From: Chiloscyllium plagiosum
Taxonomy: Eukaryota
DNA: 64,000 bases
NCBI RefSeq assembly: GCF_004010195.1
Contig: NC_057751.1
Span: forward strand, 17,063,901 to 17,127,900
Direction of reading: 5' to 3'
Positions 1 to 64,000 of this stretch are shown here, piece by piece. A program made the translations under genes and the position numbers. Below the pieces are notes generated by a model that saw only the letters and a program-made list of their open reading frames with translations, did no database searches and had not been told where the DNA came from. The first letter of the stretch is position 1; every line of letters begins with the position of its first letter.

Positions 1-171
1 GAGAGAGAGAGACGGAGAGAGAGAGACAGAGTGAGAGAGACACAAACACACAGAGACAGAGAGAGAGAGAGACAGAGAGGGAGAGAGACAGAGAGAGTGA
101 GAGAGAGAGAGCGAGAGAGAGAGCAAGAGACATAAGGGCACACTGGGAAAAGACTTGGCAATATGGTGACT

Positions 172-467
172 TTGGGCTGCACAGTGGCTCAGTGGTTAGC
201 ACTGCCACCTCACGGCGCCAGGGACCCAGGTGTGATTCCAGCCTCAGGTGACTGTCTGTGTGGAGTCTTCACATTCTCGCCCTGTGTCTGCGTGGGTTTC
301 CTCCCGCAATCCAAAGATGTGCAGGTTAGGGTGAATTGGCTGTGCTAAATTACCCATAGTGCTCAGGGTTGTGTAGATTAGATGCATTACTCAGGGCTAT
401 TCTAGGGTAGGGGAATGGGTCTGGGTGGGTTACTCTTCGGAGGGTCGGTGTGGACTGGTTGGGCCGA
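172..467 (+). mobile_element. tRNA-derived SINE (HE1-like)
   Basis: tggctcagtggttagcac A-box, degenerate B-box, shared SINE body and 3' gggccgaa motif. Confidence 0.8.
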
Positions 468-622
468 ATGATTCTAATAGGGAAGGCCAATGGAATGTGG
501 GCCTTTATCGCAAAGGGAATGGAATATAAAAGTGGTCAGGTTTTGCCAAAACTGGACACGGCACTAGTGAGACCACAGGTGGAATACTGTGAATGGTTGT
601 GGGGCCCTGTATCTGAGGAAAG

Positions 623-679
623 CTATCTGGATTAGTGGTGCTGGAAAAGCACAGCAGTTCAGGCAGCATCCGCGGAGCG
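623..679. mobile_element. Truncated single arm of the hairpin Penelope-derived repeat, with TSD
   Basis: gctggaaaagcacagcag..caggcagcatcc flanked by the direct repeat tctgaggaaag (612-622 and 680-690) inside a CR1 fragment. Confidence 0.65.
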
Positions 680-1133
680 TCTGAGGAAAGATAGACTGCC
701 CATTGGAGGCAGCCCAGAGGTTCACTCGGCTGATCCTGGGGATGGAGGGACTGTCTTACAAGGAGCCGTTGAGTAGGTCAGGGCCTATACACATTTAAAA
801 GAATGAATGAGACAACCTTATTGAAACGTACAAGATTCTTAGAGGGACTGGACAGGGGGAAATGTGGAGAGGTTGCTGCCCCTGTGGGAGAGTCTCGGAC
901 CAGAGTAAGGGGTCAGCCATTGATCACAGAGATGAGGAGGAATTTCTTCACTCTGAGGGGATTCTCTCCCACAGATGGCGGGGGTCGTGAAATCTGCTCA
1001 AGGCTTAGCGACAGGTCTTTAAATCAAGACGGGTTTCCCCAGGAGTTGGAGCAAGTGGGAAGGGAGACCGACCCAGCCGGCGCCAGTCCGAGCGCTGGGA
1101 CCGATGGCGCGCCAGCGAAGATGCCAAGCTTAC

Positions 1134-1367
1134 TGCGGGTGCTTCTTGTAGACAGTCCCGTCCACTCCGATGGTGGTCCGCAGCCTCTCGAGCCCTTTGT
1201 TCTCCTTGAGGCGCCTCAGGACCGCTGCCAGGGTGGCAGCGCAGAGATCCGATGAGCGGCTCGACACAATGGTGCAGACCCGCTGGGTGGCCGCGCAGTC
1301 ATCGGCGCTGGCTTCGATGCCCAGCTTGGCGAGAATCTCCTGAGCCTTCTGCAGACCATCGCTGTCC
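1134..1367 (-). CDS. HK2: Hexokinase 2 exon 9 ([12 protein letters not shown]...[13 protein letters not shown])
   Basis: GVDGxVYKKHP motif; cccag| and |gtaagc; 234 bp. Confidence 0.96.
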
Positions 1368-1689
1368 CTGGGTTGAGGGGTTGAGGGGTGGGGGGGTGGG
1401 GGGGGGTGAGGGGAGAAGAATGTAAAGGGCACTCCATCGACTGGCATCATTACCTTCGTTGCCCGCACCCCGTTTTACCCACCACTCCTCTCTCCCAAAC
1501 CGGGTGCAACTCCATCCTGGACACAGGGAGAAGACCCTTCGATGGCCGCACACCATTCTATCCCACCTTCAACTACCACTCTCCCTTCCCTCACATCCTT
1601 CACTTTTCCCCGGGAGATCGAAATATAGAAACGTACGTGCGTTACGTAAGGTATGAACAGCCCAGTTGGGGCAAAACACTCCTTGTTAC

Positions 1690-2240
1690 TGTATCTTGAG
1701 TTGGGAAGTCAGGTTGTGTAGGACGTTGGTGAGGCCTCTTTGGGAATACTGTGTCCAGTTCTCTTATAGGAAGGACACTGTTAAGCTGGAAAATGTTCAG
1801 AAGAGATTTACCAGGGTGTTGCCAGGAAGGGACGGTCTGAGTTATAAACATTGTTATACTGAAACGTAGGAGGTTGAGAGGCCACCTGATAGAAGTTTAT
1901 AAAACCAAGAAGGGGTTTAGCTAGATTTGATGGTCGTTCTCTTTTCCCTGGGGTGGGGGATTATCAAGAATAGAGGCCACATTTTTAAGGCGAGAGGAGA
2001 GCGAGATTTTAAAAAAGGGATCAAGTTTTACACAGCGGGGTGTGGAATGAACTTGCAAAGGAAGTGGTGGATGTGGGGTACAGTTACAACTTCGAAAAGG
2101 CTTTTGGATGACGGCATGAATGGGAAAGGTTTGGAGGGATATGGATCAGGAGCGTGCAGGTGGGCCAGGTTAGTTTGGGATTATGGTTGACATGGACCGG
2201 TTGGACCCCAGGGTCTGTTTCGGAGCTGCATGACTCGGTT
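1690..2240 (+). mobile_element. CR1/HER1-like LINE 3' fragment
   Basis: LVRPLWEYCVQF...KLENVQKRFTRVLPG, the C-terminal motif of CR1 ORF2. Confidence 0.8.
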
Positions 2241-2525
2241 TGAGAATCAGAAATCAATTGCCCCTTCTCGAAGAGATACATTTGTAAATGACGGCAACGC
2301 GATTTGGTTCACGTGCCCAGAATAGTTCAAAGCTCCCTCCCTGACAGACAGTATTACTCACTATTGAGTTGATGCAAAAATAAATGGGGCGGACCAGAGA
2401 CATTCAGACTGCTCCCACTCCAAAGCCAGAGTTTCTCCGGGAATTCCTCTGTCGATCTCAATCTCCTGGCACCCGCTCCATCAGCCCCCTCAGCAAGAAG
2501 CATTTCAGATCAACGCGGTACTCAC

Positions 2526-2681
2526 TTCTCAATCGCTGACACGTATCTGGTCTCGAAGTGACCTTTGATGAGCAGCTCTGGTGAAAGCTTTCCTTCGAAT
2601 AACAGGCCATCTTTGGCCATTTGGACGAGGATAATTCGGACCAGCTCCCCCATGTACATCCCACTAATGAGCTTCTCAAAC
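2526..2681 (-). CDS. HK2: Hexokinase 2 exon 8 ([15 protein letters not shown]...SAIEK)
   Basis: FEKxISGMYxGE motif; caaag| acceptor and |gtgagt donor; 156 bp. Confidence 0.95.
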
Positions 2682-3015
2682 CTTTGAAAGAAACAAAAAC
2701 GAGTCATCATGGGCCGCAGAGTGCTCCCGATACAGCGTTTCCAAGCTCACTATACCAGAGCTGGCACTAATGCCACGCAGGTGAAATGCAGGCCCAGCCT
2801 GGTCAGAGAACAGAAAAGAACGATTAAAAATCTGAAATGAGAAGCTACATATGTCACAAGTGTTGGAAAAACCCACCGGGGTCACTAATGCCCTGAAACT
2901 CGGCCCCTCCCCTCGATCCACGTGACTCCAGAACAGTCTAAAGCGGTCAAGAATGTTTATAAGACAGAGTTAGATCTTGGCACCAGAGGATACAGGGGGA
3001 GGGGAGGGGGGATGT

Positions 3016-3062
<47 letters not shown>

Positions 3063-4315
3063 GAGAGAAGGGAGAGAGAGCGACAGAGCGAGAGAATGGA
3101 AAGGAGGAACTGAATTGGATGAAATGCCCTAATCTTCCGAAAGGGCCAAATGGCTTGCTTCTGCTCCTATTTCCTCTATGGCTCAGCACCATCCTCTGGG
3201 CATTGAGGAACAGACAGTCAAAGTGAGAAGGTTATGTTGAACCTGTATATAACATTAGCCTGGCTTCAGCTGGGGCTATCATGTCCAGTTCTGGGCCCCG
3301 TGCTTCAAGAAGGATGGGTAAGGACATCAGAGAGCGTGCGTTGAAGATTAAAAAGGACAGGTCCAGGAACAAAGTCCTTTAGTTATGAAGATAGATGGGA
3401 GTTGCTGGGTCTGTACTCCCTGGCAATGGGCTGAATGTCCTCATTCTGCCCTCAGTGATTCTGGGAGAAGGGGGGAAGAGAAACCCCAAGATGGTTACTC
3501 TCTGGTCTGGCCAAGTTTCCATTCAGCTCAAACTCTGTTTGACTGCATGGCCCTTTGGGTAATTTACATGTTGGAATACTCCCTGACGATCACTCTTTCA
3601 CATGCACTCTCTCACAGATGCACACAAACACTCATTCACACTAATGTACATTTGCACACACAGGCACACCGTAAACACACACTCAGGTGCACTCAAACAC
3701 ATAAGCGGATTCACACACATGTACAAAATCTCACACACACACACACACACCACAGAAGACGCAAACATGCACATGCACACATACACAAACTCTGACACAC
3801 TCCCACAGACACCGACACACACAGTCTTCATATTGTGACAGTACAAACCATAGATTTCACTCCCGTTACAAAGGCCTTGTGCTCATTGTGAAGAAGACAG
3901 CTGGCAGGTAAATGGCCTGACCTTTATTTCCAGTGAGTGTTCTGACAATGTAATCACCTGCAGGGTAGGGGCTGTCAGCGTACACACGGGAGGTACACGC
4001 CCTCGTGGCTGGTATATGACAACTTTATTTGGTGCTGCGAGAAAGCACAGCATTGTCGCCCATCCCGAGCTGCCCTTGAACGGATTTCACAAGTCAATCA
4101 CATTTGCCGTGGGTCTGGAGTCACGGGTCGGCCCAGACTGGGTGAAGGCGGCAGCTTTCCTTCCAGGAGGGCACGTTACTGACTGGCGATTTGAACACCG
4201 ATCGATGATTGTTGTGGTGGTCGCCTCTGCCGAGGTCGGCACTCAGTGCCAACACCCCAGTGCCCAGTCATCGCCACCCTCCCCCCCCCACCCCTACTAC
4301 TCCGCACCCACTCAC

Positions 4316-4499
4316 AGCTGCTTCCCGGGGTTGATGGAGCCTCTGTCAATCTCTCGGTCAAACTCCGTCCGGATATCGTCCAGCTCTCCAAAGTCTCCGA
4401 AGGCGCCCCACTCCATGTTGATACACATCCTGCCCTCGTCCCCCTCCACCATGTCAATGTACTGCATCTCCTCCATGTAGCAGGCATTGGTGCCTGTAC
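4316..4499 (-). CDS. HK2: Hexokinase 2 exon 7 ([12 protein letters not shown]...[10 protein letters not shown]...SINPGKQL)
   Basis: GTGxNACYME and NMEWGAFG motifs read by hand (missed by the ORF track); tatag| and |gtgagt; 184 bp. Confidence 0.96.
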
Positions 4500-4751
4500 C
4501 TATAAAATAAAAAAAGCTACTGGGTTACCGAGCTAAAGAACAACACCAGGTCACTTCATTTCATATCTTACCACCTCCACTGGCGCTGAAGGTACCTATC
4601 ACTTCTGCATAAAATACTTTCCTCACACATAGTCAGAGAGACATACAGCACAGAAACAGACCCTTCGGTCCAACCCGTCCATGCCGACCGGATATCCCAA
4701 CCCAACCTAGTCCCATTTGCCAGCACCCGGCCCATATCCCTCTAAACCCTG

Positions 4752-5333
4752 GCACTGTGGCTCAGCGGTCAGCACTGCTGCCTGACGGCGCCAGGGTCCC
4801 AGGTTCGATTCCAGCCTCGGATGACTGTCTGTGTGGAGTTTGCACGTTCTCCCCGTGTCTGCGTGGGTTTCCTCCAGGTGCTCCGGTTTCCTCCCATAGT
4901 CACAAAGATCTGCAGGTTAGTGTGGATTGGGCATGCTAAGTTACCCATAGTGCTCAGGGATGTGTAGGTTAGGGTCAATTGGCCATGCTAAATTATCCAT
5001 AGTGCCCAGGGATGTGCAGGTTAGAGTGGATTGGCTGTGCTAAATTACCCATAGTGTTCAAGGATGTGCAGGTTAGGGTGGATTGGCCATGCTAAATTAC
5101 CCATAGTATTCAGGGACGTGCAGGTTAGGATGGATTGGCCATGCTAAATTACCCATAGTGTTCAGGGATGTGCAGGTTAGGGTGAATTGGCCGTGCTAAA
5201 TTACCCATAGTGTTAGGTGCATTAGTCAGAGGCAAATGGGTCTGGGTGGGTTGCTCTTTGGAGGGTTGGTGAGGACTTGTTGGGCCGAAGGGCCTGTTTC
5301 CACACGGTAGGGAATCTAATCTAATCTAATCTG
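4752..5333 (+). mobile_element. HE1-like SINE with internal 52-bp tandem expansion (about 6 units)
   Basis: tRNA head, repeated ggatgtgcaggttagggtggattggccatgctaaattacccatagtg, (tctaa)n tail. Confidence 0.9.
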
Positions 5334-5899
5334 ATCCCTGTGGGAACACGTTGGTCAGGGATCTCTGGTTAAAAAAATACATCTCCACAACTATCCTCTG
5401 TCTTCTATCATCAAGCCATTTATGTTCAACCTACCAACTCACAGTGAATGCCATGTGATTTAATCTTCTGGACTAGCCTCCCATGAGAAGCTTGTCAAAT
5501 GTTTCATTTAGTAAAGTCTGTGTAGACAACATCCACTGCCCTATCCCCATCAATCACTTCCTCAAAAAAAGCAATCCGATTTGTAAGAGAAGATCCGTCC
5601 TGCACAAAACCACGCTGACCATCCCTCATTAGCCCACTCTTTTCCCCGTCCCTAAGAATTCTGATAGTGAGGGATGGCCAAAGGGGAGAGAGGAGTAGGA
5701 TTTGTTTTTAAATCGGCAAGGTGGAGGGGGTTACAATAAGCAGGGAATGCGCTGTCTGACAAACTGCAGGAGAGAAAGGGGAGGAGGCCAGGAGCTGAGC
5801 TCAGGTGGAGGAGTGGGCTTGAGTTGGAATACAGAGCTAGCACCAGGTCAAAGGGGCCAAATGGTTCAGGCACCCTCCCAGCCCGGCAACGCAATCAGA

Positions 5900-6890
5900 C
5901 TGATGTCGTTGTTGGAGGCTAAGACGGTGAAGATTATCTAAGATAACAAAGAGATCTTGATCAGATGGGCCAATGGGCTAAGGAATGACAGAAAAATGCA
6001 GGGTGTTGCATTGTGGGAATGCAAATCAGGGCATGACTTACACAGTTCATGGCAGGGCTCTGGGCAGTGTTGTCAAATAGAGAGACCTAGTGGGTGCAGG
6101 TATATAGTTCCTTGAAAGTGCCGTCGCAGGTCGGTAGGGTAGTGAAGGAGGTGTTTGGCGTGCTTGCCTTCATTGAACAGAGCATTGAGTTTAGAGTTGG
6201 GAGGTCATGCTGCAGTTGTACAGGATGTTGGCAAGGCCACATTTGGAGTACTGCGTACAATTCTGGTCGCCCAGCTATAGGAAGGATGTTATTAAACTGG
6301 AAAAAGTGCAGAAAAGACTTGCCAGGATGTTTACTGGGACTGCAAGGTTTGAGCTATGGGATAAATAGACAAAGTCTTTTCCCTGGGGTGGGTGAGTCCA
6401 GAACTAGAGGGCCATAGGTTTAGGGTGAGAGGGGAAAGATATAAAAGAGACTTAAGGGGCAACGTTTCAAGGGTCTGTTTACACGCTGTATATCTCTATG
6501 ACTCTAAGAGGCTGGATAGGCTGAGGGATGATGTCATCGAGGTATATAAAATCATGAAGGGCTTGGATAGGGTGAAGAGCCAAGGTCTTTTCCCCAGAAT
6601 AGGGGAGTCCAGAACTAAAGTGCATAGGTTGAAGGTGAGAGGGGCAAGATTTAAAAGGGACCTGAGGGGCAACATTTTCACACAGAGGGTGGTGCGTATA
6701 GGGGACGAGATGCCAGAGAAAGTGGTGGAGGTGGGAATAGTTACAACATTTAAAAGGCATCTGGACAGAGAAGTGGACAGGAAGGGTTCAGAAGGAGTTG
6801 AGCCAAATGCGCCCAGTTCAGTTTGTGCCACCCGGTCGGCATGGACGTGTTGGGCCAAAGGGTCTGTTTCCGGGCTGAATGACTCTGTGA
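5900..6890 (+). mobile_element. CR1/HER1-like LINE 3' fragments (two adjacent)
   Basis: [19 protein letters not shown]...[13 protein letters not shown]; ctatgactct tail near 6496. Confidence 0.8.
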
Positions 6891-6971
6891 CTTGAGCGCC
6901 AATTCCTCCCGTATCCCCACCACGCCAAGATATAATCAGAAATACAAGAAGGTTAGAAACATAGGACCTAC

Positions 6972-7071
6972 CAACAATCAGCCCAATCTCACAGTTGTGG
7001 TCATCGTAACCGCAAGTCATCATGGTCCCCACTGTGTCATTGACGACGGAAACAACATCAATGTCAAAGTC
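6972..7071 (-). CDS. HK2: Hexokinase 2 exon 6 ([33 protein letters not shown])
   Basis: Catalytic-Asp motif VVNDTVG; acag| and |gtaggt; 100 bp. Confidence 0.96.
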
Positions 7072-7258
7072 CTGTTTCACGAGACGGGGAGGAGAGGGGA
7101 GAGAAATTCAGTCAATGTTTCACGGTTGAGACACAGTTAATCCCGGAATGCACGGCTACTCGCATCTCCTCCCACAGAAACCTCTCCTGCTTAAAAATGC
7201 AACTAAAATTAAAAGAAAAAAAGAGCCTTCCTCAGAGAGCAAAGGCGCCAGGTCTTAC

Positions 7259-7354
7259 CCCGCGCCTCGTAATCGCCTGTCGGAGGAGAGTGACCACATC
7301 GCACCCCTCCACTCCGCTCGCCTTAAATCCCTTCGTCCAGTGAACCAAGATACT
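7259..7354 (-). CDS. HK2: Hexokinase 2 exon 5 ([32 protein letters not shown])
   Basis: WTKGF sugar-binding motif; ctgcag| and |gtaaga; 96 bp. Confidence 0.96.
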
Positions 7355-7934
7355 CTGCAGCAGAAAGCAGGGAGAAAAAAACACGACCCAAATTAGACGC
7401 CACACTCGAAAGCAACAGGCTGTAAAGCGCGAGGTTCGAACCAACAGGGGATGATGTATTGGTGTAAAAGCTGGAGCAGAGGGAGCTGGGGGCACATCTA
7501 CCCATTGCCCAAGGGGAGAGAGCAGTTTATAAAGCACACAGTTTTCGTCAGCTTTATTAATTGGGGCACAGAGCACAAGACACCTTGTGCAAGACACCCG
7601 TTAGGCCCCAGCTGTATCATGTACAGTTATGGGCACCGCATTATCGAGAAGGGCGAACACATTGGAAAGACAGGCTACAGAAGCGATTTACAAGAACGGT
7701 TCCAGGGATGAGAAACTTCTGGACCAAAGAAGTCGGGACTGTTCTCCTCGGAGAGGAGAGGGAGATTTTGAGAGAGGTTTTCGAAATCACGAGTGAGCGG
7801 GAGACAGTACAGGGGGAGAAGCTGCGCCTGCACCTGTCGGAAATGAGAACGAGAGGGGTTGAGATTTAAAATGACGCGCAAAAGAAGCAAGGGGGAACGT
7901 GAGAAATTTGCTTTGACTGTGGAGGTCGTAGAAT

Positions 7935-9530
7935 CCCTACAGTGTGGAAACAGGCCATTTCGCCCAACAAGTCCACACTGGTTCTCCGAAGAGTAACCTT
8001 CCCCTACCCTATTGGTCTACACTTCCCCTGACAAATGCACCGAGCCGATACATCACTGAATACTATGGGTAATTTAGCATGGCCAATCCACCCTAACCTG
8101 CACATCCCTGAGCACTANNNNNNNNNNNNNNNNNNNNNNNNNNNNNNNNNNNNNNNNNNNNNNNNNNNNNNNNNNNNNNNNNNNNNNNNNNNNNNNNNNN
8201 NNNNNNNNNNNNNNNNNNNNNNNNNNNNNNNNNNNNNNNNNNNNNNNNNNNNNNNNNNNNNNNNNNNNNNNNNNNNNNNNNNNNNNNNNNNNNNNNNNNN
8301 NNNNNNNNNNNNNNNNNNNNNNNNNNNNNNNNNNNNNNNNNNNNNNNNNNNNNNNNNNNNNNNNNNNNNNNNNNNNNNNNNNNNNNNNNNNNNNNNNNNN
8401 NNNNNNNNNNNNNNNNNNNNNNNNNNNNNNNNNNNNNNNNNNNNNNNNNNNNNNNNNNNNNNNNNNNNNNNNNNNNNNNNNNNNNNNNNNNNNNNNNNNN
8501 NNNNNNNNNNNNNNNNNNNNNNNNNNNNNNNNNNNNNNNNNNNNNNNNNNNNNNNNNNNNNNNNNNNNNNNNNNNNNNNNNNNNNNNNNNNNNNNNNNNN
8601 NNNNNNNNNNNNNNNNNNNNNNNNNNNNNNNNNNNNNNNNNNNNNNNNNNNNNNNNNNNNNNNNNNNNNNNNNNNNNNNNNNNNNNNNNNNNNNNNNNNN
8701 NNNNNNNNNNNNNNNNNNNNNNNNNNNNNNNNNNNNNNNNNNNNNNNNNNNNNNNNNNNNNNNNNNNNNNNNNNNNNNNNNNNNNNNNNNNNNNNNNNNN
8801 NNNNNNNNNNNNNNNNNNNNNNNNNNNNNNNNNNNNNNNNNNNNNNNNNNNNNNNNNNNNNNNNNNNNNNNNNNNNNNNNNNNNNNNNNNNNNNNNNNNN
8901 NNNNNNNNNNNNNNNNNNNNNNNNNNNNNNNNNNNNCCCATAGTGTTCAGGGATGTGCAGGTTAGGGTGAATTGGCCGTGCTAAATTGCCCATAGTGTTC
9001 AGGGATGTGCAGGTTAGGGTGGATTGGCCATGCTAAATTACCCATAGTGCTCAGGGATGTGCAGGGTAGGGTGGTTTGGCCATGCTAAATTACCCCATAG
9101 TGTTCAGAGATTTGCAGGTTAGGGTGAATTGGCCATGCTAAATCACCCATAGTTCTCAGGGATGTGCAGGTTAGGGTGGATTGGCCATGCTAAATTGTCC
9201 CATAGTGTTCAGGGATGTGCAGGGTAGGGTGGATTGGCCATGCTAAATTACCCCATAGTGTTCAGAGATGTATAGGCTCGGTGCATTAGTCAGGGGAAAT
9301 GTCGACCAATAGGGTTGGGGAATGGGTGTGGGCAGGTTACACTTCGGAGCCATAGTGTTCAGGGATGTGCAGGGTAGGGTGGATTGGCCATGCTAAATTA
9401 CCCATAGTGTTCAGAGATGTATAAACTCAGTGCATTAGTCAGGGGAAATGTCGACCAATAGGGTTGGGGAATGGGTGTGGGCAGGTTACACTTCGGAGGA
9501 TCAGTGTGGACTTGTTGGGCCATACTGTAG
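7935..9530. mobile_element. Oppositely oriented HE1-like SINE pieces with 52-bp arrays across an N gap
   Basis: Minus-strand SINE 3' end at 7935-8117; plus-strand 52-bp array and duplicated 3' end at 8937-9530. Confidence 0.75.
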
Positions 9531-9580
9531 GGTTTCTGTGACCTCCACAGTCAAAGCACTGCGGTATCTCTTTCTCTCAC

Positions 9581-9700
9581 CTCATCCAGCTTGGTCTGTT
9601 GACAGGGGAACGAGAAGGTAAAACCGAGAGGGAGTTTCTCATTTTTGATGTCCAGTTCCTCCATGACGCTCGCCAGGCAGTTGGCGATGTGATCGAAGAG
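9581..9700 (-). CDS. HK2: Hexokinase 2 exon 4 ([10 protein letters not shown]...[18 protein letters not shown])
   Basis: Hexokinase signature LGFTFSFP; cttcag| and |gtgaga; 120 bp. Confidence 0.96.
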
Positions 9701-11591
9701 CTGAAGAGGGAGGGAGGAAGGGGAAAGAGAAAAAGTAAACAACTGTCCAGTGCATACAGTGGCATCGAGGGGGAAACAATCGCTTGTGTCAGGCCCAGCA
9801 CTTATTGCCCCATCCCCTAATTGACCCTTTGAGAAGGTGGGGGGAGGGCGTGAGCTGCCATCTTGAACCGCTGTAGTCCGTGTGGTGTAGGGATCCCAAC
9901 GCAATGCTTTTAGGAGGGAGTTCCAGGATTTTTGACCCAGCGACACTGAAGGAACAGCCGATATATTTCCGAGTTGCGGACGGTGAGTGGCTCGGAGGGG
10001 AACTTGCAGGGGGGTGGTGTTCCCATGTATCTGCTGCCCCTTCCCAATGGAAGGTGCTGTCTGAGGAGCCTGGGGGAGTTGCTGCAGTGCGTCTTGTAGA
10101 TGGTACCCACTGCTGCTACTGAGCGTTGAGGGGGGTGGAGGGAGTGGGGATTTGTGGGTGTGGGGACAATCAAACTGGGGCTGCTCTGTCCCTGGATGGT
10201 GTCGAGCTTCTCGAGTGTTGTTGGAGCTGCCCCCCATCCAGGGCAAGTGGGGAGTATTCCACCACCCCCTCCTGACTTGGGCCTTGTCGATGGTGGGGAC
10301 AGGCTTTGGGGGGAGTCAGGAGGGGAGTTACTCGCTGCAGGATTCCCAGCCTCTTTATTGTTTATAGCCTCCGGCCTCTACTCCTAGCCTACGGGTAGAT
10401 TACTTCAGATTATTGGGGGCAATGTATTAGCGTAGATGGAGGATTGGCCAACGACCTGAATTGAGACAAGAGGGGGCAACTTTTCAATGGCAACTTGTAA
10501 TGAATGGGGTACCGCGGTTTTGCCGTGGTGCATTAGCGCCGTGAGAAGAGGAGGAAGACCACCCCTATGCCGTATCTTGTGCAAATCTGAGTCCTGGTGG
10601 CCTGGCATCCCTCTCGGGAGACAGCACCTGGCACCACCAGCGACTTCCATTCAAGGAAGAAGACAAGTAGAGAAGGCGGTTCAGGGAGTGTACGGGACAC
10701 TTGCCTTTATTCGGTGAGTCAAAGCAATAGGTAATGAGGTATACCATGAGGTTAGGTTACAAACGGAGGACCACGAATAGTTCCGCACTCTAGGAAGGGT
10801 GGCATCTCACTGGTGCAGGTGCAGAGGGTATTCACCGGGATGTTACCTGGGATGGAGCAGGTTAGCGATAAAGAGAGACTGGGGTTGAGTAGAGGGTCTG
10901 ACAGAAGGGACCTGATTGAGGTCCACAGAATTATGAGGGGCAGAGTGCTGGTGGATGGTAGTGGCGGGGAGCTTTTCCCTCTTTAGTAGAAGAGTTAGTA
11001 AGCAGGGAGCGTAGATGTAAGGTTAAAGGGTTTCAAGGGCAATGCGTTTTCCTTCTCGGAGTGGGAATCTGGGACCGAAAGGCTGGAAGAGGCCGGAAAC
11101 CCTCAGCACACATTGAAGGCGGGTTTCAATGGGAACTCGCGATGCCAAGGCTGGGTGAGGGGATGGGATGTCCTGCCCGGAGATGACAGGCCAAAGAGCC
11201 TCTCTCTCGAACCCAATTATAGTGTCATCGTTGTTGAGGGGGGTCTGCGACACTCCATGAGGACAAGAAAAGGGCACAGCAAGAGCCAACTTCAGCTTTG
11301 AATTGCCATGGATCCTGACCGGGGGCCACATCCACCTCCTAAATAGGAAGGATCCGGAGAGGTTCGGCAACTGCGGAGGAGAGAGGAGGCCTCCAAGTAA
11401 AGGGGTTCAAAAAGGACGGGGCTTTGGGGGTCGATGGAGCCCAGGTAGGATGGCCAATCATTGAATGCGGTTGGGTGGCAATGACTTGACGTTTCGACAG
11501 GGCACAGTCGGCTAGAGAGAGACCAAGGTTACAGTTGACCTCCCCAAGGGGGCTGGTGGAAACGAGGGTTTCCACAGGCTGGCACACCTAC

Positions 11592-11740
11592 CTGAGTGCC
11601 CGTCCCGTGCATCAGGTCTTCCGGAACGGCGCATATCCGGTTCTCGATCTCCACTTTCTGCTTCCCGTTGTCCGAAACCTTGACCCTCAGCACCCGGAAG
11701 TTAGTGCCCCCTAGATCGAGAGCCAGGAAATCGCCGCTCT
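11592..11740 (-). CDS. HK2: Hexokinase 2 exon 3 ([18 protein letters not shown]...GTGTQ)
   Basis: Phosphate-1 motif [11 protein letters not shown] (HK2-type; the HK1 N-half has GGSSFR); ggcag| and |gtaggt; 149 bp; phase joins exon 2. Confidence 0.96.
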
Positions 11741-14700
11741 CTGCCAAACATAAGGGAGGCGGAGTCAGATTTCTGGGCATTTAAGCCAATTGCGCCAGTT
11801 TTCACAATGGAATCCCTCATCCTCAATGCCCCTCTCTAAAGACTTCACCCCAGAAGAAGTGCAAATTCCCTCTACTGACCGTACCGGACTCTCTCAACAT
11901 TTAAAAACACTTGAATTAGATCATCTACACAGCACGCTTTCTGCCAACTGACTTGGCACTCTGTTTTCTTTCATCACAAATGGGATGTGGGCATTGCTGG
12001 CTGGGCCAGTCTTTACTGCCCGTCCTCAAGTGTCCGGATGCCACAGTCGAGAGTCAGATGGCAGATTTCCTTCATCAAAGCTGCACCAAGTCCTACCAAT
12101 GAAGGGTGAGAGCAGGAGGTCAGAGGGATAGAGTTAGACACGGGCCAAAGAGATGATTATTGAGGCCTCGTGTACAGTGATCCACGACCTTTAATCCCAC
12201 TCCCCACTCCCCCGCCCCGGTCATCACGCTATTGCCACACGTGCCACTCCCCCCTTGCCAATAGCCCGCGGGAGTAGCTGTGTTGGCATTTCTGGAAGTA
12301 GAGGCGGGGGTGGTGAGATGGCAATGAGCGACCACGGTCAGGTTGCACAGTTCTGGTATGCAGTCATTTCTCCACATCTCAGTCCTACCCTGTCTCCTTA
12401 GACCGTGACCTCCCCACTAGTTCTGGACTCCCCCTCCTCAGTCATGGGGAATATCCCTTACCTGTGTAGCCCCTGATAGAAACCTATGAAACTCTATGAG
12501 ACTCTCCACTCTCTGCCAAACACAAGGGAGTCAGTCCCAGGAATCAGTTCTGGGAAAGCCTTCGCTGCCCTCCCTCCATCACCAGAACATCCTTCCTCAG
12601 ACAAGGAGACTCAAAACCGCGTACACACAGTACTCCAGGGCGTGGGCTCACCTTCCCCGTCCATCCCTGGTCCTGTCCTCCAATCCTCTCGCCACAGAGA
12701 GCCCAACATCTCATCGGCCTTCCTGCTGTTCCTGCAAGGCTGACTTTCAGCGACTGGGGTAGGAGGGGAACCCAGGTCTCGTTGCACCCTTTCCCCAATG
12801 GATCGCCGTCCGGATAATAAGCCGCCTTCCTGTTTCTGCTCCCAAAGTGGATAACCTGACATCGCTCCCCATGAAATTGCAACTGCCATGTATGTGCCCG
12901 TTCATCCAGAAAGTGGATAAAAACCATTCCTCATCGTCAAGAAGGGAACGCAGGAGTCTGGGTGCCATTTCGTGACTTACTCTTGGTTGCTGAGCAGCCA
13001 TCAAGGGGTCAGCTGATAAATCTTGCGCTAAGTATCATTCCCTTATCATCTAAATGGACAGGAAACAGCTCTCTGGTCAACTGAACAGTGTGCAGTCATC
13101 CGTGCACAGCAACCGAGAAGAGGAAGGCAGCTTTTTGAAAGTGTGCAGAGATTAAAAAGCTGATGTTCATCTCTCTGGAAAATGTCATTTCTCATGCGGA
13201 AACCTTTCCACATTTTGACACAGAGGCGCTACTGACAACCAGGGGCAACGGAAACCAGCAGCAATGCTTTCAGCCAGAGCTGGCACTGGGTGCAGTCAGT
13301 TCACTGCGGAGATTATGGATAGAAATGTCCTGGAGTTTGAGAGCTGAGGAAAACTGTCTCATATTTAACATTCCAGCTTAGTGCTAAAACTGGACCGAAT
13401 TCCAAGAGCAGGGTCCCAGGGCAAAAATCATTGTGAATATATGTATATATAGATGGATATGTCTTTTCAATTTATTCATGGAATGTCAGCATCACTGACT
13501 TTCCCAGGGGGCAGTCAGGAGGCGGACTCATAGTTGTGAGGCTGGATTCATACGTGTACCCAGACCGGGCAAGGATGGCAAATCCCAAAGGATACCATTT
13601 GGGCTTTTCCGACAGTCGATAACATGGCCAACAATTCCAGATTTTCCTTCAGTCAGAAGAACATACAATATAAAACAGTGGGTACAATTCTAGAGGGGGA
13701 GGCAGAGGGAGCTGGGGGTGTATGTGCCCCGGGATCACTGAAGGTGGCAGGAAAAGTGTAGAGGGCAGTGAATAGAGCAAACAGCGTCCTTAGCTTTATC
13801 AAGAGGGGCATAGAGTACAAGAGGTGAGTTGCCCTTGTACAAGACACTTGTTGGACCCCAGTACAGTGTGCAGTTGTGGGTGCCATGTTTTGGAAAGGTG
13901 TGACGAAAGAGGATTGCGCCCAGGGGGATAGCACCATGATGGGACGAATGGTCTCCTTCTGCGCTGGAACAATTCTCTGATTCTGTCCAATATTGGGAAC
14001 TGGTTCTGTCCACCCTTGTTGCTTTTTTGTTTTGCGTTCGTGAACTGGACCTTGTGATATGAGATTCTCTCTCTCTCTCTCTCTCTCTCTTTGTAGGAGA
14101 TGGTCACGGCCTGGCATTTGCGTGGCGCGAATGTTACTTGCCACTTGCCAGCCCAAGCCTGGATCTTGTCCAGATCTTGTCGCAGGTGAACACGGACTGC
14201 TGCAGTATCTGAGTCACAAACGGTGTTGAACATTGGTGCAATCATTGGCAAATATCTACTTTATGAGAGAGGGAAGGTCATTGGTGAAGCAAATGAAGAT
14301 GGTTGTGCCAAGGACACTACTCGGAGGAATTCCTGCAGTCATGTCCTGGAACTGAGATGGCTGACCTCCACCAACTACGACCATCTTCTTATGTGCCAAC
14401 TATGACTCCAACCAGCGGAGAGTTTGCCCCCTGATACCCATTGGCTCTAGTTTTGCCAGGGCTCCTTGATGCCACACTCAGTCAACTGTGGCCTTGATGT
14501 CAAAGGCTGTCACTCTCACCTCACCTCTGAAATTCAACTTTTACAATAGAGCAGATGGCAACGTGGGGACGCATCTTGGCAGGAAGAATAGAGGAGACGA
14601 ATATTAATTAAAAGGAGAAGGACGGCAGAAAGCTATGGCAGAGAGGGATTTGGGAATCCTCGGCTATGAATCACCACAAGCCAGCATCCAAGTTCAGCGG

Positions 14701-14766
14701 GGAATAGGAAAGGCCAATGGAACACTGTCCTTTATTTCAGAGGGAATAGAGTATCAAAAAGTGGGG

Positions 14767-15394
14767 ATTAGATTAGATTATTTACAGTGTGGAAACAGGC
14801 CCTTCGGCCCAACTTTTTAAGTCCACACCGACCCGCCGAAGCGCAACCCACCCAGACCCACTCCCCTACATTTACCCCTTCACCTAACACTACGGGCAAT
14901 TTAGCACGGCCAATCCACCCTAACCTGCACATCCCTGAGCACAATGGGTAATTTAGCACGGCCAATCCACCCTAACCTGCACATCCCTGAGCACTATGGG
15001 TAATTTAGCATGGCCAATCCACCCTAACCTGCACATCCTGAGCACTATGGATAATTTAGCATGGCCAATCCACCCTAACCTGCACATCCTGAGCATTATG
15101 GGTAATTTAGCAAGGCCAATCCACCCTAACCTGCACATCCCTGAGCATTATGGGTAAGTTAGCACGGCCAATCCATCCTAACCTGCACATCCCTGAGCAT
15201 TATGGGTAATTTAGCATGGCCAATCCACCCTAACCTGCACATCTTTGGACTGCGGGAGGAAACCGGAGGAAACCCACGCAGACATGGGGACAATGTGCAA
15301 ACTCCACACAGAGAGCCGCCTGAGGCGGGAACTGAACCCGGGTCTCTGGCTCCGTGAGGCAGCAGTGCTGACCACTGTGCCACCGTGCCGCCCA
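14767..15394 (-). mobile_element. HE1-like SINE with internal 52-bp tandem expansion (about 7 units)
   Basis: Reverse tRNA head ending near 15394, repeated units, (ttaga)n tail at 14767. Confidence 0.9.
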
Positions 15395-15624
15395 CAATGG
15401 ATGTTTTGCTAAAACTGTACAAGGCACTAGTCAGAGCGCAGCTGGAATATTGTGAATGGTTTTGGGTCCCCATATCTCGGGAGGGATAGGCGGGCATCAG
15501 AGGCAGTCGGTGGGTCGGTGTGGACATAAAAAGTTGGGCCGAAGGTTCACCCGGCTGATCCCACGGATGGACGGACTGTTTTAATGAACAGAGATTGAGT
15601 AGGTCAGGCCTGGACTTATTACAC

Positions 15625-16327
15625 TCATAGAGTCATAGAGGAGGACAGCACGGAAGCAGGTCCAACCCGTCCATGCCGACCCAGATATCCCAACCCAATC
15701 CAGTCCCACCTGCCAGTACCCAGCCCATATCCCTCCAAACCCTTCCTATTCATATACCCATCCAGATGCCTCTTAAATGTTGCAATTGTACCAGCCTCCA
15801 CCACTTCCTCTGGCAGCTCATTCCATACCCGTACCACCCTCTGCGTGAAAAAGTTGCCCCTTAGGTCTCTTTTATATCTTTCCCCTCTCACCCTAAACCT
15901 ATGCCCCTCTAGTTCTGGATTTCCCCACCCCAGAGAAAAGACTTTGCCTATTTACCCTTCCCATGCCCCCTCATGATTTTATAAACCTCTACAAGGTCAC
16001 CCCTCAGCCTCCGACGCTCCAGGGAAAACAGCCCCAGCCTGTTCAGCCTCTCCCTGTAGCTCAAACCCTCCAACCCTGGCAACATCCTTGTAAATCTTTT
16101 CTGAACCCTTTCAAATTTCACAACATCTTTCTGATAGGAAGGAGACCAGAATTGCACGCAATATTCCAACAGTGGCCTAACCAATGTCCTGTACAGCTAC
16201 AACATGACCTCCCAACTCCTGTACTCAATACTCTGACCAATAAAGGAAAGCATACCAAACGCCTTCTTCACTATCCTATCTACCTGCGACTCCACTTTCA
16301 AGGAGCTATGAACCTGCACTCCAAGGT
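15625..16327 (-). mobile_element. Young CR1/HER1-like LINE 3' fragment
   Basis: VRPLLEYCVQFWSPSY...ERRRLRGDLVEVYKIMRG; ctatgactctatga tail. Confidence 0.9.
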
Positions 16328-16407
16328 CTACTATTTGGAAAAATGAGAGGCAATCTTAATGAAACAGATGAATCCTTCAAGGAATTGACAGGGGGAGATG
16401 TGGAGAG

Positions 16408-16616
16408 TCGAGTGTGGGGCGCTGGAAAAGCACAGCAGGTCAGGCAGCATCCGGGGAGCAGAAGAATCAGCGTTTCAGGCGTAAGCCCTTCATCAGGATG
16501 AAGGGCTTACACCCAAAATGTCGACTCTCCTGCTCCTCAGATGCTGCCTGCCCTGCTGTGCTTTTCCAGCGCCAAACTCTCGACTCTCCAGCATCTGCAG
16601 TCCTCACTTTCTCCTA
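16408..16616. mobile_element. Palindromic Penelope-derived short element with hammerhead core, TSD-flanked
   Basis: Inverted arms; minus-strand CTGATGA-a-gggc-ttac-gcct-GAAAC; 14-bp TSD ggagatgtggagag (16394-16407 and 16617-16630). Confidence 0.8.
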
Positions 16617-17484
16617 GGAGATGTGGAGAGGCTGTTTCCCCTTGTGAGAGAGTCTAGGACCAGAGGGTGTACTCTCAAAGTAAGGGGTTACCCACTGAAG
16701 ACAGACATGAGGAGGAATTTCGTCTCTCCACGTGAACTGAATTGGTGGAATTCTTTATCGCTGAGGGTGGGTCATCAAGGCTGAGATAGATTTCTTTAGA
16801 AACAGGAAAGGCGGTGTATGAACAGAGGCTGCTTTCAGCTCAGTAGCTGAGTGGTCCTGGCAGAACACAAGTTGAGGGTCAGTGAGGAGCTTATCGCTCT
16901 GACACTCACCCCCTGCTTGCCGATCGCTGACAATTGAGGGGGGAGATTCACCCCGAGTCTCCTTCAAATTGACAAAGCAAGGAAAAGCCCAGAATGGGAG
17001 TTCAAAATCTCTCTCTTTTTCCAGAATGGTTAGAGAAAAAATAAACAGGCTCCCCGTTGTGTGGTCCCAAGTTCTGATAGCAGCCAGAGACGAAACAATT
17101 AACCCGGGAGGCGCCGTGTGAATTCAGAGAGTCTCCACACGATGCCAACAGCCTTGCAGATGTTGTGTCTCATCTGAGGCTTGAACAGAAATATTTTGCT
17201 TGGGATCACAATGTCCAAGGTTGTCGGTATCCAATCCCCCCACTGCCATCTCTCTCCCCCTGCTGGAGAATGAGGGACCCTTAAAGGCAGTGAGTTCCAC
17301 AGTCTGGGTGGAAACACTTTTTCCCACGCCCCCCTGCCCTTAAAGCTATGCTCCCTCTCTCCCCCAACTCCTCCAGGTCATTCACCCCTCCACCAAGGGG
17401 AAAAAGGTGCTTCCTGTCTACCTTATCGATACCCCTCATCCATCTCAATCGCCTCCCTTCTCTCAATCTCCTCTGCTCTCAGGA

Positions 17485-17527
<43 letters not shown>

Positions 17528-17558
17528 TGCGGCCATGTTTAAAAGTCTCCTATCAAGT

Positions 17559-18308
17559 GGAGAAAGTGAGGACTGCCGATGCTGGAGATCAGAGCAGAAA
17601 ATATGTTGCTGGAAAAGCGCAGCAGGTCAGGCAGCATCCAAAGNNNNNNNNNNNNNNNNNNNNNNNNNNNNNNNNNNNNNNNNNNNNNNNNNNNNNNNNN
17701 NNNNNNNNNNNNNNNNNNNNNNNNNNNNNNNNNNNNNNNNNNNNNNNNNNNNNNNNNNNNNNNNNNNNNNNNNNNNNNNNNNNNNNNNNNNNNNNNNNNN
17801 NNNNNNNNNNNNNNNNNNNNNNNNNNNNNNNNNNNNNNNNNNNNNNNNNNNNNNNNNNNNNNNNNNNNNNNNNNNNNNNNNNNNNNNNNNNNNNNNNNNN
17901 NNNNNNNNNNNNNNNNNNNNNNNNNNNNNNNNNNNNNNNNNNNNNNNNNNNNNNNNNNNNNNNNNNNNNNNNNNNNNNNNNNNGACAAGCAACATGAATT
18001 CGACTGGGACAACACTACTATTATAGGACAAGCCAAACAGAGAACAGCCAGGGAATTCCTAGAGGCATGGCACTCATCCACAAACTCCATCAACAAACAC
18101 ATCGACCTGGACCCAATATACCGGCCACTGCAGCAGACAGCTGGAACCAACAACCGGAAGGGGCAGATTCAAACCACTATAAATGCCGGAGGAAACGTCA
18201 CAGAAGCGGTTCACAGGAGGCTCCCAACCCCTGAGGATGTCACCTCGACAGGGGACGAAACATCTGCAACACACATTCCCAGCTCGGCGAGCAGAACCAC
18301 AACATCCC
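17559..18308 (+). mobile_element. Penelope-like fragment (GIY-YIG C-terminus plus hammerhead-bearing terminal repeat), gapped
   Basis: HEFDWDNTTIIGQAKQRTAREFLEAWHS...SIN; CTGAGGA-t-gtcacct-cgac-aggggac-GAAAC at 18231-18261; a hairpin-family arm lies left of the gap. Confidence 0.75.
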
Positions 18309-18379
18309 ATAATCCTGCTGCAGGTATTATCAGGGGAAGGTCGAACCGGGAACGGAATTCCTTTCCCTCTGCTCCTCAC

Positions 18380-18542
18380 CTGTCCCGTCCGGAGTGGACC
18401 TGACAAACGTCGGCAGCATTTTCACAGAGGACGTGGGGTTGGTGTCCTTCCTCAGTCCTTTCTTCATCCCGACCAGGAAGCGGTCCGAGATGTCGCGCAG
18501 GACGTCATCCGAGAGTCTCAAGTGGTACAGGTACCTGTCCAC
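18380..18542 (-). CDS. HK2: Hexokinase 2 exon 2 (VDRYLYHLRLSDD...VKMLPTFVRSTPDGT)
   Basis: Translation matches the HK2 N-half; ctgcag| acceptor and |gtgagg donor; 163 bp, the size of vertebrate HK exon 2. Confidence 0.96.
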
Positions 18543-18859
18543 CTGCAGAGAACGGAGAGAGTCGCGAGTCGGCACTGGAAGCAGAAAGGGAGCAGTCCCC
18601 ACCGGAAACAAAAGTTGGCAGCCGGAATTTATAAACTGTGTCGCCTCATTCTACACGTCCCCCCACAAGGGGGTAGATCATCCTCCTCCTAGCATTCACT
18701 CGGCCAGAGGCCGTCAGCATCTTATATATTTCCATAAAATCTCTACTCACTCTCCGCAATTTCAAAGGACACATAACCTTTCCCATTCCCCTGCCCATGA
18801 TAACGCCTAGAGGCAACAGAGTGAACTCACTTCTAATGCAACAATGTCCTTTACTGAAA

Positions 18860-19285
18860 TAGACAGAGAGAGAGAGAAATAGAACTGGAGAGAAAGAGAG
18901 AGAGAGAGAAACAGAAATAGAATGAAGTGAAAGAGAGAAAAGGAGAGTGAGTGAGAGACAAAGAGAGTGTGACAGAGTGACAGTGCGAGAGAGAATGTGA
19001 GACAGAGAATGAGACAGTGAGGGTGAGAGTGAAAGAGAGAGAGGCTGAGAGAGAGGGNNNNNGACAGAATCAGCAAGTGAGAGAGTAAGAGAGAGAGAGT
19101 GAGAGGGACAGTATGAGAGAGAGAGAGAAAGAGGCAGAGTGAGAGGTACAGGGAGAGAAACAAAGAGGAAGAGAGAGTGAGAGAGACAGTGTGAGAGAGA
19201 GAGCGAGAGAGATTGAGAGAGAAAGAGTGTGAGAGCGCGTGAGAAAGTGAGAGAGAGCATGAGAAAGAATGAAAGCGAGAGAGAC
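18860..19285. repeat. GA-rich low-complexity tract
   Basis: Degenerate (GA)n; similar tracts at 1-130 and 3017-3095. Confidence 0.9.
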
Positions 19286-20094
19286 ATAACACAGCATTTA
19301 TGTGGCACAAATATTACTTGCCACTTATCAGCCAATGTCTGGGCATTGTCCAGATCTCGTTGCAGTTGAACATGTACTGCTTCAGTATCTGAGGAGTCGC
19401 GAATGGTGCTGAACTTTGTGCGTTCACTGGCGCACATCCCCACTTCTGATCTTATGATGGAGGGCAGGTCTTTGATGAAGCAGCTGAAGGTGGTTGGGCC
19501 TTGGAAACTACCCTGAGGGACTCCTGCAGAGCTATAGTTTCCTTACTTAAAAACATACTTATCCCTGGAGGAACAACTGCAAAATATTCTACATTGACAT
19601 CTCATTGTTCGATGAGATCGTTTATATCATCTCGAGGAAGAGATGCAATGTCAAATGACCTTCCCCTGATGTCAGACCCACATTTCAAACCCCTTTTGTT
19701 CGGTATCAGTCTGCTAATTTTCTTGCAGGCTTTGCACACCTTTTGTGCGTATATTCACAACTGTAAGCAGTTCTAAACACGCAGTAACTCCCCTCCTGAC
19801 TCCCCCCCCAAAGCCTGTCCCCACTATCGACAAGGCCCAAGTCAGGAGGGTGTGAGGGAATACTCCACCCTTGCCCAGGATTGGGGGGGGGGCGGGGGGG
19901 CAGCCCCAACAACACTCGAAAAGCTTGACACCATCCAGAGACAAAGCAGCCTGTTGCTTGATCCACTCCCTCCACCCCTGACCCCATCAGTCGCAATGAT
20001 GTGCACCACCTACAAGACGCACTGCAGAGACCCACCAAGGCACCTTCCCAAATTCACGACCACTTCCATCTGGAAGGTCAACGGCAGCAGATAC

Positions 20095-20407
20095 GGGCGG
20101 CACAGTGGCTCAGTGGTTAGCACTGCTGCCTCACAGCACCAAGGTCCCAGGTTCGATTCCGCCTCAGGTGACTGACTGTGTGGAGTTTGCACGTTCTCCC
20201 CGTGTCTGCGTGGGTTTCCTCCAGGTGCTCCGGTTTCCTCCCACAGTCCAAAGATGTGCAGTTCAGGTGAATTGGCCATGATAAATTGCCCGTAGTGTGA
20301 GGTGCATTAGTCAGAGGGAAAAGGGTCTGGGTGGGTTACTCTTCAGAGGATCGGTGTAGACTTGTTGGGCCGAAGGGCCTATTTCCACATTGTAGGGAAT
20401 CTAATCA
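20095..20407 (+). mobile_element. HE1-like SINE nested in an older LINE-derived repeat
   Basis: Full tRNA head (gggcggcacagtggctcagtggttagc...gttcgattcc) through the aatctaatc tail. Confidence 0.88.
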
Positions 20408-21489
20408 TACAAGGGAACACCACCCCCGGCAAGTTCCCCTCCGAGCCCCTCACCGTCCCTGACTTGGAAATATATTGGCTGTTCCTTCAGTGTCGCTGGG
20501 TCAAAACCTTGGAACTCCTTCCCTGAAGGCACACTGTGTTGGGGTGGGGAGTGGGTCCCTACACCACAATGACTGCAGCAACATCCCCCCCAACCTTCTC
20601 AAGGGAATGATTGGGGGAGGTAGGGCAATGAATGCTGGGCCCAGCCAGTGACACTCACTAGCCATTAACGCACTCGAATCAAATCCCAGTGCAAGAGATG
20701 GTGAAGGTGACGGCTGACGTCGGGAATCAAGTGTTCCAAAAAAGAGCCCTTTGTTCTACCTGACAAGCCAAGCATTGAGGCAACCTACCAAAGGATCAGG
20801 AAACAGAGTGCAAACGTCATGGAGACTGGACCCGGTTCTCCCGAAAGACAGAGAGGCAAGATCGACTCTCTCCCCCAAGGGACAAATCCTGCCCCAAATG
20901 CCAACCTTCTTCCACGACGAGCGACGCTCAACGTACAGGGCTGCTCTGAGCCCATTGCGGCCAACACCACCATCCCACCCCGGCGCCCAAGTGAAACCCC
21001 AAAATGCAACGCTCGATCCTGACCCTCTCTCCGGAAAAATCCTTTCCCAGTGTGGCGGAGGGTGGGGAGAGTGAGTCTCAGCAAGCCGGTCTCAAAGAAA
21101 ATCCGGCCTGCGTTCTCCGGGAAAAGCGGGCAGTGCAGTCAGCCGCAGGAAGCCACCTTCCGACTCAAATTCCTCGGACACCTTCATCCTGGTGAAAGGA
21201 CAGCAGATCCGTTCCCCACACCAAGGGGGGGCCCCCCGCCCCATCCCACCCACACACGGCCATTCGGCCCAACAGGTCCATGCCCAACCCTTCATTACTA
21301 AGCCATTCTCACAGCTAGCACACCTAATCTCCACCACCCATGGGTGCTCTGCAGGGGAGCAGAGGGGGGCAACTTATCGCAGCCACCCTAGCCTGCACAT
21401 GTTTTTTCCATCACCCATAGGTGCTGGCCAATGCCCTCAATCCCTGGGCGCCATGTTTTCCAGAACCATCTCTCCCCTCAACACCCTCT

Positions 21490-22200
21490 CCCTCTGACGT
21501 CATCCGCCAGGACAATGGCGTGACGTCACAGCGGTGCCCCAAACCCGCCGCCCAGCCAACGGTGTGACGTAACACGGGACCACAAACTCCGCCCCTCGCT
21601 CTGGAATACGCCCGCCCAGGCGATGGTGTGACGCCACGCGCGGACCTCAATAACCCCGCCCCCTCGCTCAGGCGCCACCCGCCCAGACAAGGGTGTGACG
21701 CCACGCGCAGACACCCCCCCCCCCAATAAAAGTGCCCCCTCGCACAGGCGCCACCCGCTCAGACAATGGTGTGACATCACGCGCTTACCACCCAATAACC
21801 CCGCCCCCTCGCACAGGCGCCACCCGCTCAGACAATGGTGTGACATCACGCGTTTAACCCCACCCCTCCCTCTGGCGTCACCCGCCCAGAGAATGGTGTG
21901 ACGCCACGCGCAGATGTCCCCCACCCAAACACAGTCCCGCCCACTCGCACCGCCCTCCCGGACAATGGGGTTCCACCAAGCCTGGACCCAGACCACGCCC
22001 CCTCCGCTGTGGCACTGCCCACACAGAAAATTGTGTGACATCAAGCCGTTAGCTCCCACTCTGAGGTCACCCACTTGCCAAAAGCGTGACGTCACGCCGC
22101 CCCCGCTCTGCTAGCGGCATGACGTCAGAGCCCCGCCCCCTTGCCCGGACCCCGCCTCCTCTCGGAAACAGGAAAGTTGATTTCACTTCGGTCTGGGGGA
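21490..22200. promoter_or_regulatory. CpG-rich promoter/enhancer-like array of CRE and GC-box motifs
   Basis: Perfect TGACGTCA at 21495, 21521, 22087 and 22120; TGACGCCA/TGACATCA/TGACGTAA variants; many CCCGCCC boxes; degenerate ~69-bp tandem units. Confidence 0.55.
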
Positions 22201-22254
22201 GAGGCGGCACTGGGAGGTTGGCAGTGTGGTAGATGGGGGATGTCACAGGGGAGG

Positions 22255-25200
22255 GACCCTCACACACACCCTCACACATACCCTCATACACACACACACA
22301 CACCCTCACAGACCCCCTCACATACACACCCTCACAGACCCCCTCACACACACCCTCACAGACCCCCTCACACACACACCCTCACAGACCCCCTCACACA
22401 CACCCTCACAGACCCCCTCACACACACACCCTCACAGACCCCCTCACACACACCCTCACAGACCCCCTCACACACACACCCTCACAGACCCCCTCACACA
22501 CACCCTCACAGACCCCCTCACACACACACCCTCACAGACCCCCTCACACACACCCTCACAGACCCCCTCACACACACACCCTCACAGACCCCCTCACACA
22601 CACCCTCACAGACCCCCTCACACACACACCCTCACAGACCCCCTCACACACACCCTCACAGACCCCCTCACACACACACCCTCACAGACCCCCTCACACA
22701 CACCCTCACAGACCCCCTCACACACACACCCTCACAGACCCCCTCACACACACCCTCACAGACCCCCTCACACACACACCCTCACAGACCCCCTCACACA
22801 CACCCTCACAGACCCCCTCACACACACACCCTCACAGACCCCCTCACACACACCCTCACAGACCCCCTCACACACACACCCTCACAGACCCCCTCACACA
22901 CACCCTCACAGACCCCCTCACACACACACCCTCACAGACCCCCTCACACACACCCTCACAGACCCCCTCACACACACACCCTCACAGACCCCCTCACACA
23001 CACCCTCACAGACCCCCTCACACACACACCCTCACAGACCCCCTCACACACACCCTCACAGACCCCCTCACACACACACCCTCACAGACCCCCTCACACA
23101 CACCCTCACAGACCCCCTCACACACACACCCTCACAGACCCCCTCACACACACCCTCACAGACCCCCTCACACACACACCCTCACAGACCCCCTCACACA
23201 CACCCTCACAGACCCCCTCACACACACACCCTCACAGACCCCCTCACACACACCCTCACAGACCCCCTCACACACACACCCTCACAGACCCCCTCACACA
23301 CACCCTCACAGACCCCCTCACACACACACCCTCACAGACCCCCTCACACACACCCTCACAGACCCCCTCACACACACACCCTCACAGACCCCCTCACACA
23401 CACCCTCACAGACCCCCTCACACACACACCCTCACAGACCCCCTCACACACACCCTCACAGACCCCCTCACACACACACCCTCACAGACCCCCTCACACA
23501 CACCCTCACAGACCCCCTCACACACACACCCTCACAGACCCCCTCACACACACCCTCACAGACCCCCTCACACACACACCCTCACAGACCCCCTCACACA
23601 CACCCTCACAGACCCCCTCACACACACACCCTCACAGACCCCCTCACACACACCCTCACAGACCCCCTCACACACACACCCTCACAGACCCCCTCACACA
23701 CACCCTCACAGACCCCCTCACACACACACCCTCACAGACCCCCTCACACACACCCTCACAGACCCCCTCACACACACACCCTCACAGACCCCCTCACACA
23801 CACCCTCACAGACCCCCTCACACACACACCCTCACAGACCCCCTCACACACACCCTCACAGACCCCCTCACACACACACCCTCACAGACCCCCTCACACA
23901 CACCCTCACAGACCCCCTCACACACACACCCTCACAGACCCCCTCACACACACCCTCACAGACCCCCTCACACACACACCCTCACAGACCCCCTCACACA
24001 CACCCTCACAGACCCCCTCACACACACACCCTCACAGACCCCCTCACACACACCCTCACAGACCCCCTCACACACACACCCTCACAGACCCCCTCACACA
24101 CACCCTCACAGACCCCCTCACACACACACCCTCACAGACCCCCTCACACACACCCTCACAGACCCCCTCACACACACACCCTCACAGACCCCCTCACACA
24201 CACCCTCACAGACCCCCTCACACACACACCCTCACAGACCCCCTCACACACACCCTCACAGACCCCCTCACACACACACCCTCACAGACCCCCTCACACA
24301 CACCCTCACAGACCCCCTCACACACACACCCTCACAGACCCCCTCACACACACCCTCACAGACCCCCTCACACACACACCCTCACAGACCCCCTCACACA
24401 CACCCTCACAGACCCCCTCACACACACACCCTCACAGACCCCCTCACACACACCCTCACAGACCCCCTCACACACACACCCTCACAGACCCCCTCACACA
24501 CACCCTCACAGACCCCCTCACACACACACCCTCACAGACCCCCTCACACACACCCTCACAGACCCCCTCACACACACACCCTCACAGACCCCCTCACACA
24601 CACCCTCACAGACCCCCTCACACACACACCCTCACAGACCCCCTCACACACACCCTCACAGACCCCCTCACACACACACCCTCACAGACCCCCTCACACA
24701 CACCCTCACAGACCCCCTCACACACACACCCTCACAGACCCCCTCACACACACCCTCACAGACCCCCTCACACACACACCCTCACAGACCCCCTCACACA
24801 CACCCTCACAGACCCCCTCACACACACACCCTCACAGACCCCCTCACACACACCCTCACAGACCCCCTCACACACACACCCTCACAGACCCCCTCACACA
24901 CACCCTCACAGACCCCCTCACACACACACCCTCACAGACCCCCTCACACACACCCTCACAGACCCCCTCACACACACACCCTCACAGACCCCCTCACACA
25001 CACCCTCACAGACCCCCTCACACACACACCCTCACAGACCCCCTCACACACACCCTCACAGACCCCCTCACACACACACCCTCACAGACCCCCTCACACA
25101 CACCCTCACAGACCCCCTCACACACACACCCTCACAGACCCCCTCACACACACCCTCACAGACCCCCTCACACACACACCCTCACAGACCCCCTCACACA

Positions 25201-27270
25201 CACCCTCACAGACCCCCTCACACACACACCCTCACAGACCCCCTCACACACACCCTCACAGACCCCCTCACACACACACCCTCACAGACCCCCTCACACA
25301 CACCCTCACAGACCCCCTCACACACACACCCTCACAGACCCCCTCACACACACCCTCACAGACCCCCTCACACACACACCCTCACAGACCCCCTCACACA
25401 CACCCTCACAGACCCCCTCACACACACACCCTCACAGACCCCCTCACACACACCCTCACAGACCCCCTCACACACACACCCTCACAGACCCCCTCACACA
25501 CACCCTCACAGACCCCCTCACACACACACCCTCACAGACCCCCTCACACACACCCTCACAGACCCCCTCACACACACACCCTCACAGACCCCCTCACACA
25601 CACCCTCACAGACCCCCTCACACACACACCCTCACAGACCCCCTCACACACACCCTCACAGACCCCCTCACACACACACCCTCACAGACCCCCTCACACA
25701 CACCCTCACAGACCCCCTCACACACACACCCTCACAGACCCCCTCACACACACCCTCACAGACCCCCTCACACACACACCCTCACAGACCCCCTCACACA
25801 CACCCTCACAGACCCCCTCACACACACACCCTCACAGACCCCCTCACACACACCCTCACAGACCCCCTCACACACACACCCTCACAGACCCCCTCACACA
25901 CACCCTCACAGACCCCCTCACACACACACCCTCACAGACCCCCTCACACACACCCTCACAGACCCCCTCACACACACACCCTCACAGACCCCCTCACACA
26001 CACCCTCACAGACCCCCTCACACACACACCCTCACAGACCCCCTCACACACACCCTCACAGACCCCCTCACACACACACCCTCACAGACCCCCTCACACA
26101 CACCCTCACAGACCCCCTCACACACACACCCTCACAGACCCCCTCACACACACCCTCACAGACCCCCTCACACACACACCCTCACAGACCCCCTCACACA
26201 CACCCTCACAGACCCCCTCACACACACACCCTCACAGACCCCCTCACACACACCCTCACAGACCCCCTCACACACACACCCTCACAGACCCCCTCACACA
26301 CACCCTCACAGACCCCCTCACACACACACCCTCACAGACCCCCTCACACACACCCTCACAGACCCCCTCACACACACACCCTCACAGACCCCCTCACACA
26401 CACCCTCACAGACCCCCTCACACACACACCCTCACAGACCCCCTCACACACACCCTCACAGACCCCCTCACACACACACCCTCACAGACCCCCTCACACA
26501 CACCCTCACAGACCCCCTCACACACACACCCTCACAGACCCCCTCACACACACCCTCACAGACCCCCTCACACACACACCCTCACAGACCCCCTCACACA
26601 CACCCTCACAGACCCCCTCACACACACACCCTCACAGACCCCCTCACACACACCCTCACAGACCCCCTCACACACACACCCTCACAGACCCCCTCACACA
26701 CACCCTCACAGACCCCCTCACACACACACCCTCACAGACCCCCTCACACACACCCTCACAGACCCCCTCACACACACACCCTCACAGACCCCCTCACACA
26801 CACCCTCACAGACCCCCTCACACACACACCCTCACAGACCCCCTCACACACACCCTCACAGACCCCCTCACACACACACCCTCACAGACCCCCTCACACA
26901 CACCCTCACAGACCCCCTCACACACACACCCTCACAGACCCCCTCACACACACCCTCACAGACCCCCTCACACACACACCCTCACAGACCCCCTCACACA
27001 CACCCTCACAGACCCCCTCACACACACACCCTCACAGACCCCCTCACACACACCCTCACAGACCCCCTCACACACACACCCTCACAGACCCCCTCACACA
27101 CACCCTCACAGACCCCCTCACACACACACCCTCACAGACCCCCTCACACACACCCTCACAGACCCCCTCACACACACACCCTCACAGACCCCCTCACACA
27201 CACCCTCACAGACCCCCTCACACACACACCCTCACAGACCCCCTCACACACACCCTCACAGACCCCCTCT
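22255..27270. repeat. 50-bp minisatellite, about 99 identical copies
   Basis: Unit ctcacagaccccctcacacacaccctcacagaccccctcacacacacacc (24+26-bp subunits) repeated with no visible variant from 22331. Confidence 0.97.
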
Positions 27271-27567
27271 CGCTCACATATACTCTGGTTAGCGCTCATG
27301 CACTCTCTTGCACACACACAAATACAGACAGACTCACTTATGCACACATTCTCACAAATACACACACTCAGTCACGCACATACCCCCGCGCACACCATAG
27401 TTACACACAAATGCACACACTCTCACACATTCACAGATACAGACACACACTCACAGATCACACACATGCAGATACATATAGACACCAGCTACACATTAAC
27501 AGACAGATACACACTCCCGCAGACACACACAAACAGATATACACACAGGCACACACTGAGACAGAAA

Positions 27568-29723
27568 TGGGCGGCACAGTGGCTAGCACCGCTGCCTCAC
27601 AGCGCCAGGGACCTGGGTTCGATTCCAGCCTCGGGTGACTGTCTGTGTGGAGTTTGCACATTCTCCCTGTGTCTGCATGGGTTTCCTCTGGGTGCTCTGG
27701 TTTCCTCCCACAGTCCAAAGATATGCAGGTTAGGGTGGATTGGCCGTGGGAAATTAACCATAGTGCTCATGGATGTGCAGGTTAGGGTGAATTGGCCGTG
27801 CTAAATTACCCATAGTGCTCATGGATGTGCAGGTTTGCTAAATTACCCATAGTGCTCATGGATGTGCAGGTTAGGGTGAATTGGCAGAGCTAAATTACCC
27901 ATAGTGCTCATGGATGTGCAGGTTAGGGTGGAATGGCCATGCTAAATTACCCATAGTGCTCAGGAATATGCAGGTTCGGGTGGATGGCCACAGTAAATTA
28001 CCCATAGTGCTCAGGGATGTGCAGGTTAGGGTGGATTGGCCATGCTAAATTACCCATAGTGCTCATGTATGTGCAGGTTAGGGTGGAATGGCCATGCTAA
28101 ATTACCCATAGTGCTCAGGGATATGCAGGTTAGGGTGGATGGCCACAGTAAATTACCCATAGTGCTCAGGGATGTGCAGGTTAGGGTGGATTGGCCGTCC
28201 TAAATTACCCATAGTGCTCATGGATGTACAGGTTAGGGTGGAATGGCCATGCTAAATTACCCATAGTGCTCAGGGATATGCAGGTTAGGGTGGATGGCCA
28301 CAGTAAATTACCCATAGTGCTCAGGGATGTGCAGGTTAGGGTGGATTGGCCAACGTAACTTACCCATAGTGCTTAGGGATGTGCAGGTTAGGGTGGAATG
28401 GCCATGCTAAATTACCCATAGTGCTCAGGGATATGCAGGTTAGGGTGAATTGGCCATGCTAAATTACCCATAGTGCTCAGGGATGTGCAGGTTAGGGTGG
28501 ATTGGCCATGATAAATTGCCCCAAGTGCTCAGGGATGTGCAGGTTAGGATGGATTGGCCACGCTAAATTACCCATAGTGCTCAGGGAAGTGCAGGTTAGG
28601 GGGAATGGCCATGCTAAATTACCCATAGTGCTCAGGGATATGCAGGTTAGGGTGAATTGGCCATGCTAAATTACCCATAGTGCTCAGGGATGTGCAGGTT
28701 AGGGTGGATTGGCCAACGTAAATTACCCATAGTGCTCAGGGATATGCAGGTTAGGGTGGATGGCCACAGTAAATTACCCATAGTGTTCAGGGTTGTGGAG
28801 GTTAGAGTGGATTGACCATGCTAAATTACCCATAGTGCTCAGGGATGTGCAGGTTAGGGTGGATTGACCAATGTAAATTACGCATAGTGCTCAGGGATGT
28901 GCAGGTTAGGGTGGATTGGCCATGCTAATTTACCCATAGTGCTCAGGGATGTGCAGCACAGGGTGAATTGGCCATGCTAAATAACCCACAGTGCTCAGGG
29001 ATGTGCAGGTTAGGGTGGATTGGCCATGCTAAATTACCCATAGTGCTCAGGGTGGATTGGCCACGCTAAATTATCCATCGTGTTCAGGGATGTGGAGGTT
29101 AGGATGGATTGACTATGCTAAATTATCCATAGTGCTCAGGGTTGTGCAGGGTTAGAGTGGATTGGCCATGCTAAATTACCCATGGTGCTCAGGGATGTGC
29201 AGGTCAGGGTGAATTGGCCGTGCTAAATTACCCATTGTGCTCAGGGTGGATTGGCCATGCTAAATTACCCACAGTGCTCAGGGATGTGCAGGTTAGGGTG
29301 GATTGGCCATGCTAATTTACCCATAGTGCTCAGGGATGTGCAGGTTAGGGTGGATTGGCCANNNNNNNNNNNNNNNNNNNNNNNNNNNNNNNNNNNNNNN
29401 NNNNNNNNNNNNNNNNNNNNNNNNNNNNNNNNNNNNNNNNNNNNNNNNNNNNNNNNNNNNNNNNNNNNNNNNNNNNNNNNNNNNNNNNNNNNNNNNNNNN
29501 NNNNNNNNNNNNNNNNNNNTCAGGGTGGATTGGCCATGCTAAATTACCCACAGTGCTCAGGGATGTGCAGGTTAGGGTAGATTGGCCATGCTAAATTACC
29601 CATAATGTTAGATGCATTAGTCAAAGGGAAATGGGTCTGGGTGGGTTACCCTTCGGAGGGTCGGTGTGGACAGGTTGGGCCGAAGGGCCCGTTTCCACAC
29701 TGTAGGGAATCTAATCTAATCTA
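27568..29723 (+). mobile_element. HE1-like SINE inflated to about 2.15 kb by a 52-bp minisatellite
   Basis: Intact head at 27568, about 1.9 kb of variant 52-bp units (one gap), intact tail ending (tctaa)n. Confidence 0.9.
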
Positions 29724-29872
29724 GACACGTGCAGGTGCACACAGGCATACACACTCAGACTCTCAACAGACCTGCACGTATACTTGTACAAAGACACACA
29801 CACACACACACACACACACAGTCCCTGGGTTACTCCCGCTTCCTGCTACTGGGCTGGCACTCACACAACAGC

Positions 29873-30372
29873 NNNNNNNNNNNNNNNNNNNNNNNNNNNN
29901 NNNNNNNNNNNNNNNNNNNNNNNNNNNNNNNNNNNNNNNNNNNNNNNNNNNNNNNNNNNNNNNNNNNNNNNNNNNNNNNNNNNNNNNNNNNNNNNNNNNN
30001 NNNNNNNNNNNNNNNNNNNNNNNNNNNNNNNNNNNNNNNNNNNNNNNNNNNNNNNNNNNNNNNNNNNNNNNNNNNNNNNNNNNNNNNNNNNNNNNNNNNN
30101 NNNNNNNNNNNNNNNNNNNNNNNNNNNNNNNNNNNNNNNNNNNNNNNNNNNNNNNNNNNNNNNNNNNNNNNNNNNNNNNNNNNNNNNNNNNNNNNNNNNN
30201 NNNNNNNNNNNNNNNNNNNNNNNNNNNNNNNNNNNNNNNNNNNNNNNNNNNNNNNNNNNNNNNNNNNNNNNNNNNNNNNNNNNNNNNNNNNNNNNNNNNN
30301 NNNNNNNNNNNNNNNNNNNNNNNNNNNNNNNNNNNNNNNNNNNNNNNNNNNNNNNNNNNNNNNNNNNNNNNN
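29873..30372. other. Assembly gap of exactly 500 N (scaffold join)
   Basis: Counted N run; round number, unlike the irregular gaps elsewhere; HK2 strand switches across it. Confidence 0.9.
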
Positions 30373-30887
30373 CTCACCATGCCAAGGCTACGTGCCACGT
30401 GCTGGGGAAACGGGGATTAAAAAAGTGAGGTGGTTGGCACAGACTAGATGGGCCGAAGGGTCTTTTCCTGTGCTGTAGACCTCTAGGACACTGTTTTCCT
30501 CCTTGGGTTACCTCCATTCGGTCCCCTCCCGAACGAACTGCTGTCTGGGGGATGGAATTCCAGAGACACCCATCGCTGGGATTAAGTGAGCATCCACATC
30601 CTCTTCATAGAGAGTTAGGTCTGGAGTCATGTGCAGGCCAGACCAGGTAAGGATGGCAGATTTCCCTTCCGAAAGAGATGTGAGGGAAACTGATTGGGTC
30701 TCTGCGCCAATTGGTCATCAGTCCAACAGCCATCGACACTGATACTCGGGTTATATGCCACATTCCTGTTTCGGTTTTTGCGGAATCCTTCTCTGATTTG
30801 GCCCCTGGGTTTTCCTCTTCTGGCATGTGGGGCGGGACTGGGATCTGGGTTCCGTCACAAGCTGACCTCCCTCTCCTCCGTTCCCAG

Positions 30888-31032
30888 CTTCTCCTCGACC
30901 ATGCACGAGACAGTGGCGCGCTTGGCTCCCCGATGCGAGGTGTCGTACGTCCAGTCCGAAGACGGCAGTGGCAAGGGCGCTGCACTGGTCACGGCAGTCG
31001 CCTGTCGGATACGGGAGGCCGGGCAGCACTAG
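30888..31032 (+). CDS. HK2: Hexokinase 2 terminal exon 18, coding part ([47 protein letters not shown])
   Basis: [10 protein letters not shown] motif and the HK2-type C-terminus [10 protein letters not shown]; branch-like ctgac, pyrimidine tract and cag| acceptor; 145 bp to TAG. Confidence 0.93.
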
Positions 31033-31481
31033 GAGCCCACTCAACCCTGCGTGTCCCCCCCACCCCCACCTCCTTCCAACAAAACCCACCTCCGCCTCTT
31101 GGCAGTGAAGACTTGCTCCTCTGCCCTTTTGCCTACGTTGCCCTTCTGTCTACTGTGAGCCAACAGCTGAGAGGAACTCGGGCATCCGGGTTCGGAGCCA
31201 CCCCATGCCCTGGCACACGGGGAAGGGGCCAGTCTGTACTTTCGAGGGAGCCTGGAAGTGATTTGATGGGAAAGCGAGAACGGTGTATCCTGGAAATTTG
31301 AGACGGCGGAGTGAACTCAGCAGGTCTGTGGAGAGAGAGAGAGAGAGAGAGACAGAGTTGTGGGGAGGTGGGGGGAGGTGAGGGAGGAGGTAAATGATGT
31401 GAACATTTCAGGTTCAGTCACCCTTCCTCAGAAGGCTAACAGTTTCTGTTTTTCATTCAGAAAGCGGTTGAGTTGGATCTG

Positions 31482-31683
31482 AGCGTGCGTGTGTGTGCGT
31501 GCGTGTGTCCGTGTGTGTGTGTGCATGCGTGTGTGTGCATGTGTGCGTGTGTGTGTGTGCATGCGTGCGTGCGTGTGTGCGTGTGTGTGCATGCGTGTGT
31601 GTGTGTGCGTGTGTGTGCGTGCGCGTGCGTGTGTGTGCATGCGTGTGCGTGTGCGTGCGTGTGTGTGCATGCGTGCGTGCGCG
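31482..31683. repeat. Compound alternating purine-pyrimidine microsatellite (GT/GC/AT)
   Basis: About 200 bp of gtgt/gcgt/gcat with a single interruption. Confidence 0.9.
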
Positions 31684-33688
31684 AGACAGAGATGATCCTG
31701 AGCCTTCAATACTCAGAGATGGCACGGCAGTCCCAATCAGTTGCCAGTCGCTGCTCAAAATGACTTTGCCAAGGGGTGTCTTCCCCTGGAAGGGGGGTGG
31801 GGGATGGTATCATGTGCCAGACCTCACTTTCAGGGGAGTGTGGTGGTGGAATCCTGACCTACCTCGGCTGACAATTGGGCAACGTGTTGGCATTTCCATG
31901 CGGGTGGGGGCACTCGACCTCGACCAGAGGAAACGGGTGCTGGGGCACACATTTATAACCATTCGGGGCAGGTTTGTGAAACGTGGCTGGGGAGGGTGGC
32001 ATTTTCCGCACCCCTCTATGTTTCCGTGGAGGGTGTCCCGGACATTGGAGGTGTCCTGTTGGCAGTTGTCACTGTCACTATTGTATCTGGCTGGGGACTG
32101 CTCCCTTGGGTGGTAATCTCTCGATTGTGACGTAGGAGGGAAATCAGTTTGAGGGGGATTATTTTCTCCGTCGCCCCGTTCAAGGCCTCCTGCTTCAAAC
32201 ATTCCCATCGCCCTCCCAGTTGCAATTGACCTGGATCGAGCGTGCTCGTTTCTTGAAAGTCACCGCAGCTCCTTCGCTAAGTCGAAGCAATGCGAAGAGC
32301 AGCTGGAGATCTGAAGAGAAGGGAGCTAGTGTTGGAGAAACTCAGCAGGCCTGCGGAGAGAGAGGGAGGGAAACCGAGTGACTGGCTCTGGTCCTGTGAG
32401 CCGTTTGGGTTTTGCAGTCTGCACATCTTGTCTTCGGGCATTGTTGCTTTCTCAAGCACGCGATCTACTGCAATCCGTGCGGGTTCGATGGCGTGGCTCC
32501 CCTTGCTGTCAGTTATGATTACTATTTTCTGCCACTTTTCTGTTTGATTTGATAGACTACCTCATCAGGCCCACTTCCTAAAGGCTTACGAGGTTGTCAA
32601 AGCAGTCAGCGAGACAGCTGGCTGAATGGGAAAGGATGCAGTCAGATTTGGTCCAATCCGTGGTGCCACGTTAATAATATAGACCCTGCAGAACGTCGTG
32701 CCAACAGGGTAATGTTTGACAGTTCCTCAATAGCATGGGGCGACTGGTGGTTTTGTAGTGATCAGGACTCACGCACACCACCAAGTTTACAAGGACTCAG
32801 GAAGGTTAACATGTTCTGATGGAGAATTTAAAGTGATGCAGTACTGCAATCAGCTGTGTGCACATATTAGAGAGGGAGGGCACCCATTGCCAGCTGTAAC
32901 TTGCTGTTTGACCCTCCCTAATGCAAGAAGTTTCAAAGCAAGACAAGCATGCAATAATTTATTTTTGTGTCAGATTCAACCATTTCATCTCTCAGACAGA
33001 CAGACACACACGCGCGTGTGCACAAACACACACACACACACACATAAAGTCTACTGTTATAAAGAGTAGAATTGACATACCAAGTGCAGTGGGAGTGGAC
33101 GGCGACAGTTTTGGGTATTCTGGACTCCAACCGCAGCTGGTTTTCCAGGATTTTAATGGCTCCGAACTGGAGCCACGAAGCGAGGAACTGTCCCTGTCCA
33201 GCCCCACTCCAGCTCCTCGAGGAAGGAGTTACTTCCTGGAGGAGCTCTGCGCTATCAGCTTGCTAATCTGCGCTCGGTTGTGCAATAGACTCCTGCCTTC
33301 AGTTGAAGAGGAGTAATTTTATTTATTGATATTTCATTTTGTCCGGGTTCCACGCGATAAAGCGAGGACTATTGATCATGGATAAGCGTCGGGGCTGTTT
33401 TGTATGACCCTTCCACTTGGCCCGTCAGCCAATGATTTCAAGTAAAGAAGCGATTTCACTGTTTAATGTGCCGTCTGGTCATTTCTGTGTTCCTGGGGAG
33501 AGTTGGAATGGGCAGCAAGGAGGGAGGTCAGTGTGAGTCACGTTCTAATGCACCCTGGGCAGCTGGAAAACTGAAGCCCCCCTCCCAGGTGCCGAATCAA
33601 CAGATCTCCCCACTTGAGACAGTGAGCACTTGATGCAGCAGCTCCCTGACACTACCCTCCCTGCAATGGGACTCACTTTGCGTGAATG

Positions 33689-33694
33689 AATAAA
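33689..33694 (+). terminator. Candidate polyadenylation signal AATAAA
   Basis: gaatgAATAAAgaagtg at the end of the putative 3'UTR. Confidence 0.55.
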
Positions 33695-34023
33695 GAAGTG
33701 CTGATTCAGGGTCTCAAGTCTATTCATTAGCAATTTTTTTTTAACTTTGCAAACAGAAAATTATTGAAAAATACAATCAATAACAAATATCAGTATAATA
33801 TGTAAAGAAAAAACCCCCAAATTACAATACAGCGACTGTCTACTAACGACTAACCTACTCTATAATACAAAACAAACCCTAACACTGTGCAGAGCACCAC
33901 CAATAAATAACTAAATAACAAATAGATTAAAAAAAGAAAAGCAAAAAAAAAAACCACAGAATACAGAACAGCTGTGCTCGGTGCAAAGCTCCCAAACAAA
34001 GGAATGGGAGCGTTGTACATATA

Positions 34024-34217
34024 GCTGAGAATGTGTTGCTGGAAAAGCGCAGCAGGTCAGGCAGCATCCAAGGAGCAGGAGAATCGACGTTTCGGGCATA
34101 AGCCCTTCTTCAGGAATGATATTCTCCTGTTCCCTGGATGCTGCCTGACCTGCTGCGCTTTTCCAGCAACACATTTTCAGCTCTGATCTCCAGCATCTGC
34201 AGCCCTCACTTTCTCCT
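34024..34217. mobile_element. Palindromic hammerhead-bearing short element inside the L1 3' region
   Basis: Inverted arms; TSD cgttgta(c/t)atata at 34011-34023 and 34218-34230. Confidence 0.85.
34082..34117 (-). ncRNA. Minimal type I hammerhead ribozyme motif
   Basis: auuc-CUGAAGA-a-GGGC-uuau-GCCC-GAAA-C-GUC-gauu; predicted cleavage after GUC (34086/34085). Confidence 0.7.
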
Positions 34218-37200
34218 CGTTGTATATATACCCGTATTAACTCAGGAGACCCCTTCCAGGGCTCGGTAAACCTAACCATCCTGGTTAAACCAACGCCCTA
34301 GTTAAGATAACTGACAAATCTATATCCAAATAACTCAAGTAGGGTTGCCATGTCTTATAAAAATTGTCTGTTGTGTTGGTGCACCATGTTTGTGAAAAAG
34401 TCCAAGGGAATGTGCTCCTTAATTAATTTCTGCCATCCCAGCAAACCCAGCGCGTTCTCAGACGCCCAGTTCATCAGAATATTCTTCCGAGCACAATATG
34501 CAAGAATATTAACTCGTTTCTCCCCATGCCGGTCTAAAGATGGTAAATTCGGTAGACCTAAGAGGAGAGATATCGGGTCTACTTTGACTTCAGTCTTCAA
34601 TACCCTCCCCTGTCTCTCCCGCCACAGCGCTCCCAATAAACATGGAGCCTGTGGCATGTCCAGAAACAATGGGTAAGAGTACCGACATTTATTTTACATT
34701 TGGGGCACACTGAAGATGCTCCGTTTTTAAAACTTCACCAGACGGTCCGGTGCCAGATGAACCCTGTGCAGAACTTTTAACTGCATAGCACGTCCTTTTA
34801 CAGATTGAGATCTTTCTAGCATTTTCCCATATATTCTCCCATGATGCAGAAGAGATCTCCCATCCTAGCTCTTGCTCCCAGACCTCACATGACCGGTTAA
34901 TATCCTGCCAGGCCCTGCCACCCAGCAGGCGTTAGAAGGCACTAACCGAAAGGGTGCTTGTGGAACGTAGCTACAGCCTCTCTGTATCGGGCTTATAGGG
35001 CTTAGTGAGAAGCTTAGTCTTCTTCGGGATGATATCCCTAACCTGAAAAACACAGAAAAGATCTCTGCTGGGCAACCCGTATTTGTGGCTCATTTGCTCA
35101 AAAGACATCATAACCTCCCCCTCAAACAGGTCTCCCAAACTAGAAACTCCTCTCGCTGCCCATAGTTTGAACCCTGAGTCCATCATCCCTGGTCGGAACC
35201 CTGGCATGCCAACTATAGGTGTAAGTGGCAAAGTCTTGGATCAGCAACCCTCACTCTGACGCATCGCCCTCCATGCCTTGACTGTACTAATGACAATGGG
35301 GTTCTGGCAATGGTTCATATCTGTCCTCATCTTATCCATGAACAACAGGTTAATAAGAGGCCTCGATATCCAGCCATATTGAGTTTGGACGTTACCTACC
35401 CAATCGCAGTCGAAGGACAGCAGGGAACTCAATTGATACCTCCTAATGTCTGGGAAATCAACTCCTCCCCCTCCTTGAGGCAACTGCAATTTAGTAGGTT
35501 TGATGAGGGGCCGCCCACGATGCCAGGCAAAGGAACCAAACCACCCCATAAGCTTCCACAGCGTTGACCTGGGAAACATTATAGGGAGCATACACATGGG
35601 ATAAAGCAAACGAGGAAGAACATTCATATTAATGAGAGACATTCGGCCCAGCCATGAAATTGGAAGATCCTCCCATCTCTGGAGATTGTCGAGCAAGTGA
35701 GCAAAGTTAGTCCGAAATAACAGATCAAACTTGGGGGTCATAAAAAATGCCTAGGTATCGGAACCCTGCCCGTGACCACTTAAAAGGGAACGTAGAGCCA
35801 CCTTCAACTTCTGACACATCCTTAAGGTTCCTCAAAGGCATAGTCTCCGATTTTGCAACGTTGATCCTGAAATAGCCCCAAATGAATTAATACTTTGTAT
35901 CAACTGGGGTACGGAGGTCATCGGGTTCGACAAAAACAGAAGGACAACATCCGCCTACGGTGTAATCTTGTGTGCCCTCGATCCCACTTCCGGAGCGGTT
36001 ATGTGGACATTCTGACGAATGGCCTCTGCCAGCGGCTCTATCACCAACGTAAACAACAACGGTGAGAGGGGGCAGCCTTGCTGACTACCCCTACCAATCC
36101 TAAAATTCCAAGACTTCAGCCCGTTGGTGATGACCGCGGCCAGAGGGTGGCGATATAAAACCTCCACCCACCTAGCAATGACCCCACCCAACCCAAACTG
36201 TTCTAAGACATAAAAAGGATACGGTCATTCCACCCGGTCAAATGCTTTCTCTGCATCTAAGGAAATCACCAACCCCTGAATCGATTGTTGCTGACAAACT
36301 TGGACCACATTCAGCAACCTTCTCATATTATTAGAGGACCTACAGTCCCTTATCAAGCCTGTCTAGTCCTCTTTAATAATATGGGGCAACACCTTTTCCA
36401 ATCTCAGCGCCAGGATCTTGGACAGAATCTTGAAATCTGAATTTAATAGAGAGATGGGCCTGTATGAGGCACAATCCTCAGGAACCTTCCCCTTCCTAAG
36501 AATTGGGGAAATATTAGCTTCCCTCAAAGATGGTGGTAGGTGTTTATGCATATAGGAGTGATTGTACATCTCCAACATCGGCCCTGCTAGAATCCCTATA
36601 AACTCCTTATAAAACTCACCTGGAAGACCATCAGGGCCAGGTGCTTTCTCATTCTGAAGTTGCCTAGCTGCCTCCCGTATTTCCTGAACTGTCAAGGGGG
36701 CATTAAGGAGAGAGGCCTGTTCCAAGGTTAACCCTGGGAGGTCCTGGTTCTTGAAAATTGCCTCCATTTTAGTCTTCCTGTCCTTGCAGCCTTCAGTCCG
36801 ATACAATTCAGAGTAACAGCTCCAAAAAGCCTCATTAATCTTTTTAGCATCGTATGTAAAGACCCCAGCACTGTCCCTGATTGCAGTAATGGATTGGGGA
36901 GCACGCTTTCTCCTAGTCAGGTATGCTAAATACTTGCCTGGTCTATTCCCATACTCGAACAGCCTTTGTCGAGCAAAAGCAAGTTCTTTCTTTGCGTTTT
37001 GTGTCAGTATTGAACTCAAGGCAGCCTGGAGGGCTGAGATCTGCTGTAGCTTAGTCACCGTAGGCCGCGCAAAATGTGCCGCCTCGGCAGCTTTCAACCA
37101 CGTCTCAAGTAGACGCTGCTGTCGTTTCCGGCTAGCCGAATAGGGAATAGCTAATCTCCTGGCAAAGGCCTTAGCAGTCTCCCATAGCATAGACGGACTA

Positions 37201-39688
37201 CTAGCCGTGCCTGAGGTGATAGTCAAGAATTCCTGAAACTCCTTCAAAAAGTATTCCACAAATTTGGAATCCTTCAGGAGAAAAGGGTCCAAACATCAGT
37301 GCCGCAAACCTAGCCCCTCACTCTTGGCCTTAACCTCCAACTATACCACTGCGTGATCAGAGATAGCTATATTCCCAATTTTACAACCCATAATCAAATC
37401 CAGAAGGGCCGAGGGAGCCAGAAAGAGGTCAATCCTCATGTGGCATTTATGTGGGTTTGAAAAAAAGGTGAAGTCCCTGCCGGTAGGGTGAAGACATCTC
37501 CAAATATCCACCAGCCCCAACTCCTCGCATAAGTCAACCACCTGCTTGGCCTGCGAAGAGATAGTTGGGGGCCAAGAGGCATCCTGTCCACTGTTGGATC
37601 CAAAAGCCAGTTAAAATCCCTCCCTGTAATAATGTGCTCTGTTCCAAAGGCACTTAGAGAAAGCACTAATCAAAAATTTGAGGGGATGCGCTGGAGGACA
37701 GTAGACATTTAAAATGTTATATTCCTCCCCATGTATCAGGGCTATAAGTATCACAAAACATCCCTGCCCATCTTTCACCTGCTCTAATAATGGGAACGGA
37801 AGATTTTTCTGGATAAGTACAGCCACTCCCCGACTTTTAGTAGTAAAGGATGGAAAGAATACCCTGTCATAACCCCCCTGTTGTAACTTTAGGTGTAACC
37901 CATCATTGAGGTGGGTTTCCAGCAACAGAGCAATATCAATCTTTTCCCTCTCAAAGCGAGAAAACACTTTTTTTTCCTTTTAACAGGGAAACGACTTCCC
38001 TTGATGTTCCAGGTGCACCATTTACTAGGTCCACTTAGCCATATCCCCTTTCAGAGACCCTTGAACCCCTGGGAGGGAGAACCCTGCTTACAAAACGCTG
38101 AGCACAAGTAAATAAAGACTCATTGAGCTGACAAATTATGTGTACAAAAACTACTCTTTCATAACTACAAACAGCTATTACTACCAAATAACGACAAAGA
38201 AAGCCAACTATAAAACCTTGGATGGAAGACTCTTCCCCCTGCCCATAGGGGGCACTCACCCTACCCAACCCCTCTTTCACAGCTCCTTCAAACCCGGACT
38301 GTGCCCCAGGCTTAGCCCAGAAAAATAAAGGAGACGATCATTAAATCAACAGAAAGAAAGACCCAAATCCAAACCACCCATCCCTGGCTTCATGTCACCC
38401 CTACTTGTGACTAAAAGAGAAACAGAAAAAAGGGGAGAGACAACAAAGAGCATTCACAAGATTTCCCGTCAGAAAGTCCAGTCATTAAAAAAAAGGAACA
38501 ACTTATTCGAAGTTTTTTTACCCGCTTTCCAAAAAGGAAATTATTAGAGAGTAAGAAAGGAATAAAAAACATGGGGAAAGAAGGAAAAGAGAATGAACAT
38601 TAACCATATTCTTCAGGCCAGTTCGTCTATTTTAAAGTGTCTACAAAGTTTGTAGCCTTATCTGCCGAGTCAAATGTATAAACTGAGTCCTCGTAGCTGA
38701 AACGGAGTATTGCGGGGTATCTCATGGACTACTGGATGCCCAGGTTCCTCAGCCTCTTTTTAACGTCGTCAAAGGACTTCCTCCTTCGAATTACAGCTGC
38801 AGAGAAATCCTGGAAAGACATGATTTTTGACCCCCTTGTACAGCAGCGCCTGCGGATCTTTTCCCAGGGATCTGGAAGCTTCCACGACTCTTCGCTTGTC
38901 CTTATATGAGTGGAGGTGCACTAGGACCGGGCGGGGGTGCTGCACCGGCCCTGACCTGTGCACTGTAACCCGATACGCCCTCTCAATCTGCAGCCTGCTG
39001 GACTTGACGTGAAGGCCCGAAAACTTCGCTAGCAACGAAGCTGACTGGCTGCTCACCTTCCTCACCTTCAGGGAGCCCGCCAATTCGGAGATTAGGTCCT
39101 CCGACCTCGGTTTTCGAGGTCGTCTCGCTCGGCCCGCACCTCTCGCTCCAGCAGCTGGATCCGACTGGATGAGGAACTCCATCGCAGCTTCCGAGGCCTC
39201 AGTTCGACCCTCCACCTCCTCCAGCCTCTCCCCGAGGCCCTGGGTCTCCTGCTCGTACCTCTGCGGCATGGATGCGATAGGTTGGACCTGGGCACGAATC
39301 TCCCCACGGGTCTCCCCAATCGCAGCCCCGACCTTCGAGGTAAGTCTCGCCATCGCCGCAGCCAATTCCTGTGAGTCTGTCAGGTCCCCCGGGAAGTTCA
39401 GGAGAGGCTGCTGTCGCTGCAGTCTCTGGTGTGCTGCAGGGGAGTGTCCTCCCTGCTGCTGTTTGCTCACTCCTTTTCCCTTTGGCATTCCTTCCCAAAT
39501 ATTAGTCTGTCAGGTCCCCCGGGAAGTTCAGGAGAGGCTGCTGTCTGGTGTCCTCCCTGCTGCTGTTTGCTCATTCCTTTTCCCTTTGGCATTCCTTCCC
39601 AAATATTAACAAATATGTGTTTTGTAAGGTTTTAAAACTAATAATTCCACCACACACAAAAAAAAGCCTTGGCTGTTCGGCAGAGCTG

Positions 39689-39859
39689 AAAATGTGTTGC
39701 TGGAAAAGTGCTGGAGCAGGAGAATCGACGTTTCGGGCATGAGCCCTTCTTCAGGAATGATATTCTCCTGCTCCATGGATGCTGCCTGACCTGCTGCGCT
39801 TTTCCAGCAACACATTTTCAGCTCTGATCTCCAGCATCTGCAGTCCTCACTTTCTCCTA
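39689..39859. mobile_element. Palindromic hammerhead-bearing short element inside the L1 5'UTR
   Basis: Same family and same hairpin junction as the 34024 copy; minus-strand CUGAAGA-a-GGGC-ucau-GCCC-GAAA-C-GUC at 39727-39754; direct repeat ggcagagctg at 39679-39688 and 39860-39869. Confidence 0.82.
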
Positions 39860-39961
39860 GGCAGAGCTGTCCTCAGAGTTCTACAGAAAGGCCCCCATCT
39901 TGCCGACCGCACCCCCCCCCCTTGTGTTTAATGTGATGTGGAGGGGCCTGTGTTGGACAAC

Positions 39962-40580
39962 GTTGAAAATCACAACAGGTTATTGTCCATCAGGTTTAAG
40001 TGGAAGCATTAGCTTTCGGAGCGCTGCTCCTCCAACAGGTAGCTGTGGAGTAGGACCATAAGACACAGAATTTATCGCAAAAGATTAGTGTCAGGCATGA
40101 AATGATATATTGAACAAACCTAGACTGCTGTTAAATCCAACATCTTTTAGAATGGGTTGCAGCCTTTGGTTCATTTATATGAAAATCCCAGCACTTCTTT
40201 TAAGTCACATTCTCGAGATAGCTTAAGGTTTTATTTTAACCAAAAACTTAAGTTACCTCAGCCCATTGTCTGAGCTGAGATGTCACCTTTTTTTTTTAAA
40301 TAAAACCTTAAGCTATCTCGAGAATGTGACTTAAAAGAAGTTCTGGGATTTTCATATAAATGAACTGAAACCTGCAAACCCATTCAAAAGATGAAAGACT
40401 TTCGCAGCAATCTAGATTTGTACAATATATCATTTCAGTTGCATGGCACTGTAACCTTTTGCAATAAATTCTGTGTCTTATTCTGTTCCACAACTACCTG
40501 ATGAAGGAGCAGCGCTCGAAAACTTAATGTTTCCAAATAAACCTGTTGGACTATAACCTGGAGCAGTGTGATTTTTAACT
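39962..40580. mobile_element. About 620-bp foldback element with a hammerhead core in each arm
   Basis: Long inverted repeat centred near 40270; plus-strand CTGATGA-a-ggagc-agc-gctc-GAAA at 40498-40521 and a degenerate mirror copy at about 40010-40040. Confidence 0.75.
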
Positions 40581-41299
40581 CTGCCCCCCACCCCCCTCTG
40601 CTGGCCTAACCATGCCACTGCATAAGCAGCCAATTTATTTCTGGCAGCGAGCACCAGAAATCTCTCACCGATCAACCAGTCCTCCAGGGAGAGTGGATCA
40701 ATCTCCCAACATATTGATCACCCAGTCCTCCAGGTGTTTCTGCATTGACGTCCGATCACATCGATGGGCCAGTCCTCCGGGGGGGGGGGATTAATAGCTG
40801 CTGCTCCTCGGATGCTGCCCGAACTGCTGTGCTCTTCCAGCACCACGAATCCAAAATCTGGTTTCCAGCATCTGCAGTCATTGTTTTTACCGGGATGGGT
40901 TAATACCCCATCACAAGTGGATGATGGTGTGCCTTTAACGGGTCATAGTGAGATTCCACGTAAAGGGGTAACAGAATGTACAAAGTCACAGTGGGTCACA
41001 CAGCTCAACACTTCCCACCCAACACTTTGATCTTTTTAACCCTGAGAGTTACATCCAGCTCCTCCTTAAAATCATTGAATGTTTTACACCTGACCACTTG
41101 CAGTGGCACTGAATTCCACATTCAACCCCGTAATCTTCAACCCTTCCCCACTCCTGGTCATCAGCAACATCCTTCCTGCATTCACCCTTCGCAACAAGAC
41201 CCATCTGCAGCCTGAGACCTTACCATCAAAGCATTTACCTGTTGGAAATGTGACAACAGCGAGAAGAATCTGAAAGGAAAGGTTAACAAATGTATTTGG

Positions 41300-43798
41300 T
41301 TAACAGATAAATCTGAGTAAATGGATTTGCAAGCATTTCTTTAAGCTGCTAGTCTGGGTCACGGTATAAATTGCCGTGTTCATGCAGCAACTGAGGAGCT
41401 GCAGCATAAAACCCAATTCCTGCAGATCAGTGGACAGGTGCAGAGTTAGAAGAATGCAGCGCAGTACAGGCCCTTCGGCCCTCATCATACATGCTGGCCA
41501 CCCGCCAGTCTACAGAGAAAACCATATGCAATGACCATAAGAGGATAAAATTGGCTGAGAGGAGGAACGGCTGAGAGGAGGAACGGCAAGACTTTCTTTG
41601 ACTCTCCATCTCTTGATCTCTGGGAGCCTTCTCACTGCTCTGAACCCGGAGTCTCCTATGGGCTCTACTGGTCACTAAAATGTGTCTGACCGTGAAACAT
41701 TAAGGAGCAATATCAGGACAAATGGAACACATGGATTTAAAGCGATATAGAGGAGCTCAATTGTCCCATTGACTCCACTGACCAGCCGATGTTACCAGAC
41801 AAAACCAAGGGAAGTTACCTATTCGATAATAACCCCAAAACACGAAATACCAGAATATATCTTTTACACAATTTGATTGCAGACATTGTTGCCAGCACCA
41901 CAGCCGCCGTTTTCTCATTGCAATATCGACTTTTCAGCTTCTGGCAACAAATGGCCACAAATCGATCAAAGCTGAAAGCAACGGTGAACCAGACGGAGCA
42001 GTCGTTGACTGCGTATACTAGGACAGAGTGGATATTACATGCGTAGAGAGACATCAGGAAATACATTTTATAAGAAATCGCCACATGTCTCAATATCAGA
42101 TCAACAAATAATGACAGACAGATCTGCAATGGCCATAGCCAGCAGGTAATGAGTGATACATCTTGACAGCCCACAGTTTCTGCAAAGCACGATGAAAATT
42201 GTCATTGAGTTAGCTGAAAGGAAGGAAAAAGCAAAACATTAGACATTGGTCAATGGGAGAAGACATTAGTTTGATTGAAAAAACTATTGAGGTTTTCAAA
42301 TGTACACACTACAGAAATGATTACATTTGAATTACAAAATAACCAGTCTGAACTATTTTGAAACATGAATGCAAATGTCAGGGAGGCACTCGCTCCTCAA
42401 ACTGGAAGTTACACGATACCAAGTTGTAGCCCAAACTGTTTATTTGCAATCATAAGCTTTTAGAGTGCTGCCATTTTGCCCACTTAACCTGTTGAAGAAT
42501 TAGCTCTCCAAAAGCTTGTGGCTTCAGATAAACCGTTGGAGTGTAACCTGTATGACTTCTGGCGTTGTCCATTCCAGTCCCAGAACCACGCATCCACATC
42601 ATCACTCCTCATACCAACAGGTAAATATGTATGAAGTTGCCATCGTGAGACTGAAACATCACTTATCAGTCACTAAAACACAAACGTTATTGGAAATGGA
42701 TGGCCTTTTTTTTGTTCCAAAATTAGATTCATTCACGTTTGTGTCTGTGTGTTGGTGTGTGAGAGAACAGAGAATTAGAAAGGGATGAGGGTCTGTGCTC
42801 ACAAAGAATCGGCAAGGGATTTGGAGAAAATGGGATTAACAGTGGAGCCGAGAGGTATTGGGCTTGGGAGCAACTGGAATCCAAGATTCACAATGGAACA
42901 GGGAGTGACAGAGAGGATGAGGTCATTGAGGACCATAGATTGATGCGGGTGCCAGGAGTAATGGGGGAACTGGAAGTGGCTGGCGGGGGGGGGGGGGGGG
43001 TGGCGTTAGAACAAAGCTGCAATTGCCAGGAGATCATGAAGTTACAACTTAGTTGGCAGTGATTGGGAAGTAGAGAGTGAAAGAGCAGTTTGCAGTGACA
43101 GTTGAATAGGAATACTCAGCTATGGTACTCAGCGTCAGGGAGGATGTAAGGGATGCAGGAAGGAGTTAAAAGGAAGTGTGGAGCAGCAGAGGATTATTTT
43201 GTGAGACAGGAGCGTGCAGACTCAGAAAAAGCTACCTCCCTTGAATTCTCATCAATAAGTTCTCTCAAACAAGAGGCAATGCGACACACAGATTTTGTTG
43301 GTGGGAGATTTATGAGCGAAACAAGGAAGAATGAAAAGAAAATGAGGGAAGTGACAATCCATTAAGGACAAAATGGAAAGAACAAGATGTTGAGTTAAGA
43401 CTTCAAACTCTCAGACATACAATTAAGACCCCTGAATTTTCACATCCGAAAAACTTTTTCATGTTTTTTCATGCTATGACAACAAGCAGACATTCTCTAA
43501 GTTTCGTGTCATGGGTTTAATATAGTCAGGGGATGGGGTGGGGGAAGAGTTGAAAAATCACTGAGACTCAATCGCAACAATACTAGCAGGGAGAGTGCCA
43601 GAACAAACTGATCAGGGAAACACTGCGGTTCATCAACAGCTGTGTGGCAGACTTACCAGTGACTCCAACAAAAGCCATGAAGGGATAGGAAAAGTACTTG
43701 ATAAGGAAAATCAAATGTGTGTGCCAACCGCCTGACCCAGGCCACGAAATAAGATAGTAAAGGGACCAGGATAATCCCCTATCCCATTATTGGAGCAT
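41300..43798 (-). pseudogene. Two-exon class A GPCR pseudogene (GPR139/GPR142-like)
   Basis: Exon 1 at 43798-43657 (ATG, in-frame TAA at codon 4, ...YPFMAFVGVT|gtaagt); exon 2 from 42213 (ttcag|, NCGLSRCITHYLLAMAIADL, frameshift, SVWFTVAFSFDRFVAICC, LQLLSCCMNTAIY). Confidence 0.8.
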
Positions 43799-44305
43799 TT
43801 CAATCTGTTGTTCTCAGATTTGGATCTCTGATTTCCCACTCTTTGGTGCTGCAAATCCCTGTCAGTGTTGAAGGTGACGCTCTGGGATAAGATGCTGAAA
43901 ACCGTCTTTTATTCACGGAAGAGGGGATGTGGACAGCTCAGACCTAAATGTTGATCAGAATGCATAACAGCTGCTTCTCCCGAAGTGCATGAACATTCGC
44001 AGCATGCAAAAAGACCGTTTGACTCATCTGTGAGCCAACGATGCCCCCTGTCGGGCAGAAAGTGAATATTGATACATTCCGAAGAGAACCTTTTCTCTCT
44101 CTGTCTCTGCCTCTCCCTCGTTTCTCTGCATGAATGCTTACGCTGTGTCCGAAAATGTGCTGCCGTAACTTTACGGCAACTAAGTGTAAGCTCAACCACC
44201 TCAAATTAATTGGAATTATGCTCTGTCTCTCATTGAAACCAGCAGCACATGTATCCATTGCTTCAATGTCAGGCTTGAGCTTGGTTGAGCTGTACTCCCT
44301 TGGAG

Positions 44306-44488
44306 GAGAAAGTGAGGTCTGCAGATGCTGGAGATCAGAGCTGAAAATGTGTTGCTGGAAAAGCGCAGCAGGTCAGGCAGCATCCAGGGAACAGGGCCTG
44401 ATGAAGGGCTTATGCCCGAAACATCGATTCTCCTCTTCCCTGGATGCTGCCTGACCTGCTGCACTTTTCCAGCAACACATTTTCAGCT
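44306..44488. mobile_element. Palindromic hammerhead-bearing short element, TSD-flanked
   Basis: Plus-strand CTGATGA-a-gggc-ttat-gccc-GAAAC at 44398-44422; 16-bp TSD ctgtactcccttggag (44290-44305 and 44489-44504). Confidence 0.85.
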
Positions 44489-45129
44489 CTGTACTCCCTT
44501 GGAGAACCATTTACCATATATATGCTCAGGAGCACCCGGTGAATATAATGCAAGATTGACACAAGCAGCGATGAGGGATGTGGGGAGTAGGAAGAGAGAG
44601 ACAGGGACAGGGGTTCTGTCCTGATTGTTTTCAAGATCGATAAACTGAAACGCTACTGTGACAGACGTCCACTACAGGCACACCCACTTCAACCATTAAA
44701 TGAGTTGCTTCTTTCTCTGAAAGAAACTTGTCCATTTATTATGGGAATTCAGCGGTACTGAATATGCTGCAAACTTGATAGTTCATAATTTTTAGATTTG
44801 CTATTTGGTTTGTGTCCTGATGAGCCACTGATCATATTCATAGGAGGTTGACAGTGCACTCATAGCAATGAATACCACTTCCTTCATAATTTTACATGTT
44901 GTGATAAGACCTATCCCATTCTTTGAAATTCCAATGAGTATTGTCTCAGCTATTTGGTCTGTCCTCATAAGCCAACTCCATGTCAACCTAGTGAACCTTT
45001 TCCACTCCCATCCAGTGCCGTTACGTCATTTCTCAAGTAAGGATACCAAACCTACACACAAGGTTCCGGTTATGGGATCATCGGCATCCTGTCCAGCTGC
45101 AATGTGAATTCCAAGTGTTGAAACTCCCT

Positions 45130-48100
45130 CTGTCTCACAATGAACAAAGAAACCATACAGCCCAGGAAACGGCCCTTCGGTTCTCCAAGCCTGTGCCGAT
45201 GCAAATCCTTTACCTCGACCTACCGCCCAATTCTGAAGGATTCGTATCCCTCTCTTCCCCACCTTCTCATGCCTCTCTCCGGATTCACCTTAAATCAATC
45301 TACACTGCCTGCCTCTAATACCTCTGCTGGCACCTACCACCCTCTGTGTAAAGTACTTGCCACGTGTATCCCCCTTAAACATTTCTCCTCTCAACTTGAG
45401 CACGTGACCTCTTGTTATTGAATCCCTCACCCTGGGAAAAAAGCTTATCTCCATCCACCCTGTCTCTACCCTTCATGATATTTGTAGACCACAATCCAGT
45501 CCAACCTCAATCTCCTTTTTTCTAATGAAAACAATCCTCACCTACTCAACCTCTCTTCATAGCGAGCACCTTCCATACAGGGCAACATCCTCATAAACTT
45601 CCTCTGCACCCTCTCCAAAGTGTCCACATCCTTTTACTAATGTCGCGACCAGAACTGCACACAGCATTCTAAATGTGGCTGAACCTACTCTTAGACAATT
45701 TTTACATGACCTGCCAGCTTTGATATTCAGCACACTGTCCGATGTAGGCCAAACATACCATATATCATCTTGACCACTTTATCGATCTGTGCAGGGTATA
45801 AATGAACCCGAGCTCCCAGATCTCTCTGCTCGTCGACTTGTCCCGAGGCTCTTCCACTCGAGAATAGTTCACTCAAGAACTAGACCTCCCAAACTGCATC
45901 GTCTCACATTTGCCCAGATTGAACTCGCCAGTCTGTGAAGATTCTCCTGCATTCTTTGACAGTCACCTTTGCTATCTGCTACTCCACCAATCTTCCTGTC
46001 AACTGCAAACTTACTGAATTGAATCAAATTTATTGTCCCGCGTACCAAGGCACAATGAAAAGCTTTGTCTTGCAAGCTGCACAGGCAGATCACGGAGCTT
46101 AGTAGCATCCATAAGTAAATAATAGGTAAACAGCGGCAAAAACAAAAACATAGCTACAGATGAGTGTTAAGACTTTGTGAGTCCATTCAGTGTTCTAACA
46201 ACAGTAGGGTATAAACTGTTCCTAAACCGGCTGGTGTGTGTGTGTGTGTGTTCAGCCTTCTGTACCTTCTCCCCCCGATGGTAGAGGCTGGAGAAAAACA
46301 TTGCCAGGGTGGGATGGAGCTTTGAGAATGCTGGCGGCCTTTCCCTGACCGCGGGCCTGGCAGATGGATGCTATAGCGAGGAGGTTGGCCTTTGTGAGTG
46401 TCCGGGCCGGGTTCACCCCTCTCTGTAACCGTCTCCGACCTTGAATGGGTACACAGTTTCCGTACCAGGTCGTGATACGTCCAGACAGAACGCTCTCGAT
46501 GGCGCACCGATAAAAGTTGGCGAGGGTATTCGCCATCATGCCAAATTTCCTCAGCTGACTGAGGAAGAAGAGACGTTGTTGGGCCTTTGTAACCAGTGTT
46601 TTTTTACATGCAGAGTCCAAGAAAACTTGTCATGACCACTCCAGGAAATTGACATCCTCCACTCGTTCCACCTCTGAGCTGTTAATGTGCAGCGGGAGCA
46701 TGATTAACATGCCACCAAAAGTCAATGATGAGTTCCTTGGTTTTGCCGGCATTGAGAGTTAGGTTGCTCTCAGTGCCCCATTTTTCCAGGTCTTCTGTCT
46801 GTAGTCTGCTTCTTCGCCATCTGAGATTCGACTGACTGTAATGGTGTCATCAGTGAACTTGTGAATGGCATTAGTCTGGTATTGGGCCATGCAGTCATGG
46901 GTATACATGAGCATGTACACCTGGGGGCGCCAGTGTTGAGTATTAGTGAGGATGAAATATTGTCCCCAGTCTTCACAGTTTGTGGCCTGTGCATCAGGAA
47001 ACTGAGGATCCAGTTGCAGAGAGTGGGGCTTTGCCCGAGATCACTAAGTTTAGTAATCAGACTCGAAATGATATTAATGTTGACGGCTGAACTGTAGTCA
47101 ATTAGTAGGATTCTTTCGTAGCTGTTCTTGATGTCAAGATGCTCTCGGGATAAGTGAAGGGCAAGTGATATGGAATCTGACATCAATCTGTTGGTCCGAT
47201 AGGCAAATTGGAGAGGGTCAAGAGTCATGGGGAGGCTGGAGGTGAGCAGACCTTCAAAGCACTTCATGACCACCGAAGTTAGGGTCACTGGGCGGTAGTC
47301 ATTGATACATCCTGCATGAGCCTTGCTCAGCACAGGGATGATATTGGCCCTCTTGAAACAGGCAGGGACAGTGGCCTGCCACAGGGAGAGGTTGAAGATG
47401 TCTGAGAAGATCTCTGCCAGTTGATCTGCGCATGATTTGAGTGCACGGCCTGGTACTCCGTCTGGTCCCATTGCTTTCCTTGGATTCACATGAAGGAAAA
47501 CTGATCTGACCGTCGATGCAGTGACTGTTTGGATAGGTTCAGCAGGACTTGTCAGAATATGTGTTAACTCTCCACCAACATTCTGCTCAAAGCGAGCACA
47601 GAAGGCATTGAGACGATCTGGGAGGGATATGTTATCATCTGCTACCTTGCTCTGTCTCTTTTTCGAACCTGTGATGTCACTTAGTCCTTGCCATAGTCGC
47701 CGGGTGTCTGTCTGTGTCTCTAGTTTGCATGTCTATTGGTCCTTGGCTGGTCTTAATGGCTCTGTGATGGCCATACTTGGCTCCTTTACATTTGAGTGGG
47801 TCTCCTGATCTGAAGGCCTCACGCCTGGTTTTTAGCAGGTTCTGTATGTCCTGATTCATCCAGGGCTTCCTGTTGGGGACCACCGTTATTCAGTCAACGC
47901 ACTCGCTGATAAAGTCTGTGACAGTGCTGGCATACGCGTCCGAGTACCTGCGGACTGTTATAACATGGTCCAATCAGCCGATTCCAGACAGCACCGGAGT
48001 TGATCCTCTGTCTCCTCCAACCAGCTCTGGACCTGGCGAGGGGGGGTCTCCTGATCAGACCACCAATGCCCACTTCCAGATCATTTATGTACATCGCAAG

Positions 48101-49250
48101 CAACAGTGGCCCCAGCACTGATCCTTGTGGAACACCACTGGTAATGTTGCTCCATTTCGAGAAACTCCCTTCAGCTACTGGTCTCTGTATCATGTTGCTC
48201 AAACAGCTCTTTATCCACCGAGCTAGGACACCCTGAACACCATTTGACTTTACTTTCTCCATTAGTTTACCATGGGGAACCTTATCAAACGCCTTACTAA
48301 CGCCCATGTATATGATACCTACATCCTTTCCTTCATCTATCAACTTGGTCACTTCCTCAAAGAACTCTATTAAGTTGGTAAGGCATGATCGCCCCAGCCC
48401 CCTCCACAAAACCATCAGTGATAAGCCTATTATTTTCCAATTATAAATACATTCAGTATTCTCTCCAACAACTTTCCCACCACTGACGTCAGGCTCACTG
48501 GTCTGTAGTTACCTGGAATGTCCCTACTACCCTTCTTGTACAGGGACACAACATTAGCAGCTCTTCAGTACTCCGGCACCTCACCTGTATTTAAGGATGC
48601 TACAAAGGTATCTGTCAGGGCTCCAGCTATTTCCTCTCTCGCCTCCCGCAGCACCCTGGGATAGATCCCATCCGATCCTGGGGATTTGTCCACCTAATAT
48701 CCTGTAGCCTACCCAACATGTCTTCCCTCCTTATGTCAACGTGATCCAAAGTAAATCAACTTTTACCTCTCATCTCAACATTCACCGTACCCCTCTCCTC
48801 AATGAACACTGAGGCAAAGTAATCATTGAGAGTCTCCCCCATTTTCTCAGGTTCGACCCACAACCTTCCTTCCTTATCCTTTAGTGGACCAAAACGCTCT
48901 CTTGCTACACTCTTGCTTCTTGTATGTGAATATAATACCTTGGGCTACTCCTTAATTCTGCTCGCTAGAGTTCTTTCATGACTCCATTCAGCTTGACTCC
49001 CCATTTAGGATTCTCCTGATATTCCTCCAAGGCCCATTCTATACTTAGCTGCCTGGGCCATGTATGCTTCCCTGTTCCTTTTAGCCCATCACATGATTTC
49101 TCCTGTCATCCCCGGTTCACGAATCTTGCCTTTCCTATCCCTTGTTTTCAAAGGGACATACGTTTACTGCACCAGCGTCAAGCTATGTTTGAAACACTCC
49201 CACGTATCAAGTGAAGGAGAATATTCAATTTGTTTTCTTAATTACCTGCT
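45130..49250 (-). mobile_element. CR1-like LINE fragment, interrupted by a Rex1-like element
   Basis: RSCLTNLIEFFEEVT..KAFDKVPH..SGVPQGSVLGPLL..YINDL (48415-48055), continuing as SKFA at about 46015. Confidence 0.82.
46017..48050 (-). mobile_element. Rex1/Babar-like LINE fragment
   Basis: KAMGPDGVPGRALKSCADQLAEIFSDIFNLSL..LDPLQFAYR; KAQQRLFFL..FYRCAIESVL..TTWYGNC. Confidence 0.8.
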
Positions 49251-49877
49251 GCATCTGCACATCAATCGTCTGTGAGTCACGCACCCTCTGAGTCGTAGCA
49301 TATAAAAATTAGTTTATTGTGCTGTTAATCCTTCCACAATGGATGACTTTACATTCTTTGTAACTTTACCAACTTTGTAATCCATCTGACGCACTCTAGT
49401 CCAGTTGCATAAGTTCTCTATGTCCCTCTGCAGACTTTGCATTTCCACCCATCACAGTGTCATCTGTGAACATTGACATGTGGCCCAGATTCGAAATCAT
49501 TAGTGTAGATTGGAAACAATTGCGACCCCAACACTGATCCTTGAGGCAAACCAGTAGCTACTGATTGTCCACCCCAAAATCAACACCTCTCCGCATTTCC
49601 TGCTTTCTTTTCGTTAGTTAATCCTCTATCCATGCTAATGCATTAACAAGAACACCATGCACCTTTACTTGCTGCAGCAGCCTTTTGTGTGATCCATGTC
49701 ATCTGAAGCTTCAGAGGCACCACATCCACTGATTCCCCATTCTCCACCGCGCTCGAAATGCCCCCTCAGAATTCCAGCTCACGTAACGTGTCATGTGAAT
49801 ATGCTCAGATGGGAATTTCAATCAGAAACAAGAGCAAAATGATCATGTGGCACTTGATACCCATCGGGCCCAATGCA

Positions 49878-50525
49878 GATGTTGTGGTTCTGTTCGCCGA
49901 GCTGGGAGTGTGTGTTGCAGACGTTTCGTCCCCTGTCTAGGTGACATCCTCAGGGCTTGGGAGCCTCCTGTGAAGCGCTTCTGTGACCTTTCCTCCGGCA
50001 TTTATAGTGGTTTGTACCTGCCGCTTCCGGTTGTCGGTTCCAGCTGTCCGCTGCAGTGGCCGGTATATTGGGTCCAGGTCGATGTGCTAATTGATTGAAT
50101 CTGTAGATGAGTGCCATGCCTCTAGGAATTCCCTGGCTGTTCTCTGTTTGGCTTGTCCTATAATAGTAGTGTTGTCCCAGTCGAACTCATGTTGCTTGTC
50201 ATCTGCGTGTGTGGCTACTAAGGATAGCTGGTCGTGTCGTTTCGTTGCGGCATGTCCTCGTTCCGTTGTCTTTCCCTTAGGCATCTGTGGATGAAATTGT
50301 GCGGGTATCCGTTTTTGGCGAATACATTGTATAGGTGTTCTTCTTCCTCTTTTTGCAGTTCTGGTGTGCTGCAGTGTGTTGTGGCCCTTTTGAACAGTGT
50401 CTTGACTCAACTTCTTTTGTGTGTGTTGGGGTGGTTGCTTTCGTAGTTCAGGACTTGGTCTGTGTGTGTGGCTTTCCTTAATACCTTTGTGGTGAATTCT
50501 CCGTTTTCTTCCCATTCTATGTCTT
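49878..50525 (-). mobile_element. Penelope-like fragment with an intact hammerhead core
   Basis: KATHTDQVLNYESNHP (RT thumb), HEFDWDNTTII..REFLEAWH (GIY-YIG); CUGAGGA-u-GUCACCU-agac-AGGGGAC-GAAA-C-GUC at 49920-49953. Confidence 0.82.
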
Positions 50526-50707
50526 TAAGTCTCACCCTGTGGCGATCCCGACAGCAAAGCAGTCCTTGAATTGTCGAGTCCGTCTCCTTGGTACCCATCT
50601 CATGAGACCTACCCTGGCTCTGGGCTGTGCCTTTCAAATTGATGCATGCCGCCCGCACTCACCAACTTTCTGACTGTGCCCGCCGCCTCTGACAGACGGG
50701 AGCTCCG

Positions 50708-50975
50708 AACGTCGACGCTGCCAACCTTGGACGCCACCCTCACTCGGGACCTACGTCACTCTCTCTGCCTTCATGTCTCTTCCTGCCAACCGGCACCCCA
50801 AAAAAAGCACCGTCCCCTTCCCTGTTCATCAAACATGAACCTAACGTCGACGCTGCCAACCTTGGACGCCACCCTCACTCGGGACCTACGTCACTCTCTC
50901 TGCCTTCATGTCTCTTCCTGCCAACCGGCACCCCAACAAAGCACCGCCCCTTCCCTGTTCATCAAACATGAACCT
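50708..50975. repeat. Tandem duplication of about 135 bp
   Basis: aacgtcgacgctgcc...aaacatgaacct at 50708 and 50843. Confidence 0.92.
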
Positions 50976-51359
50976 GTGATGGCCATGTTGTCACCTAGCC
51001 CAGGAAGGGACTGTCTGCCTCTCCACAAACACTCTTCTGTTGTCACTGCATTCAACTCAACATTCACTCTGGGGAAAAAAAACAGCGCACCATCTGAAAA
51101 CCCTGAGCTGGTCAAACAAGCCACTTTCCTGCCACTGTTGAAAATAGTCACCTCCAACTATGTCGGCAACTCTGCTTTTGTGAACCCACATGAAGGGAAT
51201 ACAGGGACGACATAATCTTGTTAAAGGGGCAGCGTGGTAACAATTCAGATCATGCAACTGTACTAAACTATCGCATGGTCACCCTCAACTAAATAACAGA
51301 GAAGGTCTTACTGGTGTTGTCACCAGTACATATCGGTAACTAAGACCATCTAACTGACT

Positions 51360-51604
51360 GTGCCGTCCGCCTCAGGCGACTGACTGTGTGGAGTTTGCAC
51401 GTTCTCCCCGTGTCTGCGTGGGTTTCCTCCGGGTGCTCCGGTTTCCTCCCACAGTCCAACGATGTGCAGGGTCAGGTGAATTGGCCGTGCTAAATTGCCC
51501 GTAGTGTTAGGTAAGGGGTAAATGTAGGGGTATGGGTGGGTTGCGCTTCGGCGGGTCGGTGTGGACTTGTTGGGCCGAAGGGCCTGTTTCCACACTGTAA
51601 TCTA
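51360..51604 (+). mobile_element. 5'-truncated HE1-like SINE
   Basis: SINE body and tail. Confidence 0.85.
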
Positions 51605-52055
51605 AAAAAAAAGGAAAGCAAATTATCCTATTAAGCTGTTTTGAGACTCCAAATTTAAACAATGGTTTCTCTGTTGTGCAAACTATGGTAGGGCAAATGA
51701 TATTTAATTAGCAGTGTACATACATTTCATGCAGATTTTTATTTAATGTCCATGTTAAAAACACGACATGGCCACTCCAGGAAACCTACAATAACTTTAC
51801 CAACATTCTCTTATTGTCCACCCTCCCTAAGTATGAATAGCACTCGACGTGGAAGAAAGGTATCATCGCCTCAGTCCACTTTTATCTGTTCAGAATGATG
51901 GGGAGATGCCAGTGTTGGACTGGGGTGGACAACGTCAGGAGTCACACCATCCTACGTTTATGGTCTTGCACGTACAGTTGAAATTGCAAGCTTTCTGAGC
52001 GCTGCTTCTTCCTCAGGTGAAGTCTGCTTCACTTGACCAAGTAGTTTAGGACTTT

Positions 52056-52297
52056 AGATTAGATTTAGATTACTTTACAGTGTGGAAACAGGCCCTTCGG
52101 CCCAACAAGTCCACANNNNNNNNNNNNNNNNNNNNNNNNNNNNNNNNNNNNNNNNNNNNNNNNNNNNNNNNNNNNNNNNNNNNNNNNNNNNNNNACGTGC
52201 AAACTCCACACAGTCAGTCGCCTGAGGCGGGAATTGGACCCGGGTCTCTGGCGCTGCGAGGCAGCAGTGCTAACCACTGTGCCACCGTGTCGCCCAC
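52056..52297 (-). mobile_element. HE1-like SINE (gapped)
   Basis: Reverse head and (ttaga)n tail. Confidence 0.8.
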
Positions 52298-55200
52298 TAA
52301 GTAGCAGTGGTCCAAAAGTTTGTGAGTCGAAGCAAAGTTTTTGGAGTATAAGCTGGTGTCATGCAAAATCTGACCCTATTTGCTGAACACTAAACCCAGC
52401 TCTCTGAGCCGTAGTTCCAGTTCAACAGAAAACACACCCATCTGCGAATCAATGTTGGAATGTTTTCCAAGAATGTTAAACGTTTGAAAGAGAATATTTT
52501 TTTGGGTAATCCACATGTGGCTGGGGTTATGCTTCTTAATCATTCTTAATTGATCCACATACTCATCCATTTGCTTGCAAAAGTGTGCCGATATTGTCCC
52601 CATAAGAAGCGCACTGACTTATTTCTCTTGCAGAGTAGTCTTGTCACATATATCCTTAGACTGGCAGTTGGCAAATAGCTGTGACTTCTCACTGGGTGTT
52701 CTTTCAAGTAAGATAAATGAATCGTGAGTGAGCACAAACACGGCTCACACAGACCCAACAGATCTGCTTTCACATGTTCCATGATTTTGCTCGCTGATGG
52801 AGCTGAGATTTTGAGCTCTCTTGCTAGAAAAACATCTTAGACAGAGAGACTTCCTCTCATGAATCAAATGGGTGTGGAATGTTTCTTCCAATGCTTCTTT
52901 CTCCTGGACTAGAGAGAAACGACACATGGGAAGGAAAATTGTGTTTCTAATGCGCCTCTGCAAAATGTGTGGTTACGGAATGATGCCAATATTGAAAGAA
53001 CATAGAACAGAGCAGTGGAGTACAGGCCTTCAGCCCTCGATATTGTGCCGGCCTTTTATCCTACTCTAAGTTTAGACTAACCTATATACCCTTTAAAGTA
53101 CAATCTCCGCTGTGCCAATCCAACAGTCGCTTAAATATCCCTGGTGTATCTGACTTTATGACCACTGCGGGCAATGCATTCCACGCACTCACAACAATTT
53201 GTTTAAAAATAAACCTACCCCTGACATCTTCCCTAAACCTTCCTCCAATTACCTTAAAACTCATGATATACATTTCTGCCATGGGAAAAAAANNNNNNNN
53301 NNNNNNNNNNNNNNNNNCTCTGGCGCTGCGAGGCAGCAGTGCTAACCACTGTGCCACCGTGCCGCCCACTAAGTAGCAGTGGTCCAAAAGTTTGTGAGTC
53401 GAAGCGAAGTTTTTGGAGAAACGACACATGGGAAGGAAAATTGTGTTTCTAATGCGCCTCTGCAAAATGCGTGGTTACGGAATGATGCCAGTATTGATAG
53501 AACATAGAACAGAGCAGTGGAGTACAGGCCTTCAGCCCTCGATATTGTGCCGGCCTTTTATCCTACTCTAAGTTTAGACTAACCTATATACCCTTAAAGT
53601 ACAATCTCCGCTGTGCCAATCCAACAGTCGCTTAAATATCCCTGGTGTATCTGACTTTATGACCACTGCTGGCAATGCATTCCACGCACTCACAACAATT
53701 TGTTTAAAAATAAACCTACCCCTGACATCTTCCCTAAACCTTCCTCCAATTACCTTAAAACTCATGATATACATTTCTGCCATGGGAAAAAAAGTCTCGG
53801 TTTATCCACTCTATACATGCATCTCAACATCACTTACGCCTCTGTCAACTCGCCTCTCATTCTTCTCCACTCCAATGAGAAAAGGTGTAGCTGCGTCAAC
53901 CTCTCTTCCGAAGACATGCCCTCCAGTCCAGGCAACATCCTGCTAAACCTCCTCTGCACCTTCTCTCAAACTTCCACATGTATCCTACAATGAGATGACG
54001 GGAACTGAACACAAGGTTTCAAGTGTGATTCAACAGGGGCTTCATATATTTCTAGCACAACTTCGCGCCTCTTAAGCTGAATTAATAATACCTTAACTTG
54101 TTTAGGATGTCAATACAGTATATTGCGTGCAATTCCGGTCTCCTTCCTTTTTCACGCAGAGGGTGGTATGTGTATGGAATGAGCTGCCAGAGGAAGTGGT
54201 GGAGGCTGGTACAATTGCAACATTTAAAAGGCATCTGGATGGGTATATGAATAGGAAGGGTTTGGAGGGATATGGGCCGAGTGCTGGCAGGTGGGACTAG
54301 ATTGGGTTGGGATATCTGGTCGGCGTGGACTGACGGGTCTGTTTCCATGCTGTACATCTCTATGACTGTATGACTTTATGATTGTATTGTAAGAATAAAG
54401 TTTTATGGAAGACAAATTGAATCATATCTGGAATACATCTTCGTCTTCTAAAAAAAAATACATATTCAGAACTATGCCATCCCTTTGGGATGAGGATTGG
54501 ATGGGGGTGGGGGGTGTGCAGTTGGCATCTGGTCTGCTTTCATCCACACCAATAGAAATGAGCACAATCAGGAAACCATTAAATTTTCAAAAAGCACTCT
54601 CCCATTGCAAGTTCATAAAAGAAAGTTAAAAAGTAAAGAGAAGGATTATTTGAAAAACAGACTCGAGTCACATTGCAAGCTAACTTGGCCACTAACTTCT
54701 CCAACACCTTCAATCTCTCTGGTTGCATGAATGCACGCTTTGCAATATGAATACGGAATTGTATTTAATGCTGTAAGATAAGAAAAACAACATGGACGAA
54801 CCAGTGAAAGATGATGCTACAGAATATGCTGAAGAAAACTGTCACAGACCCATTGCTGCTCTCCAGTTCTGCATCATTACCGATTGGTGTCCGGACTTAT
54901 CAGTCTCTTACAGATATGAAGACTCACTATTATGTGTCTGAAGCAATAAATTTAAAACAGAAAGGAGCAATGAAGTTCAGACCATCTCCACATAATCTAC
55001 TGACACCCATCCAGGATCAATGCAATAGTTTGGTTTTCCACAACAGAGCGTTGCTTCTTGCATATTCAGCTTCCTTTATAAAGTAGTGAGGATTTCTTTT
55101 TAAAGTGAAGCAGCGGTTGTTGATGGAACGAAAGTTGCGGTTCTGTCAGTGCAACATTTTGCCTTGGACATTGACAACAAATTATCTCAAATCTATAAAA

Positions 55201-56494
55201 GTTGAAATTAACGCTGTATGAGTCTGAATATTCTGTGTTGGCAAAACACAGTGCACGAATAATGCTACACACAGCTGAAATCAGCAAAACTGTTGATAGG
55301 AAATACTGACAAGTAATCGGACATAGTAGGACTATTGAGAAAAGGATTGCACAAGAGAAAGCATGTTAAGCCTGGAGCGCGGGATGGGCAGACAGGCGGG
55401 GAAGAAAAAGAAAGACAGAGGAAGGAGCAGAGATAAGGACTGGGGAGAGGATTATGGGGAGGAGCTAGGTCAGACGGACTGGGAGAGGTAAAGCGTGGGT
55501 AGAGACTCGGTGAGACAAATTGTGGGAAGGGACTGGGTGAAACAGATTGGGGAGGCACATTTGGTGAGACTCACTGGAAGGAACACTCGTGGTGACGGAC
55601 TTGGGGGGGAGACAAATTTTATTGGGAGATTCGGGGAGAACGAGAGTCAGAGGCCGACTCAGGGAGACAGATTGTGGGGAGATAAACAGTTAGATGAGAC
55701 AGCGGGAGTTGGACTGTCGGGATTACTGTCGGGAGCGGTGATTACAGACTGGAGAAGAAACTGAAGAAGACTGCCAGATATTAATTTCTTCAAAGCCTTG
55801 TTTGAGTTTGATGAAAATGCCATGACCGACCATTCACTGATCCAGTTAATGACAGATGAAATGAAAGATTAACACAATGTTCTCCTGTGGTAGGAAACTG
55901 CTCAATAGATCTATGTGGCACTTCCAGCCCGCAGCTCTTTATTGAAATGGGCAGCTGTTAGAATGTATAGTCTTGGTAGAGTCGCTCTTGTAATGTTAAC
56001 CAAAACATGGAGATTCAACTCCCCCAAATGTTGTGGGTCCAAAATTTAAGAATTATTACCAAGGTTCCACATGTCTTCAGAAGCACAGTCCATGTCATTG
56101 GGACACTGAGGCTATGCTTCCCTTTATTATGTGAACCAGCAGATATAATTATAGAACTATTAATCTCAGATCTCTCTTTTGTTAATGCTTAGAAGTTCAT
56201 TTACTGCAACTCCATGGGATGGACAAATGTAGGGGAAATGTCCAAGTGACATCAACGTTTGAAGTTATTCTCATTTGGGTAACTGAGAATTTGATTTGCA
56301 CTGAGACATAATGTCCCCAGTCATTTCTTTTCAATTCAGTTATCTCTGCGGTGACTGTCATCCTGAACAGTGGGCATTGTTCCCTCTCAAAACGGATCCG
56401 GTAGTATTCGATGAAATCGGTTGTTTCCTATCAAGTTCGTCACTTTCCATTGAAACATTCCAAACTTTTAGCGAGGTGAGAAACATTTTCGAGC

Positions 56495-59400
56495 TCAGGT
56501 TGAGGTTCTGGATGTGAGTTTGCTCGCGGAGCTGGAAGGTTTCAAATGTTTCATCGCCATACGAGGTGAGATCTTCAGTGAGCCACCGGTGAACTCCTGA
56601 TGTTGTCTCCCGCTTGTTATTGAACAGCTTAGAGTTCTTTGAGTGCTTGGTGATGTCATTTCCGGTTCTTTTTCTCAAAGAATGGTCGATAGGGGTCAAA
56701 CTCCATGAGTTTGTGGACAGAGCTCCGGTTGGATTGCCATGCTTTCTAGGGTTTGTTGGGCACGTCAGAGGATGGATCTATTATTCCAGCCAATGTGGTG
56801 GTCTTCCTCGTCTGCTTTTAGGAATATCAGTGACAGTGGGTCATGCCTTTTTCTGGCTAGTTGACGTCCATGTGTCCTGGTGGCTAGTTCTCGCCTGGTT
56901 GTTCAATGCAGTATCTGTACACTATCCTTTTAAATGAAGTTTGTTTTGTTCTTGTCTGTATAGGGTCATTTATGTTCATTAACTACTGCCGTGAGTGGTG
57001 GCTTGTTGTAATGATGTCCTAAAGCAGCTTTGTTTGTGGCTGCGGAGATGTTTGCTTCTGTAGTTGAATATTTATCCCTAATGTGTTTTTCTTTGCTGTA
57101 GACTCTGGTCTGATATACCCTCTGACCGCTGTGTTCTGATACCTAGGAATGGCAGTTTGTCTTGTTTTCTTCCTATGTTGCGAATGGATGGATCTATTAT
57201 TCCAGCCAATGTGATGGTCTTCCTCGTCTGCTTTTACGAATATCAGTGACAGTGGGTCATGCCTTTTTCTGGCTAGTTGACGTCCATGTGTCCTGGTGGC
57301 TAGTTCTCGCCTGGTTGTTCAATGCAGTGTCTGTACACTATCCTTTTAAATGAAGTTCGTTTTGTTTCTTGTCTGTATAGGGTCTTTTATGTTCATTAAC
57401 TACTGCCGTGAGTGGTGGCTTGTTGTAATGATGTCCTAATGCAGCTTTGTTTGTGGCTGCGGAGATGTTTGCTTCTGTAGTTGAATATTTATCCCTAATG
57501 TGTTTTTCTTTGCTGTAGACTCTGGTCTGATATACCCTCTGACCGCTGTGTTCTGATACCTAGGAATGGCAGTTTGTCTTGTTTTCTTCCTATGTTGTGA
57601 ATGTTATGCCTGGAAGCATATTATTGATCGTCTTGAAGGTTTCCTCTAATTTGTTTCGTTTAGTGATGATAAAGGTGACATTCACGTACAGGAATAAAAG
57701 TTTGTGTTGGATGGTGCTGAGAGCTGTTTATTCGACTCTTAGCCTGACTGCTTCTGGGTGTTCCATTGATTTGCGTGAGGCTATTGTTATTGAATGTTAA
57801 GTGGCTGGTGAGGGATAAATCTACTCGCTTGACCATTTTGTCTTTGCTGATGAGGTTGGTGATGTCTAGTGTTTGTGTTTTTGGTTCTTCTAATCGTGTG
57901 GTCACTGTTTCTGTAGCCAGGTAGATGTGGATGGATGTGAACAGCAATGTAATGACAAAGGAGATCATTAGAACATAGAACAGTACAGCACAGAACAGGC
58001 CCTTCAGCCCACGATGTTGTGCCGACCACTGATCCTCATGTCTGCACCCTCACATTTCTGTGACCATATGCGTGTCCAGGAGTCTCTCAAATGTCCCCAA
58101 TGACCCTGCCTCCACAACTGCTGCTGTCTCTGGCTGTCGACTCTATCTATGCCTCTCATTACCTTGTATACCTCAATTAGGTCCCTCTTCTCCTTTTCTC
58201 CAATGAAAAAAGTCCGAGCTCAGTCAACCTCTCCTCATTAGTTCATAGTCTTCCATCTTGGTGTCTGTGATGGTGTTCAGGAATTCTTGGATGGAGTCCT
58301 CTACTAAGTAGTTAAATCTTTTGTGAAGTTCGTTGCTTAGTCTGCCATTTTGTGCTCCCCGTAGTAAGATTTTAGGTCGGAGGGGGCCTCCTGATTTCTG
58401 AAGTTTGGCTAGTCCACAGAAGTGTGATGAGTTGGATCCACCTGGTTCAGTTTTCCTTTTTTGGAGGACTCTCTTGGTCAATTTCTTAAGTTTTCAGAAC
58501 AAGGCGGTGTTTCTGTTCTCTCGTTGTGTGCTTGGATGTATCGCCACCTGTTGGCAAGAACCAGTATCTGCAAGCAGTGCATTCGCCTTTTGCATCGTCG
58601 TCTGATTTGTTCAAAACGACTATCCTTTGTCCGCAGATAAGATTGCGATGATTTTGTATTCTTCAGCCCTTCTAGTGCTTTCGCTTCTTACGCATTGATT
58701 GCGTTTGACTCCTTTTTCCTGCTTCATGTTGCTGCAAAGGTTTGTCTGACAGTTGGCTGCGTTTCCTTTGTGAGGACGCTGCCTTGCACTGTTGCTTCAA
58801 ATTAGATTACATTACAGTGTGGAAACAGGCCCTTCAGCCCAACAAGTCCACACCGCCCCCGCCGAAGCGCAACCCACCCACACCCCTACATTTACCCCTT
58901 ACCTAACACTACAGGCAATTTAGCATGGCCAATTTACCTGACCTGCACATCTTTGGACTGTGGGAGGAAACTGGAGCACCCGGAGGAAACCCACGCAGAC
59001 ACGGGGAGAATGTGCAAACTCCACCCTTCTCGTTCGCGTCTGAGAAGTTGCACTTTTGAAGAGGTGCTTTCAGTGTCGACAAGGTGTAGATCTGATGAGT
59101 TTTCTTTGAAAACGAGGCTTTTATGTTGGCCTGTGTTGTTCTTTTGTGTGAGTTTGTCTCGTTTTCTTTTTCTGCAGGTCTCGCTGTTTTCTCCTCTCTC
59201 ATTTTTCTGTGTTTGGCGCGGTCCAATACCTTTGTTTTGTTGGACTGTGTCTGTCCATTCATGGTCTGAAAACCTTAGTGAGTACTCCGGCGGAAAATGT
59301 CACCATTTTATTTGTGGAATCATTTGTGGGAAATGTTAATCATCTCTCGGGGTATTCTGCAGCCGTTTTGTTCTGCTGGTTAGTGTGGTGTTAAACGGAG
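56495..59400 (-). mobile_element. Degenerate Penelope-like element, minus strand
   Basis: SIQEFLNTITDTK, MISF..LLFTSI..RLEEPK (PLE RT); terminal repeat with CTGAAGA..GAAAC at 56549-56578; nested SINE (58801-59024) and CR1 tail. Confidence 0.72.
56768..57600. repeat. Tandem duplication of about 417 bp inside the Penelope-like element
   Basis: ggatggatctattattccagcc...ttcttcctatgttg present twice. Confidence 0.9.
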
Positions 59401-59544
59401 GTGTGTACTTAAGACATTGTGGTAGTTCCGGTTTCCTTTGGCATTGGTGCAGGGATTACAGATTTCCCTTCTTCAGACCAGTTTTTGTGGATTGCGCTCA
59501 TAGGTTGTGAGCGAGTTTTAAAAATGTTAATATTTTTAAAAATA

Positions 59545-62500
59545 TCTGGTTAAGACTGTAGATGTGAGTTTGCTCACCGAGCTGGAAGGATGTGCTTCAG
59601 ACATTGGTAATGTCATCAGTGAGACTTCAGGAAAGAGCTGGTGTTATGTCCTGCTTTCTGTTTATGCGTTTAGGTTTCTTTGCATACTTGGTGATATCAT
59701 TTCCGGTTCCTTTTCTCAAAGCATGGCAAATGGCGTCCAAATCGATGTGTTTGTTGATAGACTTCCAGTTGGAATGTCATGTTTCTAGGGACTTCATGCT
59801 TCTCACAACTTCAAGGCCAGGAACAAGACGGATTTCTTAGCAGCATGAGAAGCAAGACGGAAAGAAAACGAACTCGCAGAGGAAACCTGGCAAACCATCA
59901 GACAGACCATCATGAAGCAGGACAAAGGAAGGAAACACACTCAATACACAAGAAAGAAAAGCACTAGAGGGACTCAAAAAAGACAAAAATACCATAATTC
60001 TATCCGCAGACGAATAACACGTGGCAGTCCTTGTATAAAAATCATTGGAATACAATGGTAGTAAAAGTGAAGTCATACATTTTGGGAGCAGTAACCGCAA
60101 AATAGATTATGACTTGAATGATTAAAAAAAGTTGCAGCATGTTGATTGGCAGAGGAACCTGGTTATCCTTTATCCTGAATCACAGAAGGTTAGTCTGTAG
60201 GGTAAACAAGTAATTAGGAAGGCAAATGGAATTTTGTCCTTCATTGTGAAAGGGTTTTCGTCTAATAGCAGAGGGGTAATGTTACAACTGAACACAGTGC
60301 TGGTGAGGCCACTGTGTGCAGATTTGGTCTCCTTACTTAAGAAAGCATACACTGGCACTGAAGGGGGGGGTGGGGTTGCAGAGGAGGTTCACTGGGTTGA
60401 CTACAGAGTTGAGGGGGTTGGTTTATGAGGAGAGGCTCAGTAGATTGGGATTTTATTCATTGGAATTCAGAAGAATGAGGTGATCTCATAGAAACATGCA
60501 AAATTATTAAGGGAATCGATAAAATAGAAATAGAATACATGTCTCCACAGGTAGATTAGATTAGATTACTTACAGTGTGGAAACAGGCCCTTCGGCCCAA
60601 CAAGTCCACACCGACCCACTGAAGCACAACCCACCCATACCCCTACATTTACCCCTTACCTAACACTACGGGCAATTTAGCACGGCCAATTCACCTGACC
60701 TGCACATCTTGTGACTGTGGGAGGAAACCCACGCAGTCACAGGGAGAATGTGCAAACTCCACACAGTTAGTTGCCTGAGTCGGGAATTGAACCCGGGTCT
60801 ATGGTGCTGTGAGGCAGCAGTGCTAACCACTGTGCCTCCGTGCCGCCCACCAGGTGAAAGTAGGACAAGATGGTCTCAATATTAGAAGAGGCAGGTAAAG
60901 AAGTGAGCTGAGAAGGAACTTTTTCACCCAGATGGTTGTTACTCTATGGAATTCCTTGCCCAGGGAAGTAGTTGACGCTACTTTAATAATCACTTTTAAA
61001 GCTAAAGTAAATACTTTTTTTTTGAAAAAAGAAAGGAATTAAGAGGTATTGTGAAGATGCGGGTAAGTGGAGCTGAGTCCATGAACTGATTAGCCATAAT
61101 CGTATTGAGTGGCGGAGCAGGGTTGAAGGAAGATGGCCGACCCCTGCTCCTCATTCTTATGTTCTTGTGGTTACTATAAAAAAAGAACGCACTGCTTGCA
61201 GATACCGACACTCACCAACAGGTGTCGTTAGACCCAACCCCACAATCAGAGAATTGAATCACAGCCTTAATCTCAAAATTTAAGAATTCAGACAGAAGAA
61301 GACAGACTTCCAACAAATGGAACCAGATGGAACCAACGCATCACACTTCTATGGACTACCACAATTCACAGGTTAGGAGCCCCCCTCTGACCCAGACTCT
61401 CAGTGCGGGGAATACCAATTTACAGACTAGCGAAGGAACTGCACAACAGACTAAAGCACCCAGTAGAGACGGAAGCCACTCCATACACTCCTCCCAAGAA
61501 TTCATGAACACCATCAAAGATACCAAGATAAAAGAGGATGAAATAATAATATCCTTTGAAGTAACAGCCCTGTCCAGCTGCATCAGCAACAACCTTGCTA
61601 AAGAAAAAATGACTACACGATTGGAAGAGCCAAAGATACAAACACCACACATCGCCAACTTCATCATCAAAGGCAAACAAGGAGGCCTATTCCTCATCAG
61701 ACACTTCACTTTCAATTACAATCAATGTAACATCCATGGGAGCACTGATATCATAGCAGGAGCTGTAATGCAGAGGCTCAAAAACACAGCTCTACAAACT
61801 ATCCAACCCAAAAATTGGGTCTGCCACGTAGATGACACCTTTCCCTCACGAAACGAAGCAAATTAGAGGAAACCTTCAAGAAGATCACGAAAGAGGAAGA
61901 AAACACCAAGAAACTCCCTTGCCTAGATGTCACAGTACAGCAATCAGCCATTGGGGAATTTCAAACCAGCGTCTATCGGAAAACAACACATACGGAGCAA
62001 ATACTGAACTACAGAAGCAATCATCCAAAGCTGCATGAGGACGTAAGTTCAACGAGCCACTGCAGCACTGAAGAATTGCAAAGAACAGAAGAAAACCACT
62101 GTCAAAACGATTCACCGGTAAACAATAATCACAGTCCACTAATTTCTAAGCAGAAAGCAGAAGCAAGCAGACAAAACGAGAGCAGAAGTCCGAGACACTT
62201 TACCCTGCACCAAAGACATCTCTGAAACGATGGACAGACATTGGCATCATGGTCGCACACAAACCCACCAACACACTTGAACATCAGCTGTTGAATTTAA
62301 AAGATCCTGGACAGACAACAAACAAAATGAACGTCAATTATGAAATATCTTGCAAGGATTGGAAGAAACGCTACATTGGACCACCAGGCAGAAAACTAGT
62401 CACCAGGATACATAAACATCAATTAGCCTCACACACACAAAAAAAACCATGACCCACTATCACTAATTTCCATACATACAGGTGAGAAAAGTCACCATTT

Positions 62501-62785
62501 TTACTGTGACAGCACATCCGTCCTCGGACAAGCCAAGTAGAGAGACGTAACATTCCAAATCTAACTCTATCAAAAAAACCACATCAATTTGGACGCCATT
62601 TGCCATCCTCTGAGAAAAAGGAACTGGAAATGACATCACCAACACTCAAAGAAAGCTAAACACACCAATCAAACGCGGGACAGAACACCAGTGCTTCACT
62701 GGAGGCTCACTGATGATTTTGCTTAGAAGGGTGACAAAACGTCTGAAACTGAACCTTCCAACACAGCAAGCAATCTCACATTCAT
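59545..62785 (+). mobile_element. Degenerate Penelope-like element, plus strand, with an inverted terminal repeat at its 5' end
   Basis: IHSSQEFMNTIKDTKIKEDEIIISFEVTAL, CHVDDTF, YEISCKDWKKRYIG..GRKLVTRIHKHQ; 3' repeat with CTGATGA at 62710; inverted copy at 59545-59790; nested CR1 (about 60040-61175) and SINE (60553-60850). Confidence 0.78.
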
Positions 62786-64000
62786 TCAAAACCTCTGTTT
62801 CTGATGTTTATACCATGGTAAAATCTTGTTTTGTGCTTACCTTTTCAGTCACACAATGTTGTGCTCAGCTTCATTATCGCTTACACATTTGATTGATTTG
62901 TATAAATTTGTTGCCAGAAGCTGAAAGCAATTTATTGCGCCCAGTAAGTATCAGAGCATGCTGAACAGAGGGCTGCGTTACTGGTGGTGGTGAGGTGTTG
63001 GGGCAGTGGTGTGGGGAGAAGAGATGTAGCGGAAAGGCGCATCCAATAATTCAAACTGACCTTTCATTGTAATTTATTTATCTTCCGAGTATAGGAGGCT
63101 GAGCAGTGTCATTGAATTTGAATCAGAATCACTACAATATGGAATGAGGCCCTTCCGCCGAATGCCCCATTACCCTACTCTTTTGTTTTCCATTTCCCCT
63201 GATGAATGCGCCGAACCGACAAATCCCTGAGCACAATGGGCAACTTCAGCTTTGAACAATTGGACTGTGAACCCTGAGAGTGGAAGGCAACCACTAAGCC
63301 ACCATGCCATCCCCGTAACTGCAATGCATAAAGTTATCAAGGTGGCAAATGTATTAAGCAGGAAGTCATTGTTTCCTTGTATTGAGGGATCAATGATGGT
63401 TTGCATAGATTAATGTTCAGAGGTACAAATGCTAAAATGAGAGTCATTGGATATTGCTTTCACCCAGAGCGTCGTGAAAGTTTGGAACACACGGTTTCGC
63501 GATAAACCTCCTTACAATCAGGATGATTTACGTTTTTATTTGCTGTCATCCCGCCAATGAGCCGAAATGGAAACGATGACATGAGGGTATTCAGTACACC
63601 GTGAAGCAGCAGAGGGGCTGAATGTTTTCCTCGCATTTTGCGGAAGTCTATGAATTGATGAATGCGACCTGTCATGCCTCTGTAGTGTACATCCAGGCCT
63701 GGCCTGTGCAGTTGTCTGAGTCCACCCTCCCTGCTCTCAATGACTGCGATTAACGTCAGTTTCCATGGATCGTATTTGTGTTACTGGAGTCTTTCTGTCT
63801 TCTCGTCACACGGGACTGTTTTCAGCGTGTTATTCCATAGCGGGAGAGCCTCATCCATAACAGTAACAGGGATCATCAGCTTCAGAAAAGGGAGTGGAGA
63901 GTTCCGAACATAAGAACAGGACATCAGAAAGTTCTATTAGTGGATCAAATCTGGAAACAAGAGATCAGAATGTTGCAACAATGGAAAGAGATTTATCCTG

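Follow-up and report, generated by a model that had tools for sequence, protein, structure and literature searches.

Hairpin inserts in the Chiloscyllium plagiosum genome are head-to-head end pieces of an abundant Penelope-like element and may arise by two primings on the element's RNA

Introduction

The 64,000-nucleotide stretch of Chiloscyllium plagiosum DNA analyzed here (the window) holds four short inserts that fold into long hairpins, and the question they raise is whether such a palindrome is a mobile unit in its own right or a piece of a larger element, and how it is built. A sequence-only reading had taken them for a foldback family of their own, non-autonomous, ribozyme-armed, mobile as a palindrome and inserted by the reverse transcriptase (RT) and GIY-YIG endonuclease (EN) of a Penelope-like element (PLE). 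That interpretation is partly supported. The inserts consist of end pieces, joined head to head, of a PLE with very many copies. The same end also follows RT and GIY-YIG frames at other genomic loci, and insertion by PLE RT/GIY-YIG is supported, but the arms belong to the end of the autonomous element itself and not to a separate family.

Hairpin inserts in the window

The four insertions (c1 to c4, Table 1) are confirmed in position, hairpin fold and one-sided tail. They measure 170–210 bp; the ~190–210 bp given in the reading fails for c3, which has only ~170 bp because one of its arms lacks ~33 bp. The flanking duplications vary in length within the 10–16 bp that it had reported; at c3 and c4, microhomology makes them overlap with the ends of the element. 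Copy c1 is the oldest, with inter-arm differences at 13/86 sites and a second, decayed hammerhead copy in its opposite arm. A hammerhead motif was claimed for each copy and is present in all four, although intact only in c2 and c3; it is also these two that have the GUC noted after the motif in two copies, c1 having GCU and c4 AUC. A 479-nt inverted repeat at 8050–9008 proved to be an N-gap artefact. A Pfam scan of 20 of the 94 window ORFs returned three RT fragments and two hexokinase pieces, and in these ORFs neither GIY-YIG nor the parent element was found.

Table 1. Copies of the PLE end in the window, with their left target duplications and hammerhead motifs (positions are those of the window).
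Feature	Position	Strand	Description
c1	16408..16614	+	Inverted tail-less arm and tail-bearing arm of PLE end
c1 left target duplication	16394..16407	+	14 bp, exact; right copy 16617-16630
c1 hammerhead motif	16469..16496	-	Decayed; GCU in place of GUC
c2	34024..34216	+	Hairpin copy; arms differ at two subfamily-marking sites
c2 left target duplication	34011..34023	+	13 bp, one mismatch; right copy 34218-34230
c2 predicted minimal type I hammerhead	34086..34113	-	Core intact, extra A after A9, 4-bp stem II, GUC
c3	39689..39857	+	Tail-less arm internally deleted; centre junction same as c2
c3 left target duplication	39679..39688	+	10 bp; right copy 39860-39869
c3 predicted minimal hammerhead	39727..39754	-	Core intact, GUC
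c4	44305..44488	-	Tail at left end, i.e. tail-bearing arm on minus strand
c4 left target duplication	44290..44305	+	16 bp; right copy 44489-44504
c4 hammerhead motif	44398..44425	+	AUC triplet; stem I 5' strand mostly gone at junction
Fifth copy	17559..17643	-	Tail-bearing arm running into N gap; absent from the sequence-only reading

The parent Penelope-like element

Elsewhere in the genome the hairpin end sits ~330 nt behind RT and GIY-YIG frames. When DNA of the endonuclease end is followed downstream, 12 of 30 loci have a hammerhead after 171–222 nt, and six of these 12 also have the tail ~100 nt further on. The parent has the order of an EN+ PLE, RT and then a C-terminal GIY-YIG endonuclease, on Pfam scores just below the curated cut-offs (RVT_1 at E 1.5e-6 and GIY-YIG at E 3.4e-4 in the frames of locus L119); the L118 frames gave no Pfam match. 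Two Cys are visible between the GIY/YIG-type motifs of L119, and the translations of L119, L118 and L114 contain a Cys-rich linker between RT and EN, a putative Zn-finger-like motif of the kind that defines the Neptune/Nematis clade according to PMC8557442.

Other features expected of EN+ PLEs are likewise present. Copies show an inverted end copy with a one-sided 30–40 bp tail and a target duplication, and the element's 5' part falls within the end repeat, with a shared continuation past the tail in five of 30 loci (L194, L203, L205, L211 and L218); an open frame lies beyond this continuation, and partial tandems occur, e.g. at L274. Locus L061, an insert of 3.7 kb, shares the inverted ends and is flanked by a duplication of 13 bp. 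The copies of the parent that we met are broken or gapped, with no intact full-length copy seen, and two candidates of 3.6–3.8 kb for the full element were set aside, their interiors being N gaps. Inverted end, tail and minimal hammerhead together are an already published PLE insertion form, and the family is ordinary as an element.

Copy number and structure of the copies

In 3.56 Gb of genome a 33-nt hammerhead pattern has 18,568 exact matches and a 32-nt tail pattern 64,502, and the reversed control of each gave 0; the patterns are therefore not due to chance, and the very high copy number expected from the window is borne out. Copy structure was recorded for 84 tail-anchored copies in the first 4 Mb of one contig, 6/90 having been excluded (one duplicate and five with N at the junction). 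An adjacent inverted arm is present in 47 of the 84 and absent from 37; 35 of the 47 have a 9–17 bp duplication, and target duplications are mostly 13–17 bp. The copies have two fixed outer ends, one being the tail end and the other lying ~35 nt inside it (the outer ends of inverted arms fall mostly at −32 to −43, arm positions being counted from the tail end), and these ends are the same in inserts that range from ~120 bp to 3.7 kb.

The hammerhead motif

By its core boxes, bulged base, stem II and UH triplet the motif is a predicted minimal type I hammerhead of the PLE type, as had been recognized from the window, and it is intact in 29/89 copies. Stem II is constant and its loop varies among subfamilies; the covariation proposed as a check was not found, as stem II shows no compensatory changes among family members. 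Nor did an Rfam scan match any hammerhead model at E ≤ 1, and its nine matches were sub-threshold miRNA models, six on the hairpins, two on a tandem repeat near 31.5 kb and one more on c2. The reading had put a lack of preferential conservation of CUGANGA/GAAA first among the results that would refute it; the GAAA/U core in fact decays at the same rate as the neighbouring sequence (7/503 versus 71/4909), the figures for the CUGA part (13/120 and 47/880) being inflated by junction-edge misalignment. Tail-bearing arms that start within 3 nt of the cleavage site number only 2/84. We infer that the template is uncleaved and that the hammerhead is a passenger, in which case hammerhead counts in such genomes would mostly be counts of dead passengers.

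A fixed 5' stop

The common inner limit of the arms is not the cleavage site but an initiator-like A, 129 nt from the tail end and four bases before the hammerhead core. Among the 84 tail-anchored copies the stop rate per base is 0.097 at −125 to −133 versus 0.002–0.005 at −30 to −114, with aligner-derived 5' ends uncertain by 2–4 nt; two of the five N-junction exclusions pass −133, and including them gives 42/50 instead of 42/48. Genome-wide, a non-element base directly precedes the −129 A in 7,220 of 25,788 exact arms (28%), so that at least 28% end there, versus at most 7.7% at a control position five bases downstream (−124). Solos, which have no partner arm, end on the −129 A as well. Of the arms that go past −130, most continue further (22/30 extend beyond −140), and a second, long population therefore exists.

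The base before the −129 A is G in 58/100 arms versus 18/100 at the −124 control (Fisher p 7e-9), counted by hand among the first 100 matches listed in each set. Of 17 Gs inspected, four are untemplated, ten have a template in the target or in the opposite arm, and three are unexplained, and microhomology choice could therefore explain part of the excess. In L1 a 5' untemplated G has been taken as cap copying (PMC9341517). A splice junction at −129 was rejected, since AG does not precede it, and the search for a TATA box gave only a weak T-rich match near −30. Four RNA runs were compared with L274: one single-cell run yielded 1,889 reads, 91% of them continuing into unlike sequence and with no pile of molecule starts, and is uninformative on expression and start site, and another gave no reads. 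The loose ends of the single-cell run, at 1639, 1384 and 1425, coincide with the −129, inner and tail boundaries, and so do the loose ends of two contig sets. We met no earlier account of the fixed 5' end in the literature searched, which left most subscription papers and bioRxiv supplements outside. The −129 stop and its preceding G suggest run-off copies of an uncleaved, capped RNA that would be primed separately at two nicks.

Alternative origins of the hairpins

A non-autonomous palindromic retroposon, transcribed, self-cleaving and reinserted as a whole hairpin with PLE proteins, should leave copies that share one master structure including the centre, and instead at least 75 types, including 64 singletons, are present among the 92 centres. 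The complex centre of c2 and c3 does occur exactly twice in the genome, as does that of L142 and L148, yet each is confined to two neighbouring copies (separated by 5.6 kb and 114 kb) and is not dispersed; this local sharing also speaks against the mechanism proposed below. Two further centre types recur five times each, but these are simple microhomology joins, one of which spans two subfamilies. One centre (L013) contains a copy of its own flank, and rare alleles occur in one arm 87 times and in both arms 0 times. A G/C arm mismatch that appeared common among c4-like matches reflected query bias: exact matches to the C allele number 38, and among 11 insertions with both arms that allele is discordant in ten and concordant in one, as for later mutation. 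The intact hammerheads would suit self-cleavage, but the core is not preferentially conserved and the ends lie away from the cleavage site. The palindrome as such is not the spreading unit, and this model, largely refuted, is very unlikely. A DNA-transposon MITE with terminal inverted repeats, the alternative named in the sequence-only reading, would account for small size, inverted arms, high copy number and the lack of an ORF; it is ruled out to a negligible probability by duplications that vary from 9 to 17 bp, by asymmetric ends with a one-sided tail, by the 37 copies that have no adjacent inverted arm and by the continuation of the sequence into RT/GIY-YIG frames.

Ordinary 5' truncation of a PLE with self-primed fold-back would require RT pausing or a preferred microhomology join as the cause of the −129 pile-up, and trimming of the centres after insertion. 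Self-priming on an antisense template was suggested for PLE inverted ends in PMC3846280, their origin being called unresolved in PMC8557442, and it predicts the observed agreement between arms: subfamily sites are discordant in 12/140 (background 86/2348) versus 42% when shuffled, and at site −83 the arms agree in 37/37. This agreement led us to reject arms from unrelated RNAs, but it is equally expected if both arms come from a single-source RNA. That most inspected Gs are templated also fits this explanation. Against it stand the absence of a G excess at −124, the position of the stop 5' of all hammerhead helices and the partnerless solos, which end at the same base. The tail-less arm is the longer one, by >5 nt further 5', in 18/43 copies (the tail arm in 7/43), and a single fold-back cDNA therefore cannot be the source unless centres were deleted later. 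We consider this explanation unlikely, if less so than a mobile palindrome.

Proposed mechanism

We propose instead that the two head-to-head PLE-end copies of a hairpin are probably made afresh with every insertion, as short cDNAs that run off the capped 5' end of the element's RNA. The endonuclease would nick both strands 13–17 nt apart, and the 3' end of each nick would serve as primer for RT on the sense RNA, at the tail site for one and at the inner site for the other. Both cDNAs would extend to the first base of the RNA, the initiator-like A just before the hammerhead, and would then be joined by microhomology with the loss of a few to 90 nt. Single priming would give solos of 95 or 128 nt and double priming hairpins of 120–230 nt; the long copies would come from long transcripts primed at their downstream end. 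The template RNA would be uncleaved and capped, with the hammerhead carried along. An anole PLE studied in vitro nicks both strands and extends them, and its RT starts at two internal sites bounding the tail on unprocessed RNA (PMC11167929).

On a wider and more tentative view, which may well not hold, the stubs, tens of thousands in number, resemble strong-stop products: each would copy the first, capped 130 nt of the Penelope RNA, with two primings. As a stub would then have its own start site at its beginning, solos may in turn be transcribed and copied again, as a SINE-like unit with a hammerhead that sometimes lands close to its source. If twin priming is correct, it fixes the polarity of the template (sense, uncleaved) and accounts for inverted PLE ends with no need of fold-back. 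The value of the family is thus mechanistic, in that >60,000 natural products have ends that point to two primings on a capped, uncleaved sense template, and one base, the −129 A, can be named as the putative RNA start.

Comparison with known systems

The insertion unit of EN+ PLEs is described as a pLTR with an adjacent inverted 5'-truncated copy, a 30–40 bp tail and a target duplication (PMC3846280, PMC8557442). The inserts here share with it the inverted head-to-head ends, the one-sided tail of ~35 nt, the target duplication, a hammerhead in the end repeat, a parent with RT and then GIY-YIG, and partial tandems (L274). They differ in that most are the last 95–130 nt with one stop base, where truncation is variable in those accounts, and in duplications of mostly 13–17 bp versus 8–10 bp in the rotifer examples given there. 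With the minimal hammerheads of metazoan PLEs (PMC4209133) the predicted motif shares the type I core, an unpaired base 5' of stem II, a short stem I, a palindromic ACGU replacing helix III and the occurrence mostly as single motifs, some on opposite strands 100–700 bp apart; stem II has 4 bp here versus 7–8 bp in Schistosoma. The main text of that paper does not mention sharks.

Poseidon of Anolis carolinensis (PMC11167929) likewise has two RT start sites bounding the tail and nicking and extension of both strands, which we infer here, and in it too hammerhead cleavage is not needed and no RNA ends lie at the cleavage site. The available text of that paper does not address cDNA end positions or a cap G, and its supplementary text files gave no match. 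The Anolis element belongs to the Poseidon clade and its ORF starts in stem II, whereas the parent here has a Cys-rich RT-EN linker as in Neptune/Nematis. Animal non-LTR retrozymes (PMC7229834; bioRxiv 10.64898/2026.07.22.740005) are also small, non-coding, PLE-related and equipped with a type I hammerhead, but they are described as head-to-tail tandems with a unit between cleavage sites and a circular RNA, whereas the inserts here are dispersed, either as solos or as pairs joined head to head, and their ends lie off the cleavage site.

The inserts and their parent element

All four hairpin inserts reported in the sequence-only reading (c1 to c4) are real in the window, as are their tails and target duplications, the latter measuring 14, 13 (one mismatch), 10, and 16 bp, respectively. 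Of the hammerheads that had been assigned to them, those of c2 and c3 are intact, whereas c1 and c4 carry decayed versions, and the proposed check with the Rfam hammerhead model gave no match at E ≤ 1 in the window scan. Across the 3.56 Gb genome, the exact hammerhead pattern is matched 18,568 times and the exact tail pattern 64,502 times, with no control matches for either, and these counts are lower bounds on copy number.

Features of the window, with strand where assigned
Feature	Position in window	Strand	Remark
Inserts c1, c2, c3, c4	16408, 34024, 39689, 44306 (starts)		
Complex centre of c2, c3	34086-34130, 39727-39770		
Fifth copy	17559-17643		adjoins N gap
Older, diverged relatives of the same PLE end sequence	635-678, 40798-40879		
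Second hammerhead family	39960-40570		~600-bp head-to-head structure
Its central hairpin	40185-40349		165 bp
Its hammerhead motif	40498	+	
Third family	17984-18306, 49878-50200		two inverted copies, 94%
Its hammerhead-like motif	18231, 49953	+, -	
Further hammerhead-like motif	31431	-	
Hexokinase_1 Pfam matches	6499-7107, 9554-10315	-	likely host hexokinase exons
Long C/A-rich tandem array	22160-27800		units of 12-14 nt

The origin from a Penelope-like element (PLE) that had been suggested for the inserts was right. Upstream of the hammerhead, longer copies contain ~330 nt of non-coding sequence and then broken RT and GIY-YIG frames; those of one genomic locus, L119, match RVT_1 and GIY-YIG, both just below the cut-offs, and those of another, L118, gave no match in the same domain search. 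A Cys-rich linker between the two domains appears to fit Neptune/Nematis as PMC8557442 defines that clade. The best named homologs are from rays and sharks (67-77% identity), making a cartilaginous fish the likely host, and three ray gene models labelled as host enzymes or kinases (P0017, P0051, and P0072) contain this RT at 68-69% identity, reflecting either exon capture or annotation error. Past the tail the element runs on into an open frame, and it also forms partial tandems. The insert at locus L061 is 3.7 kb long, with the inverted ends seen in the hairpins, a 13-bp duplication, and a gapped interior.

Origin of the hairpins

A tail-anchored sample drawn from the initial 4 Mb of contig C1 comprised 90 loci, of which 84 were usable; an inverted arm adjoins in 47 (122-449 bp overall) and is absent in 37. 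The centre could be delimited in 92 of 107 hairpins, all sets pooled, and is of at least 75 types, of which 64 are singletons; both types that recur five times are simple microhomology joins. The two arms of a hairpin agree at subfamily sites, and rare alleles are common to both arms in no case versus one arm in 87. Given arms that have no rare allele in common and so many centre types, the hairpin is probably made at insertion and does not spread as a unit, and the separate non-autonomous foldback family postulated earlier is not borne out. At locus L013 (G000:C34:13865489-13865684), 17 nt of the neighbouring target flank are repeated within the hairpin centre, which points to template jumping at insertion.

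Two pairs of hairpins with common centres count against construction at insertion. The complex centre of c2 and c3 occurs exactly twice genome-wide, 5.6 kb apart, and that of loci L142 and L148 exactly twice, 114 kb apart. The flanks of c2 and c3 are unrelated, the inserts differ at 4 of 146 nt, and the arms of c2 belong to two subfamilies; at L142, which carries two tails, the duplication is missing. For both pairs, a gap-filling error in the assembly, local gene conversion, or local recopying may be responsible. Elsewhere, the same solo stub, a single arm with no partner, is found twice with the same flanks, 3.7 kb apart (L229 and L230; G000:C1:3888225 and 3891909), representing either a local duplication or an assembly artefact.

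The intact hammerhead motif is kept in 29 of 89 copies, and divergence at the GAAA/U core positions is 1.4% versus 1.45% at downstream sites, so that selection on the ribozyme is not apparent in the stubs. Tail-bearing arms end ≤3 nt from the cleavage site in 2 of 84 loci. The role that had been given to the ribozyme was wrong.

Where the arms stop

Counted as bases upstream of the tail end, hammerhead C3 lies at -125, the cleavage site between -98 and -97, and an initiator-like A at -129. For tail-bearing arms in the 84 loci, the rate of ending per base is 0.002-0.005 between -30 and -114, 0.025 between -115 and -124, and 0.097 between -125 and -133, and 42 of the 48 that reach -125 end at -125 to -133 (42 of 50 including two dropped long copies). 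The longer arm of the hairpin ends between -119 and -133 in 40 of 43. Genome-wide, the base before the -129 A in exact arms is non-C in 7,220 and C in 18,568 (28% non-C), versus at most 7.7% for the same ratio at the -124 control, and 13,815 exact arms reach -133. Because 22 of 30 arms passing -130 extend beyond -140, a long population coexists. The sequence around the -129 A, TCATTCC, agrees with the initiator consensus.

By hand count of the first 100 matches listed, the -129 A is preceded by G in 58, A in 28, and T in 14, versus 18, 48, and 34 at the -124 control (p 7e-9 for G), and the G expected from the flanks is 28%. Of 17 Gs inspected in 29 loci, 4 are untemplated, 10 have a template in the target or the arm, and 3 are unexplained. 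If the cDNA carried a C derived from the cap, both an untemplated G and pairing with a target G would result; for L1, PMC9341517 interprets a G of this kind as a product of cap copying. In D. virilis, Penelope transcripts begin inside the end repeat, where an initiator is combined with an internal promoter (PMC2377424).

Proposed mechanism and relation to known elements

By analogy with an anole PLE, the outer ends of the hairpin probably mark two RT start sites. The in vitro account of that element in PMC11167929 describes two RT start sites, nicking and extension of both strands, and hammerhead cleavage that is not needed. Both cDNAs would run off the capped 5' end of the element RNA, which we infer to start at -129, and would then be joined head to head. 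Among 43 hairpins, the longer arm is the tail-less one in 18 and the tail-bearing one in 7, and the two are within 5 nt in 18. Since a self-folding cDNA cannot supply a tail that it lacks, two primings on RNA of a single source fit best, unless the centres were trimmed later. The anatomy, the link to the parent element, and the statistics of the ends are observed directly, and the start site, the cap, and the twin priming are inferred.

Inverted ends, tail, and parent link together are the published PLE form. The inserts in the window are a real instance of an already known kind of PLE insertion, and the fixed, G-preceded 5' end would be a modest, testable addition to that known form.
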